Below are positions 1 to 64,000 of a stretch of DNA of 64,000 bases, piece by piece. Every line of letters begins with the position of its first letter. The first letter of the stretch is position 1. The position numbers and the translations under genes were made by a program. This DNA is from Glaucostegus cemiculus (taxonomy: Eukaryota), in the NCBI GenBank assembly GCA_976551045.1, contig CDPCPM010000148.1, positions 1,178,001 to 1,242,000 of the forward strand, in the 5' to 3' direction. The notes beneath the pieces are model-generated. The model did no database searches and was not told where the DNA came from. It worked only from the letters and a program-made list of their open reading frames with translations.

Positions 1-284
1 ACGACAGTAACAAAAAAGTAGTCGATGCCTGCTCATTTGCCAGAGTGCAATTCCTCTCTTGGGTGACACTATTTTTAGGATAATCTTTCTGTATGGCCAG
101 CAGAACAAGACTTGTTTTAACATGCCAGATGACAATTATCATGCAGAAATATAGTCAGTGACAAAAATAACTCACGTTTCTCGACTTCTGAAATCGAATC
201 TACATTCCAACTGTCTGGAAGTGCAGGACAAGTTCTCTTAAATGGGATTTAATGCTGGTGTCCGAAACGTATTAGTGTTTTAGT

Positions 285-1826
285 CTATGATTTTACTAAT
301 TTAACAATTACATTCAGTGGATACTTCATCTGTTTATCAGCTTCTCTCCGAACATGCTCTGGGTCAGAACATAAATATATATGTTGGTGCAGGTACTGAC
401 CCCGTTCAGCATGTGTGATGTCTGTTTTGTTATGTATTTAGGTTCACCATAAGAGAGCAGTTTCTGAATACTAACAGTCCGTATGTAAACGGTATACACG
501 ATGGCGGTGACCTACAGTAATATGGAACTGCAGGTTGTACTGTGGAATAAAACGATGGGTTTATTTCGGTTCTCCATCTCCTAATCCCTATCATTGCCGC
601 GGCCCAGGAGCACCCGGCGCACTCCACAGGCTGCTAAAAATCCACTGACAACAATTAATTAAAATAAAAAGATGAGAACAAATCGGGAGGCAGGGCATTA
701 AAATACGATCACTTACGTCAAATGCGGACCCAGTGGCGGATGTGTTGAACTCCTGATTCATGTCACTACGCCAGAGGACGCCACCGATGAAACATGGTTA
801 CTTATAAAGTATTCCGTGTCTGTAGGTAAAGAGCCCGGCACACTCGTTGTCCCGATAACCACAGCCGCCGGTCTCTCGGTGTAATATTTGACTTTCAGCT
901 TCTCATAACAAATCGCTACAGTTGGATAAAAGGGAAAAAAAAAACGACTGTCTTTCACAACGTTGATTGAAGCGAAAGCTCACAGAGAACCCAAATGCGG
1001 CACACAAGTACAAGCCTGGAGTCAGGATACTTCCTCAGGACCGGACACAGGCAACACTGGAAGGAATCTTGCCTCGGAGATCTGAGTACTAATCCCAACA
1101 CGATAGCGGCATGATAGCGTAGCGGTTAGCGCGACGCTGCTACAGCGCCGTCGCTGTCTGTATGGAGTTTGTACGTTCGCCCGGGTCTGCGTGGGTTTCC
1201 TTCGGGTGCTCCGGTTTCCTCCCACAGTCTAAAAGACGTACGGGTAGGTTAATTTGGGGGGGGGATTACAAATGGGCGGCGTGGACTCGGAGGGCCTAAA
1301 GGGGGTGTTACCATGCTGTAAATAAAACAAACCACGAACTGAATCTTTAAGCAGGACTAGAGAACACAGGACAGCTCCAGAGTAGACCACTCGAAGCAGC
1401 TTGGAGCCAAAGTATACCCAAAGGTTGACCAATCCTCTGGGCAACGAGTAGTATAGAAACCCATGTACTTATGCTAGGCCCCTGATGAGGCTTAGTTGTG
1501 TGTCATTGTGCAATCAGTCCAGCATGGAATCCATGTGCTGTACAACGAGGCATCAAATGACCTAAATCAAGGGCCAGTACTCAGAATCATGACACTGTCA
1601 GCAGGGCAGAGACCGTGGCAGATTCCGAAAGTTGTAGGTTATGTGATACGCAGGGGAATAAGGAACAGGAATGAATTGTGAAAATTAATCCGACCAATCC
1701 TCATCATTACAACGTCAATGAGAACTACCAGAAGATCAGCCGTTGCCATTCCTAGGAGGTAGTCAGGACAACATTTGGAGAGTCAGCATTTTTCTCGGGA
1801 CAGTTTGGCAGTGGCCAGCAAGTTCA
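285..1826 (-). pseudogene. GPR139-like GPCR copy A, exon 2 remnant interrupted by insertions
   Basis: The minus strand has a polypyrimidine/AG acceptor (1827-1828) followed by (V)NLLATAKLSREKC*LSKCCPDYLLGMATADLLVVLIDV. Further on are VAICYEKLKVKYYTERPAAVVIGT, EMENRNKPIVL and TCTNIYIYVLTQS..KYPLNVIVKLVKS*. It has several stops and frameshifts, and foreign sequence including a SINE at about 1020-1645. Exon 1 was not found. Confidence 0.85.
1100..1330 (+). mobile_element. tRNA-derived V-SINE (HE1-like)
   Basis: A-box-like TAGCGTAGCGG head, V-domain GTCTGCGTGGGTTTCCTTCGGGTGCTCCGGTTTCCTCCCACA, CR1-like tail and A-rich end. Similar to 8878-9120. Confidence 0.85.
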
Positions 1827-3349
1827 CTGGAAGAAAGAAAGGAGTCAGCAGAGAAAATACTGAGCAGAACAGGATATAAATGATGTTCTTTAGGAATGAA
1901 CGTACTTCACTTCCATGTTGAAAATTTCGCAATATACAGTCCAAATGCACACTTATCAAACATGTCCCAATGGTTTGTTCTTCTCATCTAACCATCCAAC
2001 GATATTTTCCTCTTCCCACGACAGTTCTCACATGAACAACCATGTTTCAAATTTGCGTATTATCTGCAAATATTAACAATTGATGGTGTATTTAAATTAT
2101 TAACAGCGAGCGCGAATCACAAACGACACTGCCCAAGCACTGAACTATGTGATCCCACTGCGTACAGAGTTACTCTCAATAGGGATCTCCACTGTTCATG
2201 TCTTCCTTCAACAGACAAACCTGTTCTTCATTGAATTCTGGATAAATATTGGAACATTTGTCGAATCTCATTGATCCTGTTTAAGAAATATAAGATCATC
2301 CCACTCCAGGAATTGGGCCGCAGTCCTGCAGGTTGCGGATCATCAAGCACTATCCCACCGATTTTTCCATATGTTGCAGATTCCACGCTCCAATCCCAAT
2401 TCAGGCAGAAGGTTTCCGACCAACCACGTGACCAAATGCTCATTGTAAACAATTTTGCTCATCTCACTTTTCATCCCATTAATTCAACGCTGTGATATAT
2501 AATTTCCTCATATTATATTTCCTTTTTTTTCTTATTTTACTCCAAGCAAAACGTTCCATCCCGTTCCATCGCGGACCATCTTTGCTCGTCACACAAACTC
2601 CATCAGCTCCATGTCTGGCATCTTCGTTGTCAACTTCACCAAAATCCTGCCCAGGGCTACCATACCCTTCCCGCAGTGAAGTGAGCAAAACTGCGCTCTA
2701 TTTACTGGACTGTTGTGGCCACTTTACTAATTTCTACCTTTCTGGAAGGTTGACCATTCTATGAAACACTACGTCACCATCAGAGAGAAGAGTGAAATTG
2801 TCTAGGCGACCTACAGTAGTGGGAAAATTTTGACAAGAATTCTTGATATATTGCTCCACTGCAGTCCATCAGACGATACTAATGAAGTTCGCGTTGTTGG
2901 CACTCCATCAAGGGATTAACGCGCACTGTTGTGCAATCACTTTAAAATAGTGTTTCTTTGTTCTTCCCATCTACCCAGTCCTTCGATCGTTTCCCTTACC
3001 CGCGGGAATTTTCACACCACAATATCATCTGCAGAATTGTTAATAATTGCATTTACAATGAAATTCCAGACAGTCGTTTGGACCGCACATCACTTTGGAC
3101 CATGTCTTGATCTTCGTGGAAGCCACTACCTACAGCCTTGCAGCGATTAAGAAGCTCCACTTCTCATTATTTAACCGAAGGATATTTGATCCAATGTCCT
3201 CCGTCTTCGTCCCGACGGGATATTCCATTTCTGTCATATCGTACCCCGTCTCTGTATAAAAATGCAGACAATGTTTAACGGATTCAGTTGGTCTGCTTCA
3301 TGCTTTCATCTTATTCACCGTATTTCAACACATCTGGTAGATTTGGAAA

Positions 3350-3790
3350 TTGTTTTATTATTATCGCATGTCCCCAGGTACAGTAAAACGCGGTTGTGCA
3401 TGTCATCCATTCAGATCATTTCATCAAATCAGCACAGTGAGGTAGCACAAGGGAAAGCCAATAAAAAAATGCAGAAATAAGTGTTACAGTAACAGGGAAA
3501 GTGCAGTGCAGCGAGACAATAAGATGCAAGGCCATAACGAGGTAGACTTTCAGATGAAGAGTCCATCTTATCGTACCAGTTCAATAGCCTTATAGCAGCG
3601 GGATGCAATCTGTCCTTGACCCTGGTGGTACTTCCTTTTAGGCTTTTATAATTTCTGCCCGATGGGAGAGGGGAGAGATCGAATATCGGGTGGGTCGTGT
3701 TGTTGATTCTTTGGCTGCTATACCGAGGGAGCGAGATGTATGGACTGAGTTCATTGATTTAAGGATAATTTCCGTGATGTGCCAAGCTGT
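3350..3790 (-). mobile_element. Degraded 3' end of a Rex1/Babar-type LINE
   Basis: Resembles the 3' part of the element at 35370-36045 (TTTATT start, GGGAG...CGGGTGGG...TTC motifs). Confidence 0.55.
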
Positions 3791-4599
3791 ACATACATTC
3801 ATCGTCGGGAATACTACAGCGACACAGGCAGTGGCTGGGTCATTAGCACCGGTCAGATGCAGCTGTTGAAAGGCGAACGGAACGGCGTTCTGATCATTCC
3901 GCTCTTGGGTTGTTGCAATGGACCGACATCTTGAGCAGAACAGGCAGGGAAAAGAAACACCTACACTGAGGATCTCGAAAATGTTCACACTGATGTGAAC
4001 TGCTGAGCTTGTGTCTCACCTGCAAAATAAGCAGCTACGATCAGGAAGAAGGCGTTTGGATTTTTAAGATCGTAAGATCGTTTAACCCACGGTCTAATGC
4101 ACCCTGATAAAATTTCCTTCAACGGGCTTATGTTCAAAATACCGTGTCCAGTTTATAAAAAGAAACTGTACTACGATGTTGCTTAAGATGACCTTCCCGT
4201 TCCCGTTGTCTCGTCCACGATAGAGCATTGAAAAACAATACATTTCCTTCACGATTTGGGATCTTGCATTAGGTTCCACATTATCCATATTCCCTCTCCC
4301 GTGGGGAACATAACTGTGAAAAAATCGCATTCAATGGTCAGATAGGTCGAGACGTGGACATATACTAAAGAATTCAAAGCACGATCAAGTGAGATGCAAA
4401 AAGAAAAACATGGATAAGGCAATATTCAGTGCGAAAACGCAGTAAGATGTCGCAATTTGTTATGATTGCTTCATTGAACTGAATCCTCTGGGCAATGATG
4501 TTCGCATTTAATTTCACGCTCACTATGGAGGAATGCAAGATTGTGAAAGGCACAGAGAGCGTAAAGTGTAAGAAATGTTTCCCCGCGGAAGAGTTGTGC

Positions 4600-4802
4600 A
4601 AGGGCACAGAGCGTGAGTACCAGGATTAGAGGGGATCATAGGCAGAATGTTGTCACCCAGAGGGTGATTGTAATTTGGAACACGCTGTTTAAGATGGCGG
4701 TGGAGACAGAGACAGACTTATCTGGACCACCGCTGAGGTATAGGCAGTTGTCAATGGACCAAGTGCTGCTGAATGGAACGAAGGGCCTCTTTCTATGCTG
4801 TC
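4600..4802 (+). mobile_element. Old CR1 LINE 3' fragment
   Basis: TQRVIVIWNTL resembles the CR1 ORF2 C-terminus (SQRVVNLWNAL); tail GAAGGGCCTCTTTCTATGCTGT. Confidence 0.65.
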
Positions 4803-5398
4803 GGACTCGACATTTATTAAGTGGATCCGTTCAAATTGAGGGATGATCCGTAGAACCCACTGAGGTATCCCTACAGACGGATTTTCAAACTCGGTAAAAG
4901 GTGGGGATAGCTGAAGGGTGTGATGGAACACAGTGAAATCGCTGCATCTTGACGCGGTGAAAGGGATAAACGGGGGATGGACGTTTGTAATCCCATGTGA
5001 ATGATTGGTTGGCTCAAGCTCATTCCATTGCTGCGGTAAACTGCACACTACGGACGCCCACAGATGGAACCTGCTGCACATCAAATCGAAAAAAGAGTGT
5101 GGTAGATTTCACCGTAAACTTTCAACCTTGCGTAAGAAAGAGCGACCCGTGAAATAATCACCGAAGATCAAGTGAATTGTCAGCAGGTCGCGTGGCGTTT
5201 GTAGGGAGATAAGTCCTGTGAGAAGGCACTTCCCCTGTCGAATTCATCCTCAACCCTCTTTCATTGTTCCCTTGTACTATTCCCGCGGAGGCAAAGACAA
5301 TATTTAGATTTTGGTTCGCATTGTCAACTTATCGTTTTATTTTACGTTGATGCACATCGAAATCTGGTGTTTACATGACAATTGACTGTCAGCAATGT

Positions 5399-6179
5399 TG
5401 TTACGAGTCATGTTACTACATGGTTAATGTCCCTTTAAGGCNNNNNNNNNNNNNNNNNNNNNNNNNNNNNNNNNNNNNNNNNNNNNNNNNNNNNNNNNNN
5501 NNNNNNNNNNNNNNNNNNNNNNNNNNNNNNNNNNNNNNNNNNNNNNNNNNNNNNNNNNNNNNNNNNNNNNNNNNNNNNNNNNNNNNNTGCAAAAATACTA
5601 TTACTGGAGCCTACTGGCTGTTTCACAGAGAGAGAGGGAGGGGGAGAGAGAGAGAGAGTAACTTACCGCCGGTCTCTGAATATATGGATGAAGAACAACA
5701 GCTGTGACTGTCACTATAACATCCATGTCCGGATTTGTACAGCATTCTGTGAACTCCAGTCTGTCGTTAACCTGCACTGGGAAGCAAGCTTATTTGTTGG
5801 CGGCCACCAATCGAGTGTCCTCGGTGTGGAAGGTACTTCGGAACAAAGCAATGGAGATAATTGGTGACTGAGGTGTCGTATGGGTTCCATCGTGGAACAT
5901 GTGGATATAGTAAATTCTCTCTACATTATCTCTGCATTTTCATTGCTATCTGCTGTGGGTTTTAGAAGTCTTTGCACATTGTTCTGCCTTATGACTCGCT
6001 GAACTGAACTTTGAGAACTCTTCCTAGACGTGAGGTTTGGTAAACACACACACCGAGTTTATTTTTGGGGTCAATGTTTAATAGCTCACTCTTTTATTTC
6101 TCTTCTCATTACAATCAGTTATTAATAAATAAATTCTGACATTTATACATTGACTTTTAGTTGTTTCTTTTACGTAACA
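5399..6179 (+). mobile_element. Candidate solo LTR spanning an assembly gap
   Basis: Starts TGTTACG and ends CGTAACA (7-bp inverted termini). Has an internal (GA)n run and AATAAA about 55 nt before the end. No target-site duplication seen. Confidence 0.45.
5442..5587. other. Assembly gap (N run)
   Basis: Run of n. Confidence 0.99.
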
Positions 6180-6530
6180 GGATAAACAATTCCAAAAGGA
6201 AGTCCAGTAACTAGGGCGTGGTAACGATTTGGTTGTACGATTACGTTTAACGAAACATGGGGACCAACGATCAGGGAAAAAAGAGCGCAGAGTGCTCCGG
6301 AGAAGTGTGACGTGGAAGGCAGTGACTGTGGCAACGGATAATGCACTGGGTGTAAAGCAAGTGGCAGTGTGCAGCAGATCAGAAGATTCCGGACAGGGAG
6401 ATTGCTGGGAGTGCTTGTTGCATTTGTTTTCTGAACTGAGAGAATGATTCAGGCCCGAGATGTGCAGCTCGTCTGCTCAAAGCCCGTTCTTATCAAGTGA
6501 AACCGAGAACTACTGCTCATGACGCTGCCC

Positions 6531-7024
6531 TTCACGGCTCTGCTTCCTCCATGGCTCTGCTTCTTCCACGGCTCTGCTTCCTTCACGGCTCTGCTTCCTC
6601 CACGGCTCTGCTTCCTTCACGGCTCTGCTTCCTTCACGGCTCTGCTTCCTCCACGGCTCTGCTTCCTTCACGGCTCTGCTTCCTTCACGGCTCTGCTTCC
6701 TCCACGGCTCTGCTTCCTTCACGGCTAAGCTTCCTCCACGGCTCTGCTTCCTCCACGGCTCTGCTTCCTCCACGGCTCTGCTTCCTTCACGGCTCTGCTT
6801 CCTCCACGGCTCTGCTTCCTTCACGGCTCTGCTTCCTCCACGGCTCTGCTTCCTCAACGGCTCTGCTTCCTCCACAGCTCTGCTTCCACCACAGCTCTGC
6901 TTCCTTCACGGCCCTGCTTCCTCAACGGCTCTGCTTCCTTCACGGCTCTGCTTCCTCCACGGCTCTGCTTCCTTCACGGCTCTGTTTCCTTCACGGCTAT
7001 GCTTCCGTCACAGCTCTGTTCCCT
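6531..7024. repeat. 17-bp minisatellite (CACGGCTCTGCTTCCTY), about 29 copies
   Basis: Head-to-tail 17-mer with C/T variants and degenerate ends. Confidence 0.95.
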
Positions 7025-7903
7025 CGAATTTACATTTTCGCTCAAGACTTCAGTCGCGTGAAATATGAAAAAAAAATCCAGAAATCCTCATTGATGGGCT
7101 GCCAACATTGTGTCTGAGCGGCGTTTTACACACAAGCATTTGATTACCGACTTCCAAAATTATACACACAGGTGATTTACACTTCTTTTACCCATTGTCA
7201 TGATGTGCAAGGAGATGTCATATCAGTTGTTCGACATCAATCTGACCATATCTGTAATAAGTCTTCCTCGTAGGACTGTGATATTGGCCAGGAGATGTGA
7301 GGCCAATCCCTTGCTTTCTACCCTGTAAAAGATGCTGATCTTTGAAACGTTTTCATGTTTGATTATTCCAGTAGGGAGTATTTCAAAAAGATCGGTTTGT
7401 CTGACTGCAATATCATCTTTGCTGAATTTTATCTGAAGGCCACAAGCTCTTCGCGAGTAAGTCCAGTTTCCTTCAGTTTTTGCTGCCATTTTACTCAGTA
7501 AAGCACCCTGTCAACCGCGGAGGCTTCCCAGTCAGGCACACGAAGGGGCACTGACCTCTTGGTTTGACGAAAACCGAAAGGCTGTCTGACTGTTCTGGTC
7601 GTGCCAATCATTTTGTTATTTTCCTGGTGCGTTACAATTTCACTGTATGAACAGTCACAGTCGCGACGAGTAGAATACCTGACAATTGACTTTTTTTCTC
7701 GGCATCTAGATTATCCTTCTCCGTACATCTTATCTATGCCAACGTTCCTATAATCAATACGTTTTCCCTTGACGAATGGTGTTTGTTAAACCGGCTGGAA
7801 CTAACATGTATGATCATCCGCCTGTTAATTGTACCCAGGTGAGACCTCTCTGCCATAATAGAGGCGAGTTTGGAACTGCCAAGCGACGTTTACCTCTCGC
7901 ATC

Positions 7904-10900
7904 ATGGACATCGCCTCGCAGGAAATAAAAATGAGATATCCAATTATTTTTCAGATCGAACTCATTTACTACCCTGTTTTGTTGACGATCAGTTTACCCG
8001 GTAAGATGGTTATGCAAGTCACTGGATGTGTAAATCCAGTCGAATCTTTCCTGTTCGTGTCGACTGCTTCAAGCACTGACGTGAAGTGTTTTCACTGTAA
8101 TTGAACAACGGTTTGAATGAACTGCAGGAGCAGTGTTTCAGCATTTCCGTCCTGCGGTTCCCCTGTTGATGCAATGAGGCGAGCAGAGCTTACACCAAAG
8201 TGCACTTGGTGCAGTTACTGCTCAGTGATGTCTGGTGTTATTTTAGTAAATGACGAACTTCCATTTCTGATAAAAAATCTTTCAAAACCATTAAGCTGTT
8301 GTGTTTTTGCATCTACAGTTACTTCCTGGCGCGCTGATCGTCTCTAACCTTTCCGGCTTTTGTTTCAGGTTTTCAGCAAATGCATTTTTTTTATTTCAGT
8401 TAACTTCCAGCAGCAAGGTCCTTGCGAGAAATGAACATCTTTGAGAGTGTTAGAAACTGTGGAATATACTGATCAAGTGTCAACGGGCCACATTCAAATT
8501 CTTGATGAGATTCAGTCATTTGCTCTCAATATTACTGACATTATTTGGCTGATCTGATCTTGTTGTTCACTAAATCTATCATTGTAGCATTGGAATAAGC
8601 AGTGATTTCAACGAAATTGACGCAGTTTGATAAAAGTTATGGATCTCTCATTTTGCCTGATGTGCCACGGTTCGGGCAGGTGCGTGAGGTGTCAGAGTGG
8701 AATATTATGCTGCTGGGTATTGATTGCATACAAACGGCTCTATCATCCCTGGGAATGTTACTTGGTCGCTGCATTGCCCGTTATATTTGAAAAAGGAAAA
8801 GAGGCTTATTCAGTACAGTCATTGGAAAGGTAGAAAGAATTGTGATAAAATATGTTATAGATCAGCTGGATATAACACGGCACGGTTGCATAGCGGTTAG
8901 CGCGCCACTAATACAGCGCCAGCGATCGGGGTTCGATTCCCGTCGCTGTCTGTAAGGGGTTTGTACTTCTCCTCGTGTCTGCGTGGGTTTCCTCCGAGTG
9001 CTCCCGTTTCCTCCCACATTTCAAGACGTACGGATAGATTAACTTGGGTGTAGAATGGGCGGTGCGGACGCGTTAGGCCGGTGGGGCCTGTTAACAGGCT
9101 GTAAATAAAATAGAACTAAAAAAATAGAAAAAAAAAATATGTTGTAAAATAAGGAAAACGGAAATCCAACGTGATTGAAAAAAAAACAGAGTGAGACAGA
9201 CGGAGACAGAGCGACTAATTGGGAACAGCCTGATCGACCATGCATTATTTTTATGTTTTATTCTATTTCTGTTTCTCCGTTCGTAACCACATTATTTATG
9301 GATTTCACCATAACGACTTTCGTTATTTCTCCCTGAATCTCTTCAAAACTTTGTCTCCCCTCTGCTCCCTTATTTATTATTCTATTATTACATTATATTT
9401 CTTTTCAGTGTGATTTCCAGATTCAAAATATTCTATTTTTCTTCGTTTCTCTGTATTGCTGAATCTTCCGAACGAATGAGGATATTTTGTTGTTTGGTTC
9501 ATTGCGCCTATTGATTGGATCGGTTCATTCTTAAGTTTGTTGCATTATCATTTCCTGCCGTCCTCTTCTCCAATCTACAATTCTTTTATATATTCTTTCC
9601 CCGTTCATTTCCTTTCTATCCTTTTTCGTAGATTTTCCAATGTTCATTTCCGCGGTCTGAAATACTTGTCATTTTTCTCAAAGTTATGCAGTCAGTGCCT
9701 TTCATTTCCCACTGAGCTCTCACATTCTTGCAACATCACAATTCCATGGTGACATTTTAGTCTTATTTTGGGCATCTGAGTTGCATCATTATAGCTTTTG
9801 GATTTTGTTTTGTTTTCTGGTCACGGGAGTGACGATTCGATGTTCGGTTTAGCTTTTGCACGGCTGAAATTTTACCTGGCATTGTTCGTGTTGGTTTATT
9901 TTCCTGATTTATTGTTGTCAATGCTGATCTCTCAGAACCGAAATTTGCTGCACTTTCATTTCCTTTTTTTTAACATTTCAATTTATGCTTGGAGGTAAAA
10001 ATATGCTCCCGGGAATACAACAATGTTACAGTGAGCATGATGATCCACTTCCTAAATAACTTGTTTTTTTTTTTGGTTGTCTAGTGATCGTTTCTTGTCT
10101 TCCTTCAACAGTGAACCTAATAGCGATTGTGATCCTGTCGCGAGGAAATTGCGGTCTCTCCAAATGCATCACTCGCTACCTGGTGGCAAAGGCAGCGGGC
10201 GACCTCGCAGTGATGATTACCAATGTGATAATGCACAGAATTAATAGCATGTACTTACCTCTTAATTTCTTATTCTTGACCACTGTTTGCTCTCTCTCAG
10301 ACACGCCCTCTACATCTCCTCCCTTATCTGTTCCCTGTGGTTTACAGTGGCTTTCACCTTTGACCGCTTTATCGCAATTTGCAGTCAGAACGCCAAATCA
10401 AAGTGGTGCACTGAGAGAACTGCGGCCTTGGTTCTATCGGTCGTGTTTGCGGGCAGCTGCGTGAGAAGCATACCTTTTTTTCTTCATGTACAGACCTGCC
10501 TTTGTTATCGACAGCACGTCATGGTATTGCATCGGGAAAATGGACTACAGAACATCGGACTTCTGGAAAGCATACGAGTGTATTGATAGTATCTTAACCA
10601 CTTTACCTCCGTTTGTGTTAATCTTGTGTGTTCCATGTTCTCACTGCCAAGCATATCCTAGCGGCAAGTAAAGTTCGAAGAGGATTGCGGAATAGAAATG
10701 AGGACCGGAATGATCCAGAGATCAAGTGTAGAAGGAAGTCGATGATCTTGTAGTTTGCGCTCTCCTCCAATTTCATCCTCTTGTGGATGACATATCTCCT
10801 GCATTCCTTAGTTTGGCAAATGCAGAACTACACTTACCACAACAAGGATTTCAACACCCCTGTGAACATCGTGCAGCAGGTTGGGTTTATGCTGCAGCTT

Positions 10901-10996
10901 CTCAGCTCCTCCACCAATACCTGCATCTACGGACTGACACAGAGGAAATTTAGACAGCTGAAAAATGGAATTCAATGTCTATTTAAAATGAATTAG
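7904..10996 (+). pseudogene. GPR139-like GPCR copy B (exon 1 7904-8000; exon 2 10112-10996)
   Basis: Exon 1 is MDIASQEIKMRYPIIFQIELIYYPVLLTISLP followed by G|GTAAG. Acceptor is CAACAG|TGAAC. Exon 2 reads VNLIAIVILSRGNCGLSKCITRYLVAKAAGD, FTVAFTFDRFIAIC, LLSSSTNTCIYGLTQRKFR. Frameshifts near 10290, 10480 and 10630; TAG at 10751-10753. Confidence 0.92.
8878..9120 (+). mobile_element. tRNA-derived V-SINE (HE1-like) in the intron of copy B
   Basis: A box TTGCATAGCGG, B box GGTTCGATTCC, V-domain, tail GGCCGGTGGGGCCTGTT...TAAATAAAA. Confidence 0.9.
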
Positions 10997-11140
10997 TTAA
11001 ATAATGCAATGATAAATGCGGAAAACCACGGTAGTATGTAATTTATTTGCAAATCGCTGAAGTTCAGAGTGTGTTCTGAGGTTGAAAAGCGAGAGGCCGT
11101 GTATTTTGGTTGGTACAGATTAGCAGATTATGTGTACAAG

Positions 11141-11836
11141 TGTTGTGGGAAAGGTTCTTTCGGGACTTAAATGTATAGGGCTCTGGACACAGTCTTTGGA
11201 TCTTAAAATAGCTTAATCACAAAGGCAAACGAGGGAACAGAATTTACGAGAACAGATACACACTCATACAGACACACGCAAGAGATCACGGACGTGGGGA
11301 AAATTGTAACAAGGGTGAGATGCAGACAGACAGACATGCACACTCACACACAATAAACAAGTTATAACTTATTAAGGGGTAAACACCAGGATGCCTGAGC
11401 ACCTTGGCCCAGACAAACATTGGCTCAAACAGACCTTGGACTAAGACGCTGCAAAACCTAGTGGTGGTGCACATTCCTACAAGTGTTCTCTACAGTGTTT
11501 TTTCACTATTCCCGGGGCAGTCGAAAGAGGGAGAGCTAGGAATGTGCGATTCCCTATATAGTGCTGGAGGGCTGGGTGGAGCCAGGCCAGGTACATTAGA
11601 CAGGCCAATGGTTTGGGGGTCAAGGTCAAAGGTGTTTACTAAGACCAATTGCCAGGCTAGCCCAGGAACAAAAGTGAATCCCTTTGGTCAATCCCTATGC
11701 TTACACCTGATGGGTGGGTGGAGCCAAACCTTGATTGACAGTGGTGTCACTTCCAATCCGATGAACAATGCTGTCCTCCGATCAGAGTGGTCAGTATTGT
11801 CACTGTCACAGGGCAGCCATGTGTTTTCATACTACA
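11141..11836 (-). repeat. ERV 3' LTR
   Basis: On the minus strand it begins TGTAGT right after the PPT and ends ACAACA. TATATA box near 11555-11560. Homologous to 17497-17987. Confidence 0.8.
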
Positions 11837-11849
11837 TCCCACCCCTCGG

Positions 11850-12950
11850 AAGTTACACCATTTAACAATCGTAGGGAGAACTAAAACTAAACAAAGAAAT
11901 ATGGGTCAATATGTGGTACTAATAACCTGCCGAGCGCATCACAAAATACAAAACCTATAACAACTAAAACGAGGGTGTTGGCCCAGTGGGTGACAGTTGC
12001 CTAACATCCCTTCCAGTGACCCAAACGACCACCTGTTACCTATAAGGTGTCGTGCCGGAGGAGCTGCTCCCTTGGTTTTGAATTTTGGCCACCGAGTCAT
12101 TAAAGTGAGAGGCCAGGTTGCTGGGGGTGCTGGATCTGTTAGAGGTAAAAGTGCCTTACTGCTTACTAATCACTGCACACGTACCACATACTAGCGGGTA
12201 GGTCATCCAGCGCCGTCCTTGTCTGGAACGCTCTGGTCATTTGCATGATCTCATGGGGACAGGCTGACTGTGAAATACGGGGGGCAGGTGATCATGCAGA
12301 ACCTCTCCGCCTCCGTGATGGCCCTGCTGTCCTTGCAGCCGCTGTATGGCGGGTAATCCCCGGGTCATCGATCATGGATTCAGGGCACCACAAACACTGG
12401 AAAGTAGCACCAGTACCAGCTGGTGGGGAGCCACGGGTCGGTACTGTAGCCGCAAATCCAGTGCGTCCTGTTCAAAGTTAAGGGACGCCCCAGATTTGCG
12501 GCACCATCGGCAGTGGTCATGGAGGACTCAGTAATTGTGGAATGCACTGAGCGTCGCGACTCGGGTGGAGGCCAAATTGTAGGAAGGGAAATACCAGCTC
12601 CTGAAACACCCACCCCACTGGGAATCCTTAGATGGACTGTGCTGCAGTGATGTGGGAGGGATGATGGGGGGGGGGGCGTAAAAAAACAATATACCGAACC
12701 CGACAGGCGCAACAGGAAAAAAAAAAGTCCATGTAACCAGTTCATTTCGAAAAGTATCCAAAGGAATCGTTGTCAATGGCAGAGTTTCACCGGCGTGTGC
12801 TGCGATTCGGAGGTAGGTCCAACAGTTCAATACATTACAGGTGCTGGCGAACTCGTAGGCAACTCTGAGGAAGGTTTAATCAGACGTCTCGATGCCAATC
12901 ATCGCGGTGAACAGGATGAGGGAGTGGACTTATTCCATCATCCTGTAGGG
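11850..12950 (-). pseudogene. env: ERV env remnant (gamma-type SU/TM)
   Basis: NCWTY...LPLTTIPL sits in the CWxC region. LNRTHWICGYSTDPWLPTSWYWCY resembles the SU C-terminus. RAITEAERFCMI resembles the TM start. AFQTRTALDDL..GTCAVISK is a degenerate LQNRxALDxL/CX6CC. Many stops and frameshifts. Confidence 0.7.
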
Positions 12951-12999
12951 GAGGTGGGGGAGGAGATAAACTCACTTCCGGCAGGTAGCAGTTGCGTCT

Positions 13000-15900
13000 G
13001 AAGACAGATCATATGGTTCGACCCGGGATTGCAACCCAACCGGTGTCCCCGGGACCGCGCGCAAGGACTTCTGAGTGGAACTTTGTCACTGCCGGACCCA
13101 GACTCTCCCGGAATACGCGGCCCCGGGATGTTCGGGGTCTTGCAAGTCGGCTGACGGGGAGTAAGCCAGGTGGTGGGATAATGGAGACCCCCGTTGGCCA
13201 GTGGGCCGTGTGTTGAGCTGATCGACGGCCTGCTGCAGCACACTCGACCACCCCTGCAACGTGCGAGAGGGCGTCAGCGTGCAGGCCGTTCATTTTTTCT
13301 ATCATGCCCGATGCCTGGGGATGGCAGGGATATGGAACAGCTAAGTGTTCCCCACCTCCGCCGCCCAGTTTTGTATCTAGGCCCCTGATCGGATTGTACC
13401 TCCCATGGGACTCTGTAGATGAAGAAGAGGTACCGCAAACCATTGGTGCTGTTTATTCGGTCCTGTCACAGGGCAACTCCACCAGGACACCCGAGTATTT
13501 ACCACCATCATCAGAGTGTATTTCTTTTTTACACTGGCGTAGGAGCGGTCCGATGTAATGTACAACCACACGCGACCACTCCCATGCTGCTGCGTATGTG
13601 ACCGTCTGGCCCCGCCGGCCAGCGTCGTGGTTTCACCTGCTGGCAGATGGGGCAGTTTCTGACAGTGGTCTTACACAGATCCACTGTGAGAGCCACCCCG
13701 AACTGATCTGCCCAGCACCGCGTACCGTCAGCCCCGTGGTGACCCCTCTTACGGTGTGCCCATACAGCAAGGGCACTGAGGTCAGTTTCATGCGGGGGAA
13801 CGGTAGCGCAACATATCTGGGCAGCCTGGTTCACAGCGGCATTATTGATGGCCTCCTGTGTCTTTTTATGTGTAGGGGCTTCCACGTGGTGGAATGATAA
13901 GTGTGTATGGGCGGTTGGTCCCAGACATAGTTTTCCTGCCCCCAGAGGGGGGCTTTCGTGAATTCCCCACTCCGTTTAGTGCAACCGCGCCATCCACACC
14001 GCTATACCGTTGGCTGCTGTCCACTAGTCGGTATAAATATGGACTGCCCTGGTGGAGATCTGTAGCGTGAGTGCGACCGGCGCTAGCTCCCCCAATTGAC
14101 TGGACCCTCCCGCTCCCTCTTTTCTTAATGTTTTTCCCGTGGCCGGATGAAGTGCCGTCGCTTTCCAATGCTGGTTCCCGTTCATCGACGCGTCTGTGAA
14201 CCAGACGTGCAGTTACTGCCCGGTTTCAAGGAAGTCGGAAGGTTGGCCCCAGGATATGGGGAGTGCGTGATCTCGGTCAGAGGGGGTGCCCTGGGATTGG
14301 GGAAAGGGCATGATCTGTTCGTGGTCAGCTGATCCCTTCCGGACTGGCTTTGGCCCGGTCCGCGACGTACCACTTCCACTTCACTACCGAGGACCTATGG
14401 GGTCCGCCGTCTTTGTGAGTGGAGTCGGGGAACTTGACCCACCGCATGATGGGCAGGTTGGGTCGAAGGATCACGTGGCCGTTACCAGTTTGGTGCTGGG
14501 TTGCGAGGAGCACCATGTAACAGGCCATCAGCTGGCTCTCGAAAGTGCTGTTGCGAGCAGAGTCCTCAGGCAGTGATTTGGTCGAGGAGCAGAGATGGGC
14601 TCTGCGCCCCTGGACCTTCCGCCAGGGGCTCCACTCAGCAAGCGACTCCCTACTGGAGACCTGTAATCCGAAGGGGACCCCTTCCTGTCGGGGGGCGAGG
14701 GGCAGCTTGCTCCGTTGTCTCAAAGGCAGCCTACTGTTCAGGCCCCCAGGAGAAGGTGGCCTTTTCCCAATAAAGCCTATGGAGCTGTCTCAGGAGAATT
14801 GAGAGGTGGGGGATGTGCTGTCGCCAGTACCCAAGGAGACCCACGAAACTCTGGGTGTCATTCTTGTTAGTGGGGACGGCACACTTTAAAATATTGTTCG
14901 GTGCAGACTCTGGATTATCTCTCCTGCCTGCGTGCCATCGGATTCAAGGTACAAAACATTCTGGGCTGAACTTGTACTTTTTCAATGTTAATGGCCCAGC
15001 CCCGCTCTCTGAGGGAGGATAGTAACATCTGAAGGGCCTCTGAAACAGTGGCCTTGTAATGTCCTTGTAGGAGTACGTCATCAATGTAATGGGTGGCTAC
15101 CACCCCCTGGGGGAGTTGACTGGTTTGCAGGTCCTGTGCGACTCACCCATGACATATCGTTGGACAATGGTTGTACGCCTGTGGTAGACTTTGAACGCGT
15201 ATGTTCTCCCGTCCCAGGTGAATGCAATTTGGTCCTGGGAGGTGACGTGAAGGGGGATGGAGAAAGATGCATTGGCCAAATCGCAAACGGCACGCCATGG
15301 TTTGTCTGGACGCCCTGAGACATTCTCCACGAGGGTTACTATATCAGATACTGCAGAAGCGGGGAGTGGAGTGAGTCCACTGTCATGCTCCAGGTCCCGT
15401 TCTTTTTACGGATGGGCCAGACGGGGCTATCAAAAGAGGAGGCTGCGGGCCGAATGTCTCCCGCCCGCTGCAAGGCTTTAACGGCCTGTGTGATATCTTG
15501 GCGTCCCCCCGGCACTATATACTGCCTTGAGGGTAGAGTGGGGGTAAAGCAACCGGTTCCCATTTGGCCGCCACGACTACCACCGTAGCTCGGACGACTC
15601 CAAAAGTGAACGTGCCTCGGTTGGTGTGCAGGTACTGTCCCTCTATGGCATTTGTACCCAGTGTGCATTCAGGCGAATCTGCAATTAAAACGGCCACAGT
15701 TCGAGGAGGTTGGTTCCCCACTGCCATTCGGACCTTGACTTCCCTCGTGGGCAAAAGGGACCCCCAACCCCTCTATCTGCATCTGTGGCCCCTTCCAAAC
15801 AGCGGCGTTCCCTGGGCCGATGGGTGTGCTGGGCACCCGTGTACACGAGTGCCATCCACCTCCGCACATTCCCCTTTCCCCGGTGTATCGCTGTGGGTAT
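13000..15900 (-). pseudogene. pol: ERV pro-pol (protease, RT, RNase H, integrase), frameshifted
   Basis: Protease ALVYTGAQ (DTG changed to YTG). RT motifs SPVWPIRKKNGTW, DLANASFSIP and HYIDDVLL. TFESQLMACY..WKWYV. Integrase zinc finger H..GH...CPICQ and core HPQASGMIEKMNG. Confidence 0.92.
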
Positions 15901-15958
15901 GTGTGGCCTCAGGTCCCCCGGGAGCGGAATGGTGACGGGGCAGACGCTGGCCTTCATC

Positions 15959-17465
15959 CTATGGGACGGCGGTGGGCGTCTGCAACCCCTTGCCTGATGG
16001 TTCCTGTTGGCAGAAATCGTACATTTCCTGTCGCAGCCGGCCCCGGAGCTCAGTCCTGAGGGTAAGGGAGACTATTTCAGGTGGGATAAGGACAGAGGCA
16101 GTATCAGTGTCTGCGGGAGCAGCCCGAGTGGACCGGCGGTTCGGGGAGCCCCTTAAGTCTGACCTGGACCAGGCGTGGCTGTGGATCTTACCTGAGTCGG
16201 GCTTCGCCCCGCCGAGCTCCTTCCATCGTGCGTGGAGAGCGGAGTTCGCGACCCCATCCGTGCTGACGCGGTCCACCCCTGCGCGTAAGATGTCCAGGTA
16301 CAGCTGCTTGCGCGTGAGACGAGACTTGGTGTCCCCATCCCTCGTCTCCACTCTCCGGACCGGGTTGCGCTTCTCCCGCTGCATTTACGCTAGCCCTTCC
16401 AGGAGAAGGATGGCTTCCCGTAGGTCTTTCCAATAGCCGGTCCCATGAGGGGCAGGACCACTGGCTTCAGCTCGGGGCGCGCTGTGGCGACCAATTATCC
16501 CGCTGGCGCTCTGGTCGCTGTGGTATTGTCCAACAGCTCGAGGTCGCCCGTCCCCGCACAGATGCCGGTCACTGGTGCCCATTCTCTGATGTCCCTGGTG
16601 CCCTCACTCACTGTGCTCCACTGTGGCCGGCCGTAAATGTCCCGCCCGAGGAAGGTATGGCACCGGAGCCTCACGGTGGGCACTAACCGATCCCACAGAG
16701 TGGCGGTGAACCCTAAGTTTTTTCTGTGGCTGCCGCCAGGCGTTATATATGCTCTGTTTGCCAGGCAAGATCCCTAGGGCACGTCTCCTTGTGAGAGATG
16801 CTCACGTTGGAAGCCCCCTCATCCCACAGTCCAAGCAGTCGTGCGGACAGCTGTTCGTCCGTTCGCTGGCAGTACAGCTGTGCCAGCTGAGTAACCCCGT
16901 TAACGGAGAAGTCCCGAGTCTCCGTGGTCTCGGAGGGACTGCGGGCATATTCCATTGCGGAAAAAGGCTCCATCCCCACTCCACTTCTGTGGCGGACCTG
17001 GGGCCACCTGACGGTGACGAGAATTCAGAGGCTCAGGTGCGTTAGGGGGAGTGTGGTTGTGCTGGGACTCCGGATTTTTGGGTATCCTCTCATCATTATC
17101 CATCCATAGGTCCCCCAGCCAAGAGGCCATCTTTACGCCTCGCTGGACCAAGGCTCGGATCTTTAATGGGTCTGGCTGCCCATTCAACCTCGGTACGCCT
17201 AGCTTCGAGGGCGCTGGCCCGGTTCTGTGCAGTCTGGTCCACCTCCTTCAGTGTACAGCATCGCTGCTGTCACACCTTTATCTCCCAACCTGGTGTCCTG
17301 GGGGGATGCCATCAGCGAGAAGGCATCCCTGTGTGGCTCTGGAGAACGCTGACCTCTGGGGGAGGGCGACCACGTGGTGCCCCAGTTTCTCACCACGTGG
17401 ATCCAACTGCTCAGCCCAGTCCACTGGTTTACAGAGAACTGCCAGTGCTGTTCAAGCTCCCACAT
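15959..17465 (-). pseudogene. gag: ERV gag, ERV-L/Fv1-like, disrupted
   Basis: QLAQLYCQRTDEQLSARLLGLWDEGASNVSI and TRKQLYLDILRAGVDRVSTDG resemble ERV-L-type Gag. No CCHC knuckle seen. Confidence 0.8.
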
Positions 17466-17496
17466 CTCTAACTGTCATCCCTGAAATCCGGGAAAT

Positions 17497-17519
17497 CGCA
17501 AGAGGGGGTGTGATGCGCG

Positions 17520-17597
<78 letters not shown>

Positions 17598-17987
17598 GCT
17601 GCTTGGTTACAATTAATCAGGGAAGTAAACAATACAATGCCTGAGCCCCTGACGCTCGGCAGGTATCGGCTCTACGCTACAGGGAATCTCTTAATCCCTA
17701 CGGAATTGCACACTCTTAACAATGGTCTTCGGCCTGGTTTCGGTTCCTGCAGCAATCAAAAGAGCGAGAGAATCACGCACATAGGGCATTCTTTATAGTA
17801 CTAGAGAATAGGGTGGAGCGATTCAAAAGGTCCAATAGGACATGGCCAGGTGAAAAAGTGTGTGCAGAAGCTAATATTCAAGAGTGTACACTCATGGATG
17901 TGTCGAGCTAGACCTTGATTTGCATTGGTGTCGCCTCCGAACAGTGCTCAATGGGGTCACGTGACAGCCATGAGCCTTCACACTACG
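17497..17987 (-). repeat. ERV 5' LTR-like sequence, divergent and truncated
   Basis: Shares colinear blocks with 11141-11836: GTAAACA..ATGCCTGAGC, TATAGT.CT.GAG...GGGTGGAGC, ACCTTGATT...TGGTGTC, CAGCCATG...CA.ACTAC. Confidence 0.7.
17525..17596. repeat. (CA)n microsatellite
   Basis: Perfect CA run. Confidence 0.97.
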
Positions 17988-18029
17988 TCGGCTCATGAAA
18001 CTGAGGATGGGTCTCCATCACATTTTTAT

Positions 18030-18335
18030 TTGATGGTTTCTCTGTCTATTTCAGTATGTTATCTCTCTGTCTGTCTCTCTTTTATGTGTCTGTGTGACTG
18101 TGTGTGTACATGAGTCTCTCTCTGTCGTTCTGTCTCTGCCTGTCTGTCTGCCTTGCGATCTGCCTGTCTCTTTTTCTCTCTGTCTATGTGACTGTGTGCA
18201 TCTGTGTCTTTTTGTCTCTGGTCTGTCTGCATCTCTCTCTTTCACTCAATGTGTCTGTGTGACTGTGTCGGGATTTGTCTCTGTCTTGGCCTCTGTCTCT
18301 CTGTGTTTCCATCTACCTATTTACCTGTCTGTCTA
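18030..18335. repeat. TC/TG-rich low-complexity tract
   Basis: Degenerate TCTG/TGTC repeats. Confidence 0.8.
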
Positions 18336-18979
18336 AGATACGAGGTAGGCTGGAAACAGAACGGACAGCTCCACCTTTCCATTGTTGGTCCGAGCACCGT
18401 GGGAAACAGGCTGACAATTTCCTCCCTCTCGATGTTCATTCCCTCGACATGAGCGACCGACACTGCTCTTTGTTTTCTCAACTCCAAGTGCGTTATTCTC
18501 TTCCCTGTTCAACCCGGATCCAACCCTCCTTCTTGACTAAACCATCTGTCTCTGGGATGGATCCCGTCACAGTTAAACAAGGATAGTGACTGTGGTAGTG
18601 AGAGAGACACGCAAGGAACTTTCACATTGGAAGAGCAACAGTTCAATTTCACCAGAGCTACCTGGCAATCTATTTCTCTCAATTTGATGATTCCTCTTTT
18701 GCAAAATTGTTTTTTTTTTTATATGACATTATGACTTGTACCTTTACTACTGCCACAAAATAAAACAATTAACGACATGTGGCAGTGATAAAAAAGCACG
18801 TTTCACGATTCTGATTCTGAATTTGGATGACTCATGGCTTCAATTCCGTGGTTTCCTTTCCTTCCCCCTGAGATGGTATCGAGAGGTCGTAAATGCACGT
18901 CCTTGCTGTCGAGGAAGTCTGTGTTCGGCACAAATGGCAGTTGGATTGCCCTGATCGCGCGGTAGAATAGCATTGGATC

Positions 18980-19410
18980 GTACTCTTTCTCTTCCTCCTC
19001 TCACTCTCTCATTCTCTCTCTTTCTATCTCGATCACCCTCGCTCTGCATCACGCTCTCTCAGCGCAGAGCGGATAGCATGGACACGTGCGCGCATACACA
19101 CTCAGAGGCAACACGCACAGGAACACCTACAAGCACAGATACACAAACACAAGAGAACAGACAGAGAGAGAGTTGGAAATCAGAGAGACATACAACATTC
19201 AAAGAAACACACACTGAAGCAGACATTAAAGCACACACTCACATTTATACACACACACACACTGACTGACAATGGCACACGGACAGACACAGAGTCATTT
19301 CAACGGACAAGGACGACACAAGATTCACACAAACAATCGCACAACAGAACCAAACACTGTACACATAAAAATACACACAAACGCAAACTCACACTGGCAA
19401 ACGCACATTT
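18980..19410. repeat. TC-rich then CA-rich low-complexity tract
   Basis: Degenerate dinucleotide repeats. Confidence 0.75.
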
Positions 19411-19520
19411 GAAGACGAAAAATAATACAATGTTAACACAAATCACAACTTCCTTCAGCGTCATGATGTTAGCATGTCAACTCTATCCAGGCGTGGAGAA
19501 ATTGGACGAATTCAATAACA

Positions 19521-19601
<81 letters not shown>
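19521..19601. repeat. (ATT)n microsatellite
   Basis: Perfect trinucleotide run. Confidence 0.97.
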
Positions 19602-20344
19602 GTGTTACGAGTAGTAAGTGTAAATTGGTATTTGCTTTTTATTATCACATGCACGAAGATGTAGTGAAACAGAAAATGAACGATTGCACTAAATGTATTA
19701 AATACATCTGCTGAGAGGCGCATTCAAAGAGTCGCGTCGTTCCGCGGTTTAGTGGTAACATTTAGTGAAGGCATTGAAAGGAATGAAATATGGGATTCAT
19801 GTTGGATTCGTGCGGATGTGCGGTTGGCGAAGGGCGGAGAGTTGGGTGGCCGAAGGATCCCTGTATTCTTGCTGTTCCCCTCCACAATACTAACTGCTCC
19901 GCTTCAAAACTTTGCTGATGCTAGTCTCTTGCGCAATTCACCAAAACCCACTTCACTGAATATCAGCAACCACAGCGGTATCGCATCGGATTCTCTTGCA
20001 TTTTGTCAACGCAGCTCACCACAAAGAAAGAGGCAATTGAGCCCATTGAGTCCATGCTGGTTCACTGTGCAATTTAATTGCACCTCAAATCTTCCCTGTT
20101 TCCTATTCGCCCGATTCTGCTCCTCCGCCCATCTCACAACAAGATTCAGCAGGACTGATAACATCAGCTCCAGGTCAAGACACAAGCTCTGCACTAATTC
20201 CATCGAAGATTGAACCTCTGCAGGGCTGCAATAACTGACTCGCACCGATGTCTTTACAGCACATGGACTTCTCTGCCCCTTAGTACCACAGACTTTAATC
20301 CCTCGTTGGGAACACAAAGCACAGTCTTTAATGGAGAAATAGAG

Positions 20345-20700
20345 TTGCCGAGCACAGAAACGGGCTCTTCAACGCACCACGTCTGTGCAGACCATTGTAA
20401 CAATCTCCACCGGTGCCAAGAACGTGCATTATCTTTCCATGATTTGCCGATGAATGTACATGTCTGAATGTCTCTTCAACGTAGTATTGGATCCGCCCAA
20501 CTACTCTGAAGTTCCAGATATCAACCCACCTCTGTGGAAATGAAAAGACGAAACCGCTCACACTTACTGCAGAGCCTCTTCCTCTCATCTTAACCATTGT
20601 CCAGTTCCATTCAATGATCCAGTGGGGGAATGGGTATATTGACTATCTACCCTATCTTTACCTCTGCTAAACCTGGACACCTCTATCTGATGAATTATCA
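20345..20700 (-). mobile_element. Old CR1 3' fragment predating the duplication
   Basis: Reverse-complemented CR1 tail AGCACAGAAACGGGCTCTTC. An equivalent lies at about 39465-39790. Confidence 0.6.
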
Positions 20701-20939
20701 TTGATCAAGACATCTTCCCAGAATATTGACTGGAAGAGAACCCGCCTATTACTGATGAACCTGACACACGTGAATGTTCATTCTTTTCACTCCTCGGAGA
20801 TGATTGAATGACATCACTCGAATGTCCGAGCGCTGTTTGTGTTAAATTAGACACTTCAGTCAGTGGGCCTGAAATAATGTGTTTGATGACATGGCTAATA
20901 TGATGTTGCAGATTCAATGCTCATAGGTTTTAACTCCGA

Positions 20940-20946
20940 TATAAAT
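20940..20946 (+). promoter_or_regulatory. TATA-like box of copy C
   Basis: TATAAAT 80 nt upstream of the ATG; the same spacing occurs in copy D. Confidence 0.5.
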
Positions 20947-21019
20947 TGGGAACACTTGCTCAGAGTTTCTGCCGGAGCAGCTGCAGGCAGGGGGACAGAG
21001 GACGCCGCCTCCGACGACA

Positions 21020-23368
21020 ATGGGGATTATATCGGAGGTAATCAGGAGCATCGAGCGTATTTATTATCCTGTGATTTCAGCCATTGGTATTCCTGGTAAG
21101 ACTCGTTTCTCGCGGTCGATGACGTTCACTGTGCTGTGTTTTGCGGTTTCATTGCCGGCGCCGCCTGCTTTCCTCAGCCGTCTGCTCGGACCCAGCCGGT
21201 CGGCGATAGAATGTACCAACAGACAGCTTCCTCAGTTTGTAACTGAACAGAGACAGCTCTCTTCCTCCAAGTCAGGCAAAGCTAGAGAAGCAAGGGGGTC
21301 AAAGATTACCGACGGATTTGAGAATGCGGCATTGTTGGGGCAAATGTATTAACCGTGATCCGACAGTAAAGAGGAGGCGGAGGGACCGACCTGTTCTCCT
21401 GAAGAGCATACAACGGCGACGTTTTTGTCAACATAAGACACTAAGATCAAAAACCGAACGAACTACTATTTTTGACTATCTCATTCACAGCTTTCAAGCT
21501 CTGCTGAATGGAGATCACTTGAGATAATGTCACATCCATCTTCAGATTACGTTAGCCCTTATCCATTTGAACGCTCACGATCCTGACCACAAACCCTTCT
21601 GCTCAATGTCCCATTGAAAATACCGCCAGGGCTGGACAATCACAGCAGGTCAGGTAGCATCTGCACAAAATGGCACTGTTAACGTGTTTTCTGCAGAACC
21701 CAAAGGTGCGTCTCGTTGAGCGCCCTGCTCCTGTAAAAAGGTGCTCAATTCTGAAATCTGTTTTCCCCCAGCATCCGGGAACGTTGATTGCCCAGGGCAG
21801 ATTGTCCCCAACTTGTACTGTTGATGATGGGGAGACAATGGTCATTTTAATGGGGGATGTTCAATGACAACAGAATAGAATTGCTGTGAAACGGTGTTTG
21901 ATGGTTGGCGCGGACGGTGAGCCGAATACGTTGTTTCTCTGCTCTATCACTGCGTGACAAGTGACCATCAGTGGACTGTTCAATACATCAGCTGTTTTTT
22001 GAGACCGGTATTTTGTAGATACCCTGAAATAATATATCGTAAGGCTAACTCCTGTGTCACCCTTTTCTATTCTCCAAGATAGCCAAACCAATGCACATAC
22101 GCAAACCACCCAACTCGGTGCTTCCGTCTGGGCCTCGCATCCCACCATATCACATTGGAATCGTCTCCATTAGGTACCACGTCCTCCCGAATGGACTACA
22201 GCCATTCTCGGCTTCGGGGCTCAATTTCTTTTCTTTTGGCGTCGACACGATGTTTCATGATTTACCATAACCGAAGGCATGGCGCTGTATTGTTGTATGG
22301 TTCTATCGTTCTATGGTACAACTGGCCCTTCACAGTGTAGGGAAGGCAGATACTGAGGAGCCGATCCGTTTCTCTGCAGGTTGTGCAATGTTATTCCAAA
22401 TTTCACCGCAATCTGTTGCGTCCAGCGACAAGCAATAATTTATCTTCTTCTTTCTCTCTCTTTCAGTTAACCTGGTGGCGATTGTGATCCTGTCCGGGGA
22501 AAGTGCGATCTTTCCAAATGTATCACTCGCTACCTGGTGGCCATGGCGGCGGGCGACCTCCTGGTCGTTCTCACTGATTAAATTACTGAGGTGGACTGGT
22601 CAAATTTATTTCCCAGATTCATTCCTGCGCATAACTCCCGTGTGCAGTCTCGCTGTCGTCCTACTTCGTGCGGCCACGAATGTCTCTGTTTGGCTGACGG
22701 TCGCTTTCACCTTTGATCGATTTGTGGCCATTTGCTGTGAGATGCGAAAAGCAAAATATTGCACCGAGAGAACGGCGGCTCTGGTTATAGGGACAGTGAG
22801 TGTGCTGAGCTGTCTGGTCACCGCACCTTGGTACTTTGTTTATAAAGAGGAACGTTTCATTAATGGTGATCCCTGCGAATGCACAGTGAAACTGAGCTTC
22901 TACACTTCATCAGCCTGGGCCGCATTTGACATCGTAGACCGCATCTTAACGCCTTTCCTTCCCTTCTTCCTGATCTTGCTGCTCAATGCAATGACGGTCA
23001 AGCGCATCATAGAATCCAGTAGGGTTCGCAAGGGACTCCGGGTCCGCAGCAATGGAGAGAATGTCAAGGATCCGGAGATGGAGAACCGAAGGAAGTCCAT
23101 CGTTTTACTCTTCAGTATCACCGGCAGTTTGTTGTGGATGACGAAAGTTGTGTTCAACATTTACAGGCGGTTTGCATACAATAAGTCGAACTTGACACCA
23201 GGGCTTTTTATCACGCAACAAACATCATTCATGTTCCAGCTTCTCAGTTCCTGCACCAACACTTGTTTTTATATCCTGACACAGAGCAGATTCAGAGAGG
23301 AGCTGAAGAACGCGGTGAAGTACCCAGTGAAATTAATTGTTAAATGTGTCAACACCAGAAACTCCTGA
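21020..23368 (+). CDS. GPR139-like GPCR copy C (exon 1 21020-21095; exon 2 22467-23368): open 325-aa frame, but ICL1/TM2 is scrambled by compensating frameshifts
   Basis: MGIISEVIRSIERIYYPVISAIGIP followed by G|GTAAG; acceptor TTTCAG|TTAAC. Motifs WLTVAFTFDRFVAIC, DPEMENRRKSIVLLF and LLSSCTNTCFYILTQSRFR. It may be a pseudogene despite the open frame. Confidence 0.85.
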
Positions 23369-23844
23369 AGAGATTCCACCACTAGAATCACGTTCTCCAG
23401 CTCCCTCTGCCACGCACATTCCGCAATTTCCCCGAATTTCCTATTTTATCCTCCTTTCCTGCTCCATATCCCTGTCCAGTCCTGTTTCTATCACGCCTCC
23501 CAATGTATCCGATTCTTACGTTCTGCACTATCGATGTTCCTCATGGTTTGTCTTCTATCAACAGGTCAACCCTCAGAACCTTCCACTCCAGCGGTACGAA
23601 ACACAGCTCAACAAATCTCTGCATGTAACGGATACACTCCAACGCAGGCATCTTCCCACCGAATCAGCCCAAACCATAAACGCGCGTCCACATGGACCAA
23701 TTGATTATTTCTGTCCATCACTTTACAAAAGATAGCCTTGATTAATCGCCATGAAACTGTTGATCTGACTCAGTACATTATTTTTCTGTGTAATCAATTC
23801 ATTAATTTCCGATTGTTCCGTCAGTGTATTTTTTCTATCGCTCC

Positions 23845-24212
23845 ACCTATCTATCTATCGGACTGCCTGTCTATATATTTATCTATGCATCTATCTGTCT
23901 ATTTATTTATCCATCTATNNNNNNNNNNNNNNNNNNNNNNNNNNNNNNNNNNNNNNNNNNNNNNNNNNNNNNNNNNNNNNNNNNNNNNNNNNNNNNNNNN
24001 NNNNNNNNNNNNNNNNNNNNNNNNNNNNNNNNNNNNNNNNNNNNNNNNNNNNNNNNNNNNNNNNNNNNNNNNNNNNNNNNNNNNNNNNNNNNNNNNNNNN
24101 NNNNNNNNNNNNNNNNNNNNNNNNNNTTGTCTCTCGTTCTCTCTGTCTGTCTAACCATCCATCTCTCAATATATAGATTTATCTTTCTGTCTATCTGTCT
24201 GTCTGCTATCTG
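23845..24212. repeat. TCTA/TCTG simple repeat flanking an assembly gap (N 23919-24126)
   Basis: Degenerate tetranucleotide repeat on both sides of the N run. Confidence 0.85.
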
Positions 24213-24424
24213 CCGAGACAAGTTACACCTGAACTGGAGAGGAGCAATATTCTTGCGTTCGGTTTGGCTGGAGCTGTAGGTAGGGTTTATTCTCATTCGA
24301 AAGGGGCTGGATACCCGAGTAACAGGTCAAATCTGGTGCCTTTTCTGTACATGTAGATGCAGTCTGTATAAAGTCTGTGAGGGAGGATAGCCAGTTGAAG
24401 AGAAAAAGTGCAGTCATTTGAATG

Positions 24425-26310
24425 GGCTGAGGTGTGTCTACTTCAGTACCAGACGCATCGGGTACCAGTGTGATGAATTTTGAACATAGGTCAGTACATG
24501 GAGCTACGACGTCATGGCCATTGCATAGACTTGGCTGCCATGAGTACAGAAATGGCGGCTGGATATTCCGGGGCTTAGATATTTCAGAAGGGACAGAGGC
24601 GCAGGTAAATGAGTTGGAGCTGTGGCTTTATGCATCACGGACAGCGTCACAGTTATAGAAAGGGAGGACGTCCTGGAGGGATGGTCGACCGATTCAGCAT
24701 GGGTGGAAGTCAGAAACAGTAATGGAGTAATCACTCCATTGCGAGTAATCTACAGACCCTCCAGTAGCAGCTGAGGCACCGAGGAGCTGAGCAGGAGGAA
24801 CATTTTGAAGTGGTGCAAAAAAATCAGGGTGTTGTTATGGGTGATTTCAACTTCCCCAATATTGACTGCCACAGTCTAAAGGGGAGAGATGGGGGCGGAG
24901 TTTATGTTAGGTGCGTCCAGGAAGGCTTTCTGACACAGTCTGTAGACAGGCACTGGAGGACACAACATACTGGACCTCGTGCTGAGCAGAGAGCCTGATC
25001 AGCCTTCGCATCTCTCGGTGGGAGAGCATTTTGGAGACAGTGAAGAAACCTCCTTGTCTTTAACCCCAGCATTGGAGCGCAGACGATATATGAAAGAAGT
25101 GAATTGGTTAGGGGAGTTATGTGCTGCTCGGCAGGAATTTGGGAGCGTAAATTGCGAACAGATGTTCTTGGGGAAGAATAGAAAGGAAATGTGGAGGTTG
25201 TTTGTGGAATACATGCATAGGTTTTTAGAAAGTATTTACCCGTTCAGGCAGGTTAGGGATGGTAGAGTGAAGGAACCATGGATAACAAGAGAAGCCGTCA
25301 ATCTTGTCAACAAGTAGAAAGAAGCTTACTTTAGATTTAGAAGGCATGTTCGGACAGGGCTCTGGTAAGTTAGAAATTAGCCAGGAGGGAGCTTATGAAT
25401 GGAATTGGGAGGTCACGAAGGGGGCATGAAAAGGGTTTGAGGAGGAGGATGAAATAACACGCCAAGGCCTTATACACATCAGTAAAGAACATGATTAGAG
25501 TCGGGTAGGACAGTTCAGGGATGTAAGAGGAACTATATGCCTGAAGTCGGAAGAATTAGGGGAGGATCTGAAGGAAGATATTGCTTCAGTATTCACCAGT
25601 GAGAGAGACCTTGCCGTTTGCGAGGATGGCGCACAACAGGCTGATTACGCTAGAGCGTGTCGACGTGGGGGCGGAGGATGTGCTCGAAATTCTGAAAAGT
25701 ATCAGGATATAAAAGTCACCGGAGGCGAAGAGGATATATGCAAGGTTATTACGGGAAGCGAGGGAAGAGATTGCTCAGGCTTCAGCGATGATCTTTCCGT
25801 CCTCACCGGCCACAGGAGTAGTGGCAGATTATTGGAGGGCGGCAAATGTTGTTCCTTTGTTGGAGAAAAGTACAGGGACAAATCTGGGAATTTCAGCCCA
25901 GTGAGTCTCATTTTAGTGGGTGGAAAATTAGTGGAAAAGATAGAGACGTGATTTATGAGCATATGGAAAAACATGGACTGTATAGGGACAGTCGGCATGG
26001 ATTTGCGACGACGTGCCTCATAAGCCTGGTTGAATTTTTTGAGGATGAGGCGAAGCTCATTGATGAATCTAGAGCAGTGGGTGTAGTGTACGTGGATCTT
26101 AGTGAGGTGTTCCGCAGGGATCTGCTCGGCGGACACCTGCTCTTTGTGATTCTCTATAAATACATTGGTTGAGGATGTGGAAGGGCGTGCTAGTAATTTT
26201 GCTGATGATACGAATGTTGGTGTTATACATAGTGCAGAATCTTGCTGTAGATTGCACGGAATATTAATAGAATGCAGATATAGGTTGTGAATTGGCAGAG
26301 AGTTCAAACC
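24425..26310 (+). mobile_element. Degraded CR1 LINE ORF2 (APE endonuclease to RT)
   Basis: VVMGDFNFPNID, RVKEPWITRE, SRHGF..CLISLVEFFED..VYVDLSE, FADDT. Internal deletion near 26115. Confidence 0.9.
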
Positions 26311-28500
26311 ATTTAACCGAAAGCTCAATGGAACAATACCTATTATTTTTCGGAGTTTAAACATGACACGGGTTGGGAGAAGCATTACAATATAATAGCG
26401 GGTTGATGATCTTTCCATTTAAATAGAATGGATTTCTTGGTTACTAAGGTAATAAATGCAATCAAAAGACATGCTGCCGCAATTAAATGGCCACAATCTA
26501 TCATTGGTAACCCAAAAATCGCAGAAATAGGTTGAGGTTGTAAATCTATACTAAATACCGCTGAAGTAATATTCAAAATATCCTCCTAATATTTTTTTTT
26601 TCCTAACGTGGCAGGACAAGAACATTTGTGTCAGGGAAGCCACCTCATAATTACATCAATCACAGCTAGTATTTATGTGGTTTTGAAAACGAGCTAACTT
26701 ATCCTTAAACATCTGTGTCCCATGAACCACGTTAAACTGTATTGAAAAGTGTCCAGCACACATTGAAGAGCTACTAACTGATTGGAGAATTATCTTACAT
26801 GTCCCTGGAGGTAGAACCATCTGAAGTTCCCTTTCCTATTCATTACTTTTCTTCTCAGATATGTCTAAACGTATTTTCATAATCAGATCATAAATTATTG
26901 CTGTCCAGCAGTTCTGATAAGTGTTAAAACCTATTTTTCCCTGGAATTCCAATTTGATGTGGTATCGGAAAACTTGGTATCGGAACATTTAAAAACTACC
27001 AAATCTGTAAATATCAAAACAATGTGATATAAGCAAATTGTATTTGTTAGAGAGCTGTTCAAAGGATAAGACACAGTTTCGAGGAATAGATCACGAATAC
27101 ATGTTATTCCCTTCGTTTTCCATAAAAGGCAAGCTGATCAATTCCAGATGGTTGAAAAATGAACAAAATAGGGCTTGATGAGATAAATCAGTCAAATCCC
27201 AAAAATTGCGAAATTGAAGCATTTTCGTATTGTGTGTCTAGTTGTTGGATTAATAATTTGTTTCTTCAATTTAGTAAGTGCAAAGGGGAAGGACGCCCTT
27301 GAAACAGAAGCCAATGAAAACCCTTGCACTGACCCGCACTCGAGGTACTCCCATCGTGGACGTTGAATTACATCTAATACTTGTGTCCAAAAGATTAAAT
27401 ATCGAATATTAATCACCAGTAGTAAAACTTACAGTTAGGCAAAGCTGTCACCCTTTTTTAAATTTCCGTTAAAATTTCTGACTTCAACTTTGGATTTTTT
27501 TCTGCCATATATGTGAAAGAATTTCGAATCAATAATGTCACAAAATATATTTGTAGATAAAGTTTGGAATCGCCTGAAATAGATGCAGGAACTTGGGTAA
27601 AATAGCATTGATTCGAACAATCAATGATAGGAACAATGGGGACCATTTATAAAGCAATTGTTTAACATGAGCAAATAAGGGTAAAAGGTTAACTTTAAAT
27701 GTGTCCTTATACTTCCTGGTCATTTTAACAGCCAAATAAGTAAAATAACCAGTCATTAATCTGAATGGCGATTGCCTGCAGATTGGATCTTACATACTTA
27801 ATGGGAAAAGTTCACTCTTATTAAGATTTAATTTATAGCCAGACAAACCACTAAACTAATCAAGCAGTGATCAGACAGCGGGACTGGATGTCATAGGTTT
27901 ACTGATATAAAGTAAAACGTCATCTGCAGATCATGATACCGTCTGCGCCCCATCTCCACGAATACGACCAGCTATGTTGGAAGAGTAACGAAGAGCAATT
28001 TCCAAGGGTTCCAAGGCAATATTAAGTAGTAAAGGACTTTAGGGGCAACCCTGTCTAGTATCTGGAAAAGATTTAAAAAGGAGGGTGTCTGATTACTGGT
28101 GAGTATAGAAGCCAAAGGTGTATAATATATTAATGTAATCGCGGATATAAAATTTTGGCAGTACATTTTCCAGTCTAGTAGCCAATATTTTGGGGGAAAA
28201 AAATGCAGTCCACATTCAATAATGAAATAGGTCCTTTTGTGCACATTCAGCAGGATCTTTAAATTTTCTAAGAATTAAGGAAATAGATGTTTTATGAATG
28301 GATTGCCGTATGTCACCTGCAGATAAGGCATCTTTAAAATGTTTAAATATCCAGGGAGAAAGATGAGATAAAGATATTAAAAATTCTACTGTATATCGAT
28401 CGAGACCAGGTCTATGGTTCTGATACAACTATTTTATGATTAGTTCGTTTTTTTTTTAACCGAGCAGAAAATGACAATTTCACCAAGGATATAAAGTTTA
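26310..28500 (-). mobile_element. L1/Tx1-type LINE ORF2, 3' part
   Basis: AT-rich. PGLDRYTVEF..SISLILRKFKDPAEC and WSPLFLSLIVRINAILPKFLHLFQAIP. Confidence 0.85.
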
Positions 28501-28521
28501 AAGGTATCCGCAATATCCAGA

Positions 28522-29132
28522 GAAACATAGAACTTCAGAACAATATATCACAATAAGGCCCTTCGGTCCACTATGTTGTGCCGCCCTTTAAACCACGCCT
28601 AAGGCTATCTAACTTCTTCCTGCCAAATATGCTTCCATTTTAAATTCCGGCATATGCTTATCTAACATTATCTAGAACGAGACAAACGTATCAGCCTCCA
28701 CCACCACAACTGGCAGCGCATTCAATGCAACAACCACTTCCTGGGTGTATAACCTCCCTAGGACATCTCCCTTGAACTTTCCAACCATTACCACAAAGAC
28801 TCTTGTATTCAGCGTTGGTGCCTTGGGAAGGAGGCGCAGGATGTCCACTCCAGCTATTCCTCTTAGTATTTTGCATACCTCTATCATTCCTCCCCTCATC
28901 CCTGTCCGTTCCATTGAGTATACTCCTAACTCCTTTAGTCTCTCCTGATAATCTATACTCTACAATCCAGGCAGAATCCTAGGAAATCTCCTCTGCACTA
29001 TTTCCAACGCTATCACATTCTTTGCGTAATGAGGTGACCACAATTGGACACAATATTCCAAATATGGTCAAACAAGAGTTTTGTAGAGCGGCACCATTAA
29101 CTCGCGGCTCGATCCCATGAATTATGAATGCT
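28522..29132 (-). mobile_element. CR1 3' end nested in L1 (continues at 32566-32690)
   Basis: MRGGMIEVCKILRGI..FKGDVLGRLYTQEVVVALNALP and the reverse-complemented CR1 tail GGCCCTTCGGTCCA. Confidence 0.85.
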
Positions 29133-29134
29133 GA

Positions 29135-32100
29135 TATGTTGGTATGTTGCCTCCCGGGTGCCAGGGTCCAGGATGTAACTGCTCGGGTCCACAGGATTCT
29201 TGAGTGAGAGGGTGAGCAGCCAGAAGTCGTGGTGCATGTTGGCACCAATGACATAGGCAGGAAGGGGGATGAGGTCCTGAAGAGAGTTAGGCAGGAGAAT
29301 GAGGAACAGGACCTCTGGGGTAGTGATGCCAGGATTGCTGCCGGTGCCACGCGATAGTGAAGGCAGGAACAGGAGGAGGTGGCAGATAAATGCGTGTCTG
29401 AGAAGTTGGTGCAGGAGGGAGGGTTTTTGATTTCTGGATCATTGGGATCTCTTCTCTGGAAGGTGGGACCTGTACAGACAGGACGGGTTACACCCGAACC
29501 AGAAGGGGGCCAATATCCTTGCGGTTAGGTTTGCTAGAGTGGTTGCGGAGTGTTTAAACTACTTTGTGAGGGGGATGGGAATCGGAGGAGTAGGGCAGAG
29601 GAAGTAAGGGATGGACAAGAGCTGGATCGAGCAGGAAGAGAGGCTTTGGGGAAGGAGAGGCAGGGTGCAGGCTATAAAAGTGGTAAAGTGGATGGACTAA
29701 AGTGTGTTTACTTTAATGCGAGAAGTGTCAGGAACAAGGGAGATGAATTGAGGGCTTGGTTAAGTATGGGGGACTATGATATCGTAGCTGTAACTGAGAC
29801 GTGGCTGTTGTCGGGACAGGAGTGGATATTGAACATTCCTGGTTTTCAGTGTTTTAAAAGGGATAGAGAAGGGGGAGAAGAGGAGGAGGGGTGGCAATAT
29901 CGGTCAGGGACGATGTTACGGCTGCGGAAAGGGTGGATTTTGTGGAAGGATCCTCTCGAGTCAGTGTGGGTGGAAGTGAGGAACAGGAAAGGTGCGGTTA
30001 CGCTTCTGGGAGTATACTTTAGGCCCCCCGGCAGCAGGAGAGATATAGAGGATCAGATTGGCAGGCAGTGTTTGGACAGAAGCAAAAATAATAGGGTTGT
30101 AATAATGGGTGATTTCAACTTCCCAAATATAGACTGGGATATGCTCAGTGCCAAAGGTTTAGATGGGAACGAGTTTATTAAGTGTGTCCAAGGATGGATT
30201 CCTGACGCAGTATGTTGACAGACCGACTAGAGGGAATGCAGTGTTGGATCTGTTTTATGAAATGAACCGGGACAGGTGAGGGATCTACTGGTGGGTGAGC
30301 ATTTGGGGGACTGTGATCATTGCTCGATAAGGTTTAGAATTATCATGGACAGCGATAGGTGCAGAGAGGACAGGAAGATATTTAATTGGGGAAGGGCGGA
30401 CTATGAGGCTATAAGGAAAGAACTTGAGAGTATAAATTGGGAAGTCCTTTATGAGGGGAAGTGTACTGCGGAGATGTGGACGTTGTTCCGGGATGTTTTA
30501 CAGGATGTTAGGGATAAATATGTCCCTGCAAGACGGAGGAGGAATGGCAGGGTGAAGGAACCGTGGGTGACGAGAGAGGTGGAACGTATGGTTAGGAGGA
30601 AGAAGGCGGCTTACGTAACATGTAAGCGGCAAGGCTCGACCGTGGCCCTTGAGAAATATAGTATAGTGAGGAAGGAACTTAAGATAAGAGCTGAGGAGAG
30701 CGAGAAGGGGACATGAAATGATGTTTGCTCGCAGGGTTAAGGAAAATCCCAAGGCTTTTTTTCTGATATGTGAAGGGCAGAAGGATGGCTGGGTTGAAGG
30801 TAGGTCCGATTAAGGATACGGGTGGGAGGATGTGCCTGGAGGCGGCAGAAATAGGGGTGGAACTGAATGAATACTTCTCTTCTGTATTCACCAAGGAGAG
30901 GGGTCTGGATGACGAGATAGAGAGTGCTGGAAAGGGTAATGTTCTTGAGTATGTAGCTATCGAGAGGGAGGAGGTGTTGAAATTGTTAAGTAATATCAAG
31001 ATGGATAAGTCTCTGGGGCCTGACGGAATATTCCCCAGGCTGCTTCGAGAGGCGAGGGAGGAGATTGTTGATCCGCTGGTGAGGATCTTTGAGTCCTCGA
31101 TATCCACGGGGATGGTGCCGGAGGATTGACGGGTTGCGGATGTTGTTCCCTTGTTTAAGAAAGGTAGTAGGGATAGTCCGGGAAATTACAGACAGGTGAG
31201 TCTCACGTTTGTCAAGGTAAGCTGTTAGAAAGGATTCTGAGGGATGGGATTTATGTGCACCTGGAGAGTCACAGACTGATTAGGGACAGTCAGCATGGCT
31301 TTGTGAAAGGAAGATCTTGCCTCACGAGCCTGATAGAATTCTTTGAGGAAGTGACGAGGAAGCTTGATGAGGGCAGGGCGGTGGATGTAGTCTATATGGA
31401 TTTTAGTAAGGCGTTCGGTAAGGTTCCTCATGGCAGGCTTCTTCAGAAGGTCAGAGGTCGGGGCAACCAAGGGAGGTTGGCTGTGTGGATCAGGAATTGG
31501 CTTTCCTGTAGAAAGCAGAGGGTTGTGGTGGAGGGTGCGCCCCCGGATAAGAGGGCCGTGACTAGTGGTGTCCCGCAGGGATCGGTTCTGGGCCCTCTAC
31601 TCTTTGTTATATTTATAGATGACAGATGAAGGAGTGGAAGGATGGGTTGGAAAGTTTGCAGATGACACCAAGATCGGTGGCGTGGTAGATAGTGTGGAGC
31701 ACTGTAACAGCTTACAGAGGGATATTGATAGAATGCAGAGCTGGGCAGACAGGTGGCAGATGGAGTTTAATCGGGAGAAGTGTGAGGTGGGCACTTTGGT
31801 AGGACAAACTCCAGGGCAGAGTATGAGGTAAATGGCAAGGTACTTGGCAGTGTAGAGGAGCAGAGGGATCTAGGGGTTTATATCCACAGTACACTCAAAG
31901 TTGCCTCTCAGGTCGATAGGTCAGTTAAGAAGGCTTATGGGATGTTAGCTTTTATAAATCGTGGGATTGAGTTCAAGAGCAAAGAGGTGATGATGCTGCT
32001 TTATAAAACTCTAGTTAGTCCGCACTTAGAATATTGTGTTCAGTTCTGGTCGCCGCATTATAGGAAGGATTTGGAGGCGTTGGAGAGGGCACAGAGACGA

Positions 32101-32565
32101 TTTACAATGATGCCGCCTGGATTAGAGGGTATGGAATATGAGGAGAGGCTTCAGGTGCTAGGTCTCTACTCATTGGAGAGGAGGAGGATGAGAGGGGACT
32201 TGGTAAAGCTGGATAAGATATTGAGAGGAATAGATAGAGTTAATTGTCAGCGCCTCTTTCCCAGAGCGCAGATGCTCAAGACGAGAGGGCATGGCTATAA
32301 GATATTGGGTGGAGAGTTTAGGGGCGATGTCAGAGGGAAGTGTTCACGCAGAGAGTGTTTGGCGCATGGAATGCGCTGCCTGGGGTGGTAGTAGAGGCAG
32401 ATACGATGGACAGGTTCAAGAGATTGTTAGATAGGCACATGGAAGAATGCGGGTAGTAGGATATGTGGGAGGAAAGAGTTAGATTGTGAGATATTTGAAG
32501 GATGGCATAACTTGGTGGGCCGAAGGGCCTGTTTTCTGCTGTAAGGTTTTGTGTTCTGTGTTCTA
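29135..32565 (+). mobile_element. Near full-length CR1 LINE (ORF1 SGNH esterase C-terminal part plus ORF2 APE-RT), frameshifted
   Basis: CCLPGARVQDV..VVHVGTNDIG; YFNARSVRNK..VTETW..MGDFNFP; SQHGFVKGRSCLTSL..GVPQGSVLGP..KFADDTK; tail GGGCCGAAGGGCCTGTT...(TGTTCT)n. Confidence 0.95.
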
Positions 32566-32690
32566 ACAACCCATAAGCTTCCTTAACTCCCTATCCAACT
32601 GTGAAGCAACTTTCGTTGATCTGTGAATATAAACCCCCATATACCTCAGCTCCTCCAGACTCCCCAGAATGCTGCAATTACCTGTTCTAA
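32566..32690 (-). mobile_element. Continuation of the CR1 at 28522-29132
   Basis: ILGSLEELRYMGVYIHRSTKVASQLDR joins the fragment broken at about 29132. Confidence 0.8.
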
Positions 32691-32759
32691 TGGGGGCGGG
32701 GTCAGTGACTCCCTCCCGATGTGCAGTAACCACATAACTCTCTCCCTCCCTGATGCTTC

Positions 32760-34740
32760 GCAGTGTAAGATATCCCACTGGAAATTTGTTCCGTAGTTAG
32801 TAGAAAAGAAAAAGACAAGATGCTCCTTAGAAAAATTAACAAAGTATAAATACCTCGCAGAGAAGAATTAAACCGCCATTTGCTGGCACCAGTAATTAAG
32901 TCCGATAATTTTATTGATAATTGCAATGGTGGGTATTCGGAAAAGGCAATTGTATCGCACTTACAATCAGTAAGAGAAGGAACTAATCGAGATTCCATAA
33001 ACAATCAATTCCAGAGTTATTGTGATAAACATAGGAATAGAATGAAAACTCTATATCGTTAGGGTGTGGAGACCTCCAAACTTCGAGAATTCCGGAACAA
33101 ATAAAAAGAATTAACCAAGACAGCGGATTTGTTCAGAGGTAGTTGATTCGACACTGACCGATCCATCGAAGGGTTCAAACAACAGTTGAAGTCTCATCCC
33201 ATAATCAACATATATTCGTTGAAATTAGGAGGAGATGCAAATAATTGTTTGATGGACTGGGGAGAATCAACGTTAGGTGCAAAAACATTAACCATAACAT
33301 ATTTTTCTTTATGAAGTAAACCAGTAATTATTAAAAAATCTACCGGTCGGGTCTGAAATTGTTTCGTAATAAACAAATGAAATCGGGGAGTCTGTAAAAA
33401 TAGAAACACCTTTCACCTGAGCTTGTGAATTAGAGTGGAACTGTTGACATTTCCAAAACATAAAATTACGCTAATTAACCTGCTTGTTAGTATGAGTCTC
33501 CTGAGCAAAGATAATCCTGCGTTCAATCAATGGAAAACTTTATAAAATCTTCCGTTTAATCAGATGGTTTCAACCAAACGTATTCCAAGAAACAAAGTTA
33601 ATTATATTACCCATTTTACTTAACTAAAGTATATGGTATGTAAAGGGTTAACCTTGCTGTACATGAGACTCATTCATCAGGAAGAGGGAAAAAATTCAGA
33701 GGAGCCGGATGTGAGGACAGTTCAGAAATATTTGCAGTTTTAGATCAGTCCAGAAAGAATAAAATTAAACACGAATATCCTCACCACCCCACCCACAAGA
33801 GCCAGACAACTGGCCAATAGACGGCCAGAAAGCTGGCTACAAAACCTCTTAACCACACTTCTGTTGACGGCAAATCTCCAAATTCAAAGGAATGCAAGAC
33901 ACCACCATTCGTCAAAACTTTGAGGTGGAAGTACCAAAACCATTCGGAACATATAAACATGTGGAGAAGACACAGTTACAAATTCTAAAAGGCGACATTT
34001 AAAAATATATATTCTTACCAATATTTCAAACGAGAAAAAAATCAACAAATCAGATTCTTAATTATATCAAAAATAATCAATGAAAATAATGACGTAAAAT
34101 AATAAAAGAAAAGAATCGTAAGATGAAAGCATGACATGCATACATAATCCAAAACCAAACATGATAGTGTTAACGAAGGGGAAACAATCTTCTGTCTTAA
34201 AAAAAAATCAGATAGTTATTAATTTGTAGACCAAATAAGTAAAAAAGTGAAAGAATAGCCATCTGGAGACGGAATATTACTGGCCGTGTTTTTTTTTTCT
34301 CTTCAGGGGGGTTAGGTCTTAAAGCTCGACGAGCAGATTCGAGCGTAGGACGAGCAGAAAAATACTTCAGATTCCAACACGTCCATCAAAAATTTGGAAA
34401 ATAATTCAATAGGATTACCAATTTCGACATCTTCACTGAAACCAATTATCCACAGGTTTCTGTATCAGACTTCGACTTTCGAAGTCAACAATATTCTGAC
34501 TGTACAGTTCAATTCCTTAACTGGTCGAAGCTTATTTCCTTTCCAATGAGTCCAATCCACAATGTTTTTGTCTGTCAGTTTCACCCAGTTCCGAAATCAG
34601 TTTCGGTTGCTTGGTATTTTCCTGTTTTGGTGCTGTAAATCTCCTTGAATAACACGTCCAAAGTGGATTTTTTCCTTTTTTCTCATCCAGGAGTTTAGAG
34701 AGAGTTTCCAAAGTGAGTGGAGGTTCTCCAGACACCTTGC
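32760..34740 (-). mobile_element. L1/Tx1-type LINE 5' part (ORF1 remnant and endonuclease)
   Basis: LIITGLLHKEKYVMVNVFAPNVDSP..LIMG. ORF1-like NLWIIGFSEDVE near 34400-34460. Probably the 5' half of the element at 26310-28500. Confidence 0.8.
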
Positions 34741-34754
34741 ATTCAGCAAGAACC

Positions 34755-37700
34755 AGAGAAAACTACAGCACAGTGAACAGGCCATTCGGTCCTTCTCGTC
34801 TGTGCCTAAACATTATTCTGCTAGTCTCATTTACCTGCACCCAGTCCATACCCCTCCAGACCTCTCTCGTCCACCTATCTATCCAATTTACTCTTAAAAT
34901 TTAAGAGTGAGCCCGCATTTCCTACTTCAGATGGCAGCCCGTTCCACACTCCCAACACTCTTTGAGTGAATAAATTCCTCATAATGTTCCTCCTAAATTG
35001 TTCGCCTTTCACTGTAAAGCCATGTCCTCTCGGACTTATCTCTCCGAATTTAGGTGGAAAGAGCCTACTCGCATTAACTCTTTGTCTAGGCCTATATTCA
35101 TCTTTTAAACCTCTATCATATCTCCCCTGATTCTTCCCCGCTCCAAGGATTAAAGTCCTAACGTGCTCAATCTTTCCCTGTAACTCAACTCTTGAAGACC
35201 CGGTAACATTCTAGTAAACCTTCTTTGAACTCTTTCAATCTTACAGGCATACCTCCTGTAGTTCGGAGACCAGAACTGCACACAATATTCCAAATCTGGT
35301 CTCACCAATGACTTGTACAACTTCACCAAAACATTCCAACTACTATACTCAGTACCTTGATTTGTAAATTCAAGATTCAAGATTCAAGATTGCTTTATTG
35401 TCATTGAGCCGTTGAGACAACAGAACAACAGGATTTCATTGGCACTCCCATATCAGACAATAGGTACAGTACTTAAAAATTAAATAAATAGAGAATAAAT
35501 TAAGTTAGAGTTTACACTGTAGCCGGAAAAGAACTATGCAATCTGTGAAATTTAAAATCCTTGTTTAAGATTTTCACGGCATTGGGAAAGAAGCTATTCC
35601 TCAATCTGGTCGTGGATGTGTGGAATGTCCTGAAGCGTTTTTTTTATGGGAGCAGACTGAAGAGGTGATGGTCCGGGTGGGAAGATTCCTTAATGATGTT
35701 TGTAGCCTTATTCAGTCACCGGGACTCATAAATGTCCGCCAATGCGGGTAGGCGCACCCTTGTGATCTTCCGTGCCGTGTCAGTCACCCGCTGTAAGCCT
35801 TTCCTCTCTTTGTTGGTACAGCTGGCATACCAGGCAGTGATGCCATATGTCAGAATGCTCTCTATCGCACACCTATAGAAATTGACCAGGATGCCTGTTG
35901 ACAAGTATTCAATCTTCAGCTGCCGTAGGAAGTACAGATGCTGTTGCGCCTTTCTGATGCTTAATGTAGAGTGAGTTCCCCAGGAGAGGTCTTCGGTGAT
36001 GTGAGTCCCCAGGAATTTGAAGCTTGAAACTCTCTCTACTGCCACGATGCCACGATGACAAAAACTTTGTTTACAACCCTGTCCAACTCTGACTCTACTT
36101 TCATGGAATTATGTATCTGAACTCCCAGATCCCTTTGTTCCTCCGCACTCCTCAGTGCCCTACCATTTACTCTGTATGTCCTCCCTTGATTTGTCCTCGC
36201 AAAATGCAAAACCTCACACTTGTCTGCATTAAATTCCACATGCCGTTTTCTGGACAATTTGTTCATTTGGTTCAGATCCCTATGCAAGCTTTTAAAGCCT
36301 TCCTCTCTGTCCACTACACCGCCAATCTTAGTGCATTCCACAAATTTACTAATCCAATTTTCCACATTACCGTCAAGAACATTGATATATGCAACAGACA
36401 ACAATTTCCCGACACAGATCTCCGACGCACACCACGAGTCACAGGCCTCCAATCTGAGAAACAACCATCCAACCACTCTCTGTCTTCTCCCGGTCATCCA
36501 ATTTCGAATCCAGTTTACAAACTTTCCATGGATACCCATTGACTGAAGCTTCTGAAATAATCTCCCATGTTAGACCATTTCAAAGGCCTTACTAAAGTCC
36601 ATGTAGACTACATCCATAGCCTTTCTTTCATCTACTTTGTTAGTGACCTCCTCACAAAAACTCCACATGATTCGTTAAACACGATCTGCCTCGCACAAAG
36701 CCATGCTGACTATCCTTAATCAGCCTGTGGCTGTTCAAATACTTGTGCATTCGATCTATCAGAAAACCTTCCAATAATTTACCTACTACTGATGTCAGGC
36801 TCACTGACCTCTAATTACCTGGTTTACTCTTCGAGACTTTCTGAATCAATGGAATAACGTAAGCTATCCTCCAGTCCTCCGGCACAGTACCCGTGGCTAA
36901 GGATATTTTAAATATATCTGCCAGGGCCCCTGAAATTTCTACACTAGTCTCTCTCCAGTTCCAAGGAAATATCTTGTCAGGCCCTGAGGATGTATCTGTC
37001 TTTATTCGCTGTAAAGCAGCAAGTACCTCCTCCTTTTTAATCTTCCACGACACTCGTGCTTGTTTCCCGTCCTTCCGTCCACGATGCCAGTTTCCTGAGT
37101 AAATACTGATGAAAAAATCTGTTTAGGACCTCCCCCACCACCTGAGGCTCCACACATATACGACCACTCTGAGCTCCTTGGGGACTAATTATGTTCCTTA
37201 CGATCCTTTTGCTCTTAAAATACCTGCACAAACCGTTTGGGTTTACCTTCATATCATCTGCCAAAGCAACCTCATCTCTTCTTGTTGCCGTCCTGATTTC
37301 CCTTTTACGTATTTTCTTACATTTGCTGCACTCTTCAATTACCTCATCCGTTCCTAGTTGCCTATACCTGCTGTGCGCCCACCAATATCCCTTGAAAACC
37401 AAGGATCCCTCTGTTTATTACAAAACCTGCTGCTCTTTGGTTTCTGCTAGACATTTCCAGCAGTTAAAGATCAAAATCCAATCTTATAAAAGTATAACTT
37501 ATACTTTAACATAGTTAGTGAAAGGGTCGTGTAAAGAAATTAAAAGTGGGAGGAGCAGTGCAAAGATGCACCTACTGCTTATAGCGCCACCAAGAGAGTC
37601 CCCTCTGCATCCAAACATAGAAAACTTCTTTATCCTTAAGTGGCCCTACCCTTTTCCTCGTTATCCTTTTGTTCATGACGGAGCGAGACAATGCCATTGG

Positions 37701-38655
37701 ATTATCCTTATTCCGAATTCCTTTCTTGAATTCACTTGCAGCTTCTCTGCATTGCTCCCGTGCTCTGGCCAACTTCCGAAGATCTTCATGCTTTGTTCAT
37801 CTTGACGAAGTTCATTACTTCTCAGGAAATACAAGATTCCCTTGATATCAATGTCATGTCATTCCTTTTAACCGGGAAATACCTATCCTGTACGGTCGGT
37901 ATTTGATCTTTAAACACTTTCCACATGATCGACGTGGATTTGAGAGCAAAACTTTGAGTCTAGTATACTCTACCTAGTTCCTGCCTTACGCCTTCATAAT
38001 TAGCCATCCACCAAATTAAAACCGTCCCGGCAGCCCCATACCTGTCCTTATAGAAAGCTATCCTGCAAGTTAATGAGCTGTGGGCACTGTTCCCCAACTG
38101 CTCCCCCTCTGGTAGTTGAGTCACCTGGACAGGCTCATGACGCAAAACCACGTTCAGAATGTTCTTTCGCCCTGTTCGACTATCCACATATTGATGAACG
38201 AAGCCCGACTGGATACAGCGAACGACATCTAACCGATATACCCCCATTGGCAATAAAGATCCCTGTTTATCTCAGGGAAGTTGAAGTCTCCCATGACCAC
38301 AATGCTGTATTTTTTTTTTCATTTTCCGTAACCTGTTTGCAATCCTCCATCAATGTCCGGGTGACAATTGGGAAGTCTATATTATGACCTCAAGAGAGTG
38401 ATTGCACCCTACCTATTCATGAGTTCTGCCCATATAGACTCTGTATCTGAGACCTCCGTTACGTCAACCCGGAATGCAGCTGATATGTTGTCTCTAATTA
38501 GTATTGCAACTCCTCCCCCTCTTTTACTCCCCTCTCTCTTGTTCTAAAATTTCTAAATCCTGATACATAGATCACCACATATTTCCGTCCCTCCCCCAAC
38601 CGAGTCTCTGTAATGGCCACAACATCATAGCTTCATCTGCTGATCCATGCTCTAA
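34755..38655 (-). mobile_element. CR1 LINE ORF2, degraded and possibly composite
   Basis: LYKSLVRPDLEYCVQFW, VNWIRNW..RRQRVV, VPEDWRIAYVIPL, GDFNFP. A discontinuity occurs at about 37390-37560. Confidence 0.88.
35368..36045 (-). mobile_element. Rex1/Babar-type LINE 3' end nested in CR1
   Basis: VERVSSFKFLGTHITEDLSW..KAQQHLYFLRQL..FYRCAIESILTYGITAWY; (TTCAAGA)n tail next to a minus-strand AATAAA. Confidence 0.85.
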
Positions 38656-40059
38656 GTTCATCACTGACAGATCATAAAAATAATAAGAACAATAATAACA
38701 ACAGCAAGTATTATTATTATCATAATAGTGGTCCGAGTAGCAAGTGTATATTGGTATTTGCTTTTTATTATCCAATGTCCCTGGATACAGTGAATAAAGA
38801 AAATGAACGATTGCAAAAAGTGTATTGAATACATCTGCCGAGAGCCCGTTCAAAGAGTCGCCACGTTCCGCAGTTTTGTGGTAGAATTTAGTGAAGTCAT
38901 TGAAGAGAATCATGGATTCATGTTGGATTCGTGCGGATGTGTGGTTGATGATCGGTAGAGAGTTCATGGGTCGAAAACTCCATGTTTCCTTCCTGTTCAA
39001 CTTGTTAACAGTAACTGTTCGGCTTCCAAACATTGTTGATACCGGTCTCTGACGCAATTCACCAAGGACTATCTCATTGAATATCAGCAACCACAGCGGG
39101 ATCGCATCGGATTCTCTTGCATTTTGTCAAAGCAGCTCACAACGCTGAAGGAGGCCTCTGATTCAATGCTGGTTCACAGTGCAACTTAACAGCACCGCAA
39201 ATCTAACTCTGTTTCCTATTCTCCCCATTCTGCTCCTCCGTCCATCTCCCAACGAGATTCCGCAGGACTGATGACGTCAGCTCCAGGTCAAGACACCAAC
39301 TCTGCACCGATTCCAGTCGCCAGATTCAACCTCTGCAGGGCTGTAATAACATCCTCGCACCGATGCCTTCACAATAAAATGGACATTCTCTGCGCCTTTC
39401 GTACCACTGACTAATCCCTCGTTGGCAAAACAAGGCACAGTCTTTAATGGACTCATAGTGTTGTCGAGCACAGAAACGGGCTCTTCAGCCCACCACGTCT
39501 GTGCAGACAATTTTTTTTCCGATCCTCAGGAGTGCCATGAGCCTGCATTATCTTTCCATGATTTGCCGACTGATGTACATGTCTGAATGTCTCTTCAACG
39601 TAGGATCGGATCCCAACAACTACTCTGCAGTTCCGGATATGAACCCACCACTGTGGAAAAAGTACATGCCGCTCACATTTCCTGCAGAGCTCATTCCTCT
39701 CAGTTTAAACATTTCCCGGTTCCCTTCGATACCCCAGCAGGGGATTAGGTATTTGACTATCCACACTGTCTTTGCCTCTCCTCAGACGAGGTACAGCGAT
39801 CTGATTCATTATCATTCATCAGACATTTTTTCCAAAATATTAACTGGAAGAGAAGCCGCCCATTAGCGGTCAACCTGACAAAGGTTAAGTGCACATCCAT
39901 TCAATCCCGGGAGATGATTGAATGACATCACTTGCATGCCCTTGCGCTTTTTGTGCTAAATTAGCCACTTCAGTCAATGGGCCTGAAATAATGTCTGTGA
40001 TGACGTGGCTAAAATGATGTTGCAGATTCAATTCTCATGAGATTTAACCCTGTGTTCGA

Positions 40060-40066
40060 TATAAAT
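40060..40066 (+). promoter_or_regulatory. TATA-like box of copy D
   Basis: TATAAAT 80 nt upstream of the ATG at 40140. Confidence 0.5.
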
Positions 40067-40139
40067 TGGGAACACTTGTTCAGAGTCTCTGCTGGAGCAC
40101 TCGCAGACAGAGTGACAGAGGGCGCCGCCTTTGACTACA

Positions 40140-41595
40140 ATGGGAATTGGATACACAATAATCAGGAGAATCGAGCGTATTTATTATCCTGCGATTTCAG
40201 CCATTGGTATTCCTGGTAAGGCTCGTGTATCGCAGTCAATGACGTGAACTGCGATGCGATTCACGGCTTCGGAGCTCACTCTCTCTGTGGATTGCATCTC
40301 TGTGGATTGTTAGATAAGCACATGGAAGAATGTGGAATAGTAGGATATGAGGGTGGAAAGAATTAGTTTGGGAGATGTTTGTAGGATGGCACAGCTTGAT
40401 GGGCCGAAGGGCCTGTTCTGTGCTGTATTGTTCTATTGTTCTATTGTTTCTATTGTTCTATTGACATGACGTTTCATTATTTACTATCCCTAAAGAAAAC
40501 CGGCCCTTCACAGTGCAGGGCAGGCGGGGTCTGAGTAATAGATCCGATTCTCTGCAATTTGTGTAATTTCGTGCCAAATTTCACCATAATATTTTGCGTC
40601 TAACGACAAGCAATAATTTATCTGCTTCTTTCTTTCTCTTACAGTTAACCTGGTTGCAATTGTAATTCTGTGCCGGGGAAGGTGCGGTCTCTCCAAATGT
40701 ATCACTCGCTACCTGGTGGCCATGGCGGCGGCCGACGTCCTGGTCGTTCTCACTGATCCATTACTGAGGTGGACTGGTTGAATTTATTTCCCGGATTCAT
40801 TTCTTCGCATCACTCCCGTGTGCAGTCTCACTGTCGTCCTACTTTCTGCTGCCACGAATGTCTCTGTTTGGCTGACGGTCGCTTTCACCTTTGATCGATT
40901 TCTGGCCATTTTCTGTGAGAAGCGGAAAGCAAAATCTTGCACCGAGAGAACGGCGGCTCTGGTTATAAGGACAGTGAGTGTGCTGAGCTGTCTGTTGGCC
41001 GCACCATGGTACTTTACTCAGAAAGAGAAACGTATCATTAATGGTGTTCCCTGAGGCTGCAAAGCGAATCCGTGCGCCCTCATTTCATAGGCCTGGGCCG
41101 CATTTGACATGGGTTACCGCGTCTTAACGCCTCTCCCCTTTGTTCAGGTGCATCTTGGTATCCAGTCGGGTTCGTAAGGGACTACGGGTCCGCAGCAATG
41201 GAGGGAATGACAAGGATCCGGAGATGGAGAACCGTAGGAAGTCTATCGTTTTACACTTCTGTAACACTGCCAGTTTCATCTTGTTGTGGATGACGAATGT
41301 TGTGTACAGCTCTTACGGAAAAATTGCACACAATAATATGGGCTTAAGTGATCCGCTTGCTGTCACGCAAAATACAGCATTCATGTTGCAGCTTCTCAGT
41401 TCCTGCACCAATACCTGTATTTACGTCCTGACACAGAGCAGATTCAGAGGGGAGATGAAGAACGCGGTGAAGTTCCCAGTGACATTAATTGCTAAATGTA
41501 TCAAACTGGAAGAGAAACACTTGAAGAGTTTCGATCACTGGAATCACGTCCTCCAACTCACTCTGCCACACTCGTTCCACATTCCATTCATGTGA
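40140..41595 (+). pseudogene. GPR139-like GPCR copy D (exon 1 40140-40215; exon 2 from 40645)
   Basis: MGIGYTIIRRIERIYYPAISAIGIP|VNLVAIVILCRGRCGLSKCITRYLVAMAAADVLVV. In-frame TGA at 40779, TGA at 41052 and TAG at 41088, plus a deletion in TM5 near 41140. Confidence 0.93.
40300..40463 (+). mobile_element. 5'-truncated CR1 tail in the intron of copy D
   Basis: Resembles 32420-32565; GGGCCGAAGGGCCTGTT followed by (TTCTATTG)n. Confidence 0.88.
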
Positions 41596-41991
41596 ATAAC
41601 TCCCAATAATTCCTTTTGTCCTCTATCCCTCTTGCATATCTCTGTGCAGTCTTGTTTGTTGCACGCCCGCCTCGGTAAGCGTTTCTTACGATCTCCACTA
41701 TCGATGGGCCTCATGATTTGTCTTCCACCATCATGTCAACCCTCGGTATCTTCCACTCCGGCAATGACAGATTCAGCTTAACAAATCTCTTCATGTAACT
41801 GAAACACTCCAACGCAGGCAACTTCCTGCAGAATCTCGACAACATCACAAACGCGCGTCCACGAGGACCCATACAACATTTCTGGACATCGCCGAATAAA
41901 AGTTTGTGTTCATTAACAGCTCATTAAACTGATTGTGTAACTCTGTACATTATTTATCTATAGTCTTTAATGATTAATTTTGGATATTGGA

Positions 41992-42184
41992 AGTGATCTG
42001 CAGACCCCCCGGAGCAGCAGAGACACTGAGGAGCAGCTCAGGAGGAAGATCTTGGAGAGTGCAATAATAACAGGGTGGTTGCTGTGGGTGATTTCAACTT
42101 CCCCGATATTGATTGCACTCTCTTTAGTCTAAACGGCTTAGATGGGGTGGAGTTTTTTTTTGTTTGTGTCCAGGAAGGATTCCC
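41992..42184 (+). mobile_element. CR1 endonuclease fragment
   Basis: VVAVGDFNFPDID..CVQEGF, equivalent to 24745-24930. Confidence 0.85.
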
Positions 42185-45100
42185 TTTATTTTTTCTTTTT
42201 ACAATATTTTTTATCGTATCTATGAAAAAATACAGAGTACACGCATCAAGAAAGAGAATTAAAATACTACTGAATACGTTGTATGAAATCATACTTAGAT
42301 TACAATACTCTAAATTAATAATCACATATAGTAGTTGTCTAATTAAGGAGGAAAAAATGAAGTATTTTCTGATAAAAAGATCTACTCGCACTACCAAACC
42401 CCGAAGCTGTTGGACGAAAAAAAAAACTAGGGAATCCCTCTAAAACGTAACCGTCTCAGCCAATGTCGGCGTTCTCATCCCCAAATCCGAGATTTTGAAA
42501 GTAATTCAAAACACGTCCCCGCAGGGTTTGTAAATCTCGGTTAGGTTCACGAACTGAACAGCGAATCTTTTTCAGATTCAGGTATGACGTAACATCCCAT
42601 AACCATTGAGCATGAGTCGGCGCAGTAACGACATCAACGTGAGAGAAATCAAAGCCAGAATATGTAAATCAGAAGCCTTCAAGGTCATATTTTTTTTCTC
42701 CAACAATCCCAAATGGTGCAGTGAAAGGATTAATCTTAAAATTTACTTTGATAATTACAGAAAAAGTATGAAAATCTTCTGTCCAAAATTGTTTAAGACT
42801 CTGACACGTACAAAACGTGAGAATTAAGGAAGCCACTCCGTAATTGCATTTGTCACAGTAAGGAGATATGTCAGAATAAAATCGGGATAATTTATCTTTA
42901 GACCAGTGCACTCTATGGACTACTTTAAATTGAAGGAGTGAATGACGAGCACATAATGACGAAACATTAACAAACTTGAAAATTTCGTCGCAAGTTTGCT
43001 CCGAAATTGACATCTGCAAATCTGGTTCCCGACCTTTTTTGAACTTTATCTAGTGGCGCCTTACTCATTCCTAGTAATCTGTCTTATCTATTAGATATTG
43101 ACCCATCATAAGGAGGTTCCAAATTAAAACTAACATCGAATCAATTCTTACCAGAACTCAAAGGGAAATAATGTAAATGAGATCGAAGAAAATCTCTAAT
43201 TTGTAAATATCTAAAAAATGAGTTTTGGTAGATTACACTTCGTAGACAATTGTTCAAACGAGACAAGTTTTCTTCCAACAAACTGATCCTGCAAACAAGT
43301 CATACCTACTTTGTCCCACTCTTTATAAACTAAATCAGTCATAGAAGGTTTAAAAAGTAATTAAACAAAATGGGACTGGACAAAGAAAAACTCAATAAAC
43401 CAAAATATTTTCTAAATTTTACCAAATCGTCAAAACACGTTTAACTATTAAATTATCTGTTAGTTTATTTAATGATATTGGAAGTGAAGAATCAAGGAAA
43501 TGAATAATAGATTTTTCTAACAGAATTAATTTCCGAAGAGACGCATACTGGATGAATTTCTTGATTAACGTAATGTAACCAAAACGTAAGATTGCGTATA
43601 TTGACTGCCCAGTAATAAAAGCTAAAATTAGGTAAGGCTAATCCTCCGTTCTATTTAACCTTCTGACGGTGAACTTTATTTCGTCTAGAATGTTTATTAT
43701 TCCATCTATAGGAAGAAATAATTGACTCAAGAGAGACAAAGAACGATTTGGGAATAAAACAGGTAAAAGCCGAAATAGGTATATAAATTTATGTAAAATG
43801 TTAATTTTAGTAACATTAATTCGGCCAATCAATGACGTTGAAGGGAGAGACCAACTTGGTTAAACCCTTTTCACATAGTGCAGTAAGGTGAAAAAACACC
43901 TTTGAATAAATGCTCATAACTTTTAGTAATTGACACCCCCCGATTGGTAAAATGTTTTCTTAGGAATCTGAGGGATGTTGTTATCGACTGATACCAAGTT
44001 ATTCAGAGAAAAATGTTCACTCTTGTATATGTTCAATTTGCAGCCTGAAAAATGACTAAAGCGAGAAGGTAATGAAAGGATAGGAAGTAAGGAGGTTTCA
44101 ACGTTGGAAGTAAAGGGTAATAAATCAGCAGCATGTAAAGAAATTTTATGGTTAATACCTCTGCTGGAGAAACCAAAGATGCCTCTAGATTCTCGGAGAG
44201 CAGTAGCTGAAGGTTCTAAGGCCAAATCAAAGAGCAAAGGGCTCACAGGTCATCCCTGTCTGGTTCCAGATTGAAGTTTAAAAGATTTGGAATGTGGAAA
44301 ATCTGTAGGAACTCAAGCAGAAGGGGCTAAATAAAGTAATGTAATCTATTGGATAAAGTCCGACCCAAAATTAAATTTCTCTAATGTTTTAAATAAGTAA
44401 TTCCTTTCAAACTGATCAAAGCCCTTCTCAGCATCTGGAGATATCACACATTCCGGTATTTCCTAAGAAGGCGAATAGATAATATTCAGGAAACGACGAA
44501 TATTAAAATGAGAATATCGATTTTTAATAAAAACGGTCTGATCATCGGATATAATTTTCAAATTTACGAGCTAGAACTTTAGATAAAATGTTAACATCCA
44601 CATTAAGTAGCGAATTTGGTCTGTCCGAAGCGTATTCTGTTGGGTTCTTATTTTTCCTTAGAATAATTAAAATAGAGGCTTCATGAAAAGATTGTGGTAA
44701 TCTAGCTGATATAAAAGAATCCGAAAAGACAGCACCTAATTGAGGTATAAGCAAAGAGGAGAAAGTCTTATAGAATTCTCCAGGAAAATCCGTCAGGACC
44801 CGAAGTCTTTCCGGAATGTAAAAATCGCACAACCTCGGCGATTTCCTTGTCTGCAATAGATTAATCCAACTGTTTCTGATTTTCAGTGGAAACTATAGGA
44901 ACGTTTAATTGGTCCAATAAATTATCCATTACTGTATTATCTTAATGAAAATTAGAACTGTGAGGATTACAATAGAATTATCTAGAAGTATCATGTATTT
45001 CTAAAAGACCAGTTGTCCCTCACCATTGGCTTTCGAAATTTCTTTAATTTTCCGTCCAGTTATGTAGAGTTTTAATTGGCGAGCCAGTAATTTACCAGTT

Positions 45101-46159
45101 TTATCTCCATTAATATAAAATTTGCTGCTATCTTTTAAAAGCTGACATCCAATTGGATAGATTAAAAAGAGATCATGTTTAGTTTTTAGTTTCAAATCGC
45201 CTTTTATGTAAGGTCGGATCTGGATCCAAAACATATCTTTGATCGTATAAATTCAGGTGATCTGGTAAATCAGCTCTTTCTCTGTTAGCTTTTTTTTTCC
45301 CGGATGCTTGCGGTATAATGAGTAACTTGACCTTCAATAAAGTCTTTGAAATTATCCCAAACGATAAGACTAGAAAACTCTTCCAACGAATTATCTTAAC
45401 AAAAAGAGTAATTTGTTTTTCCACTAATTGGGAAAAAAATACAGATAACAAGTTTAGTTTAAAACGCTAACATCTCTTTATCTGAGGGGGGCCAGGGACA
45501 TTTAAAGAGAGAAACATGGGAACATGATCTGAAAGAGCAATCTCTTCATAGTCACAGGTTCGAACTGATGAAATCATTTGATAATCAATGCAAAAGTCAT
45601 CACTCCTGGAATAAGTATGGTGAACCTGAGTGAAGAAGGAATATTCATTATCCTCTTAATGCAAAAAACGCCAGGCGTCAATAACCCTGGTTTTCATTAA
45701 AAACGAATGAAGAAAAAATAAGCTGATTTATTAGGAGCAGCTAATTTAGTGAATGACTGATCTAATTTGGGATCTAACCAGAGATTAACATCTCATCCCA
45801 CCACCAAAGATTAAAAACTCAAATTTGGCAGGAATGAGAAAACTCGTTCAAAAGATCCCGTGCCGTCCGTATTTGGAGCAACAATATTAGCCAATACCAT
45901 TGGTCAATTGCTTATTTTCCCAAATATTATAACAAAGTGACCATGAGGATCACTTATGACCTTGTGTTGGTCAAATGAATCGGTCTTATCTATAAAATTG
46001 AAACCCCTCAAAGTTTGGCTTGCAATTGGAGCCTATTTTATCGGTTAATAAAAAAAAACCATAATATATCACACTTGTGAATATGCGTTTCTTGTAACCA
46101 AAAAAAAATTCTGTTTAAGTTTTTTTTGTTAATTTTGGCAATTTTTGTTCTGCTTCTAA

Positions 46160-47018
46160 GTATGGACAGGTTGGGTGAATGGGCGGAAACTTGGCAGATG
46201 AAGTTTAATGTGGAAAAGTGTGAGGTTATTCACTTTGGGAACAGGAACGGGAAGGCGAATTATTTTCTGAATGGTGTGGAGCTTGGCAAGGGGGAAAAAC
46301 AAAGGGATTTAGGAGTATGTGTGCATCATTCACTGAAAGTGAATGAACAAGTCCAGCAGGCAGCAGCGAAGGCAAATGGAATGTTGGCCTGTATTACAAG
46401 GGGAATTGAGTGCAAAAGCAAATAGATTCTTCTGCATTTGTACAGGGCCCTGGTGAGACCACTGCTAGAGTATTGCGTACAGTTTTGGTCTCCGGGATTA
46501 AGGAAAGATATCCTGGCTATAGAGGGTGTGAAGCGTAGGTTCACAAGGTTAATTCCGGGGATGTCAGGACTGGCTTATGCTGAGAGGTTGGAGAGACTGG
46601 GTTTGTACACGCTAGAATTGAGAAGATTAAGAGGGGATCTGATTGAGACTTATAAGATTATTAAAGGTTTGGACAGGATAGAGGTAGGAAATATGTTCCA
46701 GATGTTGGGCAAATCCAGGACCAGAGGGCATGAGCTAAGAATTAAGGGTATGCCATTTAGGACAGAAGTGAGGAGAAACTTCTTCTCACAAAGGGTGGTA
46801 AATCTGTGGAATGCACTGCCTCAGAGGGCAGTGGAGGCCAATACACTGGGCACTTTCAAGGAAGAGTTAGATAGGTTTCTTATAGATAGGGGAATCAGGG
46901 GGTATGGGGACAAGGCAGGAACAGGTTATTGAGGGTAGATGATCAGCCATGATCTCAAAATGGCGGAGCAGGCTCGAAGGGCCGAAAGGTCTACTTCTGC
47001 TCCTATTGTCTATTGTCT
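46160..47018 (+). mobile_element. 5'-truncated CR1, well preserved, nested in L1
   Basis: WQMKFNVEKCEVIHFG..LYRALVRPLLEYCVQFW..FFSQRVVNLWNALP; tail GAAGGGCCGAA...(CTATTGT)n. Confidence 0.93.
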
Positions 47019-47415
47019 ATGATTTAAGCCTCTTACGGTAAAAACTAAATAAATTAATAACTCGATCCATCATAGCATTATTTAAATGTGGGTTAAAAAA
47101 GAAAAATAGCAAAAGAAGCACTACAATTACGGATAAGGTAACTGGGCAGCAGATTTGGCTGACAGCCCAGAACAGATTCCCAGGAAACCCACAAACCTCT
47201 CCCAACAGCCAAAGGAAAGAAGCCAACTAAGAAATAGCTCTCACCAAGCGAGAGACTGCATAACCCAAATTATCTCTGTTTAATAGCTTCAAGGTTAGGA
47301 AAGTTCCAAAAAACACATAACAATGAGATAAACACATAAACCACGGTTAACGATTGTAAAATACAAGTGTTGTTAGTTCAACACAACTTAAAATGGTTGT
47401 TCCTTTTTCTTATTT

Positions 47416-50400
47416 CAAGATCACAAGATCACAGGATAATGGAGAAGAAGCAGGCCAGTCGGCCCATCGAGTCTGCTCCAAAGGGAAGGGAGGGTGGGGA
47501 TAAGAGGATAAAAGAGAAAAAAAAAACAATTCTAAGTCCGAATCCCTGCCTTATCTCCATATCCCTTGATACCTTGACCAATTAGATATCTACATATTTC
47601 CTTCTTGAATATCCACAATGATCTGGCTTCCACTGCTTTCTGTGGTAAGGAGTTCCACAGGTTCACCACGCTCTGCCTAAAGAAATTCCTCCTTATCTCT
47701 GTTTTGAACCTGCTTCCTCTAATTCTAAGGTTGTGTCCTCTAGTCCTGGATTCCCCCACCAAGGGAAACAGCTTGACCACATTCACTTTGTCCATTCCTT
47801 TCAACATCTTGTACCTTTCTATTAGGTTTCCTCTCATTCTTCTGTACTCTCACGAGTACAGTCCAAGAGACGACAGTCGCTCATCATATGAAAGCTTTTT
47901 CATTCCAGGAATCATCCTAGTAAATCTCCTCTGAACCCTCTCCAACATCAGCACATCCTTCCTGAGATATGGGGCCCAAACCTGCACACAGTACTCTAAG
48001 TAAGGCCTCACCAGTGCCCCGTATAGCCTCATCAACACTTCCTTGCTTTTACATACTATACCCCTCGAAATAAATGCCAACATAGCATTCGCTTTCCTTA
48101 CCGTCGATCCAACCTGGCGGTTACCCTTTAGGTTATCCAGTACGAGCACCCCTAAGTCCCTTTGTAGTTCTGTGCTTCCAGTTTTATCTCCTTCTAGATA
48201 ATATTCTGTCCGTCTATTTCTACTTCCGAAGTGTACAACTGCACATTTTTTCCACGTTGAACCTCATCTGCCATTTCTTCGCCCATTCTCCTAGACTATC
48301 CAAGTCTGTCTGTAACTTTCCTGTCTCCTCACTCTCTTCCCACCGCCCCCAATCTTAGTGTCATCTGCAAACTTGGCCACAAATCCATTAACTCCTTCGT
48401 CTAAATCATTAATACGCAAGGTAAAAAGAAGGTGCCCCAACACCGACCCCTGCGGAACACAACTAGTAACCGGCAGCCAACCGGAACAGGAACCTTTTAT
48501 TCCCACCCTCTGTTTCCTGCCATCCAGCCAACGCTCCACCCATTCTGTTATCCTGCCTGTTATTCCGTGATCTCTCATCTTACTAATTCGTCTTTTGTGC
48601 AGCACGTCGAATGCCTTCTGAAAGTCTAAATACACTACATCTATGGCCTCTCCCTTGTCCACCCTACCTGAAATTTCTTCAAAAATCTCAAATAAATTGG
48701 TCAGGCAGGATCTTCCCTTCACGAACCCATGTTGAGTAGGACCTATCTTGTCTTGCACCTCCAAGTATCCCATCACCTCGTCCTTGAGGATCGATTCTAG
48801 TATGTTCCCCACCACAGACGTAAGACTGATAGGTCTGTAATTTCCTTTGTGCTGTCTCCCACATTTCTTATACAATGGAACTACATTCGCGACCTTCCAG
48901 TCCTCCGGAACCTCTCCAGCTTCTATCGATTCCTGAAAAATTATCACTAATGCCTCCACTGTTTCTAAAGCTACTTCCTTCAGTACACGGGGATGTATCT
49001 CATCCGGTCCCGGATACTTATCAGTCTTTAACCCATTTAGCTTCCCCAGCACATCCTCTCTAGTAATCTTAACTGTACTCAATTCCGTCCCTCGAGACCC
49101 TTGACGAACCGGTATATTGTTAATATCTTCCACCGTGACGACCGACGCAAAATACTGATTTAGCACCTCCGCCATCTCTTTATCATCCATAATAATCTCT
49201 CCCGCATCATTTTTTTTCGGTCCTATATCAAACCGCGTCTCTCTTTTACTTCTTATATATTAAAAAAAAACTCTTAGTATCCTTTTGAATGCTCTCTGCC
49301 AATTTCATTTCATTATTTCTATTTTCTAATGACCTTCTTAATTTCCTTCTGTAGGTTCTTAAAAGTTTCCCAGTCTTCTGTTTTCCCGCTTTTTCTTGCT
49401 ACCTTATATGCCCTCCCTTTTGCTCTTATTTTAGCTTTCGCCACCCTCGTTATCCGCATTTGTGTTCTTTTCCCATTGAAAACCTTCTTTTTTTCTTGCA
49501 ATGTATCTATCCTGCATTTTCCTTATTTCTTGCTTAAATTCCATCCATTTATGTTCTGCCGTCCCTCCAGCAAGCTTATATTTCCAATCAATCTGGGCCA
49601 ACTCTTCTCTCATCCTTCTGTAATTCCCCTTGTTCCACTGAAATGTCGACACTCCAGTCATCAGCTTCTCCTTTTCAAAATTCATTCTGAACTCAATCAT
49701 ATTATGGTCACTAGTTCCTAATGGCTCCTTTAGCCTTAGTTCTCTAATCACCTCTGGTTCATTGCACAACACCCAATCCAAAACAGCCGATCCCCTGGTG
49801 GGCTCATCAACAAGTTGTTCCAAAAAGCCGTCCCGTAAACATTCAACAAACTCGCTCTCCTGAGAACTGCTGCCTTGCTGGGTTTCCCAGTCACCTTCAT
49901 GTTAAAGTCACCCATAATTATCTTAACATTGTCACTCTGACATGCCTTTTCTATCTCTAACTGCAACTTATGGTCTACCTCCTGATTGCTATTAGGGGGC
50001 CTATATACAACAACTACAACTGTCCTCTTACTCTTGCTATTTCTTAGTTCAACCCATAAAGTTTCCACTTCATCTGACCTAATGTCCTTCCTTTCTATTG
50101 ATTTTATCTCATTACTAACCATCATGGACACACCACCCCCTCTACCTTCCCGCTTATCCTTCCTATACACTGTGTACCCCTGGACATTGGGCTCCCAGTC
50201 ACATCCATCATGCAGCCGCGTCTCAGTGATTGCCACAATGTCATATTTATTAATCTGCAGCTGTGCTACTCGGTCATCTGCCTTGTTCCTGATGCTACGT
50301 GCATTTAAGTATAATACCTTGAGCTCGTTAACCACTGTTGATTTTGTTGCGCTTCCTTTTTTCAGCAACTTATCCTTAATTTTCATTTCCTCGTCCTTCT

Positions 50401-51150
50401 TTCTATCCTGACTGCTCACTATCATGGACTTCTTTTTATTTGCCTCCGCCTCTAGTCTAACATCCTGTGTCCTAGCATTCTCATTTACTGTTCTACTATC
50501 GTTCAGCATGTTACCCTGATTAATCACTTGCCTGTCCGTCTTGCCATCCTTATCACGCACTAACTTGGACCTATTTTTATAAAACTCCTGCCTTTCTCTA
50601 TCTACTTTTACCCTAATATTCTGGGTCCCATCCCCCTGCTTGATTAGTTTAAACCTTCCCCAACAGCTATGTTAAACAATCCCGCCAGGACACTGGACCC
50701 TTTTGAGTTGAGATGTAACACATCCTTGCAGTATAGCTCCTCCCTCCCCCAAAAAAGGTCCCAATGGTCCAGGAATCTGAAGGCCTGCCCCCTGCACCAG
50801 TCACTATGCCACGCGTTCAATTGCCATTTCTTTCTGTTCCTGCTACTACTTGCGCGTGGCACAGGCAGCAATCCTGAGATTACCACCTTAGGGGTCCTTC
50901 TCCTCAACTTCCTTCCTAACTCTCTGTATTCTTCCTTCAGGAGCCCTTCTCCTTTCCTGCCTATGTTATTGGTGTCAACATGTACCAAGACCTCTGGCTG
51001 TTCCCCCTCTCCCCTCAGAATATTCTGGAACCGGTTCGTGATATCCCTTACCCCGGCACCAGGGAGACAACACACCATCCGGGATACATTGTCAGACTCA
51101 CAGAATTTACTATGTGTACCCCTCACTATCGAATCTCCTATAACCACTAT
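47416..51150 (-). mobile_element. Near full-length CR1 (ORF1 SGNH esterase plus ORF2) nested in L1
   Basis: VVIGDSIVRG..CLPGA..HVDTNNIG..DVLHLN; LYLNARSIRNK; QHGFVKGRSCLTNL..VPQGSVLG..KFADDTK; (CAAGATCA)n tail. Confidence 0.95.
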
Positions 51151-52334
51151 ATTGCTGTATTGAAAAAAAATATTCAATAAACGAACAAAACAAAACAAAA
51201 AGCATCACCCAATATTAGTAAATGATTACTAGAATAAAATAAGCGAAAGAAAAAGAACAGTAAAAAAAAAGGTTCAAAACGAGGGATAGACAATCATTCA
51301 ATAGGAGCTTCCAGAAAAATCTGGGCTTCTTCCGAGGATCGACACCATTCTTGCGAGCCGTTTTCAAGTATGATTCTTGTCTTGTCGGGAATCGACGTGA
51401 CGGCTGATACCCTTTCTGATACAGATCCGACATAACCTTTTTGAAATTAACCCGTTCCTTCATAACCTCTGGTGAGTAATGTCAACGATTCTAATTTGAC
51501 AATCTTGGTAATGAAACATGCCTTTCCGACGTGCCTCCCGAATTAGAAGCTTCTTAGTTTGAAAGTCGTGGAGAGAGATGATAATTCATCTGGGTTTAAC
51601 TTGCGTATTAGGTTTGGAAAAAAAAAAACATTCTGTGTGCTCGATTAAACTTAGGCAAAGGTTCTAGAAAAGCAGGGAATAACTTTGCCTAGAATTCCAG
51701 ATGTTTATTACCTTCAGTCTTTTCTGGTAATCCTAGAATTCGAAGATTGGATGATCCGCTCTAGTTTTCTAAATCAATATTCTTCAGCGTTAGTCTTTCG
51801 TGGTCTTCAGCTTTTTTTTTTTACAAAGGTTCTGTAAGTCACCAATTTTCCCATACAAAACCGAAAGAGAGGCTTCGTCCACTTGAAATTGTTCCTCATG
51901 ATCTTCCAGTCTTCTTTGAAAAGAATCGAGTTTCGCAGAAAGTTGTTGAAGCTGCTCGAAAATAGCATCCAGAGTTACAGGACACGCATCTTCCTTAGTG
52001 GTTTTCATAGCCTTGGCATCCCTTGTATTCATAGTAAAATGAAATGAAACCTTTACACCTACTACCAAGAGCGAAAAGGAGGATTTCAAGTCGGGTTGAA
52101 AAGGTTAGATTTAGTGAGAACAGTAGCAAGTAGCTGTTCCTCCATCAACGGCCAGCAGAGACTCCGAATCAATGTCTTCTTGTTTTCCCTGTTTCTGATA
52201 TTGTGGTAAGTTTCCTGAAGTCCACCTGTAGCCCTATTAGCTTTGTATATCTCAGTTACGTCCCCTGTTAACCTCGGCCGTCCAGAGAGAACAGAGCTAG
52301 TTTCTGTTGCCTGTCTTCTCATCTGAAAAGATCC

Positions 52335-52430
52335 ACACCAGCCAACATCCTGGTGACTCTCCTCTGCACCCCGTCTGGAGCTCTCACATCATATCTGCAT
52401 TGTGGCGTCGAGAACTGCACGCAGTTTGCA
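52335..52430 (-). mobile_element. Small CR1 fragment
   Basis: Reverse complement encodes CVQFSTPQCRYDVRAPDGVQRRVTRML, a variant of CVQFWSP..QRRFTRML. Confidence 0.7.
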
Positions 52431-55209
52431 ACAGGAAGGAAGCGGAAGGTGAGTTGTAGCGGAAGGTGAGTTGAGGTGGGCTAACTACAGTCGGGACTGG
52501 AATGGGTGTGTGGCATTGAAATTGCATCAACCGTTATCACACACACCGGAAAACGGAAGGAAACGGCAAAATAAATGAAAACAGTGGATTAAAGCTCTGC
52601 GGCTGTTATTCTGCAGAAAAGAGCAAACAATCGGTTCTTGAACATCGGAAAGTGATAACGTGAATGACAGGAATAATTGTTGTATGAACATGCAGTGGGA
52701 AAAAGGAATTTCTGGGACGGGAGAAAACATTTCGGCAGCAGTTAATGGGCTGGACTAGGCTGATCAACGAACCGTTGGTGATTGGGCCAATATATGCTCT
52801 GCTGACACAAACAGTGACCATTGACTTACTGGAGAAAGAGATAACATTAAAAATATTTACTGAGGAAGCGACCCATATTATACAGGGAGAAAGCAATGAA
52901 AGGGATGATTGGAGATCAGGTATGTTATCCGGAAACACATGCAGCTTAGCTTCAAAATTAGTGAATTAAACTACGAAAACGGTGCGTAGCGAAAAGGAAG
53001 ATGAAAACAAATCTTTGGAAGGGCGTGCAGTGATTTAAAACTAGCTTTTCTTGTGTTGTAAAGCTAGTGGAAATAATTTGATGCATTTGTTGGCCATTAA
53101 GTATAATATAAAAAGAGGTGAGACAGAAATTAGGGAGGCAGAGAGCCACGCCCCGTTTATTGATGAGACAGTACAAGATGTGGATGCTGCTGACACGGGA
53201 AGGACATGGCTCGTGGGCGGAAGCAGGGCGGGTGAAGGCAAATGGAAGAGCGAGGAATAATCTGTTCAAATATCGCCAAACAGCAAGAGTAGATGAGGAA
53301 TGCCAATAAATTGGACTATGTGGTGAAATGCAAACTCCTATGCTATTAATAGCAACCACGAGAGTCTGGGGACACTGGGACGGAAAGACGCATTAAAGAA
53401 CCTTCTTTTTTCCGAAGTAATAGCTGCAGTCCAACGTTTGAAGAGGCACTGGTCAGACCATCCAGTTCATAACAACACAAGGTATCCACTGGGATGAAGT
53501 TATGAACACTCAGCAACCACCGTTTGGCAACCCGCCGTGTGATAGTAAGATTTACAAGTGATCTACACCTGGAGTTGTCATTTGATTTTGACCCAATTAT
53601 TTGGCTGAGTGAACTCCCGGAAATGCGGGAGTTGGGGGAGTGGTAAAGGAAATGAGTGCCCGAACAACGGATTACACAACTACGTGATATATCAAATAAG
53701 TAATTTGAAGAGAAAAAAAACTGCTTTTGGAGGCTAACACGTTGTCCTATGATGTGGGGGAAGGGATATGTGTGAATTTCCTAACGTATGTGGATGATAA
53801 AATGAGCAGCGGTTAAGGGAATTGATGCAATGTAGTAAATATAGTGAGTTTTCCTACATTGTGTCCAGGTAGCTTTATAAGTAGAACATTCCACACTGAA
53901 ATAACATAACTCCCCGGTTCCGAATGAAGGGAAGAGAGGAAACAGAGCGGCTCCGACAGTTGGATGCCCGTGCACTTTATCTGCAGGCGACTGGAAGTCA
54001 ACTGTGGTCATACTGTTCTTCAGTGAGGGGTTGGGAAGTAAAGGCCGAATAATCACTGAGCAAGTTGTCTCTGGTCAGCGGTAGGGAAATATTAGAGAGA
54101 TCGGCGATTCAAGTGGACGCAGGCTGATGAAGTACAACACGCAGGAGGTTATAAAGCGAACACTGCAGAATATTTCCACTGGGTCAGTTGTAGGTTACCT
54201 GATTCCTCCAGCCAGTCTGGAAGAGACAACTCGGGAAGAGGTCATTCAGCTAACCAAGTCCGCGCAGAAGCGAATTGTCTATTATAATACGCATCGTATA
54301 CTGACCCATTTCATTGTCCCCACGATCTCACCAAAGCCAGCGCTATCCCGATTCTAAAACACGACCGCAAAAGATGTGCAATTTATAGTCGCCAATTCCC
54401 CAGGCAAGTCAAAATTCCTCAACGTTTTTGGGATGTGAAAGAACAGTAGCCCTGGAGCAAAGTTACCCAATCACAAGAAGAATGTGCAACTCCACATAAA
54501 GATCACTTCTGATCAGATGAACTCCGGACGGGATGGTCCTGTGCTCCAGCGGCTCTGTTAGGTTGCGCCACGGTGAGGTGATATATTCATTCTGACATTT
54601 ATAGTTGTGACGGTTTTCTTTATTGTTGGCGCGAGCGACGTGCCAGCCCTGCTCAATGATGTTATGGCGTCATGTGGGTTTAAGGAACCTTTTTGTTATT
54701 CTGAGTTGCATGTTGTCCCTGGGGAACATTTTGGGATCTAATACAGTCGGGGCATTCTCTCTGTCGGTTGCTTCACGTTAAGTAATTCCTGGCTCCGCGG
54801 ATCGTTCGGAAGAAGAATATCATCTCATGTCTCGACCGTCTCTTGAAGCAGTGCTCATTGGAAGCTGGCCGTGGGGAGACGCAGCACAATTTCGTATGTT
54901 TACGTGGTCGCAACTCACAAAATCTAAACAGCTTTTGTGCCATGTGGATGATTATGACGCGTCTGAGGTGATATTTAATTCAAGGTGCCCCGTGGTTCTG
55001 TGTTGGATGTTTCTGAAGCCTTTTAAAGGTGAATATCATTGGTAACTCTTTATACAACTGAGATATTTCATTGACATTGAGGTGTCATTTCTATAAGATT
55101 TTGGACTGATGAAATCACCCAAGGTGTTGGACTTTTTTCGCTTCATGACCTTGGGAATCTATATTGCAGCAAAGTTTATTCGAATATGAAGTCAGCGTGT
55201 TTCCTTCGA

Positions 55210-55520
55210 AGGAGAAAACGCTGTAAGTCTACAGTAACGCTGCGTTTCTCCTTCTTAGTGGGAGTGGCCGCGGGTCTGGGAGTGGCGTCAGGGAATCCGG
55301 GCAAGTAATTGCATTGCATTATTTGGATGTAATACATTGCATCCACAGTGCAATGCCGGTGGAGGAGTTGATGAATAGTGTGCAAGTAGAGCGAAAATGC
55401 AACATCATCTTATTTCCACTGAACTGCTTACAAGTTGCCAGAACAGCACATATCTGTACTACAGCCATCACACTCCTGACTTGTGCCTTTTGGACGGCGT
55501 TATGTTCTTGTGACAGAAGC
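55210..55520 (-). mobile_element. Old non-LTR retrotransposon fragment (same family as 56340-57045)
   Basis: VQKAQVRSVM matches the IYNSQVMNVME segment of the intronic copy. Confidence 0.6.
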
Positions 55521-55876
55521 AAGAAAATCACACACATGTGGACACACCGTCGTCTGGATAAAGTCGGACCGGAAAATCCCTGCGGCAGTTTCACATAAGT
55601 TGCTCAGGTGCTCCAGATTTACTTCCCGCTGTTTCAGAGTTGTTCACTCAATTATGTCCAGCTGCTCCTTTTCACTGAGTGTCCAAGGGTCAACTACACC
55701 TGTTAGTTCATTGGGTTTCAATGAAGTCAACCTCCACGGGGTCTGATTGTGTCATGAGACTGTGTGGCTTCAATAATTAATGAGAGTTGCCTTCAGTGAT
55801 GTGGTTCAGTGTCAGTGAGAACAGATCCATCGGCACTGAGAGAGATCCGCGGATCCGGCAGACGGAGAGGGGAAGA

Positions 55877-58800
55877 ATGGATCTGGAAAGAGTAGAGAGT
55901 AACGGTACAAGGATGGATCAGACTCTGGGAGCAGTTCAGTGGGACGTTGCACCAGTGGATCGGCAGCAGGAAACAGACTGGGATTTTACAGGAATGGGGC
56001 GGAATGGGGATGTTCACCTGAAGACTCATGAATCGTGCTTGGCACCGTTATCAGTGCGGATCTATTATGTACTCGTGGCATTTTCGCCGATTTATTACCC
56101 TATCCTCGCTATTGTTGCAGTCCCTGGTAAGTGTAAGTCTCTGCAGACAACTGTTTCCAGCGTTAACTATATTATTGTCTTAGCTGTAATTTGATCTGCT
56201 TGCGAAAAGTCTGTGTCTCGAGTTGTACAAAACATAGCAGGTGTGGCTGAAGTAGTCAGTCATGAAGACAAAAATCCTTACTTTCTGCATTTCGTTACTC
56301 GATAACTCTGGCTGGAATATGGAAGAGGATTCGAACCCAAAATGCAAGGCATTTTCTCCAACACGACACAACCCAACTCTCGCCGCTTGACATTGAAAGG
56401 CATCACCTTCACTAAAATTGATTGAGCAGAGACTAAACTGGAGTAGCCATATAGACAATTGGTTACAAGAGCAGGAGCAGGTCGCTCAGGTCAAGAGTAC
56501 TTCAAGAGCAGTCGCTCATCTTCTAATTACCCAAAGACATCCCGTCATTTACAACTCTCAAGTGATGAATGTAATGGAACAACTTCCACCGGTGCATGAG
56601 CGCAGCATCAACAACACTTTGGAAGCTCGATACCACACAAGAAACAGCAGCCCGCCTGATATGCACCTCCGTCACATGCATCCATTCCCGCCAATAATGA
56701 CGGAGATTATCAGCAGTTTGTACTATCCGTAGGATGTGATGCAGCAACTCACCAAGACTCCTGAGACTCTACCTTCCAAATCCACAATCTCCAGCAGGTA
56801 GAAAGGAAAGGGCAGGAAATGCACGGGTCACCGACATCTCGAAATTGCCCTCCGAGCCACACACCATACTGATACGGAAGTGTATCTCTGTTAATTCATC
56901 GATGTTGTGTAAATGTTATGGAAATTCCTTCCTAAGGGCGTTGTGAGTACACTTACATCACAAGAACTTCAGTGGTTAAAGAAGTAAGATGACCACTAAC
57001 TTCTCAAGCGGAATAAGGAAAGGTAATTAAATGTCAGCTCTTCCTGAAAAGCCGACGGCACTTGCATAAACTAAAAGAAAACATGGTCGGTTAACGTTTG
57101 GCAGGCAAGTGAAAACGGTGGAAATGTTCAGCGTCATAGGGAACGACTGCAGGAAAGAGATAACAGCATTCTCACAGGTATACGAACACAGAGCTGAAGC
57201 GGAATAGGAACGAAAAGCAACAGACATAAATTTTAAGACAAACTGGGACAGAAATGAACCTTGAGTGTGTAACTGGATGAAGGATAGATTTGCTCAAATT
57301 ATGTAAATCTTGATTATATAAGCTGGGGAGTGGACAGAAATGGCTTGGAAGGAACATCAGTTGAGACAGCGGTGGTACAACTGGGAACGCATGAAATCAG
57401 AAGCCAGAACCTGATGTAAGCCAAGGTCACAAGACAATTTTCAGCAGCAGAAATCTGATTAGATTGCCCCAAACATACCCAGGGCTGATGGCAAGAACAT
57501 CAGCCGATTGGCCCTTTACTAAACTATGGTACAGGGCAATCAATAGGGACACGAATCGTTCGGACACTCCCGTACTATGCAGTGATCAGTAGGACCAAAC
57601 GTGGATGATACACATACAGATCAGACTGGGACACAACCTGTTTGTGAACCTCCGGAGATCAGGTGCCACTGTTTTACTGTCTGACCTTTAACGTGTGCAT
57701 TTATCCCGGTGCGGTGGCTGCCTGAACAGCTGGAAAGTACACTGCTGGCAGATGAATTCGACATCACGGATTACAACTGATGTACGAGCGCAAAGGTGAA
57801 TCCTGCGTGGTAACAGGTGTGTGAAGGAAAAGACGTGGGTTAATTGCACTAATGGGAGGTCGCTGAGAGTGGATGTGGACATGTGGGCCATGCCTCACCC
57901 AGAACGTAAAACGTTCCCCAGTTACAATACATCGAACCGTAACTCAATGTAGGAACAACTTGATTTTGTTCTCAGTAAATACAACGATGCTCCCTGCCAG
58001 TTGTGTAATTTTGTATTCTTCCCTTGTTCACAGTGAACGTGCTGAAGATTGTGGTCCTGTCCCCGGGGAAGTGCGGTCTCTCCAAGGGTGTTACATGCTA
58101 CCTGTTGGCCATGACAGCGGCGGATCTACTAGTCGTTTTCCTGGACGTGATATTGAGGAAGATACCGACAGCTTTTTCGGATATTTTCGCCTTTCTCTAT
58201 TACGTCCGCGTGTGCAGAACCCACGCGTTCCTGCTTTACGCCGCCACCGACTGTTCTGTCTGGTTCACCGTCACTTTTACCTTTGATCGATACGTGGCCA
58301 TTTCCTGCCACAATTTGAAAAAGAGATACTGTACCGAGAAAACTGCGGCTGTGGTTCTGGGGACTGTGACTGGGCTGAGCTGTCTAAAGAAAATTTTCTG
58401 GTATTTCATGGTCCAAGACACTTATAAGGCGTCTAATGTCCGATGGATTTGTGTTCTAAAATTCGGTTTGCTAACTTCTGTCACCTGGGTGGTGATAGAG
58501 ACCGTCCGTTCCGCCCTGACCACTGTGATCCCGTTTGTCTTGATTGTTCTGTTCAATGCATTAACAATCAGGCACGTGTTGTTGGCCAGCAGAGCCCGCA
58601 GGAGACTCCGTGGTCCCAGCAATGGGGAGAATCCCAGAGCTCCGGAGATGTAGAGCCGCAGGAAAGCCATCGTTTTACTGCTGGTCGTCTCGGGGAATTT
58701 CATCCTGTTGTGGGCGTTGTACGCCGTGACTGCCGTATGGAACAGGATTATTTACGTCATAAGAATAAACACGGTGCATCTACCTGTTTTTCTCACCGAG

Positions 58801-59151
58801 CTACGCTACATGCTGAAACTGTTGAGCTGCTGCACAAACACTGCTCTTTATGCAGTCACCCAGACTAAGTTCAGGGAGCAGCTGAAGGAACTGGTGAAAT
58901 CCTCTCTGACTCTGTTTGAAATGGAGACTGCTCTGGGAGAAGGGGAAGAAATCACAGTGGTGGCCCAGGCGATCCGGCTCCCTTACCCACACTTGAGGGT
59001 CCGTGCAGTGCCAATGACGTCTGGATTATCTGACTCCTGTTCCATCACCTTATGTTTCATCAGATCATATCTCTCATTCTGCTCCGATGCTGTCTTTTGC
59101 GACTTTATCATTTGCAATCTGTACCACTATTCAGATTGCTCCAGCATCTGA
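55877..59151 (+). pseudogene. GPR139-like GPCR copy E (exon 1 55877-56126; exon 2 58034-59151) with a single in-frame TAG at 58651
   Basis: Long N-terminus ending ...SPIYYPILAIVAVP followed by G|GTAAGT; acceptor CACAG|TGAAC. Exon 2 reads VNVLKIVVLSPGKCGLSKGVTCYLLAMTAAD, FTFDRYVAISC, APEM*SRRKAIVLL, LLSCCTNTALYAVTQTKFR, with the same frame on both sides of the stop. Confidence 0.92.
56340..57045 (+). mobile_element. Old non-LTR retrotransposon 3' end in the intron of copy E
   Basis: IEQRLNWSSHID..IYNSQVMNVMEQLP is an RT C-terminal-like sequence, followed by a 3' UTR. Clade not determined. Confidence 0.65.
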
Positions 59152-60096
59152 AGCTCGCAAAGTCGTTGAAGATCTTTAGCCTTTCCGGCCCGTAGAGTGC
59201 TCGGTAAAATTAAACACCAAAAGTAAATAAAGAGTTTCAAACCAACCGAACGCTGCTGACTCGTAAGATCTCCGAATTTAATGCAACAACTTGCTGTCAA
59301 TGTCGAACAAACAAATACAACATGGCAGAAACTGAAGATCATACAGCCATACACAGGACGGTTATAATATTTTGTATCTTCTCGACTGAGAAGCAGATGG
59401 AACAGTTAGCGCAAATCAAATATCTCACTTTAATAATATCAAACATAAGTCACTTCTATGTGATCCCAAACTTCAGAGCGGGAAAAAGTAACAGGCCAAA
59501 AGCAACTGAATTAACATTAATGATGAAATGTTCAGTAATATTGCAACTCACTGACATTGAACGTCTCAACGGTGTCATGGACACTTGACGTCTTGATAAA
59601 TACAACACTGCAGATCCATTAAAATAATAATTACTCCCGGTAATAAATTCTCCAAATGAACGGAGCTCTCCGGATGTAATGATCACTTGAACTAACATTA
59701 GTCAAACGGCCACCTCAAAATTGCAAGTCAAAACATCAACCATTCGAAACTTGCATTAGCTCAGATATTGTGGCTCAAATGGCAGAAAGCTTCAGGACCA
59801 AGTGGCACCGGAAATTGTTATATCCCTTCACAGTCATCAACAACCTCAGAATTTTTGAGTATTTCGACCCATTATACATTTTCCTCATAAACATACAGTC
59901 GGACTTCCATATCTGTGACACGCAAAACTTCAGAATAACACATTTGAAGGGGATGTATCGCCATGATGTCTTACACCGATGTATAACCATAATATACCTT
60001 TATGAAAACATAAAATGAATAGAGATACGCAGCGGTATAAAGGGTTCCGAAACGTCAATGCTGAAGCGTTAGCTCAGACTGCACTCTCTCGCGAAA

Positions 60097-60367
60097 TAAG
60101 ACAAGATAAGATAACTTTATTAGTCATGTGTACATCGAAACACACAGAGAACTGAATCTTTCAATGGACAGCCATGATATGTTGTCCCGCACCCTGCGCC
60201 AACATTGCATGCCCACAAGTTTCTACCATTAAGTCTTTTTTAATGTGGGAGTACACCGGAGCACCCGGAGGAAACCCACGCAAGCACGGCGAGAAGATGC
60301 AAACGGAATTGAACCCGTGTCGTTGGCGCTGTTGTAGTGTTACGCTATCCGTTACACTAGGGCGCCT
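60097..60367 (-). mobile_element. V-SINE, reverse orientation
   Basis: CCGGAGCACCCGGAGGAAACCCACGCA is the reverse complement of the V-domain. GGAATTGAACC is a B box. (AAGAT)n tail. Confidence 0.85.
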
Positions 60368-61029
60368 TCCCTGTAATAAAACAAGATTTTCGTCTCATTA
60401 TAACAATGTTAGCAGGGAGAAATATCACCACAAAATAATAGGAAACTTCAATGTTAAACTGCCAGAAGTAACAGGTTTCTGCAGACTGACAGTATCCCAT
60501 CGCACAGCATCTCATCTCAGCCCGTGGAACTGCTGAAAGTCATACATAACCTGCACAATTTTGTCACATCAGACCATTTTATACTGTCTAACGGTAACAA
60601 ATGCCCTGTTATGTCATCAAATTATTTGAAATTCACAACCGCAGCCCCGCCAAAGTCATCAAAGTCAGCGGGCAAATCAAACGGGGCAAAGAGCAAAAAC
60701 AAACAAATCAATTCATCGAAACATAGAAATTGGGAAGCAAAGTAATGCAGAAAATTAAACAAAAAGATCCGATCAACGTCCTCACATAGGCCCTGCACCA
60801 CTGGTCCAGGAGGATTTCCTAATTATGGAGCACCTCTGGCAGACAGAGACCACAGCAATAACATAACATCGTGGACACATAAAACAAGACCAACAATACT
60901 CGGGCTCGGATATAATACGCTCGCTCAGATGGTAAAGTAACTCGGGTACAAGAGGACAACAAAATCGGCCAACGGTGTAAAATTACTAAGCATGCCCAAA
61001 AACCAATAAAAATGTAAGAGAATACTAAA

Positions 61030-62915
61030 AAAAAGGAAATCAGGAAAGGAAAAAGAAGACATGAGATTGCATTGGCAGATGAAGTGAAGGTGAACCCGAA
61101 GTGTTTCTTCAAGTATATGAAGCGTAAAAGGATAGGAAGGGACAAAATTTGTCTCCCAGAAAATCAGAGTGGCCGTCTATGTCTGAAGCCTCAGGAGATG
61201 GGGGGTATCTCAACCATTTTTATTTTACATGGGCATTTATTCAGGAAACAGGCATAGAGGATATGGAAGGAAGGGAAACAAGCAGTAGTGTCACGGGAAC
61301 ATACAGAGATTAAAGAGCAGGAGGTGCTTGCTGCCTTACAGAGAATAAAGGGAGATAAATGTCCCAGGCCTGCGAAATATTTCCTTCGGATCTTACGGGA
61401 GACTAGTGCAGAATTTGCAGGGCCCCTGGCAGATATATTTAAAATATCCTTAGCCACAGGTTCGGTGCCGGAGGACTGGTGGGTAAATCATGTAGTTCCG
61501 TTGTTTAAAAAAGGCTCTAAAGGTAAACCAGGAAATTACAGGCCGGTGAGCCTGACGTCAGCAGTTGGTAAATTATTGAAGGTGTTCTGAGAGATCGCAT
61601 ATAAAAGTAATTGGACAGCCAAGAGCTGATTAAGGAGAGTCAGCTTGGATTTGTGCGTGGTAGATCATATTTAACCGATCTTGGAGAGTTTTTTGAGGAG
61701 GTTACCAGGAAAGTAGATGAAGGAAAGGCTGTGGATGTTGTCCACGTGCACTTCAGAATGGTCTTTGACAGGGTCCCACATGGGAGGTTAATTCAGACGA
61801 TTCAGACACTAAGTATCCATGGAGAGGTTGTGAACTGGATTCGAAATTGGCTGTGTGGCAGAAGACAGAGAGTGGTAGCGGATGATCGTTTTTCACAATG
61901 GAGGCATTTGACAAGTGGTGCCCCTCAGGGATCTGTGCTGGGGACATTTTTGCCCTTTGTCAGTATCAATGATTCTGATGATAACGTGGTAAATTGGATC
62001 AGCAGGTTTGCTGCTGACACTAAGATTGGAGGCATAGTGCTTTCAAAAGTAGTAGAGGGATCTGAACCAACTGGTAGAATGGGCCAGAAAATGACAGATG
62101 GAAATTAATGCAGACAAGTGTCAGGTGTTGCATTTTGGAAGGACAAATCAAGGTAGGACATACACAGTAAATGTTAGGGCACTGAAGAGTGCGGAGGAAC
62201 AAAGAGACCTGGGAGTTCAGACACATGATTCCCTGAGAGTGTCGTCACAGACAGTCAGGGTTTTAAAAAAGGTTTTTGCCATCCTGACATTCAAACATCT
62301 AAGTATTTAGTACAGGAGTTGGGATATCATGGCGAGGTTGTATAAGTCATTAATGAGGACAAATTTAGAATATTGTGTGCAGTTCTGGTCACCTAACCAT
62401 AGGAAAGATATCAATAAGATTGAAAGAGTGCAGAGGAGATTTGCTAAAATGTTGCTCGTTCATCACGAGTTCAGTTACAGGGAATGATTGAACAGGTTAG
62501 GACTTTATTCCTTGGAGTTCAGAAGAATTAGGAGTGATTTGTTAGAAGTTTACAAAATTATGAGGGGCAAGGACAGAATTAATGCGAGTAGGCTCTTTCC
62601 ACCGAGAATAGGGGAGATACGTACGAGAGGACATGGCTTTAATTTGAAAGGGGATAGGATTAAGTGGAACATTAGGAGGAACTTCTTCACTCAAAGCGTG
62701 TAGGAGTGAGTAACGGGCTGTCTTCTGATGCAGTAAATGCGGGCTCACTCTCCAGTCTTATGAATAAATCGGATGGAAACATGTACGGGAGAGGTTTGGA
62801 GGGTTATGGACCAGGGGCAGGAAAGTAGGACTATCCGAATGGCGTTGAGACACTGACTAGGAGGGTCGAATGGCCTGCTTTCTGTGCTGCGGGGTTCTGT
62901 AGTTCTATGGTTCTA
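61030..62915 (+). mobile_element. CR1 LINE ORF2 3' half
   Basis: VPEDWWVNHVVPLFKKG..NYRPVSLTS, GAPQGSVLG, FAADTKIGG and a (TTCTATGG)-type tail. Similar to the minus-strand copy at 34755-37380. Confidence 0.93.
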
Positions 62916-63034
62916 ACCTCGATTTTGTACAACCCTCGAGGGCCGCAAAATATATGTCTCAGATTTTTAAATGACAACACAACAAATCAATCTGTCAATT
63001 CAAAGTTGACGTGTTCCAAATAAGTAGTGTCAGA

Positions 63035-63110
63035 GAGAAAAATAGCACTGATACAGGACATTCGGCCGAACCAGTCCATGTCATCAACGGTGCTCACCCA
63101 CGTCGTTCCA
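63035..63110 (-). mobile_element. Short CR1-like tail fragment
   Basis: ATAGCACTGATACAGGACATTCGGCC resembles the reverse-complemented CR1 tail. Confidence 0.45.
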
Positions 63111-64000
63111 ATTAATGGCCTTATGTACGACAGTTCAGGGCCATAATACGGCGATAAGTCAAATGAACACCTCACTTAGAGCTGATTTAACAGACAAGAA
63201 GCAGGGGAAAATTCACAAGAACAATTTATTATCACAAAATGCAATGTTCATCAAAATCAAAAGAATACGAATCATTACTTCAGAATAACAATCAGGTACC
63301 CTTCAATTGTCATGTTTAAATAATGCTTCATTCCGATGTTATTTTCCCCGAACTGATGGAGTTCCTCAGATTGATAGAATGTTCCATGATAGCACAGCAT
63401 CTCAGAGCTCTGGTGTTCTTAAAGTATACACCTATGCGACCCATTAGCACCTCAGATCATTTCAGGTCTTCAAACATTTAAAGAGCAAAGAATTACTTAG
63501 GGCTATAATCCGGAAGAATAATCGCCCAGAACCATGAAGAATAATTCAAATAATGACGCACGTGACCGATAAAACTCTTGAATAAACACAAAGTCACATA
63601 CAGATCAGCTATCTCGAATATTTCAGGATGTTAGAAAAATCAGATCCATCCAATGCCACAAAATACAACTCTTTTGTATGAAAGATCTGCAGGAGTCTGT
63701 TGGTGGCGCTCGATAGACTAAGTCAAAACTTAGCTTTGGTCCAGGGACTTTTCAATCTACTATTTACTACCCTTTAATAAGTATTTTATAACACTGGCAA
63801 CAGTTTAATATTGATCTTTAACTGTTAAAATGACCATCAAATCTGAAGCGTCTGCTAATAGTAAAAGTATTGGATACTAGCCTACTTTGAAGCTATTTCA
63901 AATCGGAGCTTTGCCGACTTGATCCATTTTCAAAGACTTTGAAGACAAGCAACAAATTCTTTTCCAGGAAAATGCCAAGGAAATGCCACTAAATGCTGAA

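What the first reader, a model, noticed from the sequence alone, without database searches (positions are those of the whole stretch)
285..59151. Array of five GPR139-like GPCRs in birth-and-death evolution: candidate lineage-expanded chemosensory (amino-acid) receptor family
Seen: five paralogs in 64 kb share exon 2 starting NxxxIVxLSRGxCGLSK, FTFDR[FY]xAI, PEMExRRK and SCTNTxxY. In the four copies where exon 1 is found, it ends YYPxxxxxxxP-G|GT. At least three divergent subtypes (B; C/D, with A closest to these; E) differ most in the extracellular and TM5-TM6 segments, and every copy has a lesion. Established: mammalian GPR139 is a single-copy, two-exon receptor with YYSLLLCLGLP|AN in TM1 that responds to L-Trp/L-Phe, and cartilaginous fishes have few classical OR genes. 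Inference: clustering, divergence and frequent pseudogenisation are hallmarks of chemosensory repertoires, so this may be a functionally uncharacterised sensory receptor family. The sequence says nothing directly about ligand or tissue.
Basis: partly seen in the sequence, partly recalled or inferred. Interest (0 to 1): 0.85.

Follow-up and report, generated by a model that had tools for sequence, protein, structure and literature searches.

The report
Overlooked giant shark-ray receptor family
This stretch of a ray-like fish genome holds five damaged copies from a very large, old and apparently undescribed family of cell-surface receptors in sharks, rays and chimaeras; their binding pockets vary the way smell and taste receptors do, so they may be an unrecognised chemical-sensing system, though no tissue or ligand has been shown.

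Summary
Observation confirmed with corrections. There are five two-exon class A GPCR paralogues: A on the minus strand, B-E on plus. All five are damaged, and the quoted motifs are a consensus, not shared by every copy.

They belong to a large chondrichthyan family that NCBI auto-names 'probable GPR139'. Among the 240 best hits, 88 clusters are Heptranchias and 83 Heterodontus; chimaera members exist.

They are not GPR139 orthologues: identity is about 27%, the TM3 cysteine is kept, and 0 of 238 members carry the F/H/R/N Trp/Phe-binding set. The nearest relatives are salamander genes, then coelacanth and teleost genes probably equal to 'GPR210'.

Pocket positions are hypervariable while the G-protein face is conserved. 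Equally diverged paralogue pairs share 32% of pocket residues, against 18 of 25 for the coelacanth-teleost pair.

Best reading: a diversified chemical-detection repertoire (0.55). The amino-acid ligand idea is unsupported, and expression is untested. Ten literature searches found no description of the expansion.

The parts
285..940 (-). Copy A, exon 2, 3' part (TM3 end to helix 8); pseudogene with several stops and frameshifts
   Evidence: 133 bits
941..1650 (.). About 710 bp insertion splitting copy A exon 2 and replacing part of TM3; contains a repeat also found at 8940-9110 and 60223-60359
   Evidence: boundaries approximate
1651..1826 (-). Copy A, exon 2, 5' part (TM1 end to TM2/ECL1), stop at 1785; exon 1 not found
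7931..8000 (+). Copy B, exon 1 (short N-terminus and TM1 start; phase-1 donor)
10112..10996 (+). Copy B, exon 2; frameshifts near 10306, 10482-10494 and 10627, stop at 10751; end approximate
   Evidence: groups with Stegostoma/Chiloscyllium genes 100/98
21020..21095 (+). Copy C, exon 1
22467..23368 (+). Copy C, exon 2; compensating -1/+1 frameshifts (22493, 22579) scramble ICL1-TM2 in an otherwise open frame; 2-codon deletion in TM6
   Evidence: 80% identical to a Pristis pectinata protein
40140..40215 (+). Copy D, exon 1; tandem duplicate of C, including about 1.5 kb of upstream DNA at about 80% identity
40645..41595 (+). Copy D, exon 2; stops at 40779, 41052 and 41088, frameshifting deletion near 41151; homology ends about 41505
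55994..56126 (+). Copy E, exon 1 (first in-frame ATG at 55994; homology from about 56048)
58034..59151 (+). Copy E, exon 2; single nonsense codon TAG at 58651 before TM6; homology ends about 58920
   Evidence: groups with Mobula genes 100/99

Best explanation
The window is part of a tandem cluster of a chondrichthyan-expanded class A GPCR family, the radiation of a GPR139/142/'GPR210'-related ancestor; the five local copies are dead or dying members. Intact members most likely work as a diversified chemical-detection repertoire. Each compact 7TM receptor binds a different small exogenous molecule or short peptide in a variable, usually net-acidic TM pocket, and signals through a shared conserved intracellular face. 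Coupling is probably Gq/Gi, as for GPR139. The likely sites are chemosensory cells: olfactory, taste, solitary chemosensory, skin or gut. SHOWN: gene structure, lesions, family size in relatives, phylogeny, pocket hypervariability, inner-face conservation. INFERRED: exogenous ligands, cationic or peptide preference, G protein, sensory tissue.
For: Size: 1442 of 4789 candidates at E<=1e-10 with copy E and 2082 of 2849 at E<=1e-5 with copy C. Only the top 120 of each were listed. The two lists do not overlap; 238 of 240 carry chondrichthyan species names and 2 are unnamed. There are 80 distinct 25-residue pocket strings among the 88 Heptranchias proteins and 77 among 82 Heterodontus. Single-species or single-genus clades occur alongside subfamilies shared by sharks and rays, and two Callorhinchus genes nest inside. 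Pocket-facing positions are more variable than neighbouring non-pocket positions: 2.81 vs 2.07 bits in 52 diverse representatives (p=0.0002) and 1.97 vs 1.57 in 238 named proteins (p=0.024). The inner half is conserved at 0.7-1.7 bits vs 2.2-3.2 in the outer half. Control: the coelacanth-teleost pair keeps 18 of 25 pocket residues at 57% overall identity, while 11,608 (non-independent) shark paralogue pairs at that identity keep 32% on average (95th percentile 48%, maximum 76%). C vs D: pN is 0.067 inner and 0.207 outer (p=9e-7). 72 of 128 scorable proteins have <=25 residues before TM1, none of these with an N-glycan sequon. Context: the catshark has only 8 OR/OR-like, 3 ORA, 3 TAAR, 2 TARL and 32 V2R gene models (PMC11979771 section 13).
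Against: No expression or ligand data were found. The catshark tissue atlas supplement was unreadable, and the supplements of five other papers had no hit. The catshark top-50 'brain and olfactory epithelium' genes held no GPCR; this is weak evidence, since sparse receptors would not rank there. Positive selection is not shown: outer pN (0.207) exceeds pS (0.131, p=0.023) but equals flanking non-coding divergence (0.196-0.267), and D is a pseudogene. 5 of 5 local copies are damaged. Closely related batoid C-type genes (window C, Pristis, Mobula, Amblyraja) keep nearly the same pocket, so some lineages have stable ligands. Expanded variable GPCR families are also immune or itch receptors (MRGPR, FPR; recalled).
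Confidence: 0.55

Rival explanations
1. Innate-immune or somatosensory detector repertoire, like mammalian MRGPRs or FPRs. The receptors would sit on leukocytes, mast-like cells or sensory ganglia and detect cationic peptides or microbial products.
For: Same signature of tandem birth-and-death evolution and variable pockets. The pocket is net acidic in 185 of 238 named proteins and 37 of 52 representatives. The whale shark paper states cartilaginous fishes lack MAS1 and related receptors (PMC8455134 passage), leaving that niche open. Catshark OR genes are themselves expressed in spleen and stomach.
Against: No direct evidence. No hit in the one small supplement of the nurse-shark spleen paper, which is uninformative.
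Confidence: 0.25
2. GPR139/GPR142-like sensors of aromatic amino acids or of one endogenous neuropeptide, simply multiplied.
For: GPR139 is the best PDB hit. W6.48 is kept in 238 of 238 named proteins, an aromatic 3.33 in 170 of 238 and H5x43 in 186 of 238. GPR139 and GPR142 respond to Trp/Phe (PMC7318219 passages).
Against: R6.51 is present in 24 of 238, N7.39 in 12 of 238, E3.32 in 0 of 238, and all of F/H/R/N in 0 of 238 and 0 of 52. H5x43 falls to 12 of 52 in diverse representatives, and none of the five window copies has it. A single ligand would predict a conserved pocket, as in the coelacanth-teleost pair.
Confidence: 0.1
3. Largely neutral expansion: duplication-prone, repeat-rich regions amplify a dispensable gene and most copies decay.
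For: 5 of 5 copies here are damaged. The window is rich in retroelement remnants. Outer-half divergence of C vs D is at the neutral rate.
Against: Hundreds of near-full-length annotated proteins exist in relatives. dN/dS between subfamilies is 0.27-0.47 overall and 0.19-0.30 on the inner half where computable. Subfamilies are shared by sharks and rays. Variability is concentrated at pocket-facing positions.
Confidence: 0.1

Closest known systems
GPR139 / GPR142 (vertebrate Trp/Phe-responsive orphan GPCRs)
   Same: Best solved-structure sequence match; two-exon gene (PMC7318219 passage); aligned TM1 YY-x-P-x-N segment, W6.48, and N-x-x-x-Y in place of NPxxY.
   Different: About 27% identity, whereas zebrafish GPR139 is 70% identical to human. 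The family keeps C3.25 and the ECL2 cysteine (236 of 238), while GPR139 has Asp at 3.25 (alignment). P6.50/R6.51 are mostly lost, ICL3 is longer and carries the DPEMENRRKS-type motif, and there are many copies.
'GPR210A/B' of Rinne et al. 2019 (PMC6504862): orphan subtypes listed under GPR139/142 in coelacanth, gar and a few fishes
   Same: The coelacanth (XP_005988539.1, UniRef H3B118) and teleost (KAM4562537.1) genes found here are sister to the shark+salamander clade (91/82). They share the short N-terminus and C3.25. They apparently share the intron position too: the alternative coelacanth model P0392 has an extra stretch between the P and N of TM1, consistent with read-through of an intron there (vs 36; inferred).
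   Different: Low copy with a conserved pocket including R6.51. That study sampled no cartilaginous fish. The link between these accessions and its Ensembl ids was not verified.
Salamander 'probable GPR139' (XP_069092602.1, XP_069461538.1, XP_078504422.1)
   Same: Closest non-chondrichthyan relatives: sister to the shark family at 100/99, 215 bits on the family profile.
   Different: One conserved cluster (25 of 25 pocket residues identical between Pleurodeles and Ambystoma), on a long branch; no sign of expansion in what was retrieved.
Vertebrate chemoreceptor families (OR, TAAR, V1R/ORA, V2R, T2R) and MRGPR/FPR expansions
   Same: Tandem clusters on many scaffolds, lineage-specific birth and death, pseudogenes, variable pocket, conserved signalling face.
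   Different: Not members by sequence: the OR model PF13853 scores 17.6 bits against a cut-off of 27, and the family derives from the GPR139/FMRFamide-receptor-type branch. Sensory expression is unshown.

Membership tests
Rhodopsin-class (class A) GPCR | 7tm_1 domain above cut-off; seven TM helices plus helix 8; N1.50, D2.50, DRY-like motif, P5.50, Y7.53 | tested here: met
   PF00001 55.9 and 66.1 bits vs cut-off 30.5; model of intact relative P0126 has 7 TM helices (pLDDT 68), TM-score about 0.7 to peptide GPCRs; motifs 98-100% conserved in named members
GPR139/142 wider clade | GPR139 is the nearest characterised receptor | tested here: met
   Top PDB hit for the profile, copy E, coelacanth and amphioxus. 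For the partial copy C alone it ranked below NMBR and SSTR2; the fold search did not discriminate (rank 8)
GPR139 orthologue | High conservation with human GPR139 (70% in zebrafish) and single copy | tested here: not met
   About 27% identity; 69.7 bits, below invertebrate relatives on the same profile (those relatives were selected as hits, so the comparison is biased); many paralogues
GPR139 orthologue | Agonist-site residues F109(3x33), H187(5x43), W241(6x48), N271(7x38) (PMC5430874 abstract) and R244(6x51) (PMC8807744 text) | tested here: not met
   F 75/238, H 186/238, W 238/238, R 24/238, N 12/238; all of F/H/R/N 0/238 and 0/52
GPR139 orthologue | Same intron position as human GPR139 | not tested
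   Two exons are stated in PMC7318219; the position in TM1 is recalled only
GPR139 orthologue | Grouping with vertebrate GPR139 in a tree | not testable with these tools
   No canonical vertebrate GPR139/142 sequence was retrieved, so none is in the trees
GPR210 (Rinne 2019) | Grouping with ENSLACP00000014196, ENSLACP00000015589 or ENSLACP00000019189 | tested here: inconclusive
   The coelacanth/teleost sister clade matches the described range, but the accessions could not be cross-linked
Odorant receptors (OR) | PF13853 above cut-off | tested here: not met
   17.6 bits vs 27
Chemosensory receptor repertoire (functional kind) | Large clustered family with birth-and-death evolution | tested here: met
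Chemosensory receptor repertoire (functional kind) | Hypervariable ligand pocket with conserved intracellular face | tested here: met
Chemosensory receptor repertoire (functional kind) | Positive selection at pocket sites | tested here: inconclusive
   Only window pairs had DNA; C vs D outer pN equals flank divergence
Chemosensory receptor repertoire (functional kind) | Sparse expression in sensory cells and activation by environmental chemicals | not testable with these tools
   No expression tables found

The most novel reading that the evidence does not exclude
Cartilaginous fishes evolved, over about 420 million years, their own large chemoreceptor family from a GPR139/GPR210-type ancestor, outnumbering their known olfactory receptors. 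It would be an additional vertebrate chemoreceptor class expressed sparsely in nose or taste/skin chemosensory cells, and would explain keen chemical senses despite only about 50 classical receptor genes.
Probability: 0.4. Interest if true: 0.93.

Novelty: new variant of a known kind. Interest (0 to 1): 0.76.

Why it matters
Sharks and rays are described as having small olfactory repertoires dominated by about 32 V2Rs (PMC11979771) and a 'relative paucity' of GPCRs (PMC8455134). A hidden class A family with at least 88 distinct members in one shark, disguised under an automatic single-gene name, contradicts that picture whatever its function. It also makes the question of how sharks smell and taste directly testable with existing RNA-seq. 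If it is immune rather than sensory, it is an unrecognised innate detector repertoire in the oldest lineage with adaptive immunity. The five copies in this window are themselves damaged; the value lies in the family.

Tried and rejected
1. Getting canonical vertebrate GPR139/142 for the tree. The third homologue search, with amphioxus P0390, returned only 9 proteins (8 Branchiostoma, 1 without species). No other stored protein has the motifs. Relationship to GPR139 therefore rests on profile scores and printed alignments.

2. Fold search. It did not separate GPR139 from opioid, galanin or somatostatin receptors.

3. Exon 1 of copy A. A YPVLL-like stretch at 1876-1856 lies in the acceptor region and is not recovered by the exon-1 profile; rejected as chance. 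The exon may be lost or lie in the N gap at 5442-5587.

4. A sixth copy or a structured RNA. None found.

5. Assembly error as the cause of the lesions. Rejected for A, B, D and E, which carry substitution-type stops. Not excluded for C, whose frame lesions are indels only.

6. Positive selection between C and D. Not shown once flanks were used as the neutral yardstick.

7. Shared promoter motif among B, C/D and E. Upstream 300 bp was only printed and viewed; C and D share a TATA-like element, nothing obvious in B or E, and no statistical test was run.

8. Literature. Ten searches found no paper on this expansion in the listings. Main-text finds for GPR139 in PMC11979771 and PMC10620051 gave 0. 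Supplements of PMC8455134, PMC10620051, PMC11589584, PMC10529500 and PMC12361510 gave 0 (two scanned files unsearched). The PMC11979771 supplement was unreadable, and it may hold the decisive tissue data. The white shark paper was not held. Subscription journals were not searched.

9. Rows dropped. Two unnamed hits and one named hit lacking a full domain were left out of the 238-protein set. Heptranchias, Heterodontus and Pristiophorus were subsampled in the trees. Only 30 of 150 representatives were looked up by name.
Full report
OBSERVATION. Six-frame translation and tBLASTn show five GPCR loci. A profile of 30 relatives recovers exactly these five, with best segments of 122-434 bits against at most 5.6 bits in 10 shuffled windows. 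B, C, D and E are on the plus strand. Each has a 70-133 bp first coding exon ending in a phase-1 G|GTAAG donor, and a second exon carrying the rest of the 7TM domain. Copy A is on the minus strand, which the finding did not say. Its exon 2 is split by about 710 bp of unrelated sequence and no exon 1 is detectable.

LESIONS. B has three frameshifts and a stop, D three stops and a frameshifting deletion, and E a single TAG before TM6; A is heavily decayed. C has a -1 and a +1 frameshift 86 bp apart, so it translates to 325 aa but with ICL1-TM2 scrambled and D2.50 lost. It is probably non-functional unless both indels are assembly errors. C and D are a tandem duplication that includes flanks at about 80% identity.

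WHAT THE GENES ARE. Pfam places them in 7tm_1 and below the OR cut-off. Copy E retrieves 1442 clusters at E<=1e-10 and copy C 2082 at E<=1e-5. Only the best 120 of each were listed, so the taxonomy of the rest is unseen. The two lists do not overlap; 238 of 240 are named chondrichthyan proteins from 15 species, mostly 'probable GPR139' but also GPR15-, bradykinin-, ACKR3-, tachykinin- and SIFamide-receptor-like. 88 are Heptranchias and 83 Heterodontus; these are lower bounds. A full scan of 50%-identity representatives found 101 at E<=1e-30. Best matches to a sawfish (80% for C) and to devil rays (67% for E) suggest the window comes from a ray, probably a rhinopristiform (inference).

PHYLOGENY. 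In the careful tree of 52 rows the 36 chondrichthyan rows form one group (91/80) that includes two Callorhinchus genes. The radiation therefore began before the chimaera-elasmobranch split, put at about 420 Ma in an abstract seen in a search listing (PMC6238376). Salamander genes are the sister group (100/99), then a coelacanth-teleost pair (91/82), then amphioxus 'GPR139'. B groups with Stegostoma and Chiloscyllium (100/98), E with Mobula (100/99), C with Pristis (99/83) with D next (100/99), and A with a skate gene (90/87). The 124-row tree shows single-species or single-genus clades as well, which is birth-and-death evolution.

RELATION TO GPR139. GPR139 is the best solved-structure hit of the family profile (69.7 bits, E 2e-18; next 8e-14), though not of partial copy C alone. 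A fold search of a modest model (pLDDT 68) ranks it 8th. The same profile scores salamander 215, coelacanth 189, teleost 165, amphioxus 127 and invertebrate relatives 83-109 bits. Identity to human GPR139 is about 27% (counted by eye), against 70% for true fish orthologues (PMC7318219 passage). The family, the bony-vertebrate relatives and amphioxus keep C3.25, which GPR139 lacks. Rinne et al. (PMC6504862, passages) named orphan subtypes GPR210A/B under the GPR139/142 heading, in coelacanth, gar and a few fishes, without sampling sharks. The coelacanth-teleost pair is probably that group, but the accession link is unverified. No canonical GPR139 could be placed in the trees.

LIGAND POCKET. 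Residues needed for agonist action in GPR139 (PMC5430874 abstract; PMC8807744 first third of text) were mapped by generic position. W6.48 is kept in 238 of 238 named proteins, H5x43 in 186 of 238 (12 of 52 diverse representatives), F3.33 in 75, R6.51 in 24 and N7.39 in 12; all of F/H/R/N occur together in none. The 25 pocket-facing positions, chosen from general class A knowledge, are more variable than 27 neighbouring positions (p=0.0002 for representatives, 0.024 for named proteins). The intracellular half is conserved. As a control, the coelacanth-teleost pair keeps 18 of 25 pocket residues at 57% identity, while shark paralogue pairs at the same identity keep 32% on average (pairs not independent, maximum 76%). 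Pockets are net acidic in 185 of 238, hinting at amines or basic peptides rather than free amino acids (inference). Against positive selection, outer-half pN for C vs D equals flanking divergence.

MECHANISM. The most likely reading (0.55) is a diversified detector repertoire for exogenous chemicals in chemosensory cells, with one conserved G-protein face (Gq/Gi by analogy to GPR139) and many pockets. Rivals are an immune or somatosensory repertoire (0.25), a multiplied amino-acid or neuropeptide sensor (0.1) and near-neutral amplification (0.1). Tissue and ligand are not shown. The readable supplements gave no expression data, and the catshark atlas supplement, which may be decisive, could not be read.

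NOVELTY. The genes are present in NCBI annotation under an automatic name, but ten searches of the open library found no paper describing the expansion; subscription journals were not covered. Published statements point the other way: a small olfactory repertoire (PMC11979771 sections 11 and 13) and a paucity of GPCRs in cartilaginous fishes (PMC8455134 passage). Other papers were seen only as passages (PMC12294341, PMC12208981, PMC10620051, bioRxiv 10.64898/2026.08.31.747588) and do not mention the family there.

Noticed in passing
window 22493-22579 (+): Copy C keeps an open 325-aa frame through two compensating frameshifts that scramble ICL1-TM2; an ORF-based count would wrongly score it as intact.
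   Followed up: partly
window about 12000-17700 (-): GC-rich, degraded LTR-retroelement or endogenous-retrovirus-like remnant between B and C. The fragment at 15342-15668 matches protease/RT-RNase H polyproteins in PDB (best E 3e-4); no Pfam hit; broken into many short frames. Boundaries approximate.
   Followed up: partly
window 31177-31626 (+), 48294-49259 (-), 50647-51204 (-), 42672-43049 (-), 35719-36108 (-): LINE remnants: two RVT_1 fragments, a GDSL-esterase fragment (LINE ORF1 type, recalled), a zf-RVT fragment and an ALKBH8_N-matching fragment.
   Followed up: no
window 6529-7022: 17-bp minisatellite, 29 copies, 91% matches, between the divergent copies A and B.
   Followed up: no
window 5442-5587 and 23919-24126: Two N gaps (146 and 208 bp); the first lies upstream of copy A and could hide its exon 1.
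   Followed up: partly
proteins P0002, P0003, P0005, P0004, P0122, P0286/P0421: Public gene models of this family often fuse neighbouring tandem copies, miss the small first exon or join unrelated domains, and carry many different names (GPR15-, vasopressin V2-, capa-, tachykinin-receptor-like), so name-based counts are unreliable.
   Followed up: partly
proteins P0364, P0393, P0396: Salamanders retain a conserved sister gene of the shark family (100/99), a possible laboratory handle on the ancestral ligand and tissue.
   Followed up: partly
about 80 bp upstream of ATG 21020 (C) and 40140 (D): Shared TATA-like element in the C and D upstream regions, not obvious in B or E.
   Followed up: no
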